A stretch of 47,553 nt of DNA from a virus (taxonomy: Duplodnaviria > Caudoviricetes): the IMG/VR virus record IMGVR_UViG_3300020042_006843, positions 1-47,553 of that record; one strand, written 5' to 3'. The position numbers were made by a program, and so were the translations under genes. This document shows, piece after piece, positions 1-47,553 of this stretch. The notes below the pieces were generated by a model that did not search any database, was not told the origin of the DNA, and was given only the letters and a program-made list of their open reading frames with translations. Numbering within the stretch: the first letter of the stretch is position 1; each line of letters begins with the position of its first letter.

Positions 1-22
1 AAGATATAAAACATGTGCTCAT
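1..22 (-). CDS. 5' end of major tail protein, copy A (truncated by window edge)
   Basis: Reverse complement ATG AGC ACA TGT TTT ATA TCT = MSTCFIS. This matches the copy B start MSTCFIN (33074) at the same position downstream of the capsid gene. Confidence 0.8.
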
Positions 23-35
23 AATATATGTGTTT

Positions 36-102
36 GGGGGACTACCCCCTTTATTTTTTTATTTGTTTATTTTTTTTAAAAGGGGGATTTTACTCCCCCC
101 TT
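36..102 (-). terminator. Two GC hairpins between capsid and major tail gene (terminator/attenuator-like)
   Basis: GGGGG-acta-CCCCC at 36-49 and GGGGGA-ttttac-TCCCCC at 82-99 next to an A run. Copy B has one equivalent hairpin at 33111-33129. Confidence 0.55.
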
Positions 103-117
103 AATATTTTTCTTAGA

Positions 118-1089
118 TTATGCTAAGTTGTTAGTTGCGAAGTATACAGTTGAACCGAATAACGCGATTTGAGCACCATAGTTATAGTTAGCTCTTAAAC
201 GTAATTCATCAAAGTCCTTTGAATACCATATTACTAGCTTTTCGTGATCTCCGAGCAAATCAAATCCCACCACAAAATATTCTGCTGGTCCGATAACAAC
301 TTTGTTAGAAGCGTTCAATCCGATTGTAGGGATTACCTTAACGTTAGTGTTAGGGTGAACAGCTTCCATGTTACCAGTGATTTCAGAAGAACCAATGTAG
401 TTACTGAAGAAGTTTGCTTTAGTTAATGCTTGTACATAAACACGGAAGTTAGCGTATGACATAAACACACGTAAATCTTCTCTTGACATTGCGTCATCAG
501 ATAATGCGTTAATTAAGTTATCTACTTCTGTGATAGGGTTACCTGCAGTACCGTATGCTACTGAGTTAGAGAATGTAGTACCACTTGAGTTACCTACACC
601 TGTAGTTCCTGTTACGATTAATGATTTGAAACCATTGAAACAATCACCACCACCTGTAGTTGCTTGCCATAATTTTTGCTCAATTCTTTGTTGAATTTGT
701 TTTACCTTAAGGTCAGCAATTTGTTGTTCAAATGGAACAGTTTCTTGAGTTTGACCTGGTTGCATTAACATTGACTGATAAGTGTCAAATAAGTCTTGGT
801 AACATAATGCTTCATTATATTTCTCAGGACAAGTTGTAATGTTTCTTTGTGTAAAAGTGGTAGTTGTACCTGTTGGAGGAGACCATCCACACTCACCTGC
901 TTGGAACACAACGGTTGAATTTAATAGGTTCAATGCTTGTGTACCTTTGATACCTAATCTTACGTTAACATATTTTGGAGTTGTTGCACCAATAAGTGCT
1001 TTTGATAATAATTCTCCACCAACTTGGTCTACATATGAACCAATAGTTGCTACGTCATACGAAAAGTTTTCTTTCTTTAAAAATTTCAT
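118..1089 (-). CDS. Major capsid protein, copy A
   Basis: 323 aa, downstream of protease and scaffold, upstream of the major tail gene. Clear paralog of 33149-34132 (shared KAL.GATT, FQAG.CGW, GGDCFNG.K, YSKDFD). Confidence 0.8.
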   Translation of the reverse strand: MKFLKKENFSYDVATIGSYVDQVGGELLSKALIGATTPKYVNVRLGIKGTQALNLLNSTVVFQAGECGWSPPTGTTTTFTQRNITTCPEKYNEALCYQDLFDTYQSMLMQPGQTQETVPFEQQIADLKVKQIQQRIEQKLWQATTGGGDCFNGFKSLIVTGTTGVGNSSGTTFSNSVAYGTAGNPITEVDNLINALSDDAMSREDLRVFMSYANFRVYVQALTKANFFSNYIGSSEITGNMEAVHPNTNVKVIPTIGLNASNKVVIGPAEYFVVGFDLLGDHEKLVIWYSKDFDELRLRANYNYGAQIALFGSTVYFATNNLA

Positions 1090-1114
1090 AATTTTATTTT
1101 TTTTAATTTTTTAT

Positions 1115-1864
1115 TTATTTTTTTCTCATTGATGCAATTGCCGCTAATCTATCGGTCATTACATCATCTGAGCTATTTTGTTTATTAAAATCTGTTTTAC
1201 CATCAGATATTTTCTTACCTGCTGGTTCTTTTTTGAATGAGTTAAATTCAGCTTTCACTTCTTCAACCTTATCTTCCATGTCTTTCATTTTCTGAGATAC
1301 TTTTTCCATCATATCTTTTAATAATGAAACAATTTCTTTGATAGGATCTTCTTCAACTTCTTCTTCTTTAACTACTTCTTCTTCCATTTCTTTGTCTTTG
1401 TAGCCCGCTTCAACTTTTTCTTCAATCTTAGCGATAACACCTTCCTTGGTTTCTACCTTCATACCACCTTCTAATTCGTGTACACCATCTGGTGCAGGTA
1501 TTTCACCTTCTTCGGTTACTACAACAACTTTAGCGCCTTCAACTACTGAGTCACCCTCAACTTTAATTTGGGTTCCGTCTACTAATTTAGCGTCAACAAA
1601 AATTTGTTTTACTGATTTGATTTCACCGTCTTTAACTTGTATTTCAAAGTTTTCAACTAATCTATACTTACCAGTTTCTAATGCAACTCTTTCAAACTCG
1701 TCGTTTAACTTGGTGATTTTACTACCAACTTCAAGTTTAAGGGTTTCAAAAATGGTATTGTCTTCAGTTTTAAATGAAGCCATTATAGGTTCGTCAGACA
1801 TAAAACCAAATTGTACCATCAATTTTTTGATTTCTTGGATTGCTGTTTTTGGATTTTTTGACAT
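1115..1864 (-). CDS. Capsid scaffold protein, copy A
   Basis: Acidic, APDG.HEL motif, C-terminal coiled coil, between protease and capsid. Paralog of 34160-34894. Confidence 0.7.
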   Translation of the reverse strand: MSKNPKTAIQEIKKLMVQFGFMSDEPIMASFKTEDNTIFETLKLEVGSKITKLNDEFERVALETGKYRLVENFEIQVKDGEIKSVKQIFVDAKLVDGTQIKVEGDSVVEGAKVVVVTEEGEIPAPDGVHELEGGMKVETKEGVIAKIEEKVEAGYKDKEMEEEVVKEEEVEEDPIKEIVSLLKDMMEKVSQKMKDMEDKVEEVKAEFNSFKKEPAGKKISDGKTDFNKQNSSDDVMTDRLAAIASMRKK

Positions 1865-1901
1865 AATCTTAAATTGTTTTTTTTTATTCTTCTTATACTA
1901 T

Positions 1902-1909
1902 TAAATATA
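1902..1909 (-). promoter_or_regulatory. TATATTTA motif (putative late promoter -7 element)
   Basis: 37 nt upstream of the scaffold ATG; same motif and spacing in copy B (34932-34939). Confidence 0.55.
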
Positions 1910-1933
1910 AATGTTTATATATATTCCCAAATC

Positions 1934-3664
1934 TTATTTTATGGTCTTCAATATCTTAACTACTTCCTGTAAGAACATGTGTTCTCTTGCAAAATCTGCT
2001 ATCTCTTCAAAGAATCCTGAGACACTAAAACCTTTTAATTCTCCATTCTTTACCTTCTTCCAAACTTCGTCATTACGTACCTTCATTGATACAAACCAAG
2101 TACCTACAGGTAAATTACCATAACCATACTTGTTTGATTTATCTTCCTTATCTTCCTTAATCCAACTCTCAACCACATACACATCTGATACCGCCTTACC
2201 GTTATGGTTCTCATCATTGTTATCAATGTACTTGTTTCTCATGTACTTCTCCGCAATCATCTTGATTGTGTTAGCACTAAAATAAACATAGTATGGATTA
2301 CCGAGTAAATCTTTACGGAATATCTTAAGGTCAGGTATCATTGCTGGTCCCACAACCATTTTCTTTTCGTCATCGGTTTGGAACTTTTGTTTTGACATGT
2401 TGGTTTTGTTAATCTCTTCCAATTTGTTGGATGCCCATTCAATACCTGCTGTACCTCCCCAAGCGTCCCACATAAGACCACCACAACCCTCTGAGTATGG
2501 TACGTCTTTATTCTGTGCATGTCTTGCAAATGATGCCATTCTTGATATGGTTTCTTCTGAGATTGGTTCACCCTTAGCAAGTTGATTTGCTCTAGCTTTA
2601 CCAACAGGTGTTCCACAAGAACCCCATCCGTTTTTCTCAACCCAATCTAATGCTCTCTGAGCTGCGGTTCTTACACTTTCAGGATAATCTGTATAACTTT
2701 CAAATGCAATAGATTTTGATACGGTATCACCTGATACTTGGTCAACATAAGATGGTAAACCACCTACGTCATAACCCATATCATATTCAGGTGCGTTGTC
2801 ATAACCACACTTATGACAAACATAAGCATCTTCACCACCATCTTCCATATCCCAACTATGTCCACATTTTTTACAAACTATAACTGTTACAGATAATTCA
2901 TCTGCGTGATATAGATATACACTATCTTCTGTATGTACCGCACCTGTCATTAATCTACCACTAGCATCTTTATGTGTTGGTCCTTCGTATAATTTACCGT
3001 CTTCTGTATAATGTGGTATACCTACTGCGAATGATGCTTTACCTGGCACTCTTGTATCAGGTTGAGGTAATCCCATAATATCATAACTTTCAGCACCATC
3101 TATTCTCCCTTTTGTAATTGACGCTTTATTAACTATTGTTGCATCACGTCTATACTCTATTTTTTTCCATTCATGACGACAATTATATGATCCTCTCCAT
3201 ACCATGGCGGAACTTCCTAAATCGTTTGTAATACGTTCTAAATCCTCAACACGATATACCAAGTTCTTATTTAATAAGTCCTTACAAAATTCTCTTGTTG
3301 TTTCTTTAATCGGAGCACCTGATGCTTGAGGATTTAATACATATTTGTATCTAATTAATCTTTCCTCTGTATCTTCAAAAGAAGGTGCGTTTGGTGATGA
3401 AGTAATAAAATCTTCTTTTACATGTTCCCAACCATCATTGAATAAATCTTCTTCAGGATGACCTTTCTCAATAATCATGGATGAAAACTTTATGTCTTCA
3501 CCGTCAGGAATGTTGAAACATTCTTCAGTTGCTGAGTGTTTATGTTTGTTAAACGCAACCCAATTTACTTCAATTGCAGGTTCATCGACTAAAGATATAC
3601 TATCAATTCCTGATATATCATCATCTTCGTCAATCCTTAATTCATATACTTTTTCTTTGCTCAT
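1934..3664 (-). CDS. Prohead protease (XkdF/Peptidase_S78-like) with inserted passenger modules, copy A
   Basis: C-terminal VVGPAMIPD...ENH...VESW...PVGTWFVSMKV...ELKGFSVSG and N-terminal ISLVDEPAIE. Internal modules include C..NCRH, a Zn ribbon and GWGSCGT. Confidence 0.8.
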   Translation of the reverse strand: MSKEKVYELRIDEDDDISGIDSISLVDEPAIEVNWVAFNKHKHSATEECFNIPDGEDIKFSSMIIEKGHPEEDLFNDGWEHVKEDFITSSPNAPSFEDTEERLIRYKYVLNPQASGAPIKETTREFCKDLLNKNLVYRVEDLERITNDLGSSAMVWRGSYNCRHEWKKIEYRRDATIVNKASITKGRIDGAESYDIMGLPQPDTRVPGKASFAVGIPHYTEDGKLYEGPTHKDASGRLMTGAVHTEDSVYLYHADELSVTVIVCKKCGHSWDMEDGGEDAYVCHKCGYDNAPEYDMGYDVGGLPSYVDQVSGDTVSKSIAFESYTDYPESVRTAAQRALDWVEKNGWGSCGTPVGKARANQLAKGEPISEETISRMASFARHAQNKDVPYSEGCGGLMWDAWGGTAGIEWASNKLEEINKTNMSKQKFQTDDEKKMVVGPAMIPDLKIFRKDLLGNPYYVYFSANTIKMIAEKYMRNKYIDNNDENHNGKAVSDVYVVESWIKEDKEDKSNKYGYGNLPVGTWFVSMKVRNDEVWKKVKNGELKGFSVSGFFEEIADFAREHMFLQEVVKILKTIK

Positions 3665-3669
3665 ATTAT

Positions 3670-3677
3670 TAAATATA
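3670..3677 (-). promoter_or_regulatory. TATATTTA motif 5 nt before protease ATG
   Basis: Recurrent motif with fixed spacing (also 9369, 40640). Confidence 0.55.
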
Positions 3678-3681
3678 AATT

Positions 3682-6399
3682 TTACAGAGTTGATAAGTCC
3701 TTTAGACGGGCCTGTTTTTCACTCTCCGATGTTAGTTCGTTTGAAACGACATATGTTTTCATAATCATAGGTGATTGTTCTTGTGCTGGTTGTGATACCG
3801 CAGCTGCGTCAGGTCTTACTCCCGCTGTTGCTCCAGATGAGAATGATGTTCCACCACCCATTTGATTCATCATACTTAACATTGGTGCAAACATGGTTAC
3901 CGCACCTCTTGTCATTATTGCTTCACCCACCTCCGCTTCAATCAATGTTCCTCCTTGAGCATGTCTTCTTCCACCTATCATTCCACCCTTCTCATAGTTT
4001 CTACCCAAGTTTGGTGCAGACGCACCACCTGCTGAACCACCACCTCCGCCTGTTGAACTTTGATATTGTTGTGCTTTAATTGCATCAATTTGTTTTTTAC
4101 CAAATATTAAAGCTGCAGCTGCAGCAATACCACCTAAATATGGTCCAACAACAGGTATTACCGCTAACGAAGAAAAGGCCGATATTGCTGATTGCAACAT
4201 ACCAATTGTGGCTTGTGCAATCTGTGTCTTTTTGTTTTTCTCAAAATACTTTTCCTTAATCTTATCTTCCTCTTCCTTATTACCTTTAACTGCATCAAGT
4301 TCATTTTGCATTGCAAGTTGATTGGCTTGTGAAGCCATACCAACAATATTATTGATACTTGATAATATTTTACCACCAAATTCAAGATAATCATTTAATT
4401 GTAATTCACTAATCGCCTTAGTATCCTCAGTTGCTTTATCTTTTAGTGCTTTAATATCATCTTGTAATTTCTGTTCAATTGCAAGTATTGCTGCAGCATC
4501 ACCTTCTTTCTTTGCTTTCTCATCAGCAGCAGCTTGAGTTAATGCGTCTATATCTTTCTTTAAAGCAACAGCAATAATTTGTCTCTTATTATCGTAATAA
4601 CTTTCTGTTCCTCTAACTAAACTTTCACCTTTGATTTGAAGTAATTTTAATTCATCATCATAAGCCTTTTGTTTTTTATCAAATTCTTCTTTATTTTCTT
4701 GTGTAGTAATTCCAGCAAGTTGAATACCCAATGCCTTTTTACCATCTATTAAAGCTTGGTCATATTCTTTTTGTGTAATCAATCCGTCATCTAATGCTTT
4801 CTTTAATGCCGCCTTATCCTTTTCAAATTGTTTCTCTTTTTCTTTTCTTTCTTTTTCAAATTGATTACTAATAGAATTAACTTCAAATTCACCAATCTTT
4901 TCTAATACACCTTTTCTTTCTTGTTGTCTTTGTTCTTCCTTCTTCGCCTCATTTTTGTTAAACTCGTCTTTTGCTTCTAACTTTTTTTGGTCAGCAATCT
5001 TTTGAACATTTAATATTGCATCTTGTCTTTTCTTTTCATACTTAGGACTAATGTCCATGGCAGCAATCTCTCTCTTTTCCGCATCCGCAGCGTTTTGAAT
5101 TTCTTGTTGTTTTCTTTCTAACTCACCTGTTGTTTGAACCGCAGTTAAGTCGTCTTGTAATTTCTTTGCCTTTTCTAAAAGTTGAGTATCTTGTTTTTCT
5201 TTTGGTGTTCCACCTGTTTTTGGAGGTTCAGCAAGACCTTTCTTTAATGTCTTATCATTTTCAATTGCTTGATTAATAAGTTTATCACCTTCTGCCGCAA
5301 AGTCGTTTGCGGTTTTTAAATTTTTACCAATATTCTTTGAATAGGTCTCAATATTCGCAACTGCAAATCCAGCAATATTACCACCTGTTTTTATATAGTT
5401 TAAAGCTTGATCCCAAAAATCTGGTTCCAAACCTTCACCACTAATATTCTTAGCGGCAGCTTCAGCAGATTTTGCGTAGAATATTTGAGCTTGTGCTCTT
5501 AATTTAATTGATTGTATAACTGCGCCAGTGTTTGCTGTCATCAACGCTTCCGCTTGTTCTAACGAACCAGCATAACCAACAGTTTTTCCTAACTTATCAT
5601 TATATTCTTTTAGAGCGTCCTTTTTAGAAACAGTACCTTTTCTTGCTCCTTCTAATGATGCTTTAACCTCAAGTAACTTAACATTAAAATCTGTTACATC
5701 TTTGGTTACTTGTTTCTGTGCATCATCATACGCTCTTGTTTTATCTGTAGCACCTGTAAGTGCATCACTAATATCATCCCAATAAGCGATAAGTGCAGCA
5801 AGACCCGCAAGTAAAAGTCCGATACCAATTGCTTTAAGTGCTGTACCTAAACCAATTGTTGCAACTTCTGCAGCCTCAGTTGCTACTGTTTGTCCTTGTG
5901 TTGCAACGGTTTGAGCTTTAGTTGATGTTGTTGCAGCAGTTTCAGCAACCGCTAACTCAGCGGTCGCAATTGTCTCAGCTTCAGTAATTGCAGTATTTGC
6001 CGCTTGAACTTCATTTAGTCCAATTAAGTTCTTTCCAATATCAGCAACATCACTAGCGGATTCACCTAATTGAAAACTTAAATCTTTTAAACTAAAAGAT
6101 GTGAAAGTCTTTAATAAATCTATACTACCCGATAGTTGTCCAAAAAACTCACCAACAGGACCAGGTAATAAAGATAGTGATGTAAATAAGTCTTTCGACT
6201 TAGCACTTGTTTTTGACAAACCATCCTGAACATCACCTAATCTATTTGATAATAATTTAAACGCTTCAGGGTCAGATGTTTTACGTAACTCCGCAGTTAA
6301 CGCTTTCGCCTGTTGTTGAAGGTTTAGTGTTTTATCAATTGCAACATCAATGGCTTTACCGTTAACGTCATATATAATCTCAATTTTCTTTGCTGCCAT
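3682..6399 (-). CDS. Tape measure protein, copy A
   Basis: 905 aa, Ala/Lys/Glu helical with hydrophobic segments. The C-terminus (YEKGG...GEAIMTRGAVTMF...TYVVS...QARLKDLSTL) is shared with 37068-39668. Confidence 0.85.
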   Translation of the reverse strand: MAAKKIEIIYDVNGKAIDVAIDKTLNLQQQAKALTAELRKTSDPEAFKLLSNRLGDVQDGLSKTSAKSKDLFTSLSLLPGPVGEFFGQLSGSIDLLKTFTSFSLKDLSFQLGESASDVADIGKNLIGLNEVQAANTAITEAETIATAELAVAETAATTSTKAQTVATQGQTVATEAAEVATIGLGTALKAIGIGLLLAGLAALIAYWDDISDALTGATDKTRAYDDAQKQVTKDVTDFNVKLLEVKASLEGARKGTVSKKDALKEYNDKLGKTVGYAGSLEQAEALMTANTGAVIQSIKLRAQAQIFYAKSAEAAAKNISGEGLEPDFWDQALNYIKTGGNIAGFAVANIETYSKNIGKNLKTANDFAAEGDKLINQAIENDKTLKKGLAEPPKTGGTPKEKQDTQLLEKAKKLQDDLTAVQTTGELERKQQEIQNAADAEKREIAAMDISPKYEKKRQDAILNVQKIADQKKLEAKDEFNKNEAKKEEQRQQERKGVLEKIGEFEVNSISNQFEKERKEKEKQFEKDKAALKKALDDGLITQKEYDQALIDGKKALGIQLAGITTQENKEEFDKKQKAYDDELKLLQIKGESLVRGTESYYDNKRQIIAVALKKDIDALTQAAADEKAKKEGDAAAILAIEQKLQDDIKALKDKATEDTKAISELQLNDYLEFGGKILSSINNIVGMASQANQLAMQNELDAVKGNKEEEDKIKEKYFEKNKKTQIAQATIGMLQSAISAFSSLAVIPVVGPYLGGIAAAAALIFGKKQIDAIKAQQYQSSTGGGGGSAGGASAPNLGRNYEKGGMIGGRRHAQGGTLIEAEVGEAIMTRGAVTMFAPMLSMMNQMGGGTSFSSGATAGVRPDAAAVSQPAQEQSPMIMKTYVVSNELTSESEKQARLKDLSTL

Positions 6400-6400
6400 G

Positions 6401-6601
6401 TTACTCTAAACTTTCTTTTAATTGATGTTGAAATGATTTCTCCAACAAAGTTTTATCACCTACTAAATAATGAATTGAACTAAAATCTAATTCTGTTTTT
6501 GAAAACATGTATTTTGATATTTCTAATTCTTCATTAAAATTGGTTAACGATATGTTTTCCATATCTAATTTTTGGTCGTCTAAATAAATTTCTATATTCA
6601 T
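6401..6601 (-). CDS. Hypothetical 66-aa protein (copy A only)
   Basis: Fills the gap between neighbours in operon orientation; no counterpart seen in copy B. Confidence 0.55.
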   Translation of the reverse strand: MNIEIYLDDQKLDMENISLTNFNEELEISKYMFSKTELDFSSIHYLVGDKTLLEKSFQHQLKESLE

Positions 6602-6611
6602 GTTCTATATT

Positions 6612-7604
6612 TTATACACACGCAGTACTACATAATGAGTACATGCTTAATGTTATTGTATTTCCTATATCACCACTAACTACTGTATAGACAGAGGTGA
6701 ATAAACTTGTATTACCATCAGCACAAGCTGCGTCGGTTAGTTGTACCCTATTAGATATAGTATATGCGTTGGCCTTTATATTAGGATTTGAACATCCGTT
6801 AGCTATCACTTCACAGTTCACAGTATCACCCACAGCTAATGTATAAGTTCCACTTGATGTACTAAATCTATTTTCAATCACATTACCATTTACATATAGA
6901 TACATTTCACCATCGGTGTTAGTCTCAGTATAGTTCCAATTCAGTGTTACTCCACCTGTTGATGTTGGACTTGGAGTTGGTGATGATGTCGGTGTTGGTG
7001 TCAACGTACCTGTTACTGTAGGAGTTGGTGTGAACGTTCCTGTTATTGTAGGTGTAGGAGTTGGTGTACCTGTCATCGTTGGTGTTGGTCCTAAACCTGA
7101 AGCTGTTGGACTTGGAGATGGAGTTGGTGTTGGTCCTGATGTAACTGATGTGGTTACACATATTGGAAAAACCGCCCTATGACCAATCATCCTAACTTCA
7201 AAGTAATATGTTCCTGCAACAAATGATGTCACACCAATCATGGATGGTGTAACCGTAAATGTCTCACTAAAACTATTAGTTGTTGAACCCGTTGAAATAC
7301 TTTTGTTATATACACATGACCATGGTCTATAATAATTCTGTGTTCTACCCATCATGTGGACAGAGAATATATTAACAGTTCCTGATTGATTTATATAGGG
7401 TTCTGCACCATTCAAACTCCATGTACCTGACATGTTTATTGTAATACTACTTGATGATGTCAATACACCTGTAAAATTAGTTACTGTACCTGATACAGAA
7501 TAATTGTTTATGTCATGAACTATCTCCAAATCATATTCGGATACCGTATTGTTTGGGTAAACAAAATTCTGACTTAATAACTCACTTATATATTTTCTAC
7601 TCAT
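6612..7604 (-). CDS. Virion appendage protein: conserved anchor, Pro/Thr linker, variable beta domain (copy A)
   Basis: N-terminal ~155 aa homologous to 39726-40634 (MSRKYIS, HDIN, SVHM, YY.PW.C, GTYY.E.R.IG); TPTPTP tract; unrelated C-terminus. Confidence 0.65.
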   Translation of the reverse strand: MSRKYISELLSQNFVYPNNTVSEYDLEIVHDINNYSVSGTVTNFTGVLTSSSSITINMSGTWSLNGAEPYINQSGTVNIFSVHMMGRTQNYYRPWSCVYNKSISTGSTTNSFSETFTVTPSMIGVTSFVAGTYYFEVRMIGHRAVFPICVTTSVTSGPTPTPSPSPTASGLGPTPTMTGTPTPTPTITGTFTPTPTVTGTLTPTPTSSPTPSPTSTGGVTLNWNYTETNTDGEMYLYVNGNVIENRFSTSSGTYTLAVGDTVNCEVIANGCSNPNIKANAYTISNRVQLTDAACADGNTSLFTSVYTVVSGDIGNTITLSMYSLCSTACV

Positions 7605-7611
7605 AATTTAA

Positions 7612-9363
7612 TTAACATTTTAAAAGTACTCCTGTATTATCTAAAATTCCATATCCACCATTTGTTAAAGTTGTTGCAGGATTATTATATCCAATAGTAG
7701 TTGTTGAGAATGGTGAATAAGTAAACGCAATAACATAGTTACCGTTTATATCTACAGCAATTTTATTAACTGCCCAAGTTCTAACGGTTAAATCAAGAGG
7801 TGTTGTATCCCATGTTCCACCATAAGTACCATCTATTGCACCAATTGAATCAACTTTAAATACACCTCTAACTTGATTACCATTATAAACAGGTCTTGGT
7901 AATAAATTATTTACTGAAGAACCAATTACAAATGAACCGCCCGAAGTTTCAATTGGTTTACAAATTGAACTTACTGGCTCATTTACTAAACCAAGTCCAA
8001 CATTAAATGTTGAATAAACAGTTCCGTCATTGTTTAACATTAAGATATTTTCACCACCACCTATGGTAGCTTTAAAAGTACCTCGTATTAATATCTTACT
8101 ACTTGAAGTATATAATATTGCAGATATATCATAAATTGTATAAAATGCCGCAACAGTAGTACTTCCTGAGAATGTAGTATCAACAGAACCCGTAGATGTA
8201 AATCTTATTATATTAGTATATGAACTACCTGAATAACCAGTGTAAGAACCATACATTATTATATTATTATCAGGTTGAATAGTTACACCATTTAACCATG
8301 GATAAGGACCACCTGAGAAACCTGTACTAGTTCCACCACTATAGAATGATGTATCAATTGAACCAGTAGATGTTAATCTAACATACTTTTCATATATTGA
8401 ACTATTAATTGTTGTGAATGAACCTACAGCAATAATTTTACCATCACTTTGTACGTCAAAATCTTGTATAGTATTTAAACCTGATGTAACTCCAAAAATG
8501 TTTTGTGTAAATCCTGCATCAACACTTCCATCTGAATTATATTGTCTTAAATTTTTTCCTGATGTTGATCTACCCGCAATAATAATTTTTCCACTTGGTA
8601 ATTCTTTAACTCTTCTAATTGATAACCAATCATTTGATGTATCAAGTGTAAAACCACCATTAATTGTTAATCCCGTATTATTATTTAATTTAACATAACT
8701 TCCAATACTTGTTCCTCCATAAGTCATTCCACTTGAGTTTCCACCAAAAATATAACTATAATCATTTGTCTGTATTACATCTAATAATCCTGAATAACTT
8801 GAACCACTAAAGATTGTTGTTAAATTATAACATCCAATTGACGGTAAAGTAGGAGTAGGGGTAGGTGTACCTGTTACCGTTGGTGTAGGTGTTGCTGTAC
8901 CTGTCATCGTTGGAGATGGGGTTGGTGATGGTGCAGGTGTTGCGGTAAATGTAGGAGTTGGTACAGGTGTTGCACTTGGTGTTGCCGTTGGATAAGGTGT
9001 TGGAGGTACCAAAGTATTCTCCAATCTATATTCAAAATCATAAGCAGAATTTACTGTTGTTGCAGTAAATGTGTATGAAATTGTCGGAACACTAATTGCT
9101 ATAGTTGTATCTACGATACCATTATTACCACCTTCATCATCTGTTGTATAATCTCTTCTTACTAAATTTAGATATGAAATAAGAAGTGGACTTACATCCG
9201 TAAGTTCTATTCTTACCACATCACCCACATAAAGAGGACATGAATATAAATTAAATGATGTTAAATAAAGTCTTTTATTTATTACATTATTAACGTATAT
9301 ATCAATAAAATCTCCTGAAGTTTGGTCAAAGTTTGTTGTAGAAACTAATAGTTGTCCTCTCAT
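7612..9363 (-). CDS. Tail-associated protein with Pro/Thr linker and delta-60-like beta-propeller repeats
   Basis: Repeats QSDGKIIAVGSF, DGSVDAGF, TGSIDTSF, TGSVDTTF. Start moved from 9390 to ATG 9363, which removes the overlap with the upstream gene and places TATATTTA 5 nt upstream. Confidence 0.65.
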   Translation of the reverse strand: MRGQLLVSTTNFDQTSGDFIDIYVNNVINKRLYLTSFNLYSCPLYVGDVVRIELTDVSPLLISYLNLVRRDYTTDDEGGNNGIVDTTIAISVPTISYTFTATTVNSAYDFEYRLENTLVPPTPYPTATPSATPVPTPTFTATPAPSPTPSPTMTGTATPTPTVTGTPTPTPTLPSIGCYNLTTIFSGSSYSGLLDVIQTNDYSYIFGGNSSGMTYGGTSIGSYVKLNNNTGLTINGGFTLDTSNDWLSIRRVKELPSGKIIIAGRSTSGKNLRQYNSDGSVDAGFTQNIFGVTSGLNTIQDFDVQSDGKIIAVGSFTTINSSIYEKYVRLTSTGSIDTSFYSGGTSTGFSGGPYPWLNGVTIQPDNNIIMYGSYTGYSGSSYTNIIRFTSTGSVDTTFSGSTTVAAFYTIYDISAILYTSSSKILIRGTFKATIGGGENILMLNNDGTVYSTFNVGLGLVNEPVSSICKPIETSGGSFVIGSSVNNLLPRPVYNGNQVRGVFKVDSIGAIDGTYGGTWDTTPLDLTVRTWAVNKIAVDINGNYVIAFTYSPFSTTTIGYNNPATTLTNGGYGILDNTGVLLKC

Positions 9364-9368
9364 AATAT

Positions 9369-9376
9369 TAAATATA
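9369..9376 (-). promoter_or_regulatory. TATATTTA motif 5 nt before ATG 9363
   Basis: Same motif and spacing as 3670 and 40640. Confidence 0.55.
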
Positions 9377-9380
9377 AAAT

Positions 9381-12300
9381 TTAGGGACACGAACTTCCAC
9401 AGTCAACCACAGTCCAACTTGCTAAATCGGCGAATGGATATGCATATCTTATTGTTGAACAATCTGCACAATCAGGTATGTCTTGATTACCTAATGATGT
9501 AAATTGTTTATAGACTGTACCTGTTGCGGTATCGTATTTCAACCATCCTGTATCTGTTATGTTTATGGTAATTCCTGAGTGATAAATTGATGCGGGAGAT
9601 GAACCTGGCGCTGGTTCTAATACGACATTATTCGTAGCACAGTATCCTGTAAATGTTGCACAATCTACTGCCACATTAAAGAAACCATTATTTGTTGTAC
9701 CACTATTAGAGAACACCCATATACCCTGTGCCACACTATTATCTACATCTGTTGGTCCATCAGATATTCTATCAATAAAATATGAGTTATTATCATCTTG
9801 AAACCAAGGTACATAATTTGGGTCATTATATTCTGTTTCACTAATTTCAGTCATTGTATACGCCCATGTCTCATCACTAGTATTTGTGTAAGATGATGTT
9901 ATTCCACTCACATTACCACCTAACGCACCGACCATGTAGTCATAATATAAAGACCAATAATAATATGTTCTTCTTATTGTATTAAGATTTTCATTACCTA
10001 CAGTATCACCATAAACATTATCTTCAGGATTGAAGAATGTTCTAAATTTGTAAACTATATCATTTTGTTCATTACAATAAACATATTTGAAATATCTTGT
10101 TGGATATGTATTTGGTGTTACATTTGTTTGTACTAACTCTACTGTAGTCAATTCAGGATTAGTTAAATCAAATCCTTCCAATTTGTTAAGATAGAAATAT
10201 TGTTCTTGTATTTTAATAATATCATTAGGTCTCAAGTTCTTTACATCAGATAGTTTTAAATTAAATTGTCCTTGTAAAAATCTTGTGTTCTTATCGTATA
10301 GGTTATTTATTCTATTTGAATAGAATAGTTTATAAGCATCTTGTTCAGTATATGCGTTGAAGGTAGGAATACCTAAACCAATATCATCGGGTTCCTGTGA
10401 ATTGAATAGTATACAGATACTATCATTATTAATCTTGTTTTCATCAGGATTACCATATGGCATTGTATGACTTACCACAGGATTTACCAATGTATAAAAT
10501 GCGTATGTTCTACCATCTGACGAAGCAGGTGCTGGATTGATTCCTGTTGATGGTTGCAATCTAAAGAACATGTTGTTAACTCTAAACGTACCACTATTAC
10601 CAAAATTATAACTCTGACCAACTGTACCCAAGAATGGCGATAAATTACCATTATTAAAAATTAATCTTGGTTTTTGTTTTAGTCCTGTGTATTGCCATCT
10701 AATAACTTCTGAACCATTTTCATTTTCAGGTTTTGATTGACCAGCGTAGTTAATACCCAATGGTATACCAATGTTGTTGTCCCACTTACGAATTACTTCA
10801 GGACTAAAGATTGTATCAATCTTCTTTGTCTGTGATTTAAAATCTGTTGAATTATATACTCTATTCTCTCCGTATATTAATTTATTTCTATCTTTGTATG
10901 TTTTGTTTGCCTCATCACCATCTTCTTGATCTGTAAGAATTAATTCACTCTCAACAAAGTTAAGTGCTGGTTGTACTGTAAATCCTTTATCAAACGATAA
11001 CTTGTCTGTCCAATCATATATTACACCCGTACCAATATAATAGTCATATGATTCAATAATCATCTGATTTGGAACTTCAGGGTCAGGAATAATAACAAGG
11101 TTAAACTTCTTTGCTAAAGAACTAAGAATATCAATTTGTTTAATATTCGTATCAATTACTAAACTAAAATCTACATAATCAATATTATCTTGGAATACTA
11201 CATTTGTATTTGCGGGTTGTGGTTGATAAGCTAATGATGATGTTGATAATCCCACATTTGATACTGATGCGTTATAACCGTAATTCACTGTATATTCTAA
11301 TTGGAATGGACAACCACTACCACAATCCACATATTGATTACTTACCCATGAATATGTTGTACCTGTGGTATTTGGTGGAATACTTACAACTTGTGTTGAT
11401 GGTATTGAACCTCCACCATAACATGGATAAAATTCAAAATCTAACGCAACGTTGATTTGTTGTGAACATAACGCAGGGATACCTGTTCCTTTTTTTACTA
11501 CGTATATTGTATAAGTTCTATCTGTTCTAATATATTGTGTACCACAAGGGAATGAACTTGTATCTTCAAATGTTTCAACCAATAATACATCAACACCTTC
11601 TAATGTTAATGTTTGAGCAACCGGTGTTCTATAACCGAATTTAGTTCCATCAAAAGAATAGAACCCATACATGTATAATAATTTAAACCATGGTGTTTCA
11701 AAAAACTCTGATTTAATTGTATATCCATAGTTGTTAAACATTAATTGAATTAATGCGTACATGTTAAGACCAGGTTTTAACTGATTGTCTAATATTGGAT
11801 TTAATGGTGAATTAATTCTATAATCGGCAGTAGTGGTATTTGCTGCAGTGTATGCTGAATATGATGGATATGAACCAATTTGGTTTGATGATATGTATAA
11901 TCTTGTTTGACTATCAACAGTTGAACCACTTTGATTAACAGTATTACCTGTATATAAATAACCATTATGTACAACAGGATACATCCATAGTGATGGAACA
12001 ATATAAGGAGTTTGTAATGAGTTATAACTCCAAGTTGATGCAACATTATACATGTTGAAATAATGATTGAAGTGCCAATGAGCATCATTGTAATCTAAAT
12101 CTTTTAAAAGATTATTACCCATTTGACCATATAAGTCTGCTACAATTGAATAAAGAGTTACATCATACTCAACCTTAGAATTAAGTACTGATACCTTATT
12201 TAACCTCATGTATCCACTAAAATACTTTTGGTCATCCATTAGTATATCTATGTTAACACGACGTGTTACATCGAAGTATAATGAGTTTGTATCCACATTA

Positions 12301-12938
12301 AAATAACTCTCAAAGAACGCATTGTTCTTCTTAGAGCCAGGTAATGATAATCCAACTGAATAGTCTGAGTTTCTTTTACCAACGTCTTGTAACTCTGCGA
12401 AAGATTTATTTAATTTAATTGGTATATCTGTATATAAATCTAAAGTATCATAACTTAATACTTCACTTGATAATGTTTCATTATCAGGTACTAAATAAAA
12501 ATTAAATGTACTTCCTGTTGGTATACTGGATGCTGCTACAGCGATAACTTCATCATTTTGTACCTTGAAACTACCTACTAAATCAGTTTGACCAAATTCT
12601 TCAAATCCACCAAATCCGATTTTTTTAAAATTGCTATCAGCAACTCTTATTCCAAATTGATATTGTGTATAAACATTTTCAAATGTTGGTGGTGCAATCA
12701 TGTCTACATTATAATAAAATGTACCTGTACCACCTGTAACTAACATGTTAAAAAACCAAGAACTACGTGATGCTCCACTACTTGTTGTTACACCTGTAAA
12801 TGGTGAAGTTTCAGTACCACTACCTGAGTATGTTACGTTTCCACTGCCTATTCTACTTAATGATGTTGTACCTGTAATTTCAATACCCGAAGGTATGTTC
12901 GTCTGTACTCTGAGTACGGTTTGTTGTTGTTGAGCCAT
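9381..12938 (-). CDS. Large tail-tip/baseplate hub protein, copy A
   Basis: 1185 aa; [37 protein letters not shown] motifs shared with 40655-45322; lies in the tail gene cluster. Confidence 0.7.
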   Translation of the reverse strand: MAQQQQTVLRVQTNIPSGIEITGTTSLSRIGSGNVTYSGSGTETSPFTGVTTSSGASRSSWFFNMLVTGGTGTFYYNVDMIAPPTFENVYTQYQFGIRVADSNFKKIGFGGFEEFGQTDLVGSFKVQNDEVIAVAASSIPTGSTFNFYLVPDNETLSSEVLSYDTLDLYTDIPIKLNKSFAELQDVGKRNSDYSVGLSLPGSKKNNAFFESYFNVDTNSLYFDVTRRVNIDILMDDQKYFSGYMRLNKVSVLNSKVEYDVTLYSIVADLYGQMGNNLLKDLDYNDAHWHFNHYFNMYNVASTWSYNSLQTPYIVPSLWMYPVVHNGYLYTGNTVNQSGSTVDSQTRLYISSNQIGSYPSYSAYTAANTTTADYRINSPLNPILDNQLKPGLNMYALIQLMFNNYGYTIKSEFFETPWFKLLYMYGFYSFDGTKFGYRTPVAQTLTLEGVDVLLVETFEDTSSFPCGTQYIRTDRTYTIYVVKKGTGIPALCSQQINVALDFEFYPCYGGGSIPSTQVVSIPPNTTGTTYSWVSNQYVDCGSGCPFQLEYTVNYGYNASVSNVGLSTSSLAYQPQPANTNVVFQDNIDYVDFSLVIDTNIKQIDILSSLAKKFNLVIIPDPEVPNQMIIESYDYYIGTGVIYDWTDKLSFDKGFTVQPALNFVESELILTDQEDGDEANKTYKDRNKLIYGENRVYNSTDFKSQTKKIDTIFSPEVIRKWDNNIGIPLGINYAGQSKPENENGSEVIRWQYTGLKQKPRLIFNNGNLSPFLGTVGQSYNFGNSGTFRVNNMFFRLQPSTGINPAPASSDGRTYAFYTLVNPVVSHTMPYGNPDENKINNDSICILFNSQEPDDIGLGIPTFNAYTEQDAYKLFYSNRINNLYDKNTRFLQGQFNLKLSDVKNLRPNDIIKIQEQYFYLNKLEGFDLTNPELTTVELVQTNVTPNTYPTRYFKYVYCNEQNDIVYKFRTFFNPEDNVYGDTVGNENLNTIRRTYYYWSLYYDYMVGALGGNVSGITSSYTNTSDETWAYTMTEISETEYNDPNYVPWFQDDNNSYFIDRISDGPTDVDNSVAQGIWVFSNSGTTNNGFFNVAVDCATFTGYCATNNVVLEPAPGSSPASIYHSGITINITDTGWLKYDTATGTVYKQFTSLGNQDIPDCADCSTIRYAYPFADLASWTVVDCGSSCP

Positions 12939-12941
12939 AAA

Positions 12942-14555
12942 TTAGAAACCTTTATTTACGAAGAAACCATCCGCGTATTTACAAGTAATTCTATACTTGT
13001 TTAATTTTTGGTGTTTTTTTGTTATTGTCTGAACCTCTGTTGATAGGATTTGGATTGGTCTTAAATCTTTGTATAAGTAATCCTGTCTATCTAAAGGTGA
13101 AACATAATCTTCTTTCATTTCATATACTTGTGGTGAATAGAACAATTGTTCTAACCATCCACCATATTGTACATTTATATAATCACTTTCAATTACAAAT
13201 TCTCTATCTACATTTGTATCAAACGTCTTAACAGTTCTACCAATATTTCTATCGGGTGATTGTTGAGATGTTGAATAATATCTATTATCGTATGACTGTC
13301 TTGTTATCTTCTTTGTGTCTTGTCTGTAAGATGTGAATGTGAAGTAATCATATCCACCTCTGTTATTTAAAAATCCAAGTCTTGTATTCTGAGGACCACA
13401 ATTTAAACCTAAGTAGAAATAGAACGCTTCAGAGATTGGTCCTACCGCACCTTTTGTAATTCTACTTGTATTATTGTATGTTGGATATGAATAGAATATC
13501 TGTACTCTATAATATGCAACATTTGTAAAATCTATTGTTGAGAAGATATTCGTAATGTCTTTTGGTCCACATGGTAATGCAAATATTCTTAAGTTGTCTG
13601 TGTAACCTGTTGGTGATGCGTATGTTGTTCCTGAAAAATTAATCTGTTCTTCAAATGATGTTAACAAAGTATTATTCTCATTGTAAAATTCAAACACCGC
13701 GTAGTCACATTCAATTACTTGTCTATCTCCTGTCTGTCCGTTTAAGTAAAATAATACATAATTTTCGTCATCTTGTATATACTGAATACGAGGTGCGTCA
13801 GTTAAAAATCTTGACGTTTCACTCATCTCGGGTACTGTTGGATAATCAAACAAATACTGTGACATGGGTGATAATAATCTATATCTATCAACCGTATTGA
13901 TTGTCAAACCAGTACCCATGACAGTTCCTAATTCCTGATCAAAGTTGGAAAGAAGGAACTTCTCTCTACCCATCTCAAATGAACCACCAACGTAATCAAA
14001 GAACCTACCTGTGTTGGTAAATCCTGATGCCGTAAATCCTGTACTAGTAGCACAGTATGGTATACTAGTATAATGATTATAATTGTTATTAATACCTTGG
14101 AATGTTGTCGTTGGTGTTGAACCTGTTAGTGGTTCGTAGTATTGAGTAGTACCGACAGAATATCTATATCCATACTTATAATTGGCTTTAATACCATTTG
14201 GATATGGATTGTTAATGTTAATCTTTTCGTTAGTTGAATACCAATCGTTTAAATAGTAATTGGTATAATGTTCTGATTTAATATAATTTGACATGTAGTC
14301 ATATGGTCTTATATTAAATTTGTAGGTATATGTTGAACCTGATTGTGCAACATTATATGGTACAACTGACATTCTACCAACCTTTCTATCATCAGAAAAC
14401 ATGTCAACATCTAATTCCATGGACGGTTGATATGTGCTACCTGTTAAGATAACTTCATATGTTCCACCTCTTTGGTAAATCATGTCAGCACTTCTCCTTA
14501 ATTGGGAGTTGCTATTTATCTCATTTGGGTATTGTATTGGGTATCCGAAACTCAT
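12942..14555 (-). CDS. Tail structural protein (distal-tail-like), copy A
   Basis: 537 aa; FLN.RGG.DYFTF and L..SPQVYE motifs; paralog of 45326-46906. Confidence 0.65.
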   Translation of the reverse strand: MSFGYPIQYPNEINSNSQLRRSADMIYQRGGTYEVILTGSTYQPSMELDVDMFSDDRKVGRMSVVPYNVAQSGSTYTYKFNIRPYDYMSNYIKSEHYTNYYLNDWYSTNEKININNPYPNGIKANYKYGYRYSVGTTQYYEPLTGSTPTTTFQGINNNYNHYTSIPYCATSTGFTASGFTNTGRFFDYVGGSFEMGREKFLLSNFDQELGTVMGTGLTINTVDRYRLLSPMSQYLFDYPTVPEMSETSRFLTDAPRIQYIQDDENYVLFYLNGQTGDRQVIECDYAVFEFYNENNTLLTSFEEQINFSGTTYASPTGYTDNLRIFALPCGPKDITNIFSTIDFTNVAYYRVQIFYSYPTYNNTSRITKGAVGPISEAFYFYLGLNCGPQNTRLGFLNNRGGYDYFTFTSYRQDTKKITRQSYDNRYYSTSQQSPDRNIGRTVKTFDTNVDREFVIESDYINVQYGGWLEQLFYSPQVYEMKEDYVSPLDRQDYLYKDLRPIQILSTEVQTITKKHQKLNKYRITCKYADGFFVNKGF

Positions 14556-14556
14556 A

Positions 14557-15096
14557 TTATAATCCTTCTAATGCTTTTAACAATTCATCGTAACCCGCGT
14601 TTTCAATTAGTCTAGTTATCTCTGTATTTTTTAATATCTTCTCATAAGATATTTCAACAAAGTTTTTTGGTTTGTTTTGATAACCATTTTTAGCAATTGA
14701 ACGAGCAACAACGAATGCTGTGTTTTTTATATTTTTTTCATTCTTAGGTAAAAATCTACCTGTTTTAAAATCTCTTATTCTGAAACTATTTTTCTCTTTA
14801 ATCCATTGTTCTATTGATGGTAAAAACTTACCATCTTTAGGTGAAGCTCCAGGTTTTCTATCTTCAGCCAACCAATAGGCATATGTGTTTGATAATGGTT
14901 TACCGAATGCTTGAATTTGAATAACTTGAACACCTTGTTTATTATCAGTAATCACTGCTTTAATAGAACTTCTTAATCTACCACTTGCAACACGATTGGT
15001 CAAACTCTTTCGGGAACGACCGTATAGGTATACCTTTTCAGATAAACTTTCCTTTACAATGTCTTCAATAATCGGTGCAATTTTACTTAAGTCCAT
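14557..15096 (-). CDS. Putative neck/tail-completion protein, copy A
   Basis: Basic 179 aa with VASGRLRSSI, RKPG, I.QWIK.K, IARSI-like motifs; paralog of 46909-47391. Confidence 0.5.
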   Translation of the reverse strand: MDLSKIAPIIEDIVKESLSEKVYLYGRSRKSLTNRVASGRLRSSIKAVITDNKQGVQVIQIQAFGKPLSNTYAYWLAEDRKPGASPKDGKFLPSIEQWIKEKNSFRIRDFKTGRFLPKNEKNIKNTAFVVARSIAKNGYQNKPKNFVEISYEKILKNTEITRLIENAGYDELLKALEGL

Positions 15097-15258
15097 GTTA
15101 TGATGGGTTTATAATTAAGTAAGCAACTGTGTCTGCGTCTCCGTTATGTGAGGAACCTATTGTAAAAGTACCTGAACCTTTTGATGTAATTGAAACAGAT
15201 GCGTGATTAGTTAAGGTTTGTTTGGTTAAGAATATTAAACTATTTGTTGTAACCAAAC
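15088..15258. repeat. 171-bp exact direct repeat, first copy (= 47383-47553)
   Basis: Base-by-base identical from taagtccatgttatgatggg to ttgttgtaaccaaac; offset 32,295 bp. Confidence 0.95.
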
Positions 15259-17437
15259 TATTTGATACAACCACACTACTTGGACTACCACCATCAAGTA
15301 ACGCTGTTCCCATTGTTGTATTTGAACCTGATGCAAATAATACATTACCTGTAACCGCTAATGAACCTGTTATAATTGTATTACCATTAACATTTAATGA
15401 ACCCGATATACTTGTATTACTTCCACTATCAATTAAGAAACCTGTTCTTCTTGAACCATCTGCTGTTCCTGTTCCAACCGCGAACACAACTGATTGTGCA
15501 TCCTCTAAGTTTGAACCTGTCATGTTGAATCTACCAAAGAACGCTGAACCACCGAATGTACTTACTGTATGTGAGGCGGATACTCTTAAACTATTACCAT
15601 ACATAATTGTAGATAACAAGTTAGAGTTTGATGATGATACAAATGATGATGATATAATTGGACGAGCCCCACCAATCAAGTTACTATTAAAGTTTCTTGT
15701 TAAGTTTGAATTTTGTGAACCTGATACAAATATAGCTGGTCCTGTTCCACCTTGACCACCAAGGAATGTATTATTACCAAATAAAACGTTATTGTTTGCA
15801 ATTGCTGAAGAACTTAAATGGTTATTAACTGTTACTGCTGCATTATTAATGTTTGATATATAAGATATTGAACTACTAATGTGGTTTAATGTAACAGCAG
15901 CATTAAGTATGTTTGATGATATTGCTGGTCTTACGTTCGTTACAAAGTTTTGTGTTGATGTAATACCACCACCATTTAATAAATTAGTAATTAGATTAAG
16001 TGAACCACTATTACTATTAACTGTAATAGTTCCTCCGTATAATGTATTGTTTACAATACTTGGATGACCACCCGTCAAAGACGATGTGGTAAAGTTCAAC
16101 AACATTGCTGAACTAGCACCAATATAGTTGTTAAATGTCTTTGGAAATAATAATGAACCTGTGTTCAAGTATATACCTGCACCATTTGATGCTATTGTAT
16201 TATCTGAACCTGATATATAACCTTGTTGGTCTACACCACCACTATTACCAGTTGCTCTTAATTGTGGCATCGATACAATGTTATTAGAACCTGTAATTCT
16301 TAATGAACCTGTGTAGTTTGCTTGTACAGCACCTACACCAGATGTCGATTGGTTATCACTCCAACCTTTAATAATATTTGATTGACCTAATAAAGAACTT
16401 GTTAAGAAGTTATCAATTGCAACGGTTGTGTTGTTTGATATATCATATAAATTTCCTCTGTTTGTTAATGAACCTGAGTTAATTAATCCAACACCAGGAA
16501 ATACTGGTGAATAGTTTGTATTATTGATTACTCCGTTTTGTATTAATATTGGTGCTGAACCTGTACTTCTAAGTGGTGCTTCAATTTGAATTGTATGACC
16601 TGACATTTCAAAGAACATGAAATGATTGTTTGATGGAAAGTCAGATATTGCAACATCACCTGCAGGACTTGTAGGAACACCTTGAATGTTTAACCATCTA
16701 TTTGAAGAAGGATTTGAACCTGATAAGAATCTAAGTGCTGCTGATGAACCACCAGGATCAGGACTAAATTTAATAGATGAACCTGTTGGCATTACAACAC
16801 TTTGTAACATGGTTACGTTTGTACCAAATGTACTATCCGCATTGAATTTAGTTTGTACAGATGTTTCATATACTGAACCTGTCAGTGCAAAGATACTATC
16901 ACCACTTGTTCCTGCGGTCCCTGATGTTCCACTACTTCCTGATGAACCTGAAGTACCACTTGTTCCTGAAGAACCCGCAACACCACTTGTACCGCTTGTT
17001 CCTGATGAACCTGCAACACCTGATGTCCCACTGTTCCCGATGAACCAGCAACACCGATGTCCACTAGTACCTGAACTTCCGTTCTGTCCTGATGTTCCAC
17101 TACTTCCTGATACTCCACTAGTCCCTGATGAACCTGAAGAACCTGAGGTTCCACTTGTTCCCGAACTACCTGCAACACCACTAGTACCTGAGGTCCCTGA
17201 AGAACCTGCAACACCTGATGTACCTGACGTACCCGAAGTTCCATTTGTGATTGGAACGTTGTTTATAGAAAAAGAACCAGATATGTTTACCTGTGTTCTA
17301 CTTATTTGTAATGGACTATCACCACCCAAACCATCTTCAACGATTTGAAGTGTGTTTGTTAATCCTGTAGTACTGTCCGTTAATTTCAATAATCCTTGAT
17401 AGGATTGTGATACGTATAGATTTGTTAATTGACCCAT
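15098..17437 (-). CDS. Fibre/whisker protein with Gly-X-Y (GTS/GSS/GVA) tract and beta-rich body
   Basis: 779 aa; Gly every third residue over about aa 66-179; Asn/Ser-rich beta region; VFAVGTGT...R..GF motif seen in trimeric fibres. Confidence 0.65.
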   Translation of the reverse strand: MGQLTNLYVSQSYQGLLKLTDSTTGLTNTLQIVEDGLGGDSPLQISRTQVNISGSFSINNVPITNGTSGTSGTSGVAGSSGTSGTSGVAGSSGTSGTSGSSGSSGTSGVSGSSGTSGQNGSSGTSGHRCCWFIGNSGTSGVAGSSGTSGTSGVAGSSGTSGTSGSSGSSGTSGTAGTSGDSIFALTGSVYETSVQTKFNADSTFGTNVTMLQSVVMPTGSSIKFSPDPGGSSAALRFLSGSNPSSNRWLNIQGVPTSPAGDVAISDFPSNNHFMFFEMSGHTIQIEAPLRSTGSAPILIQNGVINNTNYSPVFPGVGLINSGSLTNRGNLYDISNNTTVAIDNFLTSSLLGQSNIIKGWSDNQSTSGVGAVQANYTGSLRITGSNNIVSMPQLRATGNSGGVDQQGYISGSDNTIASNGAGIYLNTGSLLFPKTFNNYIGASSAMLLNFTTSSLTGGHPSIVNNTLYGGTITVNSNSGSLNLITNLLNGGGITSTQNFVTNVRPAISSNILNAAVTLNHISSSISYISNINNAAVTVNNHLSSSAIANNNVLFGNNTFLGGQGGTGPAIFVSGSQNSNLTRNFNSNLIGGARPIISSSFVSSSNSNLLSTIMYGNSLRVSASHTVSTFGGSAFFGRFNMTGSNLEDAQSVVFAVGTGTADGSRRTGFLIDSGSNTSISGSLNVNGNTIITGSLAVTGNVLFASGSNTTMGTALLDGGSPSSVVVSNSLVTTNSLIFLTKQTLTNHASVSITSKGSGTFTIGSSHNGDADTVAYLIINPS
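16900..17242 (-). repeat. Low-complexity SGTSG/SGVAG coding repeat
   Basis: 9-nt-period repeats encoding (G-T-S/G-S-S/G-V-A)n. Confidence 0.9.
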
Positions 17438-17458
17438 GTTATTTTAATATTGTTTTTA

Positions 17459-18466
17459 TTATACTTTGCTCCATTGTTTAGATATTTCATTCCATAATTC
17501 AGCAAGTTCATACCATTTTTTACCTTCTGTTACAAATGGTTTTTCAGGAAGAACACATCTGTTATAATCAAATGGTTGAGTTATTTGTAATGACATTCTC
17601 CAACCTGTTAAGACATGATCATACTCATCAAAAAATGGAGTAACATTAGCACCCCATATACTTTCATACTCACTCAAATACAAAACTGTAAAGACATCCT
17701 TACATATTTCTAATGTATCTGACATCACATCTCTTTGGTTTGATAAATCATCTTCCAAGACATCACTTATAATTATATCAAAGTTGTATAATAACTCATT
17801 CCTTGCTAATGTCGTTTCCCTTGGAACAACATATAGTCTTGGAAATAAAGGTGTCACCATAGTTTGATTATCCATGTTTAATTGTGATTCACTTCCAAAT
17901 CCAAATGAATTAACTTGAAGGTGTGTGTTTGCAATCTGTTTGAAGTCTTCTACAACTTGTTTATAGTTTACAACATTCACCGATGTTGGTAATGATAATC
18001 CTGAGAATGGTAGAACACATGAATTGTAATCAAATGGTTGACTGATTCTTAGATTTAAAGTAACACCACCAAGGACCGTATCAAATCTTTCAAGGAATGG
18101 GATACAGTTAGGACCAAATTCTGGTTCATAGTCAATTGAAAAATCACCATACTGTGCTGTATATGATTGATATAGGATTGTAAAAATATCCTTTGCAATT
18201 TCCATGCAATCAGAAATCACATCCGCTTCATTTGATAAGTCATCCTCAATTCTATCACATATAATAATAGAAAGATTATATTGTAATACATTCTGATTAA
18301 GTAAAACTTGGCCAGGGACTACGTACATCTTCGTGTAAACGGGTGATACGATAGTCTCATTATCCATCGTCAATTGTGATAAATCACCGAAACCAAATGA
18401 ATTGATTTGTAAATGATGGTAGGCGATACCTGATAAGTCTTGTATGATTTGTTTAAAATTTACCAT
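17459..18466 (-). CDS. Putative tail terminator/completion protein with an internally duplicated domain
   Basis: Two ~150-aa halves, each with VN[FY]KQ..., HLQ.NSFGFG, EDDLSN, KD.FT.LY, QPFDYN.CVLP. The function is inferred from position and domain size. Confidence 0.55.
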   Translation of the reverse strand: MVNFKQIIQDLSGIAYHHLQINSFGFGDLSQLTMDNETIVSPVYTKMYVVPGQVLLNQNVLQYNLSIIICDRIEDDLSNEADVISDCMEIAKDIFTILYQSYTAQYGDFSIDYEPEFGPNCIPFLERFDTVLGGVTLNLRISQPFDYNSCVLPFSGLSLPTSVNVVNYKQVVEDFKQIANTHLQVNSFGFGSESQLNMDNQTMVTPLFPRLYVVPRETTLARNELLYNFDIIISDVLEDDLSNQRDVMSDTLEICKDVFTVLYLSEYESIWGANVTPFFDEYDHVLTGWRMSLQITQPFDYNRCVLPEKPFVTEGKKWYELAELWNEISKQWSKV

Positions 18467-18490
18467 TATTAATAAATATCGTTGGGGTTG

Positions 18491-18792
18491 TTATATTTTA
18501 CTTAATTGTTGTTTTTGTTGTTTAATCATTTCTTTGTCCTTTTCAATAAGGTACGTAAGTTGATTGAGAATTTCCACCAAGGTTTTTTGGAGGACTTGTT
18601 CATGTCTTGTAATATCGTCTTTAGTAAGTCTGTTGATAACGACGTACCATCCGAATCTTTGTTCAAAGCTAGGGTTTTTAGAATCTTCCTGTAACGCCAT
18701 ATCAATTTTATGCTGTCTTTCAGGGTCGGGGTCGTAGTCAAAGACGATTGGGTATGTTGTAAGAATTTCTCTGCGAACATGGTAAAAAAAAA
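18491..18792 (-). CDS. -1 frameshift extension (GT-like) of tail assembly chaperone
   Basis: The -1 frame is open from the T9 run (18784-18792) to TAA 18491: YHVRREILTTYPIVF...FEQRFGWYVVINRLTKDDI...LTYLIEK. Confidence 0.7.
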
Positions 18793-19317
18793 CTGTGCTC
18801 CTAAAAAGTACCTTATATCTAATTGTTTTTTAAATAACTCAGCCCGTTGGACCATCGTATCTGTGTTGTATTTTTCAATCTCATACTCAGGTTTTGTTGG
18901 GTCAGTTATAATTGGTCTATACATGATGGCGGTTAGTATATGTATATAATCTAAAAACTCATTTCCCTTTTTATTCATAAGGGTATCCAAATCCACAAAC
19001 TCACCAAATGAAACTTTCTTCCATGATGGTAAGAAACCATAATCAACATTATCAATTTGGAATCTGTCATAGAATTTTGGTTGGTCATCCTGTGGGACCA
19101 AACTCATGATGTAGGTTGCAAGATAATGGATGTGTTGATAGTTCACTTCAATCAAATCATCTATCGGTGCATCAGACATGATGTTAATTAACTTAGCAGC
19201 AAAATACTCATCACTTAATAAGTCCTTAACCTTATACATCTTTACATAATTTTCAATACTCATGAAATTAGGTAATTCATATTCCTTTCCGTCTATTTCA
19301 AAATTTACATCTCTCAT
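18526..19317 (-). CDS. Tail assembly chaperone (G-like)
   Basis: YGFLP...SFGEFVDLD...AIMYRP...FFF slippery run, followed by an overlapping -1 ORF. Confidence 0.65.
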   Translation of the reverse strand: MRDVNFEIDGKEYELPNFMSIENYVKMYKVKDLLSDEYFAAKLINIMSDAPIDDLIEVNYQHIHYLATYIMSLVPQDDQPKFYDRFQIDNVDYGFLPSWKKVSFGEFVDLDTLMNKKGNEFLDYIHILTAIMYRPIITDPTKPEYEIEKYNTDTMVQRAELFKKQLDIRYFLGAQFFFTMFAEKFLQHTQSSLTTTPTLKDSIKLIWRYRKILKTLALNKDSDGTSLSTDLLKTILQDMNKSSKKPWWKFSINLRTLLKRTKK

Positions 19318-20642
19318 ACTTGTACAATTGCGTACCTTCCGGTAGTCTTTTTATTTTTTAATTCGTAATACATTCGGAACATGATTGCATCACTTAAATC
19401 GGGTGATTTACCCAATACCTTCTTTTGTTCCTCTTTTGACATTACTGCAACCTTATTATCTTTATCAACATCCTTTAATTTGATACTTAAAAGTTCTTGA
19501 GTTAATTCGTCTATAACATGTGGGTCCATTAAGTTAAGGGAAATTTTCCCTTCTTTAAATAGTTCGGATAGTTTAACATAACACTGTGATTTTAAATTAG
19601 TAAAGTTCTCCTTGTGTAGTGGACTTGAGTTGTTGACAAAGTTGGTTCCCCTAATCTGATCTGCAACACCACCTCCTACACCATCAGAGTCTATAACCAC
19701 ATTGGTTGGATGTACTCCGTATTTCTGTATTAACTCCCGTATTTCAAACGATAAATCTGTGGTTGATAGTTTGGTGTACACAAGTAGTTCTAATACAACC
19801 AGTCCATCCCAAACTACTGCAACGGACCTATCCGAACCATACCTTGCTACGTCGACTGAAATATATCTTTTATCATTTGGTTCAGGTATAAACTTAAATA
19901 CCGAATTAGATATACTATCAAAGTCAAATAGGTTATCTGACTCGTCCATGTAATTCCAATCACCTTCCAATAATCTCTTACGTTGTTGTGGTGGTAGTTC
20001 CTTTAACATTTGTATGTATGTGTCGGGAAGAAAATGGTTGTCATATGGTAAAGCGGGAATGAACGCCTTATTCTCATCCAAAGTTTCTTGAACATATGGA
20101 ATGTAAAATAGTTTCTTTAACCATGTTTGACCAGGGTTTGATGTTAATAATATCTTTGGTATTAGATTGTACTCGTTTAATTTAAAACGGATACGAGACT
20201 TGAGGATATTGTATGCTAGTTGTGGTACTTGAGTAGCCTCATCAATGTAGACAGCGGAGACCTCAATACCACCAAGTGAATCATAGTTTTGATCCGATGG
20301 GTTATAGGCTAAGTCTTTTAAAATAATCTCTGAACCATTTTGGAATGTAATAACATTACTTTGTCCATTGTAGTTATAATGTTCACCGGCCTTTAATGAC
20401 ATTTTTTGAAGTGTTTCAAATAGTGTATTAAGTGTGGTCATCTTCAATTGTTGCAATACTGTTCTACCAATCAAACATCTGATACCTGAATATTTTAGAC
20501 ATAAGGTAGTAATCCATAGTGTACCTATGAATGATTTACCTCCACCCGCTGAACCTCCGAAACAAATCTCGTTAGTCTTGTTGTCCATCAGAAGCTTCCA
20601 ACATTGTGATTGCTTCTTGGTCAAGTTGATGTCTATACTCAT
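19314..20642 (-). CDS. terL: Terminase large subunit
   Basis: Walker A GGSAGGGKS, Walker B YIDEA, TSNP coupling motif, RLLEGDW, nuclease DVARYGSD and SPDLSDA. Confidence 0.95.
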   Translation of the reverse strand: MSIDINLTKKQSQCWKLLMDNKTNEICFGGSAGGGKSFIGTLWITTLCLKYSGIRCLIGRTVLQQLKMTTLNTLFETLQKMSLKAGEHYNYNGQSNVITFQNGSEIILKDLAYNPSDQNYDSLGGIEVSAVYIDEATQVPQLAYNILKSRIRFKLNEYNLIPKILLTSNPGQTWLKKLFYIPYVQETLDENKAFIPALPYDNHFLPDTYIQMLKELPPQQRKRLLEGDWNYMDESDNLFDFDSISNSVFKFIPEPNDKRYISVDVARYGSDRSVAVVWDGLVVLELLVYTKLSTTDLSFEIRELIQKYGVHPTNVVIDSDGVGGGVADQIRGTNFVNNSSPLHKENFTNLKSQCYVKLSELFKEGKISLNLMDPHVIDELTQELLSIKLKDVDKDNKVAVMSKEEQKKVLGKSPDLSDAIMFRMYYELKNKKTTGRYAIVQV

Positions 20643-20811
20643 TTAGTTCGTTAATATATTGTTCATAACCATTCTTTAGTTCTTCTCTCTTTGCTTCAAC
20701 CTGTTCAGGAGTCATTTGTTTTAACTCTTGAAGCATCTCTACTTGTGCAATGGTTAATTCCTTTTTAGTTTTTCTTTCTTGTGCTCTTCTATATCTTCTT
20801 TCTATTCCCAT
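20572..20811 (-). CDS. Hypothetical 79-aa helical protein
   Basis: Starts 3 nt after the upstream stop; the 3' end overlaps terL by 71 nt. Confidence 0.5.
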   Translation of the reverse strand: MGIERRYRRAQERKTKKELTIAQVEMLQELKQMTPEQVEAKREELKNGYEQYINELNEYRHQLDQEAITMLEASDGQQD

Positions 20812-20814
20812 GGT

Positions 20815-21534
20815 TTAATTTTTATACATGAAGTCTACCGCTAAGGTATCTTCAATTTCATTACTGTTGTGTTGATTATAAGTACTTGGATTTACTTTTA
20901 TGGTTGGTGTGTCAGCTCTACCTCTATCACATTTCCTTGCAAACTCTTCAGGTGTCTTGGACCAATAGTGATTTAGTTGTGCAATATTATCTGTTCCATA
21001 TGGATTAAATGGTCCTTTAAATTGTCTATGTTCTGAATCAACTAAATTTCCTGATGGATGATGTACATCCATTCCCCATCCTGTCTTTAATTGTAATATG
21101 GTTTTAACATGTTGGTCAATACCTATTTGTCTTTTGGTAAATCTTTTTAATTGTGAATATTCACCATCAACAACTTCTGTGTGCCCGTTATTACCAAAGA
21201 ATGCCCAATTGATTGCAATTGCACCATAGTTTATATAATTACTTAGGTAGTCTTTTACATTATCATGTTTCTTTAATACAAGGAACTCATCCACATCAAA
21301 GAAGGCTGCCCAATCATATTCGTTTCTATACATGGATAGGAAATCACTATACGCCTGTCTTTGTTGATTGAGTCCATCAATAACATGTTTGGTCATTTGT
21401 GGATGTTCGTAATCTGTTCTCCAATCATTCATGAAAACAAATACATGGTCAAATCCTAACTTGATATGATACTCAATCCACTCTTGTATATACGGGTCCT
21501 CATTCTTTGCAATACAAACTAATGCTACTTTCAT
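20815..21534 (-). CDS. Glycosyltransferase (GT-A fold, GT92/GT2_4-like)
   Basis: CIAKNEDPYIQEWIEYH..LGFDH, WAAFFDVDEFL (DxD), QLNHYW.K. Confidence 0.85.
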   Translation of the reverse strand: MKVALVCIAKNEDPYIQEWIEYHIKLGFDHVFVFMNDWRTDYEHPQMTKHVIDGLNQQRQAYSDFLSMYRNEYDWAAFFDVDEFLVLKKHDNVKDYLSNYINYGAIAINWAFFGNNGHTEVVDGEYSQLKRFTKRQIGIDQHVKTILQLKTGWGMDVHHPSGNLVDSEHRQFKGPFNPYGTDNIAQLNHYWSKTPEEFARKCDRGRADTPTIKVNPSTYNQHNSNEIEDTLAVDFMYKN

Positions 21535-23054
21535 TTTAATTCATTTTCTATTCTTGCTTTCGCTATGTTTAGATATTCTTCTTCTTTTTCAATTCCTATA
21601 AAATCGTATCCACCTCTTACTGCAGCCTTACCCGTTGAACCTGATCCCATGAACGGTTCAAGTACGGTCCCACCTTTTGGTGTTACTAACTTGATTAAGT
21701 ATAACATTAAGTCTGTTGGTTTAACTGTTGGGTGATAGTTCTTTTTTGGTATATCAATCCAATTAGGATTTTCACATACACAATCTTTTTGATTAACCAT
21801 TTTAGTTCCACACTCACTACACATTCTATCTAATCCTCTACCATTCTTTCCACTTGTATATTCTTCAAAATTATCCATCCCTTCATCCCTGTCTTTCTTG
21901 GACGCCTTGGGACAATAGAAGAAACGACTTGCACCACCTTTATCGTTAAAACCACCACCTAATGTTCCTTTCATAGAATTATTATTCCAACCATAATTTG
22001 GATTAAATGGTGAATTTTTATCATCAGGTTTCCTAACTGATGATTTACTAATCCCCGATTGTTGGTCTAACATATAACAAGGACAATTTGGGTCTGTGTG
22101 TATTACACCCGTATCACCATAATCTTCTATTCGTTGTGATGTTTTTGTACCACCACTAAAGATTTGATTTTCTTCGTGGAAGAACGCACGTCTATCTTTA
22201 CCAACCTTTACTTCTTTTTGTTGTGATGGAATTGTTTTATCACAGGTACATTCAAATATAATATTTGCTGGCCATCTACCTTCGTTAATTTTATACTCAC
22301 CATTATATTCTATTTCATAATCACCATTAAAAGTATTTTTTCCGTGTTGAGGTGATTTAATTTGTTCAGTACCAATCCTACTCACATCTATATTAATTCC
22401 ACCCGTTCCCCATCGTAATACATTCTCTACCACAGTCTTTTCACTTAATGGTTTGCGTGCCATAACTATTGGTTCGTGTGCTGGTTTTAGTGCGGTTCCC
22501 CATCCTTCCCATTCATTTTGTGCTTCATATTTATATCCATAATCTGACCTTTTAGATAAATCCCTTTTACCATTAGGATTATTAAATAATGTTTCGGTTG
22601 TTTTTTCAATTTCAATCCCTTGAAGTTTATCCACCGCCTTACCGATGTTATGACTTTTGGGGAACCCACTACCATACACCCACATTATTTGGTCTCGTAT
22701 CTCAAATCCTGCGTCCTCTATACCCATACATATTTTATGATATGTTCTTGACCCTGCAAATGAAAGTAAATGACCACCAGGTTTTAATACCCTAAAACAT
22801 TCTGTTGCCCAATCATTAACAAATTGATATAACCCATCTGTTTTATATCTTGGTAATGTATCAAAATTCTTTTTTACTTTTAAATCATTTTCACCTTCTT
22901 GATTTTTAATACCGAATTGACTTTTATCAAATGTGTCCCATTCCTTATTCATAAATCCTAATCCATAAGGTGGGTCAGTCACCACACTATCAACTGAATT
23001 ATCAGGTAACATCTTTATCTTCTCAATACAATCTCCTAATAGTAATGTAGTCAT
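21531..23054 (-). CDS. DNA methyltransferase N-4/N-6 (beta class) with Cys-rich insertions
   Basis: GDC, VTDPPY, HPTVKP, PFMGSGSTG motifs. Confidence 0.92.
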   Translation of the reverse strand: MTTLLLGDCIEKIKMLPDNSVDSVVTDPPYGLGFMNKEWDTFDKSQFGIKNQEGENDLKVKKNFDTLPRYKTDGLYQFVNDWATECFRVLKPGGHLLSFAGSRTYHKICMGIEDAGFEIRDQIMWVYGSGFPKSHNIGKAVDKLQGIEIEKTTETLFNNPNGKRDLSKRSDYGYKYEAQNEWEGWGTALKPAHEPIVMARKPLSEKTVVENVLRWGTGGINIDVSRIGTEQIKSPQHGKNTFNGDYEIEYNGEYKINEGRWPANIIFECTCDKTIPSQQKEVKVGKDRRAFFHEENQIFSGGTKTSQRIEDYGDTGVIHTDPNCPCYMLDQQSGISKSSVRKPDDKNSPFNPNYGWNNNSMKGTLGGGFNDKGGASRFFYCPKASKKDRDEGMDNFEEYTSGKNGRGLDRMCSECGTKMVNQKDCVCENPNWIDIPKKNYHPTVKPTDLMLYLIKLVTPKGGTVLEPFMGSGSTGKAAVRGGYDFIGIEKEEEYLNIAKARIENELK

Positions 23055-23055
23055 A

Positions 23056-23601
23056 TTATAATTGTTTTATCCAACTTGTATCCTTAAACACTTTATCAGG
23101 TTGTCCGAACACTTGGTCCACCGCCTTCTGTACACCTTTCCATGGTCCACCGTAATCATGACCACCAATTACTCCACCTTCTTTAACTAATGGTAGGTAA
23201 TTCATTATATCTTCCAATACGTTTTCATATTGATGGATACCATCGATGTAGATGAAGTCAAACTTCTCACCATGTAATATACTGAGTGCATCATTACTTG
23301 TTAGTTTGTAGGTTGTAACCTTTTCCTTCTTTGGTTCAACTCTTCTTGTATATTCCTCAAACACTTCATCAAAGTTAAATTTAGATGTTGTGTCTTCAGG
23401 GTCATAGTCTGATTGGAATGGGTCAATTGCTGAAACATGTTTAAAGTGTCCTGCAAAGATTATTGTTGACTCACCGATAAATGAACCGATTTCAATCATA
23501 ATCTTATCGGATACATCTCCTAATTCTTTAATCATGTCAAGTAATCCCTCACTTGAATGTTGGTCCCTCATAATGGACTGGTCTTTGTTAATTGTGTACA
23601 T
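23056..23601 (-). CDS. Class I SAM-dependent methyltransferase (Methyltransf_24-like)
   Basis: IEIGSFIGES, FDFIYIDGIHQYE, GGVIGGHDY. Confidence 0.88.
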   Translation of the reverse strand: MYTINKDQSIMRDQHSSEGLLDMIKELGDVSDKIMIEIGSFIGESTIIFAGHFKHVSAIDPFQSDYDPEDTTSKFNFDEVFEEYTRRVEPKKEKVTTYKLTSNDALSILHGEKFDFIYIDGIHQYENVLEDIMNYLPLVKEGGVIGGHDYGGPWKGVQKAVDQVFGQPDKVFKDTSWIKQL

Positions 23602-24169
23602 ATAATATTCTGTTTACTTTTTTGTATTTTGCAACCTTAAACTTCTGTTGAAACTCTTGTACGAAAAACCAATCCGCCCATTCTTGGTTGGTCTTTAATT
23701 TAATTCTCTTAGCCATATTAGTCTTGGTCATGAAACTTCCAATATCTATTTTACCTAATTCAAGTTTTGATACTAATGTAATATATTCTTTCTTAACCCA
23801 ATTGTGGACCATATCACAATAAACAAAATGTTGGTTGGTACTTTCTGATAACATAATATCCACAAACTCAGGGACATAGTAGTTGTCTTCCCCTGTCATG
23901 ATAACCCATTCCTCTGTTGCATTATCCAATCCGTATTGTCTTGGTGTGTGTCCCCAATCATTCTTGCGTTCAGGTAAGATGGTTAGTTTAATTCTATCAT
24001 CGTTGAAGAATTGTACAATGTTTCTTATTGCATCCTGTATCTCATCAGGTGGACAATCTGCCACGACATGACATGTCCAATTGGGATTTGATTGGGCCAT
24101 CAGTGAACCAATCATTGTTATTAGGTGATTAACTCTTGAGTAAGTCGGTATAATAAATTCTATTCTCAT
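23588..24169 (-). CDS. Glycosyltransferase family 2
   Basis: IIPTYSR...S..AQ...NW..VVAD, WGHTPRQYG, GEDNYY, ADW.F. Confidence 0.85.
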   Translation of the reverse strand: MRIEFIIPTYSRVNHLITMIGSLMAQSNPNWTCHVVADCPPDEIQDAIRNIVQFFNDDRIKLTILPERKNDWGHTPRQYGLDNATEEWVIMTGEDNYYVPEFVDIMLSESTNQHFVYCDMVHNWVKKEYITLVSKLELGKIDIGSFMTKTNMAKRIKLKTNQEWADWFFVQEFQQKFKVAKYKKVNRILYVHN

Positions 24170-24220
24170 ATATATGGGTACCCAAAAACGAAATTTTAGG
24201 GGTGGCTTAGTTAAATTTTT

Positions 24221-24610
24221 TTATTCCAAATTTATGTTGATACTAATTGGTTGACCATTGGATGTGATGTCCACCTTCTTTGTTTCCAATTGGTATATCT
24301 TTGCAATATCATTTAGTACCTCTCTCTCGGTACGTTTGTTATTATCGTCTCTGCATCGTTTTAATAGGTCAAATAACTGGTTTAAATGATTTTCCAATAT
24401 CTCCTCACTATTATTAGTGAAACGTTCTTTAAGACGTACTCTAGCCTCTTTCCACAAATTCTCAGCTTGTCTCTCAGATATATTAAATTCCTTTGCTGCT
24501 TTGGTTGCAAACTCTCTGTAAGACAAATGGTCATATAACATCATCTCATAGACTCTGTTCATCCTACTTTCAAATTCCAACTCATCAGTCTTTCTTCCTG
24601 CTTTAGCCAT
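24221..24610 (-). CDS. Terminase small subunit (putative)
   Basis: N-terminal HTH-like region, C-terminal KKVDITSNGQPISINI typical of TerS, upstream of terL. Confidence 0.65.
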   Translation of the reverse strand: MAKAGRKTDELEFESRMNRVYEMMLYDHLSYREFATKAAKEFNISERQAENLWKEARVRLKERFTNNSEEILENHLNQLFDLLKRCRDDNNKRTEREVLNDIAKIYQLETKKVDITSNGQPISININLE

Positions 24611-24903
24611 TAATCTACTTGTTGTTTTAAAATCTCGGTTATGAAGTATTTCAACTTCCTATACTGTGTTGCTCCACATGAACCACAACCTGTTAATAAA
24701 TCTTCTTGAAATAACTTTTTATATATGGGATTGATTCTATTATACTCCTCAGGATTTACACCTTTCATGTTTGACATGGTTGTATATAAATCCATAATCT
24801 CATTATATGTTGGAGGTATTTCAAATTCTAAATCTACTACAGGTATTGGTTCTGTTATCTCCTTCTTCTTCTTACATTGTGTACATCTCTTTTTCTTTTC
24901 CAT
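24610..24903 (-). CDS. Small Cys-pair (Zn-binding) protein
   Basis: CTQC and CGSC motifs; 1-nt overlap with the terS start. Confidence 0.65.
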   Translation of the reverse strand: MEKKKRCTQCKKKKEITEPIPVVDLEFEIPPTYNEIMDLYTTMSNMKGVNPEEYNRINPIYKKLFQEDLLTGCGSCGATQYRKLKYFITEILKQQVD

Positions 24904-24906
24904 AAA

Positions 24907-24987
24907 CTAGTTTTTTGAATTATTATCCATATCTTGTTGGATTTGTTCAGGTACTGGAGTTGGGGTTACTGCTGGTTTTTCTTCCAT
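24907..24987 (-). CDS. Possible 26-aa peptide MEEKPAVTPTPVPEQIQQDMDNNSKN
   Basis: Below ORF-track cutoff; exactly fills the gap between the sigma-like gene and the Cys protein. Confidence 0.35.
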   Translation of the reverse strand: MEEKPAVTPTPVPEQIQQDMDNNSKN

Positions 24988-24988
24988 G

Positions 24989-25510
24989 TTATAAGTTTAG
25001 TTTTTTAATTACATTTTTTTTTATTTCTTCCCTACTTTCTTTTATATATCTCTTAATTGAACTTAATGGTATATTCGTTTGTGTTGATAGATTATTCATA
25101 CTTCCAATCACCATATACATTTCAAATAAACTCTTCCTAAAAATATCTAGTTCTGCCCAACTCTGTTCTAATATATCGAAAATTATTTGTTTTTCAAAGG
25201 ATTCTTGTTCTGATTCTATTTCTAATATCTCGGTCAATTCAACATACTTCTTTGATTCCCTTGTTACCTTATAACTGAATGAGGATGTCTTTGAGTACCA
25301 CCCAATTCTCATAGATGCAACAATATAATACTTTATCTCATCATCCGAATTTGTCTTTAGTTTTATCTCCTTACGTTCCAATAATTCCAAAATGGTATGT
25401 TGCAACAAATCTTTATATAAATCCCCACCTTGACCTTTTGTGATTATTTTTGCAATCTTTAAAAGTTCATAATAGTTTTTAGTTATATATTTTTCAATAT
25501 GTTTCTGCAT
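24989..25510 (-). CDS. Sigma-70/ECF-like RNA polymerase sigma factor
   Basis: Region-2-like YYELLKIA...KDLLQHTILELLE; C-terminal HTH SMNNLSTQTNIPLSSIKRYIKESR. Confidence 0.7.
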   Translation of the reverse strand: MQKHIEKYITKNYYELLKIAKIITKGQGGDLYKDLLQHTILELLERKEIKLKTNSDDEIKYYIVASMRIGWYSKTSSFSYKVTRESKKYVELTEILEIESEQESFEKQIIFDILEQSWAELDIFRKSLFEMYMVIGSMNNLSTQTNIPLSSIKRYIKESREEIKKNVIKKLNL

Positions 25511-25766
25511 TAATAATTTTCTTAATATTATTTAGAACCTCAACAATTTCATATTGTTCTTCTGTCATGTTGGTTTCAATTGATGATTCTAATAGTTTAT
25601 TTAAATAAAAGACTCTATCATAATCACCTTCCATCTGTCTATCCAATATGGTCAACATAACATCCATGATTGATAATGTTAATACCTCCTTCTCATCTTC
25701 ATTTAATGACCAATAGTCCTTTGGTATTTGTAGTTCAGCTATCTTAACATGTTTACTTTTCTTCAT
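25494..25766 (-). CDS. Hypothetical 90-aa protein (UVR-like C-terminal motif)
   Basis: EEQYEIVEVLNNIKK; overlaps both neighbours. Confidence 0.55.
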   Translation of the reverse strand: MKKSKHVKIAELQIPKDYWSLNEDEKEVLTLSIMDVMLTILDRQMEGDYDRVFYLNKLLESSIETNMTEEQYEIVEVLNNIKKIINAETY

Positions 25767-26475
25767 ATTGTTTAATAATTTTACATATACTTGAATCTGA
25801 TATACCTGTTATTCTTGATATTTTTCCCATTGAATATCCTTTATTTCTACATTCAATTATCTTTTCCTTTTGTGGTTGACTTATCTTTCCTGTGTTTCCG
25901 TTTCTTTTCTTTGAATATTTTAAGAAATGGAAATAAGGTTTACCATCCTGAATTGATTTAACTCCCTCTTTTGTCCAAATACCAAACTCATCATTATATA
26001 TATATCCGAACAGTGTCATTAATTCAAATGTATTTTTCTTTTGATATTCATCAAAATAAGTATTGGGTTTAGCTCCTACCATTTTTGATCCTCCGTTTTC
26101 TTCTTTGACTTGTTCATAATATAACCTGTCAATCTTTTTTTCACAATCTTTACATGTGTTGAAGGTTTTTCCTTTCTGCTTATCAAAGAAGTGGAATGAG
26201 TCACGAGTTTTATATTCCTTACATTCTTTGCAACATTTGTAGTCAGGATTGTTTAAGTAATCTATTGGTGGAGGTATAAATTCAATTGTAGGGGTCATAT
26301 CTTCCACTGGTTGGATTATCTTTTTATTTCTGATACTTTCCCTGTACAATCTTTTTTGTTCCTTAATACAGGTTGCACAGACTTTTCTTGTTCGTAACTC
26401 ATTTTGTGTTGAATGGAAATAAGTATAGTAATCGGTTTTTGGTTTATCGATTGAACATTTGGAACATCTAATCAT
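25753..26475 (-). CDS. Double Zn-finger plus C-terminal HTH DNA-binding protein
   Basis: CSKC..K...VCATC and CKEC..K...TCKDC; GYSMGKISRITGISDSSICKII. Confidence 0.7.
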   Translation of the reverse strand: MIRCSKCSIDKPKTDYYTYFHSTQNELRTRKVCATCIKEQKRLYRESIRNKKIIQPVEDMTPTIEFIPPPIDYLNNPDYKCCKECKEYKTRDSFHFFDKQKGKTFNTCKDCEKKIDRLYYEQVKEENGGSKMVGAKPNTYFDEYQKKNTFELMTLFGYIYNDEFGIWTKEGVKSIQDGKPYFHFLKYSKKRNGNTGKISQPQKEKIIECRNKGYSMGKISRITGISDSSICKIIKQYEEK

Positions 26476-26556
26476 AAATAGTTGGATAAAATTAAAAAAC
26501 CTGATACTCCATACAGACTACCAGGTTTCGGTTGTAACGTCACTTTAAAAATATAA

Positions 26557-27105
26557 CTAAAGAATCTTATTTTTTGAATATTTCACATCAATATTATTCT
26601 CTTTCAATAGTTCTACGGTCAGTTTGTTATATAATCCCCAAAATCTATTGAGCGGAGTTTTCTTTCTTTTATTGGATAGATAGAGTTTAATTCCTTCTTG
26701 CAACAATTCAGGATTGTTTCTTATTTCATTTTGTCTAATCCGATAAACTGCGTTCTTTGGATTCCTATCTATTCTATTATCAATTAAGGAAATCCATTCC
26801 AAATTGGATACATGGTTATTTGTTATATCCCAATTCTTATGATTAACTTCAGGAAGATTATCAGGATTGGGTATGAAATGTTCTGCAACCAGTCTGTGCA
26901 CATAATATAGTTTTGGTTTCACACCATCAATTTTATTTTGCAACGTTACTTGATGGTAACCATTTTTTTCATTGGGCCAGTGCTTTCTTACCTTTGGTTT
27001 ATCAAGTACCTTGCGGTATCTTGGTGTTAATGTTGAATAGACTGTTCCATTCTCGTCAATCAAGTAGTGATTGAAGTGCTCATGTTTAATTGGTATTATT
27101 TTCAT
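26557..27105 (-). CDS. HNH homing endonuclease (NUMOD4/HNH_3-like)
   Basis: VHRLVAEHFIPNPDNLPEVNHKN..I.NN.VSNLEW. Confidence 0.9.
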   Translation of the reverse strand: MKIIPIKHEHFNHYLIDENGTVYSTLTPRYRKVLDKPKVRKHWPNEKNGYHQVTLQNKIDGVKPKLYYVHRLVAEHFIPNPDNLPEVNHKNWDITNNHVSNLEWISLIDNRIDRNPKNAVYRIRQNEIRNNPELLQEGIKLYLSNKRKKTPLNRFWGLYNKLTVELLKENNIDVKYSKNKIL

Positions 27106-27326
27106 AATTCGTCTAGTGTATAGAAGTTTTTGGTATTTGGTTTTATATCAATTGAATAAAAACGAAGAATGTGAATATCAACATCCCCCTTTTCATTATC
27201 CGGTATCTGCATCAAAGACTTGATATATTCATTCTTCTCATCCCTTTTAAGAGAATGAAATTCTAATAACGATAGTGAACCTACTCGCCACTTTGGTAGA
27301 AATTGTTTTAGTTCTGTCTTTGTCAT
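27102..27326 (-). CDS. Hypothetical 74-aa protein
   Basis: Operon-coupled ORF. Confidence 0.55.
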   Translation of the reverse strand: MTKTELKQFLPKWRVGSLSLLEFHSLKRDEKNEYIKSLMQIPDNEKGDVDIHILRFYSIDIKPNTKNFYTLDEL

Positions 27327-27330
27327 AATG

Positions 27331-28011
27331 TTAAATTATTATTTTTTTATATTCTAATATCTTTTGATAATACTCATCAAATAATCTTTTTTCATTTCTT
27401 TGTAATAAATCCAAATTATCTACTTGAATATGTTTTATTACATTTGGTATGTTCTTGAATATGATTTTAAATTCATCTTCTAATTTAACTTTACGTTTGA
27501 GTTTATCTATTACCGTTTCCTCATCTTCATTTTTATTATTAAATGTATCTTCAACCTTGTATTTTTCTTGTTCTTTATCTTTAGGGGTATCGATAGGGGA
27601 TACATCTCCTATTGATCGGGGATTGATAGGAGATAGATAGGGGATAGATAAAGTATATTTACCATCAACTAATTGAAGGATGTTAATCTCTTCTAACTTT
27701 TTAATTGCTGATTGCACCGCCTTATTACTGGTTTTACTTAAAAAATCTGTACCATACTGGTATATACAAAATTTATTAATTAACCAACTTTCTTTATTAA
27801 TTTGTGTAATTCTATCTTTAAAAATAAAAATAAAATTCTCAACAGATATGTTCGTAGAACAATTGAAATTAATTAATTTCATATTTAATTTGAATATACC
27901 TGCATTGTCGCAATTGTCTAAAAGGTAAATCCAAATTATTTTCTGGTCATTAGTTAGTTCTGTGAACCAAACATCTTTCCATTTCTCGCTGTCGCTAAAT
28001 CTTTTTGCCAT
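27331..28011 (-). CDS. Replication initiator-like protein
   Basis: MAKRF.D..KW.D.WF..L....K..W.YLLD.CD.AG N-terminus, internal iteron array, KDKEQEK linker (lambda O-like layout). Confidence 0.65.
   Translation of the reverse strand: MAKRFSDSEKWKDVWFTELTNDQKIIWIYLLDNCDNAGIFKLNMKLINFNCSTNISVENFIFIFKDRITQINKESWLINKFCIYQYGTDFLSKTSNKAVQSAIKKLEEINILQLVDGKYTLSIPYLSPINPRSIGDVSPIDTPKDKEQEKYKVEDTFNNKNEDEETVIDKLKRKVKLEDEFKIIFKNIPNVIKHIQVDNLDLLQRNEKRLFDEYYQKILEYKKIII
27581..27657. repeat. 11-bp-period iteron-like array (putative origin)
   Basis: ttaggggtatc|gataggggata|catctcctatt (inverted)|gatcggggatt|gataggagata|gataggggata|gataaagtata. Confidence 0.65.
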
Positions 28012-28026
28012 ATGTTTTCTTTTTTA

Positions 28027-28057
28027 CAAATTTATAATAAATATCTGTAAAAACAAA
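28027..28057 (-). promoter_or_regulatory. Bacteroidota-type promoter for the initiator operon
   Basis: TTTG (28054-28057), 19-nt spacer, TAAATTTG (28027-28034); matches the -33 TTTG / -7 TAnnTTTG consensus. Confidence 0.6.
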
Positions 28058-28094
28058 AAGTTTCAAATAATTTTTTTAATTCAATTTTTTTTAG

Positions 28095-28102
28095 TAGATT
28101 TG
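28095..28102 (+). promoter_or_regulatory. Bacteroidota -7 element for the divergent plus-strand pair
   Basis: TAGATTTG 25 nt upstream of ATG 28128; no clear -33 TTTG. Confidence 0.45.
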
Positions 28103-28127
28103 TAAAGAACATTAAAAATCACAAAAC

Positions 28128-28595
28128 ATGTCAAAATTAACTTACTTCCACAATTCCCTGAATGAGGAATTAACTGAAGAACTTAGAGGCCGAATGGAAA
28201 AGGCCGAGAGTGACACGATGCAAGTCTATGAACTTTGCAAATCATTTGACATCATGTCAAGGAGAAAGGGTTATTACCTTTACAAAGAAGTTTATGGTAA
28301 AGAACTCCAAGTAGAGGAAATCGGTAGATCATTAACCAACCTATGTCTGATGGGTCTTCTGATTGACACAGGTACCACAGAAATGGGTGATATGGGTGCA
28401 AGGAATAAAGTATATCAATACAACCCTAACCCTCCTGCAAACCCCATTAAAATACCAATTAAGATATGTGTACCGCTTCAATTCAAAGAAACCGAAACAG
28501 GAATTGAATTGGACATGGAATCCATGTCTCAGGTCTTTATTGAAAAAATGGGACATTACGATAATATCATACTTAACAAATACAAAAACAAATAA
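28128..28595 (+). CDS. Putative winged-helix DNA-binding protein
   Basis: IGRSLTNL...GLL.DTG....G..G....VY wing motif; divergent from the initiator gene. Confidence 0.55.
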   Translation: MSKLTYFHNSLNEELTEELRGRMEKAESDTMQVYELCKSFDIMSRRKGYYLYKEVYGKELQVEEIGRSLTNLCLMGLLIDTGTTEMGDMGARNKVYQYNPNPPANPIKIPIKICVPLQFKETETGIELDMESMSQVFIEKMGHYDNIILNKYKNK

Positions 28596-28596
28596 C

Positions 28597-28833
28597 ATGG
28601 CAAACTGTCCCGAATTTTACAGCACAGATATTAAAATCTTGCAACAATCTCAAAGTAAGATGGCATTAGAGTATTTGAATTTAATGGGTGTTAAACCAAC
28701 CGTAGAAGAACTATGGAGAGTAACTGAAGTATTTGTTCAATGTTGTCTTCATAAACAAGACGATGACCTTAAAAAGAGAATTAAAGGATTGGACGAATGG
28801 ATTGTAAAAAAACAATCTAAAAATAAAGTATAA
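28597..28833 (+). CDS. Hypothetical 78-aa protein (MANCPEFY...)
   Basis: Likely start is ATG 28597, 1 nt after the upstream stop; the longer 28363 call is an overlap artefact. Confidence 0.6.
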   Translation: MANCPEFYSTDIKILQQSQSKMALEYLNLMGVKPTVEELWRVTEVFVQCCLHKQDDDLKKRIKGLDEWIVKKQSKNKV

Positions 28834-28854
28834 CACAATTTTCGTTATATAATT

Positions 28855-28897
28855 AAAGGGGGATTTGGTTTGGTGTACCATCTCTCCTTTTTTTTTT
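28855..28897 (+). terminator. Intrinsic terminator of the plus-strand pair
   Basis: GGGGGAT...ATCTCTCC stem (with GU pairs) followed by T10. Confidence 0.6.
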
Positions 28898-28928
28898 ACA
28901 TGTATTTGGTTTTTTAGATTATTTTTTT

Positions 28929-29053
28929 TATATTTAATATTGGAGAGGATGTTACTTTCTTTTTTTTAATTGTTGTGCCATTTTCAATTGTTCCAACATC
29001 CTCTCCTTAAATATATATCATAATCCCCCTTCAATTTTGTTGGGGGATTTTTT
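28929..29053 (+). ncRNA. Candidate hairpin small RNA
   Basis: TATATTTA motif, 12-bp stem GGAGAGGATGTT/AACATCCTCTCC, then terminator AATCCCCC...GGGGGATT-TTT. Confidence 0.35.
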
Positions 29054-29057
29054 GTTG

Positions 29058-29084
29058 CATAAAAAAAGGTCCCAATCGGGACCC
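29058..29084 (-). terminator. Terminator hairpin and left copy of a 19-bp direct repeat
   Basis: cataaaaaaaggtcccaat, followed by cgggacc completing the GGTCCC/GGGACC stem. Confidence 0.7.
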
Positions 29085-29088
29085 TTAA

Positions 29089-29310
29089 TTATTTCATTAA
29101 AAATTTAAATTCTTCTTTCATAACATCTTTCCAACCAATAGGTTCTTCAGATTTATCTTCATCATTATCAGTTTCCCATCGACTAATAATAGTCTCATCT
29201 TCACTGCTGTCAAAATAATAAGTGTAACCATTTAATTCAACATAAACACATCCTTGTTCAATTGTAACATGTTGATTTTCTTTTCCTACTTGATTGATTT
29301 GAATTTTCAT
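29089..29310 (-). CDS. Hypothetical 73-aa acidic protein (moron-like cassette)
   Basis: Has its own promoter and terminator, and is flanked by direct repeats. Confidence 0.65.
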   Translation of the reverse strand: MKIQINQVGKENQHVTIEQGCVYVELNGYTYYFDSSEDETIISRWETDNDEDKSEEPIGWKDVMKEEFKFLMK

Positions 29311-29357
29311 GATATTATTTGTTCAGTAACCTGTTCCCGTTTTTATCTTTTGTTCCA

Positions 29358-29389
29358 CAAAGATAAAAGGTATTTTTAATATATCCAAA
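29358..29389 (-). promoter_or_regulatory. Consensus Bacteroidota promoter
   Basis: TTTG (29386-29389), 20-nt spacer, TATCTTTG (29358-29365). Confidence 0.7.
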
Positions 29390-29402
29390 AAAAAGTTATC
29401 CA

Positions 29403-29429
29403 CATAAAAAAAGGTCCCAATTGGAACCT
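29403..29429 (-). terminator. Terminator of the late operon and right copy of the 19-bp direct repeat
   Basis: cataaaaaaaggtcccaat, followed by tggaacct completing the hairpin. Confidence 0.7.
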
Positions 29430-29461
29430 AATTCATTTATTATTTTTTGTGTGATTTAAGA

Positions 29462-29788
29462 CTACTTCTTTTCCCATTGACTATAACATATACCCGCAGC
29501 CTGTTCCTGTCCATATTCGTCAATTATGGACGAAATACACCTACTTATATACTCGTCTTGGGTTTCCGAACCTGATGGTTCAGGAATAACAAATTTTTGT
29601 TTGGTTTTTGATGCCTCTAATGGGACACAGTTTGGAACTTCCCTACCATCAACTATCTTTGTGCCGACTTGAACGTAGTCTTCCCAACATGGATCATTCT
29701 CTCCTTTTTCAAGAGGTTCAAAATTATTCTTTTTTATTTTAGACAATTCAATTTTGACATCTCTGATTATTTGTAATCTATCTTTCAT
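29462..29788 (-). CDS. Small two-module Cys protein, probable internal head protein
   Basis: PCWEDYVQVGTK...VPNCVP and PEP...E....ISRC...EQAAGICYSQW modules, which resemble phage head-associated passenger motifs. Confidence 0.55.
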   Translation of the reverse strand: MKDRLQIIRDVKIELSKIKKNNFEPLEKGENDPCWEDYVQVGTKIVDGREVPNCVPLEASKTKQKFVIPEPSGSETQDEYISRCISSIIDEYGQEQAAGICYSQWEKK

Positions 29789-29789
29789 G

Positions 29790-29984
29790 TTACGCTTTTT
29801 TAAATATCATTGCTTTATTGTTCAATAAGATACTGTTGTAGTTTTCACTAATCCAATCAGCAAGTTGGTAATGTGATATTCCCAATTGTTTGTTTAAATT
29901 ACTATCCATTAATCTTTCGAAGTAGTGAGTCTTATTGTACTTTTTTAATTCATGTTCTGTTGGTGGTGGTAATTCTATATTCAT
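29790..29984 (-). CDS. Hypothetical 64-aa protein
   Basis: Operon-coupled ORF. Confidence 0.5.
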   Translation of the reverse strand: MNIELPPPTEHELKKYNKTHYFERLMDSNLNKQLGISHYQLADWISENYNSILLNNKAMIFKKA

Positions 29985-30241
29985 ATTCCTTTATAATTTT
30001 TTAATTTCTTATTCTCTTCATATAATATTTCAACCTTCTTTTCAAGGTCTTGTATCTTTATGTTTAAACTTTGTATTTCTTGTTTTAAATCATCTATAAT
30101 ATTCTTGTACAGACCAATAGATAATTCAAGGTTACGAAGAACTTGATTGTCAGTTTCCGCATTTGACCTGCGTCTTCCAACAAACCATCCTGCAATACCT
30201 GTTAACATGTTTGAAATCAATAATAGTATTTCTGTGTTCAT
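29981..30241 (-). CDS. Membrane-anchored coiled-coil protein (holin-like candidate)
   Basis: N-terminal hydrophobic helix, RRR, then a heptad coiled coil. Confidence 0.5.
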   Translation of the reverse strand: MNTEILLLISNMLTGIAGWFVGRRRSNAETDNQVLRNLELSIGLYKNIIDDLKQEIQSLNIKIQDLEKKVEILYEENKKLKNYKGI

Positions 30242-30250
30242 ATCTTAAAA

Positions 30251-30871
30251 TTACATGCAACCCTTACATGGGTCATCATAATGTGCTCTATCACTATAAA
30301 CAGGTATGCTACCATCATTATATCTTCTATAAGCCCAACCATATCTTGTTGTATGGTTAAGTGCAATAGGAGTAGAGTACTTGTCGGATTTATTTGGTAC
30401 CATACCATCTATTGTTGAATATTGGTCATATTGAGGGAACTTACCTTGACCACGTCCTGTGATTAGATAATCTTGCAAACGCATCTTATAGAAGTCAGCT
30501 CTTTGTTTTTGGATACTTCTCATGTACTTCATGGCCTCCATGTCTACACCATTTCCGAACTCGCTTGTACCGATTTCCAATCCCCGATTTAAAGTCCTTA
30601 TATGGATGTGGGGAATTGCTTGTTGGTAAGATTCTTGTATAAGCCATGGTTGAATATAATCTGTTACCAAGGTTGTTTCATCAGCGTTAAATGTATTACC
30701 TGTTGAACTTACTTTTGATAGTAAATGTTCATAAAATTTAGTACCAAGTACACCCTGAAGCTGCGTATCCTGAGCAATTTGAATTTCACTTTTTAACAAA
30801 TCTGAGTCAACCAGCTTATTGATTGCCGTAAAGGACTTTATTTTCTGTTCTGATATTAATAATACTCCCAT
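30251..30871 (-). CDS. Head-tail adaptor (putative)
   Basis: Directly after portal; LLISE...AQD..LQ..LGT.FY..L...YI.P.L...A.FY..RL..YL pattern. Confidence 0.6.
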   Translation of the reverse strand: MGVLLISEQKIKSFTAINKLVDSDLLKSEIQIAQDTQLQGVLGTKFYEHLLSKVSSTGNTFNADETTLVTDYIQPWLIQESYQQAIPHIHIRTLNRGLEIGTSEFGNGVDMEAMKYMRSIQKQRADFYKMRLQDYLITGRGQGKFPQYDQYSTIDGMVPNKSDKYSTPIALNHTTRYGWAYRRYNDGSIPVYSDRAHYDDPCKGCM

Positions 30872-30872
30872 G

Positions 30873-32036
30873 TTATACTAAAGTTGAAGTTATAGGTTTA
30901 TCATCCACTACTGGATTTTCTCTTATGTCACCTGTTAAAAATAAACTTAAAGGTTTGATTTCAAATGTTGTGTACATACTTGTCTTTAAAGACATTAATT
31001 TATTGAATGTAGGAAGTAATTCATTTTGATATGGTTGAATAACCGTCTTTCTGAAAAATTCCGTATGTTCGGTCAGCTCTTGAGCGGAACCAAGTTTACC
31101 TGCTGTACTAATACCAAATAACTCACCACTTGATACTCTATGACCTGATAAGATTGAACGAGTAATGTCCTCGTACACTTGAGAATAGTAACCATCGTTT
31201 GATGATGCTGGTATCTGTGTTATTCTTGGTGATAATTCAGCACTCTCGTTAAATGAAATAATTGGTCTTCCTGCGTTATTAACTGATGAAAATTGTTCTT
31301 CAATACTTTGAGTGATGATTCTCATTTCATCAGATGACGGTACACCGTTTACAAAATCTATCCATAGACTTGGTAACATACCATTCTTTAGATTGTTTGC
31401 ATGAAACTCTTTTATGTTCACATCAATTTCTATGGCTGCAAGTGCGCCGCTATAATCAGGATGAGGATAATAACTATTGTTTGGAGTATATGACTTATAG
31501 TAATAAATCTGAGATGGTTCACCATCTTCTTGATTAAATGTATCATATTCTAATACAGGGAATTTTTTAATGTTTGACCAATCAGCTGAGTAATAATATT
31601 TTTCAATTTCATCAGTTTCAGGATTAATCTTACCACATCTTAGTCTTGAAAAGTCTGTATGGTAAATTTCAGCAATCGTTTTTCTATCTCTACTCCAAAT
31701 ACAATTTATCGCGTACCCTCCGAACAAAACCAAATCCAACGCACATTTACGAAATACGTCAGATATGTTTTCTTTTTTGTTCACAAGATTAACTGTGGCC
31801 ATGGGATTATTTAATGAAACCATTCCGTCTCCACAAATTTGTTCTCTCTTTGATGTGATAATTGCTTTATGGATTGCACAATTTTGGTAACGACTGATTA
31901 GATATTGCGCCATGTGATTATCACCACCATATAGAACCCATGGTCTTCTATCAAAAACTTCTGAGAACATAGGTAAAATTGGTTCTTGACGGAATCCAAT
32001 CTTTCTTAATTGATATTTTTCTTTTTCTTGACTCAT
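30873..32036 (-). CDS. Portal protein
   Basis: H.AII..K, D..LFGG.A, YYP.PDY, NN..NG..PS, NAGR, IL.GHR, VI.PYQ portal-like motifs. Confidence 0.85.
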   Translation of the reverse strand: MSQEKEKYQLRKIGFRQEPILPMFSEVFDRRPWVLYGGDNHMAQYLISRYQNCAIHKAIITSKREQICGDGMVSLNNPMATVNLVNKKENISDVFRKCALDLVLFGGYAINCIWSRDRKTIAEIYHTDFSRLRCGKINPETDEIEKYYYSADWSNIKKFPVLEYDTFNQEDGEPSQIYYYKSYTPNNSYYPHPDYSGALAAIEIDVNIKEFHANNLKNGMLPSLWIDFVNGVPSSDEMRIITQSIEEQFSSVNNAGRPIISFNESAELSPRITQIPASSNDGYYSQVYEDITRSILSGHRVSSGELFGISTAGKLGSAQELTEHTEFFRKTVIQPYQNELLPTFNKLMSLKTSMYTTFEIKPLSLFLTGDIRENPVVDDKPITSTLV

Positions 32037-32040
32037 AAAT

Positions 32041-32406
32041 TTAACTTAAGTAAATGTAATTTTCGTTGTCTTCGTTAGGTGAGATATATTCAACAAATGG
32101 TGCTGGTTCACTATTACCAACTAATTCAGCCATTCCTGTAAAAACTTTGGATGTACCATTACCATAAATGTTCAATTCGTATTGACCTTCGTAATTGAGG
32201 TCATTGGTATATAAATCCAAAACAATCTCACAATAACGAATATTATCCGCGTATTGACTTGGGTTTGATGTATTAACAGTATAACTCTTAACTTCTTCAG
32301 ACATGACATGTATGAAGGTTAAAGTATAACCTGTAAAATCTGTTCTTGAGTTGTTATTGATATTCATGACCAACTCATTTACCTGTCCTTTTTGTATTAT
32401 TAACAT
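32041..32406 (-). CDS. Small beta-rich virion protein (head closure/connector candidate)
   Basis: Between major tail and portal; GQY.L.IY motif; GATATTTA 6 nt upstream. Confidence 0.45.
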   Translation of the reverse strand: MLIIQKGQVNELVMNINNNSRTDFTGYTLTFIHVMSEEVKSYTVNTSNPSQYADNIRYCEIVLDLYTNDLNYEGQYELNIYGNGTSKVFTGMAELVGNSEPAPFVEYISPNEDNENYIYLS

Positions 32407-32467
32407 AATATATAAATATCCTCTTACTTGTAAATATAAAAAAAGTTTAGTTGGAATGGTAGAATAT

Positions 32468-32497
32468 AAAAAAAGGAGTGGTTACCCACTCCCTTTT
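32468..32497 (-). terminator. Intrinsic terminator after the major tail gene
   Basis: GGAGTGG-ttac-CCACTCC with A7 on the plus strand (U7 on minus). Confidence 0.75.
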
Positions 32498-32534
32498 ACG
32501 AGATATAGAAATTCAGTCCACCACAGACTTACGA

Positions 32535-33074
32535 TTATCCACTGATTGTGAATCCTGTGAACACAGTTGCTAAAGCTCCTGTAATAACTCTACTAGGTTC
32601 TGGCTCCTGGCCTTGAAGTGTAATCTCCGCGCCATTGCGATCTGCCACGTTCAAGCCTGTACCTAAAGTACCTGCTGAAATGAACAAACCATTTTCTTGA
32701 CCTAACAAATATTGTGTATCGTTTTGGTCAATTGCAACAACTTTTAATTCGTCGTTCTTCGCCATCGCATAAACTAAATCAGCTTTGTCTTGGTCGTATT
32801 TGTAGAACACCATCAAAAGTTCTTGAAGGAAGAACAAGCTGCCCGCTTCAAATGACTTTGAAATTGTTTGAGTAAGTGAGCTCGTATTGCGCTTCAATTC
32901 GAAGCCATACAAAGTACCACTACCTGTTACACCTGTCACCTCGCCGTTTACGTTGTAGGTTACTCCAGTGATTGTCGCACCAGATGTACCACCTAAGATA
33001 TAAACCTTTTTGATGCCGCCCAATGAGTCTGAACATCCAAGATTTATACCACTATTAATGAAACATGTTGACAT
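32535..33074 (-). CDS. Major tail (tube) protein, copy B
   Basis: C....G..LGC.D..GGIKKVYI...D.N....LLG..NG....G...G....D.NG...L.G.E.EP pattern; follows the capsid gene. Confidence 0.7.
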   Translation of the reverse strand: MSTCFINSGINLGCSDSLGGIKKVYILGGTSGATITGVTYNVNGEVTGVTGSGTLYGFELKRNTSSLTQTISKSFEAGSLFFLQELLMVFYKYDQDKADLVYAMAKNDELKVVAIDQNDTQYLLGQENGLFISAGTLGTGLNVADRNGAEITLQGQEPEPSRVITGALATVFTGFTISG

Positions 33075-33110
33075 ATTTTTATGTATTAATTTTTTTGTTT
33101 ATTTTAAAAT

Positions 33111-33129
33111 GGGAGGACTTTCACCTCCC
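33111..33129 (-). terminator. Hairpin after capsid gene B
   Basis: GGGAGG-actttca-CCTCCC. Confidence 0.5.
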
Positions 33130-33148
33130 TTGTTTTTATAATTTGATA

Positions 33149-34132
33149 TTACAATCCGTTAACTGCAAAGTAAGCTGTTGATCCAAATTTAGCAATTTGG
33201 GCACCATAGGAATAATTTGAACGCCCCTTCAGCAAATCAAAATCTTTTGAATAAAATACATCGATCTTTTCCGTATCTGTCAATAAATCCGTTCCAAAAA
33301 ATGCGTATCTAGCTGGTAAAATACAAACATAGTTGTCTGTGATACCTATGGTTGGGACAACCTTCACTGTACTATTGGGATGAATCGCGTATGCGTTAGC
33401 CATATCACCGATAGACTTAGCTCCGTTAATGTAATTTTGGAAGTAGTTCGCAACTGTTAGAGATTGAATGTACTTGCGAAACTGACTGAATGAAAGAAAA
33501 ACCTTAAGATCGTCCAAAGCTTGAACGTTAGAATCTAAAGCGTTTATCATCTTGTCAATTTCGTAAATCGGATTTCCGTTTGTACCGTATGCAACCGCTT
33601 GGTTGAACGCTGTACCTGATACAGAAACACCAACACCAGTTTGACCTGAAGCGATTAATGTTTTTAAACCGTTGAAACAGTCACCACCTGCGGTAGTTGC
33701 TGTCCAAATTTTAGTTTCAACTCTTTGTTGAATTTGTTGAACTAAGTTGTCAGCGATATAATTTTCGAAAGGTGCTGATTCGTTTTCAGCAATTTGACCT
33801 GGATTTAAGAACATTGACAAATATGTGTCATGTAAATCTCTTGAACACCACTCCATGTTTACCTTTTCAGCACAAACAGTTAGGTCTCTTTGAGTGTATG
33901 TAGTTGTACCACCAGTTGCTCCGCCCCAACCACAAGCTCCTGCTTGGAAAACTGGAGTAGAGTCTAATAGGTTAAGTGATTGTGATCCCTTAACGCCGAT
34001 TCTTTGAGTAATTTCTTTAACTGTAGTAGCACCAACTAAAGCTTTTGTTAACAAAGCACCACCTACCTCATCGGTAAATCCAGTGATTGAACTAACTACA
34101 TAAGCGAAATCATTTTTTGAATAATTTTTCAT
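33149..34132 (-). CDS. Major capsid protein, copy B
   Basis: Paralog of 118-1089 in the same gene context. Confidence 0.8.
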   Translation of the reverse strand: MKNYSKNDFAYVVSSITGFTDEVGGALLTKALVGATTVKEITQRIGVKGSQSLNLLDSTPVFQAGACGWGGATGGTTTYTQRDLTVCAEKVNMEWCSRDLHDTYLSMFLNPGQIAENESAPFENYIADNLVQQIQQRVETKIWTATTAGGDCFNGLKTLIASGQTGVGVSVSGTAFNQAVAYGTNGNPIYEIDKMINALDSNVQALDDLKVFLSFSQFRKYIQSLTVANYFQNYINGAKSIGDMANAYAIHPNSTVKVVPTIGITDNYVCILPARYAFFGTDLLTDTEKIDVFYSKDFDLLKGRSNYSYGAQIAKFGSTAYFAVNGL

Positions 34133-34159
34133 AATCTTATTTTTTTGTTTAATTTTTTT

Positions 34160-34894
34160 TTATTTTTTTCTTAATTGAAGAATTGCATTAATTCTTGATT
34201 CTTCAAGGTTATTATCATTTTTAGAAAATTCTGTTTTACCATTTGGAATTGGTTTACCAGCTGGTTGTGATTTAAAAGCACTAAACTCAGCGTTCATAAC
34301 TTCCATTTTCTTTTCCATGTTCTTCATTTTCTCAGATACTTTTTTCATCATATCTTCTAATAATGAATAGATTTGTTTCATTGATTCTTCATCAACTGCA
34401 ACTTCTTCGTCGATAGCTTCATCGATGTCCTCTTCGTCTTCCATCATGGTTTCAATCTTAACGATTATACCATCTTTGGTTTCAACTTTAGTTCCATCAG
34501 ATAACTCATGGGTCCCATCAGGGGCCATTATCTCGGCCTCTTGAGTTACAACTTTAACTTCAGCGCCTTCAACTAATTCTTCACCAGATACTTTGATGAC
34601 AGTACCGTCCATTAATTTTGCGTCCATAAAGATTTCTTTAACTGCAACAATTTCACCTTCTTTTACTTCAATATTGAAGTTTTCAACTAAACGATACTTA
34701 CCTGATTCTAATGCTACTCTTTCAAATTCTTCATTTAATTTGGTGATTTTCTCACCTACCTTAAGGTTTGAAGTTTCTAAAATCGTATTATCTTCCGTCT
34801 TGAAAGACTTTAAAACAGCTTGATCGTCAGCCAAAAAACCGAATTGTTTCATTAAATTCTTAATTTCTGCAATTGCTTTTTTAGGGTTTGACAT
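34160..34894 (-). CDS. Scaffold protein, copy B
   Basis: Paralog of 1115-1864 (SFKTEDNTI, FERVALE.GKYRLVENF, APDG.HEL). Confidence 0.7.
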   Translation of the reverse strand: MSNPKKAIAEIKNLMKQFGFLADDQAVLKSFKTEDNTILETSNLKVGEKITKLNEEFERVALESGKYRLVENFNIEVKEGEIVAVKEIFMDAKLMDGTVIKVSGEELVEGAEVKVVTQEAEIMAPDGTHELSDGTKVETKDGIIVKIETMMEDEEDIDEAIDEEVAVDEESMKQIYSLLEDMMKKVSEKMKNMEKKMEVMNAEFSAFKSQPAGKPIPNGKTEFSKNDNNLEESRINAILQLRKK

Positions 34895-34976
34895 AATTTA
34901 TTATTTTGTTTTTGTTTATTTCCTCTAATTCTAAATATAAATTTGTATATATTAGACCAGATTATTTATTTTTATT

Positions 34977-36902
34977 TTACTCTTTTACGTTTTTTAGTAA
35001 ATCAGCAAGTTGTTGAAGGAACATGTACTCCTTAGAAAACTGTTCTACTTCCTCAAAGAACCCCGAAACCGAGTATCCCGCTAGTGAACCATCCTTAATT
35101 TTTTCCCAAACTTCATCATTACGTACTTTCATTGAAATAAACCATGTACCGATTGGTAAATCACCAAAACCATACTTCGTTGATTTATCGTTATCGTCTT
35201 CTTTAATCCATGACTCAATTACATATACATCCTGTTCAGCTTTACCATTATGTTCGGTGTCAGCGTTATCAAGATATTTCTTTCTCATGAACTTCTCTTG
35301 AATCTGAAAAATTGTGTCTTTTGTAAAATATACATAATAAGGAGTTCCATCTTTTTGCTTGCGATAGATGTATTGGTCAGGGACCATACAGGGACCTAAG
35401 ATGATTCTTTTTTCTTCTGAGTCAACTTGGAAGTTCTGTCTTGACATCTTCTCAGCTTGAAGTTTTCTTAACTTACGTTCAGCCCAACCTAAAGCATCAG
35501 GACCTCCCCATGACATGTACATGAGGTATCCACAACCATCTTCAAATGACTTTGATGATTGCAAATCAACCTTATGTCTTGATAGGTAGGAGTACATTCT
35601 CATGATAGTTTCTTCCGAGATGGGTTTACCGTCAGCAAGTTGATTAGCTCTGATTTTACCTACCTCAGTTCCACAAGAACCCCATCCATTTTCTTCAACA
35701 TATTTCAATACCCTTTTTGCGTTATCTTTAACACCTTGAGGGTAGTCTGAGTATGATTGGAAGTTATTCTTTGTTTTACCTGTTTGGATTTGGTCTACAT
35801 AAGATGGTAAACCACCTACGTCATAACCTAAATCTTCTTTAACATATCCTTCAATTAATTCAACATGGTCATCCATAAAAGATAAATCATGTTTCATTCC
35901 CGTAATTTTATCTACTTCACCAATAACATCTTTCATATCATCAACAGATACTTCAGCTTCTTCATATTGATGTTCTGTAGCCTCTTCTGCTTTTACTACT
36001 TCAATTTCAATTTTAAAAACATTATCAGCAGCTCTTGCAGCACTTCTAATCATTCCTATGGTATCTTCATCAACTTCCATCGATACAAGATGTCTGAACA
36101 ATTCTTGTGCTGAAGGACATAATGCAAAGTATCTTGTATGATAACCAAATACGTTTACATTTTGTGAGTCTATTTCAAACTTCTCTTTTGATAATCCTAA
36201 ATTCTTTTTTGTTTCAGGTGATGGGTTTGCAAGAGTCTTTGATGTAACAAGAGATGGTTGATACCAATCTGTTGCTAAGTCTGATGAACGACCTGCTTCA
36301 TCCTTAATCTTATTAGTTCCAATTGAAGTTTTATTTCTAATAGCACCTTCATTCTTATAAAGAATCTTAAACCAACGGTGTCTACAATTGAACCCGCCTC
36401 GGTAAAATTTAGGTTGTCCACCAAATCCTCCGTCATCAGGATCACTGTTTGGATTTAAGGTATTAATCTCTTCTAACCTCCATACAAAGTTCCTATTCAA
36501 TAATGTTCTACAATATTCTCTTGTTGTTGGTATAATCTCAGATTCATTAATGTTTGATGATAAACCATACTTAAATCTAGTTCTATAAAAATCAGTATCT
36601 TCTGATGATTCGTCATTTGGAGTAGTTGGTGCAAGACCAAAGTCATGATGACCCATTTCAGTTATTGATTCAATTTCCCATCCTTCATCAAGTAAATCTT
36701 GTTCTGATTGTCCTTTGGACATAAACATGTTTATGTACTTTTCATCTTCACCTTCAGGTACATGGAAGTCTTCTGGTTTTTGTTTATTGAAAAAAACATA
36801 GTCGTACTCAATTGCTGGTTCTGATACAAGGGAGATAAAATCTACCCCTGAAACCTCATCTTCGTCTTCTATTCTTAATTCAAATACTTTATCTTTTTTC
36901 AT
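34977..36902 (-). CDS. Prohead protease with passenger modules, copy B
   Basis: N-terminal ISLVSEPAIE, C-terminal ...TEH...IESW...GYSVSGFF; paralog of 1934-3664. Confidence 0.8.
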   Translation of the reverse strand: MKKDKVFELRIEDEDEVSGVDFISLVSEPAIEYDYVFFNKQKPEDFHVPEGEDEKYINMFMSKGQSEQDLLDEGWEIESITEMGHHDFGLAPTTPNDESSEDTDFYRTRFKYGLSSNINESEIIPTTREYCRTLLNRNFVWRLEEINTLNPNSDPDDGGFGGQPKFYRGGFNCRHRWFKILYKNEGAIRNKTSIGTNKIKDEAGRSSDLATDWYQPSLVTSKTLANPSPETKKNLGLSKEKFEIDSQNVNVFGYHTRYFALCPSAQELFRHLVSMEVDEDTIGMIRSAARAADNVFKIEIEVVKAEEATEHQYEEAEVSVDDMKDVIGEVDKITGMKHDLSFMDDHVELIEGYVKEDLGYDVGGLPSYVDQIQTGKTKNNFQSYSDYPQGVKDNAKRVLKYVEENGWGSCGTEVGKIRANQLADGKPISEETIMRMYSYLSRHKVDLQSSKSFEDGCGYLMYMSWGGPDALGWAERKLRKLQAEKMSRQNFQVDSEEKRIILGPCMVPDQYIYRKQKDGTPYYVYFTKDTIFQIQEKFMRKKYLDNADTEHNGKAEQDVYVIESWIKEDDNDKSTKYGFGDLPIGTWFISMKVRNDEVWEKIKDGSLAGYSVSGFFEEVEQFSKEYMFLQQLADLLKNVKE

Positions 36903-36934
36903 GTATTAAAATATAAATGTTTTATTTATAAATA

Positions 36935-37066
36935 TCAACGACCTTGTCCTCTATAGGATTTAGGTTTTTGTGATTTAGGTCCATAAGACTTTTTACCTGT
37001 AGGTTGTGATTTCTTTTTTCCGAAGGTTACTTTATAAGAACCTCCACTTGATTTTCCTTTAGCCAT
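36935..37066 (-). CDS. 43-aa basic peptide ending YRGQGR (copy B only)
   Basis: MAKGKSSGGSYKVTFGKKKSQPTGKKSYGPKSQKPKSYRGQGR; starts 1 nt after the tape measure stop; missed by the ORF track. Confidence 0.7.
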   Translation of the reverse strand: MAKGKSSGGSYKVTFGKKKSQPTGKKSYGPKSQKPKSYRGQGR

Positions 37067-37067
37067 A

Positions 37068-39668
37068 TTACAATGTACTTAAATCTTTTAATCTTGCTTG
37101 ACGTTGTGCGTCTGTGGTCAATTCACTTGATACCACGTATGTTTTTATTATTGTTGGTGATTGGTCTAATATTGGATTAGCCACATTTGGATTGTCATAG
37201 TTTGCTCCACCTACAGCTGAGTTGAATGATGTTCCACCACCCATTTGATTCATCATGCTTAACATAGGTCTAAACATGGTAACCGCTCCCGATGTCATCA
37301 CAGCTTCCCCATTTGATAATCTAACAGGGATACTATCACTTGTTGAACTACCAGGTCCTGTTACAAGACCACCATTTGCGTATCCTTTACCAAGAGATTG
37401 TGCTGAGTTTGCTCCTGCTGGTGAACCTTCACCTCCACCACCTTTCGCAAGGTCTTTTGGACCCATTCCAAATAATGTTTTGAATTGTGATACCGCTGTA
37501 CCAATTGTTCCGATGAATGTTGCAATTGCAATAACGTTTGCGGGGAAAGGTAATTTTGCTGCTTGACCTAATCCTTTTAATTGGTCAGCAATTGCTGATA
37601 TGGTTGTAGCTAATGCAAGTCCTTGTTGAACTTTGATTAACGCCTTACCTGCAGCGGTTTCTTCACCCATTGCAACACCTAAAGCACCAATTGAATCGGC
37701 CAACATCATAACAGCGTCTCTGTTCTTATTTCTTGCTTCAATAATTTGTGCTTCAGTTGCAAGTTCATTCTCCTTAATTGCTAAAGTATATCCATCCTCA
37801 ATTGCTTTCTTTCTATCGTAATAGTTTTGGTCTTTCTCGGTTTTATCTGCGTATAACTTATCAAGGTTATCAAGTTCAGCTTGTTTATCCAACAGAGCTT
37901 GTTCTTTGAACACCTGACTTCTTGCTTTAACCTTTGCAACCTCAGATTGGAATGATATATCAATTGCTTTAAGTTTATTATCTAAACCTAATTTTCTTGT
38001 TTCTCTTTCGTATTGAACCTCATTATATACGTTTTCTCTATTCTTCTTAGCAATCTCTTTATCAACGTTAGCAACATCTTTTGAGTATTGTTGGTTAATT
38101 GCAAGTTTTGCTTTGGCCTTAGCCTCCTCTGACGCCTTTGTCTCATCAATTGCAGCTAGTGCATCATCCCTACGATTCTTTGCCTCTTCCTCCATTCTTA
38201 ACTTGTCATCAGCAATCATGGCGGTCTTCATGTCCCTTGTTTGTTTTGCAAGGTCCTTATCAGCGTCTTCTTGTAATTTCTTTATATTAGCATTAAACTC
38301 TTTAAGTTTTAGTTCATAATTCTTTTGAGTTTCTTTTCTTAATTCTTGTTTTTTCTTATCACTAAACTTAGTTTGATTAATTTCATCAAGTTGATTTTTA
38401 TAATCCTGTTCTAACTTAAGTTTACCTTTTTCATTCTCATCCTTTAAACGTAATAAAGCGTTCTCATTTTGGATGGTGTTTAATCTCTTTTCGTAGTCTT
38501 GGTTTAACTGTGCTGCAGCATCATTCTTTTGTTTGATTTTGTCATTCTCAGTCTTTTTAGCGTCATCCGCCTTTTTCTTTCTATCCGCATCCGCTTGGTT
38601 AATTTCATTATCGGCTTTATCTCTGTAAGCCTTTAATAAAGCTTGTTTGTCAGCCTCAGACTTTGTCTCATCAGCGTTTAATTCAATAACCTTCTTGTTA
38701 TAATCAATATTGGCTTTGATTTTACGTTGAGTAAACTCGTCATATTTGTATCCTTGGGAATCTAATAATTCCTCTTGTCTCTTAACATTCTTTTCTAATT
38801 GTTCTAATGCAGCTTTATCGGCTACCGCTTTGTTATATTCTTCAGTTTTACCTGTAACGAAAGCAAGGGTCTTTGCAAGACCTTCTAAAACAAATGTTAA
38901 AGCCCCACCAATTAAATCAATAATAGGTTGGATTGCTTTACCCAATATATCAAATAGAACACCGAATTTACCAACAGCGTCTTGTAGTGGTTTGAAGGAT
39001 TTGAACGCCTTCATGACAGCTGCTACCAACAAACCAAAAAGAATAACTAAAACACCAATACCTGAAGCTGCAATAGCGTTCTTTAATATTGGGAATTGTT
39101 GTGTTAGACCACCTAAAGCCGACTTAGCGTTCTTTAGACCATCATCAAATGTTTTAAATCCTTGTGCCGCCTTACCAATTGGGCCAGGTAATGAAGCTAA
39201 AGCATCATCAACTTTCTTTGTACCGAATTGAAGGTCTTCTTGTTTCTCAGATAAATCTCTGATACTTGCGGTTAAACTATCGTATTGGTCAGCGTTCGCT
39301 GCGGTTCTATCACCTAATCCTGAAAGTTCAGTTCTTAATACTCTAATCTGTGCTGCGTAAGATTTGGTTTTTTCTTCTGTATTTTTTGTCTTCTTTCCTG
39401 ATTCTTCAGTCTTATTACCTGTATCTTCAATTGCGTCACCAGTTTGTTTAGCTTCCTGTTTTGTACTACCAAACGCCTGTTCTAAAGCTTCAATATCACC
39501 TTTTAATTTGTCAAATTGTTCACCATTCTTTTCAGTCCTTGCACCTAATTGGTCAAGTTGTGCTTTCATGTCAATAATACTCTTATTGAAAACATCAATC
39601 TGTTTTCCGGTCAGTTGAATTTCTTGTCCTTTGACATTAATTTTAATCGTCAGTTCTTTTTGGGCCAT
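37068..39668 (-). CDS. Tape measure protein, copy B
   Basis: 866 aa helical; YANGGLVTGPG..TSDSIP.RLSNGE motif; C-terminus shared with copy A. Confidence 0.85.
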   Translation of the reverse strand: MAQKELTIKINVKGQEIQLTGKQIDVFNKSIIDMKAQLDQLGARTEKNGEQFDKLKGDIEALEQAFGSTKQEAKQTGDAIEDTGNKTEESGKKTKNTEEKTKSYAAQIRVLRTELSGLGDRTAANADQYDSLTASIRDLSEKQEDLQFGTKKVDDALASLPGPIGKAAQGFKTFDDGLKNAKSALGGLTQQFPILKNAIAASGIGVLVILFGLLVAAVMKAFKSFKPLQDAVGKFGVLFDILGKAIQPIIDLIGGALTFVLEGLAKTLAFVTGKTEEYNKAVADKAALEQLEKNVKRQEELLDSQGYKYDEFTQRKIKANIDYNKKVIELNADETKSEADKQALLKAYRDKADNEINQADADRKKKADDAKKTENDKIKQKNDAAAQLNQDYEKRLNTIQNENALLRLKDENEKGKLKLEQDYKNQLDEINQTKFSDKKKQELRKETQKNYELKLKEFNANIKKLQEDADKDLAKQTRDMKTAMIADDKLRMEEEAKNRRDDALAAIDETKASEEAKAKAKLAINQQYSKDVANVDKEIAKKNRENVYNEVQYERETRKLGLDNKLKAIDISFQSEVAKVKARSQVFKEQALLDKQAELDNLDKLYADKTEKDQNYYDRKKAIEDGYTLAIKENELATEAQIIEARNKNRDAVMMLADSIGALGVAMGEETAAGKALIKVQQGLALATTISAIADQLKGLGQAAKLPFPANVIAIATFIGTIGTAVSQFKTLFGMGPKDLAKGGGGEGSPAGANSAQSLGKGYANGGLVTGPGSSTSDSIPVRLSNGEAVMTSGAVTMFRPMLSMMNQMGGGTSFNSAVGGANYDNPNVANPILDQSPTIIKTYVVSSELTTDAQRQARLKDLSTL

Positions 39669-39725
39669 AATCTATATATGTATATATTTTAGTTTATAAT
39701 GGATTGTTATTATAAGTATTATATT

Positions 39726-40634
39726 TTATGGTATTGTACCACTATCAACTGTTAATGCCACTTGTTGTGTTGTTGGTGCATCAATTACATATGTGAATGT
39801 TGTAGCACTTCCTGATGAAGAAGGACATGATGCTGATGAACCATTTCCATTCATGACACATAAAATACTAGTTCCAAATTCTATACTATCATTAGTTGTT
39901 AATCCTGTTATGGTATAGATAAATGAACATGATCCTGGTAGTGTTGTTGCGGTAGCACCTGGTACGTTTATATTACCACCACCATTAACACTATAGAATA
40001 ATGTCAAAGTAGATGGTGTTCCATCTATATCTCTACCATATATTTGTAAATTCTTTGCACTACTTGTTCCTGTTGGCGTTGGACTTGGTGTAGGAGCTGG
40101 TGTAGCTGTCGGACCTGTGGTCGTAGGAGTTGGTGTTGGTGTAGCCGGTGAAGTTATAACAACGTTAACACTTATACAAACAGGTATTACTACCTTTTTT
40201 CCTATAAATCTAAATTCCAAATAATATGTTCCTGATGTAAATCCTGTACTTGAAAGACCCATGTTAGTTGCTGAAATATTAAATGATGTTGAGGTACCTG
40301 AATAAATTTGATTACCTGTTACAGCGTTCCTATCGACATATATACACCTCCATGGTTTATAATAATCTTGACCTGGCGCTAACATGTGTACAGAAAACAC
40401 ATGTAAAAATCCTTGTTCATCAATGAATTTTTCAGCGTTATTATAATTCATAGAATAACTAGAATTAAATATCATATTACTCGTTGTTGCGGTATATGAA
40501 TTAATTGCTGCCGTACACCCTGTCATGTAATTATCATTAATATCATGTATAATTTCAACATCATATTGTGATCTATCATTATTTGGATAAATGAAATTTG
40601 TGTCTTCTCTTTGACTTATATATTTTCTGCTCAT
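39726..40634 (-). CDS. Virion appendage protein: anchor, Pro/Thr linker, variable domain (copy B)
   Basis: Paralog of 6612-7604 with a different C-terminal domain; TATATTTA 5 nt upstream (40640-40647). Confidence 0.65.
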   Translation of the reverse strand: MSRKYISQREDTNFIYPNNDRSQYDVEIIHDINDNYMTGCTAAINSYTATTSNMIFNSSYSMNYNNAEKFIDEQGFLHVFSVHMLAPGQDYYKPWRCIYVDRNAVTGNQIYSGTSTSFNISATNMGLSSTGFTSGTYYLEFRFIGKKVVIPVCISVNVVITSPATPTPTPTTTGPTATPAPTPSPTPTGTSSAKNLQIYGRDIDGTPSTLTLFYSVNGGGNINVPGATATTLPGSCSFIYTITGLTTNDSIEFGTSILCVMNGNGSSASCPSSSGSATTFTYVIDAPTTQQVALTVDSGTIP

Positions 40635-40654
40635 ATTATTAAATATAGTTTTTT

Positions 40655-43600
40655 TTAAGGTATTGCAATATAAAGTTCTACTTTATAAACATCCCCATAA
40701 TTAATTGGTGATGGTGTAGGTGCATCATAAGACCTATCAATGCCACCAGGACAGATTGCCATCGGTGGAGGTGATGATAGTGGAAATGAATCGTATGTGT
40801 GAAATAATACATTATTTTTATAAAATTTCATTGACCAATTCCATCCATTCCATGCGGTATTGTTATCACATACTATAAAACGCGCTGATACAGCATTTTG
40901 ACCGATAAAGGACCCTAATCCATTTTGTGTACCTAAATCCTCAATGAAATTTTTAGTATCACTATAGAAGTCAGGAAATTCTATTCTATTAGGACGAGGT
41001 AAATTCGCACCTATTTGTAAAGATCTAAAGTTTAAATCCGCCGCACCTGTCCCTGTACCAATAACAACATATTGATATGTAGGTAAAACACCGACTGTTG
41101 CAGTTGGAGTAGGTGCTGGTGTAGACGTAGGTATTACCGTTGCCGTTGGTGCAACTGTTGGTAATGGTGTTGCTGTTGGTGATGGTGGTAATGTAGGTAA
41201 TGGAGTTGGTATAAACGTTGTCGCTGTTGGTAGAGGCGTAGCTGTTGGACCAGTACCTGTTGGAGTCGGAGTTGGTGTACCAGTTGTAGTAGGACTCGGA
41301 GTTGGTGTAGCCGTTCCTGTTGAACTTGGTGTAGGTGTTGGACCAGTACCTGTTGGAGTCGGAGTCGGAGTTGATGTTGCACTCATTGTCGGAGTAGGGC
41401 TTGGTGTAGCCGTCATCGTCGGAGTTGGTGTAGGAGGACATGTTGGTAATGGTACATTACTTGTTTCAACATAAACCAAATACTCAAACTTATAAGCGTC
41501 AGGTCTACAATCAATTGTAATGTCCTGATTAAAACAATTCATTGAACTTGATAGGTTACTTCTACAATAAATTTGAGTTTCGTAAATTCCATTATTACCA
41601 TCAACATCATCTGTTGTGTAATCTCTACGTATAATGTTAACATATGTATAACGTGTTGAAGTGAATGGTTGAACACATGTTTCTAATGTTTGACCTGTAA
41701 AGATATTCCTGATGAATAAATTCTCACAGTCTGCATATTGAAACTCTACATTTTCTTCTTCGCTACTATTATTAATTCTAAATTGAACATATGTTTGTGG
41801 TGTATTGGCTGTTGGGTCATATTCATTATATGTTAATATTAATGAACCACCAGGTCCTGCATTTGGTTGAGGGTAAGGGTCATATGGTGCTGGTAAGTCA
41901 GCAACTTTACATTCTTCACATGTATCATATGGACCACCAAAAATTAAAATATTATTAACATTATATGTGTCAGTTGTTTCTTCAATTGCTTCCCAACACT
42001 GAGTTGTGTCAAACTGTTCATCAAACCATTTTGATAATCTATAGAATTTACCGATTGCAACCTCAATATAAGCGTACATCTCAAATACTTGTATATCAGT
42101 TGGGTCATCACAATTTTTAAATCTAAATCTTGGTATTGGTGGTTGTGTTGGTGCAGCGGTTAATGTCACATTATTTGTTGTACATAATCCTGTAAATGTT
42201 GGACAATTAACAGCAGCATTAAAGAATATCTTATTGTAAGGTGAATTATTTGATTGAACAAATAAATTACCTGCGGTTTGATTTATATCACCTTCTGGAC
42301 CATAATCTATTTGGTCAACAAAGTATCTATTGTTTACGTCGTATTGATGAGGTATTTTAAAATAATTAGCCCAAACATCTTCGGCTACTTCCGAAATATT
42401 ATAAGCCCATCTTTGAAGAGTACCAGGATTTACAAATGAAGCGGTAAAACCACTTGCACTTCCACCTAAAGCACCAATCATGTAGTCATAGAAAATACTC
42501 CAATAGAAATAAGTTCTTCTAATTCCTGTTAATTTTTCACCGTTGTATAAATTACCTGTTAGATTATCTTCACCATTATAATAAGTTTTGAATTTATATA
42601 CATCATTACTACCACAATACTGATAGAAGAAATATCTTTCAGGATATTCTTTTGGTGCTACAGTTGTTTGAACAAGTTCTACTTTGGTTAATTCTTGATT
42701 TGTTAAATTAAACCCATCAAGTTTATTCATGTAGAAATATTGTTCCTGTATTTTAATAATATCATTTGGTTTTAAGTTCTTAACATCGGATAATTTTAAA
42801 TCAAAATTACCATTTAAGAATCTTGTGTTCTTATCGTATATATTATCAATTCTTGTTGAATAGAATGTACTATATGCATCATTCTTTGTGTAAGCTGAGA
42901 ATGTGGATATACCATCACCCAAGTTAGCCATCTCCTCTGAATTAAATAAAATTGATAAACTATCGTTAGTGATTTTATTTTCATCAGGATTACCAATTGG
43001 TAGCGTGTGACTCACCATGGGACACAAAAATGGACCGTAAGCTATCGACTGAAGGTTTACACCATTTGAAGGAGAAAGTCTAAAGAAGAAGGTATTAACG
43101 TTACTTGTGGTATATACTTCATTAATTGAATCCAAGAAAGGTGAGAAATTACCCAAGTTAAACATCAATTTTGGTTTAGATTTTAATCCTTTGTATAAAC
43201 TAACAACTGTTTCATTATCACCAACCTTTTCTGTTTGTGATGATTGTGCGTAGTTTACCCCTAATGGAAGTTTAATTCTTGAATCCCATTTACGAATAAT
43301 CTCAGGTGAGAATATGGTGTCAATTTTTTTCTCTTGTGACTTGAAGGCGGTAGAACCATAATAGTTCTTCTGTCCGTATATTCTATTATTTCTATCTTTA
43401 AATTGTTTATTACCATCATCACCATCCTCTTGGTCTGTTAACAATATCTCACTTTCAATATAGTTAATTGCTGGCTCAACAGTAAATCCTTTATCAAAGG
43501 ACATCTTATCTGTCCAATCAATAATATTACCTGTACCAATATAAAAATCATATGGTTCAACAATAATTTCAAATGGGTCGTTAGGATTGGGAACAAATAC

Positions 43601-45322
43601 CAAGTTAAATTTCTTTGCAAGAGATGATAGGAAATCAATTTGTTTAATCTTATCATCCATGACAGTACTAAAATTCACATATTCACCTTCTTCAAAAGCA
43701 ACCTCTGTGTTTGGTGTTCTTGGTTGGTATCTTAATTGTTGTCCTGAGATGGTTACATTACTTGTAGTTTTTCTATAATTTCTTCCTGCTGAGAATTGAA
43801 ATGATACACCATATGTTCCACCTGTAATAGTGAAATCATTATAAAAATTTGTACCAAACAAATTTGACCTTGTATTAAATGTAACTTTAATATCTTGATT
43901 ACAAACACATGGAGTACCAGTACCTTTCTTAACAACGTAAGCTTTGATTGTTCTATTTGCTTCTAATTTTGGTAGAACGTCTACGTTATCAATTGTTAGT
44001 GTTTCCGCCTTATTGAACTTGAATGAGAATTTAGTTGCTTGTGAACTAAAATACCCATACATGTACAATAATTTAAACCATGCTGAATTTAGGAATTGTG
44101 ATTTAATTCTATATCCGTATGAGTTAAATAATAATTGAGTTAATCCCCAAATGTTAAGTGCTGGTTTTAATTGGTTATCTAATATTGGATTTACAGGTGA
44201 GTTGATAAAATAATTCTTACCACCACTACTATAGAAGTTTGCAACACTTGAAAATGTACCAACGTTTGTTGATGTAAATAATCTTGTTGAACCACTTGTA
44301 GCACCACTAACATCGACTACCGCTCTACTTTGACTATCTCCTGTATAATTGTAACCATTATGTACAACAGGGTACATCCAAAGAGATGGTACTTCATATT
44401 GTGATTGAAGACCATTCTGTGACCATGTCGAAGCTATGTTCCACATGTTAAAGTAGTGATTGAAGTGATAATCGGTATCATCATAATTCAAATCTTTCAT
44501 TACATTATTTCCAATCTTTGCAAATAAATCCGACACATTTGAAAATAACGTAATGTCATATTCTACCTTACTATTTAAAACTGAAACCTTATTAAGTTTC
44601 ATGTAACCTGTGAAATAAGCTTCATCATCGATTAATACCGAACATGGAACCCTTTTGGTTACGTCGAAGTATAACGTTGAACTATCAACATTATAGAAGT
44701 TTTCAAAGAATCTATTGTTCTTTTTTGAACCAGGTAAACTTAATCCGATTGAATAATCAGCATTCTTTTTACCAATATCTTGTAGTTCCGCAAATGACTT
44801 ATTAATTTTAATTGGAACATCTCCGTATAAATCTAAAAAGTCATATTGGTTAACTGTGTAATTGTTTGTTTGGTCTTGTGGAACCATGTAAAAATTCAAC
44901 GATGTTCCTGTTATATTAAATGTAAACGCGTTAAATTGTACCGTATCACCATCATTTAGTAATACTGTTCCGTCAATGACTCTTTGTCCATACTCTTCAA
45001 ATCCACTAATATTAGTTTGTGAATCATCAGGGTATGTGATATTCATGTCTACATAATAACGATCGTATGCTGTGCCTGTACCTGTAAAACCTGTGGTTCC
45101 ACTAATTGAATAGTAGAATAAACTTGTTCCTCCTGTGTTGGTAAGTGTTACATTCCATGTGGCTCCTGATGTGATTCCTGTGTATGGACTAACCTCAGTA
45201 CCACTACCACCAAATGATGTACCTCCGATAGTTACAACTGATAATGTAGTTTCACCAGTTACGGTAAGACTTGAAGGTATATTTGTTTGTACTCTTAATA
45301 CAGTTTGTTGTTTTGTTGACAT
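40655..45322 (-). CDS. Large tail-tip protein, copy B (fusion of two copy A genes)
   Basis: N-terminal ~1060 aa match 9381-12938. The segment [13 protein letters not shown]...AY.FEY plus PT tract matches the N-terminus of 7612-9363. Confidence 0.7.
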
Positions 45323-45325
45323 AAA

Positions 45326-46906
45326 TTAGAAACCTTTTGATACAAAGAAACTATCCGCTCTCTTGAATGTTATTCTGTATTTGTTTAATTTTTTGTGTTT
45401 TTTTGTTATTGTATCTACCTCTGTTGATACCACTTGTAAAGGTCTTAAGTCTTTATAAATTTTATCTTGTCTGTCCATCGGTGATACAAAATCAGGTCTC
45501 ATCTCATATACTTGAGGTGACATGAATAATTGTTGCAACCATTCTCCTGTTTCAACATTGATGTAATCAGATTCTACCACAATTTCTTGGGTAACATCCG
45601 TATCAAATGTTTTAACTGTTCTGGCGTAATCTCTGTCAGGACTAGACAAATTGGTAGCATAATATCTACTATCATATGTCTGTCTTGTTATTTTTTTACT
45701 GTCTTGTCTAAACGCTGTGAATGTAAAATAATCAAATCCACCACGCATGTTTAAGAAACCAACTCTGAAATCTTCAGGACCACAATTCTGATTTACATAG
45801 AAATAGAATCTTTCTGAACATGGTCCGACTGGTCCTATTACTTGTCTATTGGTATTTGGTGATGGGAAAGAATAGTATAATTGAACTGTGTAATAAGCTA
45901 CTTGATTAAAATCCACATCAGCATATATATTACTAATATCAACAGGTCCACATGGTAAACCAAATACCTGTAAAGTATCTGTATAACCTGTTGGTGATTG
46001 GTATATAGTTCCTGTTTTATTTATTTCTAAATTAAATTGTGAAATTAAACTATTATTTTCATCATAAAATTCAAATCTTGCATAGTCTGCCTCTATCACT
46101 TGTCTATCTCCTGTTTGTCCGTTTAACAAATATAATTCATAATTTTCGTTGGATTGTATAGAAAGGATACGAGGAGAATCTGTTAAGAATCTTGATGTTT
46201 CACTTTCTTCAGGTACCATAGGAAAATCCAAAAGGAATTGTCCCATAGGTGATAGTCTTCTATTAACATCAACTGTGTTAATTGTTAATCCTGTTCCTAC
46301 TACCGTTCCAATCTCTTGGTCAAAATTCCTCAATAGATACTTCTCATCCAATTGGAAAGCACCACCCACATAGTTAAAATATTCCCCTGTGTTGGTAAAT
46401 CCTGATGGAACGAAAGAAGTATCACCATAACATGTTGGAACGTCTGTATAGTGGTCAAAATCGTTTGTAGGTGCGTCTGTATATTCTGTTATTACACTTG
46501 AACCTACGGAGTATCTATATCCATATTTAAAGTTTGCTTTAATACTGTTTGGATATGGATTATTAATGTTGATTGTATCATTAGTTGCATCCCAATCATT
46601 TAACCAATAATATCCATAGTGTTGTGATTGGACATAGTTTGACAAGTAATCATATGGTCTAATGTTAAATCTGTACGTAAAGAACGCACCATACTGTGTT
46701 ACCGAATATGGTACAACAGACATTCTTCCTACCTTACTATCGTCAACATACATGTCAACATCAAGTTCCATGGATGATTGATAGGAGAAACCTTGCATCA
46801 CTACTTCGTATGTTGCACCTCTTTGATAAATCATGTCGGTACTTCTACGAATTTGAGTATTACTGTTTAATCCGTTTGCGTATTGTGATATATATTCAAA
46901 ACTCAT
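45326..46906 (-). CDS. Tail structural protein, copy B
   Basis: Paralog of 12942-14555. Confidence 0.65.
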   Translation of the reverse strand: MSFEYISQYANGLNSNTQIRRSTDMIYQRGATYEVVMQGFSYQSSMELDVDMYVDDSKVGRMSVVPYSVTQYGAFFTYRFNIRPYDYLSNYVQSQHYGYYWLNDWDATNDTININNPYPNSIKANFKYGYRYSVGSSVITEYTDAPTNDFDHYTDVPTCYGDTSFVPSGFTNTGEYFNYVGGAFQLDEKYLLRNFDQEIGTVVGTGLTINTVDVNRRLSPMGQFLLDFPMVPEESETSRFLTDSPRILSIQSNENYELYLLNGQTGDRQVIEADYARFEFYDENNSLISQFNLEINKTGTIYQSPTGYTDTLQVFGLPCGPVDISNIYADVDFNQVAYYTVQLYYSFPSPNTNRQVIGPVGPCSERFYFYVNQNCGPEDFRVGFLNMRGGFDYFTFTAFRQDSKKITRQTYDSRYYATNLSSPDRDYARTVKTFDTDVTQEIVVESDYINVETGEWLQQLFMSPQVYEMRPDFVSPMDRQDKIYKDLRPLQVVSTEVDTITKKHKKLNKYRITFKRADSFFVSKGF

Positions 46907-46908
46907 AT

Positions 46909-47391
46909 TTAAATTCCTTGAAATTTATTTATTAAATCCTCTACCGTCATGTCGACAAGTAGATTTTCTAAATCTTTATTTTTATATAATTCTTCAATTG
47001 CGTAGTCCATCCATCCAAAAGGAAGTGCTGGTATCCCTACGTTCTTGATATTTTTACTTATTATAATTGCCATGGTCTTTGTTGACATGGCCTTTCCATC
47101 TTTATCTTTCCAACTTAATCCTCTTGCTTTCACCCATTCTTCTAATGGTTTGATTGGAACATATTTTCCTGGATTTCTACCCTTGTTAACAGATTTACCA
47201 TAACTATTCATGAAAATAAAGATTCCGTCTTTCGATGGTATAGCTTCAATACTATCATACAAAGAACGACTAGCAACTTTATCACTCTCACCACCAACTG
47301 AATTTGGACCTATTCCAAATCTATATTGTGGTTCGTATAACGCCTTCTTAAAGGTATCTTGAACAATCTGTGCTATCTTTTCTAAGTCCAT
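46909..47391 (-). CDS. Putative neck/tail-completion protein, copy B
   Basis: VASRSLYDSI, KGRNPGK..PIKPLEEWVKARG; paralog of 14557-15096. Confidence 0.5.
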   Translation of the reverse strand: MDLEKIAQIVQDTFKKALYEPQYRFGIGPNSVGGESDKVASRSLYDSIEAIPSKDGIFIFMNSYGKSVNKGRNPGKYVPIKPLEEWVKARGLSWKDKDGKAMSTKTMAIIISKNIKNVGIPALPFGWMDYAIEELYKNKDLENLLVDMTVEDLINKFQGI

Positions 47392-47553
47392 GTTATGATG
47401 GGTTTATAATTAAGTAAGCAACTGTGTCTGCGTCTCCGTTATGTGAGGAACCTATTGTAAAAGTACCTGAACCTTTTGATGTAATTGAAACAGATGCGTG
47501 ATTAGTTAAGGTTTGTTTGGTTAAGAATATTAAACTATTTGTTGTAACCAAAC
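47383..47553. repeat. 171-bp exact direct repeat, second copy (= 15088-15258), running to the window end
   Basis: Identical sequence. Confidence 0.95.
47393..47553 (-). CDS. 3' end of the fibre gene (identical to 15098-15258), truncated
   Basis: Encodes ...LVTTNSLIFLTKQTLTNHASVSITSKGSGTFTIGSSHNGDADTVAYLIINPS*. Confidence 0.85.
   Translation of the reverse strand, partial: LVTTNSLIFLTKQTLTNHASVSITSKGSGTFTIGSSHNGDADTVAYLIINPS

What the first reader, a model, noticed from the sequence alone, without database searches (positions are those of the whole stretch)
1..47553. Two diverged head-and-tail gene blocks around one packaging/replication core
Seen: neck, two tail-tip genes, appendage, tape measure, protease, scaffold, capsid and (in copy A only the first codons of) the major tail gene occur twice, in the same order and strand (1-15096 and 32535-47391). 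They are far from identical; the capsid N-termini share roughly half their residues by eye. Terminases, portal, adaptor, chaperone, fibre, sigma-like factor and initiator are single copy in the window. Inference, three options: (a) a head-to-tail tandem of two related ~32-kb phage-like units on one molecule; (b) a population in which one core carries either of two interchangeable virion blocks; (c) an assembly chimera. Options (a) or (b) would be an unusual dual-virion or cassette-swap system.
Basis: partly seen in the sequence, partly recalled or inferred. Interest (0 to 1): 0.85.

Follow-up and report, generated by a model that had tools for sequence, protein, structure and literature searches.

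The report
Two phages stitched by assembly
The second set of head-and-tail genes is really in the sequence, but it most likely belongs to a different, related phage that assembly software joined onto an ordinary complete 32-kb phage genome through a short shared piece of the tail-fibre gene, so this is probably not a two-virion or cassette-swap system.

Summary
The duplication is confirmed: eight homologous virion genes occur twice (proteins 25-66% identical). The contig is a lasso. Its last 171 nt are an exact copy of 15088-15258 (fibre end plus neck start), so core + block B closes into a 32,295-bp circle, the size of 8 closed relatives (30.4-33.9 kb, one capsid gene each). Independent contigs link B to this core on both sides. 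Block A belongs to another lineage: 0 of 18 loci with an A gene at 85% or more carry a core gene at 85% or more, and A-type capsids travel with their own portal clade (70-75% to this portal). Three other contigs of the family have the same partial-relative-plus-full-circle form, joined at different places. Best reading (0.8): a likely assembly chimera of two co-occurring phages sharing a recently exchanged fibre tip. A real recombinant carrying more of B's core (0.12) or a physical co-integrate (0.06) cannot be excluded without the source reads, which I could not lay. The small real signal is fibre-tip exchange between distant relatives. The scan's earlier notes hold no look-alike.

The parts
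1..15087 (-). Block A: partial genome of a second phage (neck, two tip genes, extra beta-propeller gene, appendage, tape measure, protease, scaffold, capsid, first 7 codons of major tail gene); the tail of the lasso
   Evidence: lineage
118..1089 (-). Major capsid protein A, 57% to B; 91-96% to capsids of a separate clade with its own portal
7612..9390 (-). 592-aa DUF5122 beta-propeller protein with Pro-Thr linker, a separate gene only in block A
14557..15096 (-). Neck-position gene A (25% to B's)
15088..15258 (.). Repeat R, first copy: last ~53 codons and stop of the fibre gene, 1 nt, first 3 codons of the neck gene; the likely join
15098..17437 (-). Tail fibre, 779 aa, collagen-like repeats and C-terminal PF24146 domain (706-776); varies independently of its neighbours among relatives
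15259..32534 (-). Single-copy core: rest of fibre, 335-aa and 263-aa tail-position genes, large terminase (19314-20642), methyl/glycosyltransferase genes, HNH genes, portal (30873-32036)
32535..47382 (-). Block B: major tail gene, capsid, scaffold, protease, tape measure, appendage, two tip genes, neck; the native virion block of the core
33149..34132 (-). Major capsid protein B, predicted HK97 fold
47383..47553 (.). Repeat R, second copy, at the contig end; closes 15088-47382 into a 32,295-bp circle

Best explanation
The contig is a complete-length 32,295-bp phage circle (core plus block B) preceded by 15 kb of homologous but diverged virion genes (block A) that likely come from a second, co-occurring phage and were likely joined by the assembler through an identical 171-nt stretch at the fibre end. 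Shown: the lasso layout, the exact repeat, the links between core and B in independent contigs, and A's separate lineage. Inferred: the two phages recently exchanged (or both acquired) this fibre-tip segment; that created a shared node in the assembly graph; the path entered from A, crossed the node into B's genome, went once round and stopped on meeting the node again. Each phage would build a normal single virion from its own head, portal and tail genes; A's own core is missing from this contig.
For: Exact 171-nt end repeat, against a longest run of 32 nt elsewhere between A and B at 68% identity. Loop size fits 8 of 8 relatives closed by terminal repeats (30,396-33,886 bp, one capsid gene each, one of them split by the origin). 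Core-to-B link: L009 is colinear over 29433-40658 at 82-87% nt, and a contig of run X3 spans 31106-33307 with 77 differences and 4 gaps in 2,202 nt. B-to-core link round the circle: L120 carries B's neck and tips at 97% nt, another fibre allele, and the exact last 29 residues of P0052, a protein 324/333 identical to the core's 335-aa gene. A's lineage: 0 of 18 loci (16 contigs, of 268 loci held) with an A gene at 85% or more have a conserved core gene at 85% or more (range 47-75%). In trees of 57 distinct loci the window portal pairs with L009 (100/100) and capsid B pairs with L009 (97), while the 10 A-like capsids sit with another portal clade (82/90, not a starred node). Among 192 of 1,596 locus pairs with capsids 88% or more identical, portal identity never falls below 79%, while A's relatives are 70-73% to this portal (the 70-73% are tblastn identities, the pair values global alignments). 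Same form, different joins: G006 (817-nt exact end repeat at the fibre 3' end; loop 32,876), G004 (77-nt exact repeat inside the fibre; loop 33,388), G001 (near-identical block with exact runs of 98 and 110 nt beside the sigma-like gene; loop 32,242). In G001 the tail unit continues, in another contig that is 100% identical over 1,827 nt, into its own terminase. [quoted passage not shown]
Against: The source reads were not available: no run held half of the sampled words, so depth and spanning pairs at the join are untested, and A's own core from this sample was not found. A 171-nt repeat should often be resolved by read pairs (own knowledge). The family is truly mosaic across the fibre: 2 of 16 locus pairs with small-tip identity of 85% or more have the 335-aa gene under 70%, so real recombinants at this point exist. 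B's side rests on only 2 distinct close contigs plus run contigs. Three of four double contigs join at the fibre gene, which also fits a real recombination hotspot.
Confidence: 0.8

Rival explanations
1. A is a real recombinant phage that took over a longer stretch of B's genome (fibre and perhaps the packaging genes), so the A-R-core join is genuine for some kilobases. The contig is still a walk through two separate ~32-kb genomes. This is ordinary modular exchange, a weak form of the reader's option (b).
For: The end repeat only gives a lower bound on the shared stretch (inference). Mosaic pairs across the fibre exist (2 of 16). A is itself mosaic: its small tip is closest to L178/L187 (85-88%), whose necks are only 36-37% to A's. 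R is 91% identical in a third lineage, L209.
Against: None of 18 A-like loci carries B-type core genes. A's left end does not rejoin the core. For terminase, 0 of 11 pairs with close tips fall under 70%.
Confidence: 0.12
2. A physical co-integrate or mixed concatemer: one crossover at R between two co-infecting circles gives A-R-core-B-R-(A's core) on one molecule of about 64 kb.
For: The layout is exactly what one crossover predicts (sequence). The same form recurs in three more contigs.
Against: No closed double-unit genome among 24 family contigs of 30 kb or more: 21 are 30.2-34.3 kb and the 3 longer ones all hold a partial second unit. No integrase or recombinase among 40 proteins scanned and no host DNA. 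A molecule of twice unit length should not fit a head built for ~33 kb (own knowledge), so it would be transient and rare.
Confidence: 0.06
3. A programmed dual-virion or cassette-switch system in which one core deploys either block.
For: Only the gene layout. The join lies at a gene boundary conserved across the family.
Against: No recombinase hit, no long inverted repeats (longest arms 34 nt at 71%), only one shared boundary, joins differ between the four double contigs, and capsid and portal are co-inherited across the family.
Confidence: 0.02

Closest known systems
Chimeric virome contigs from co-existing viruses with shared regions (PMC5610896; PMC10914622; passages read)
   Same: Two distinct genomes on one contig, joined where they share identical sequence; contig ending on a repeated stretch.
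   Different: The papers' passages give rates (usually under 5% of contigs of 10 kb or more) and end overlaps of k length; the lasso form with a 171-nt overlap was not described in what I read. COBRA's supplementary simulations of shared regions were not seen and may bear on it.
Uncultured ~30-34-kb tailed phages in IMG/VR (G003, G005, G011-G025)
   Same: Homologous capsid in all; same virion, portal and terminase gene order where mapped (G003, G004, G001, G006); same unit size.
   Different: They carry one virion block. The window's circle is a further member, about 87-90% nt to L009/L149/L150.
Nonlabens phages P12024S/L (35.7 kb), best annotated match for the portal
   Same: Portal 28% identical over 82% of its length; similar genome size.
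   Different: Capsid A finds no match among 50,697 phage records; only a distant relative and a weak hint of a Bacteroidota host.
Invertible tail-fibre cassettes (Mu G segment, P1 C segment; features recalled, not from a call)
   Same: Variation centred on the fibre gene.
   Different: They need an invertase and inverted repeats and switch fibre tips, not whole head-tail blocks; neither element was found here.

Membership tests
Tailed dsDNA phage (Caudoviricetes) | HK97-fold major capsid protein | tested here: met
   Model of capsid B (pLDDT 74.6) matches phage capsids and encapsulins, best E 3.7e-10; A is 57% identical
Tailed dsDNA phage (Caudoviricetes) | Large terminase and portal | tested here: met
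   phrog_2 E 6e-43; portal phrog_33693 E 4e-30; Pfam portal hit 36.6 bits is under its 39.1 cut-off
Siphovirus morphotype | Tail tube and tape measure, no sheath | tested here: inconclusive
   Tube-like fold only at E 0.008 or weaker; tape measure PHROG hits E 4e-8 to 5e-4; no sheath hit among the families shown for 40 proteins
Complete single-unit genome (core + B) | Closes on a terminal repeat at family-typical length with one copy of each gene | tested here: met
   32,295 bp vs 30,396-33,886 bp in 8 closed relatives
Chimeric contig | Parts derive from two distinct genomes | tested here: met
   A and core + B track different lineages
Chimeric contig | Join lies in an identical shared block | tested here: met
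   171-nt exact repeat
Chimeric contig | Join not supported by spanning reads; unequal depth | not testable with these tools
   Source run not found; only contigs of other runs could be laid
Recombinase-driven cassette switch | Site-specific recombinase and paired recombination sites at both cassette ends | tested here: not met
   No recombinase hit in 40 proteins (three ORFs of 73-79 aa not scanned); no second shared boundary; no long inverted repeats
Tandem prophages | Integrase, attachment sites, host flanks | tested here: not met
   No integrase hit; the window is the whole contig; capsid alignment found no relative in genome contigs

The most novel reading that the evidence does not exclude
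The fibre gene is a live recombination hub between freshwater phages only ~68% identical, and the lasso contigs (this one, G006, G004) record real crossover molecules: hybrids that put one phage's whole head-and-tail block behind another's fibre and packaging genes, abundant enough to assemble.
Probability: 0.15. Interest if true: 0.55.

Novelty: not a real feature. Interest (0 to 1): 0.15.

Why it matters
As a dual-virion system it most likely does not exist. The practical value: over-long lasso contigs recur in this family (3 of 24 related contigs of 30 kb or more, all scored 100% complete), and can be spotted by an end that repeats an internal stretch one genome length away; cutting there recovers a normal complete genome. 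The small biological signal is that distant relatives share identical fibre-tip DNA, which points to recent exchange of the likely receptor-binding end. If source reads did support the join, it would be a direct view of whole-module exchange in a wild phage population.

Tried and rejected
Source reads: the one run search (query 10500-20400) gave no run with half the words (best 0.21); I laid 4 of 23 runs, all as contigs. In X3 and X4, B and most of the core were covered by 95-99% pieces while A was nearly uncovered, even at the laxer threshold (88% for 5500-25400, 92% for 27600-47553). The tool warns that lack of cover is not evidence, X3 also lacks 15460-16787 and 17452-19443, and the piece tables were cut, so I do not count this. 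X1 held thin pieces of both A and B and more of the fibre middle; not interpretable. Exact R pattern: 0 hits in viral contigs and 0 of 244 loci. B-neck query found nothing in viral contigs. Block A DNA and capsid A: no match in annotated phages. No PDB sequence match for the capsid. No prophage relative in genome contigs with two peptide patterns, so the host is not identified. The capsid IQ-TREE run timed out and was replaced by FastTree. Simple over-circularisation of one genome is rejected because A and B are only 68% alike. GC content does not separate the blocks. One search left out 13 loci of double-unit contigs. Paper searches listed nothing that, by title or abstract start, describes this phage family or a dual virion block; only two papers were opened, as passages.

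Full report
Observation. The window is one whole 47,553-bp virus record. Nearly all genes lie on the minus strand. Eight virion-block genes at 118-15096 have homologues in the same order at 33149-47391, 25-66% identical as proteins and 68% as DNA over 6,532 aligned bases. Base 21 backwards encodes the first seven residues of a major tail gene like the one at 32535-33074. The capsid model has the HK97 fold. Protease, portal, large terminase, fibre and tape measure are supported by PHROG/Pfam. The tail tube is only weakly supported, and the other names remain positional labels.

Layout. The last 171 bases are an exact copy of 15088-15258: the last ~53 codons of the fibre gene and the first three of the neck gene. 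Elsewhere A and B share at most 32 consecutive bases. The contig therefore reads A, R, core, B, R: a 32,295-bp loop with a 15,087-bp tail. A's free end does not re-enter the loop (longest shared prefix 10 nt).

The loop is a normal genome. Eight relatives closed by terminal repeats measure 30,396-33,886 bp and have one capsid gene each. Of 24 distinct family contigs of 30 kb or more returned by the viral scans, 21 are 30.2-34.3 kb; 17 of these were checked for capsid copy number and all have one. Both joints of the loop occur independently. L009 follows the window from 29433 to 40658 at 82-87% nt, with portal and capsid B both 91%. A contig of run X3 spans 31106-33307 and another runs from 45400 for 61 nt into R. 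L120 has B's neck and tips at 97% nt, preceded by a different fibre allele and the end of a gene whose last 29 residues are those of P0052, which is 324/333 identical to the core's 335-aa protein. P0052 and L120's tip protein P0042 are both listed with a longest contig of 17,229 bp. L149 and L150 match the core from the fibre's 5' half through the terminase at 87-90%.

Block A is another phage. Of 268 loci held (many redundant), 18 (16 contigs) carry an A gene at 85% or more. All 18 also show conserved core genes and none reaches 85% (47-75%). The four loci (2 contigs) with close B genes show 91-97% where core genes are covered. In trees of 57 distinct loci, the window portal and capsid B each pair with L009, while capsid A falls among ten capsids whose portals form a separate, moderately supported clade. 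Capsid and portal are co-inherited: 0 of 192 pairs with capsids 88% or more identical have portals under 79%. Across the fibre the linkage is looser: 2 of 16 close-tip pairs have a divergent 335-aa gene, 0 of 11 a terminase under 70%. This keeps a real recombinant open.

The same form recurs. G006 (45,155 bp) ends in an exact 817-nt copy of its fibre 3' end, with an 11.5-kb tail from a relative. G004 (36,396 bp) has a 77-nt exact repeat inside the fibre and a 3-kb tail. G001 (57,002 bp) holds a 32,242-bp unit and 24.8 kb of a relative, meeting in a near-identical block by the sigma-like gene; its end repeat is not exact, and a separate contig shows that the tail unit has its own terminase. Each is one full unit plus a partial relative, never two full units. 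The join sites differ, so there is no fixed swap site, although three of four lie in the fibre gene.

Mechanism. Fibre alleles move between lineages: an allele 80% like the window's sits beside a third neck type in L089, B-type L120 has another allele, and R is 91% identical in unrelated L209, with a 66-nt exact run. I infer that A and B recently shared this tip, which made a common node in the assembly graph, and that the path crossed from A into B's circle and stopped after one turn. [quoted passage not shown] PMC10914622 (passages) describes breaks and end overlaps at shared regions; its supplements were not seen. A single real crossover would give the same sequence, and only source reads separate the two. 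I could not obtain them.

Comparison and verdict. The loop is a further member of a widespread uncultured ~32-kb tailed-phage family; laid runs with long close pieces are from lake water, sediment and an unlabelled metagenome. The closest annotated match is the Nonlabens phage P12024 portal at 28%, and the host is not established. No recombinase, integrase, long inverted repeat or host flank was found. The scan's earlier notes held no look-alike. Verdict: likely assembly chimera 0.80, real recombinant within a graph walk 0.12, physical co-integrate 0.06, programmed switch 0.02. Interest 0.15.

Noticed in passing
G006 (L240-L242) 11463-12279 and 44339-45155; G004 (L144-L145) 1-77 and 33389-33465; G001 (L139-L141) 1-360 and 32243-32600: Three more records of this family hold a full unit plus part of a relative, all scored 100% complete; likely the same artefact.
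   Followed up: partly
window 15088-15258; L209 9357-9527; window 15256-15313 (L114); window 16794-16867 (L089): Fibre segments are shared as exact 58-74-nt runs with otherwise distant lineages, pointing to recent fibre exchange.
   Followed up: partly
window 17459-18466: The 335-aa gene before the fibre is an internal tandem duplication (17687-17971 vs 18179-18463, 66% nt); function not identified.
   Followed up: no
window 40655-45322 and 7612-9390: B's 1,555-aa tip protein has a C-terminal extension (residues ~1159-1289) that matches the same stretch of L007 as the start of A's separate 592-aa protein, suggesting a fusion or split; no direct A-B match.
   Followed up: no
window 20572-24169: Variable cargo just before the large terminase: glycosyltransferase-like and methyltransferase genes; exact 50-100-nt runs are shared with distant relatives.
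   Followed up: no
window 6945-7142, 8819-9003, 40053-40147, 41084-41442: Pro-Thr-rich linkers in the appendage, the 592-aa protein and the large tip protein.
   Followed up: no
protein P0003: An A-cluster capsid is listed on a 49,774-bp contig, possibly another double-unit record.
   Followed up: no
window 29058-29099 and 29403-29442: A ~42-nt direct repeat flanks a 73-aa ORF; contigs of runs X3 and X4 skip 29058-29402, so this gene is present or absent by strain.
   Followed up: no
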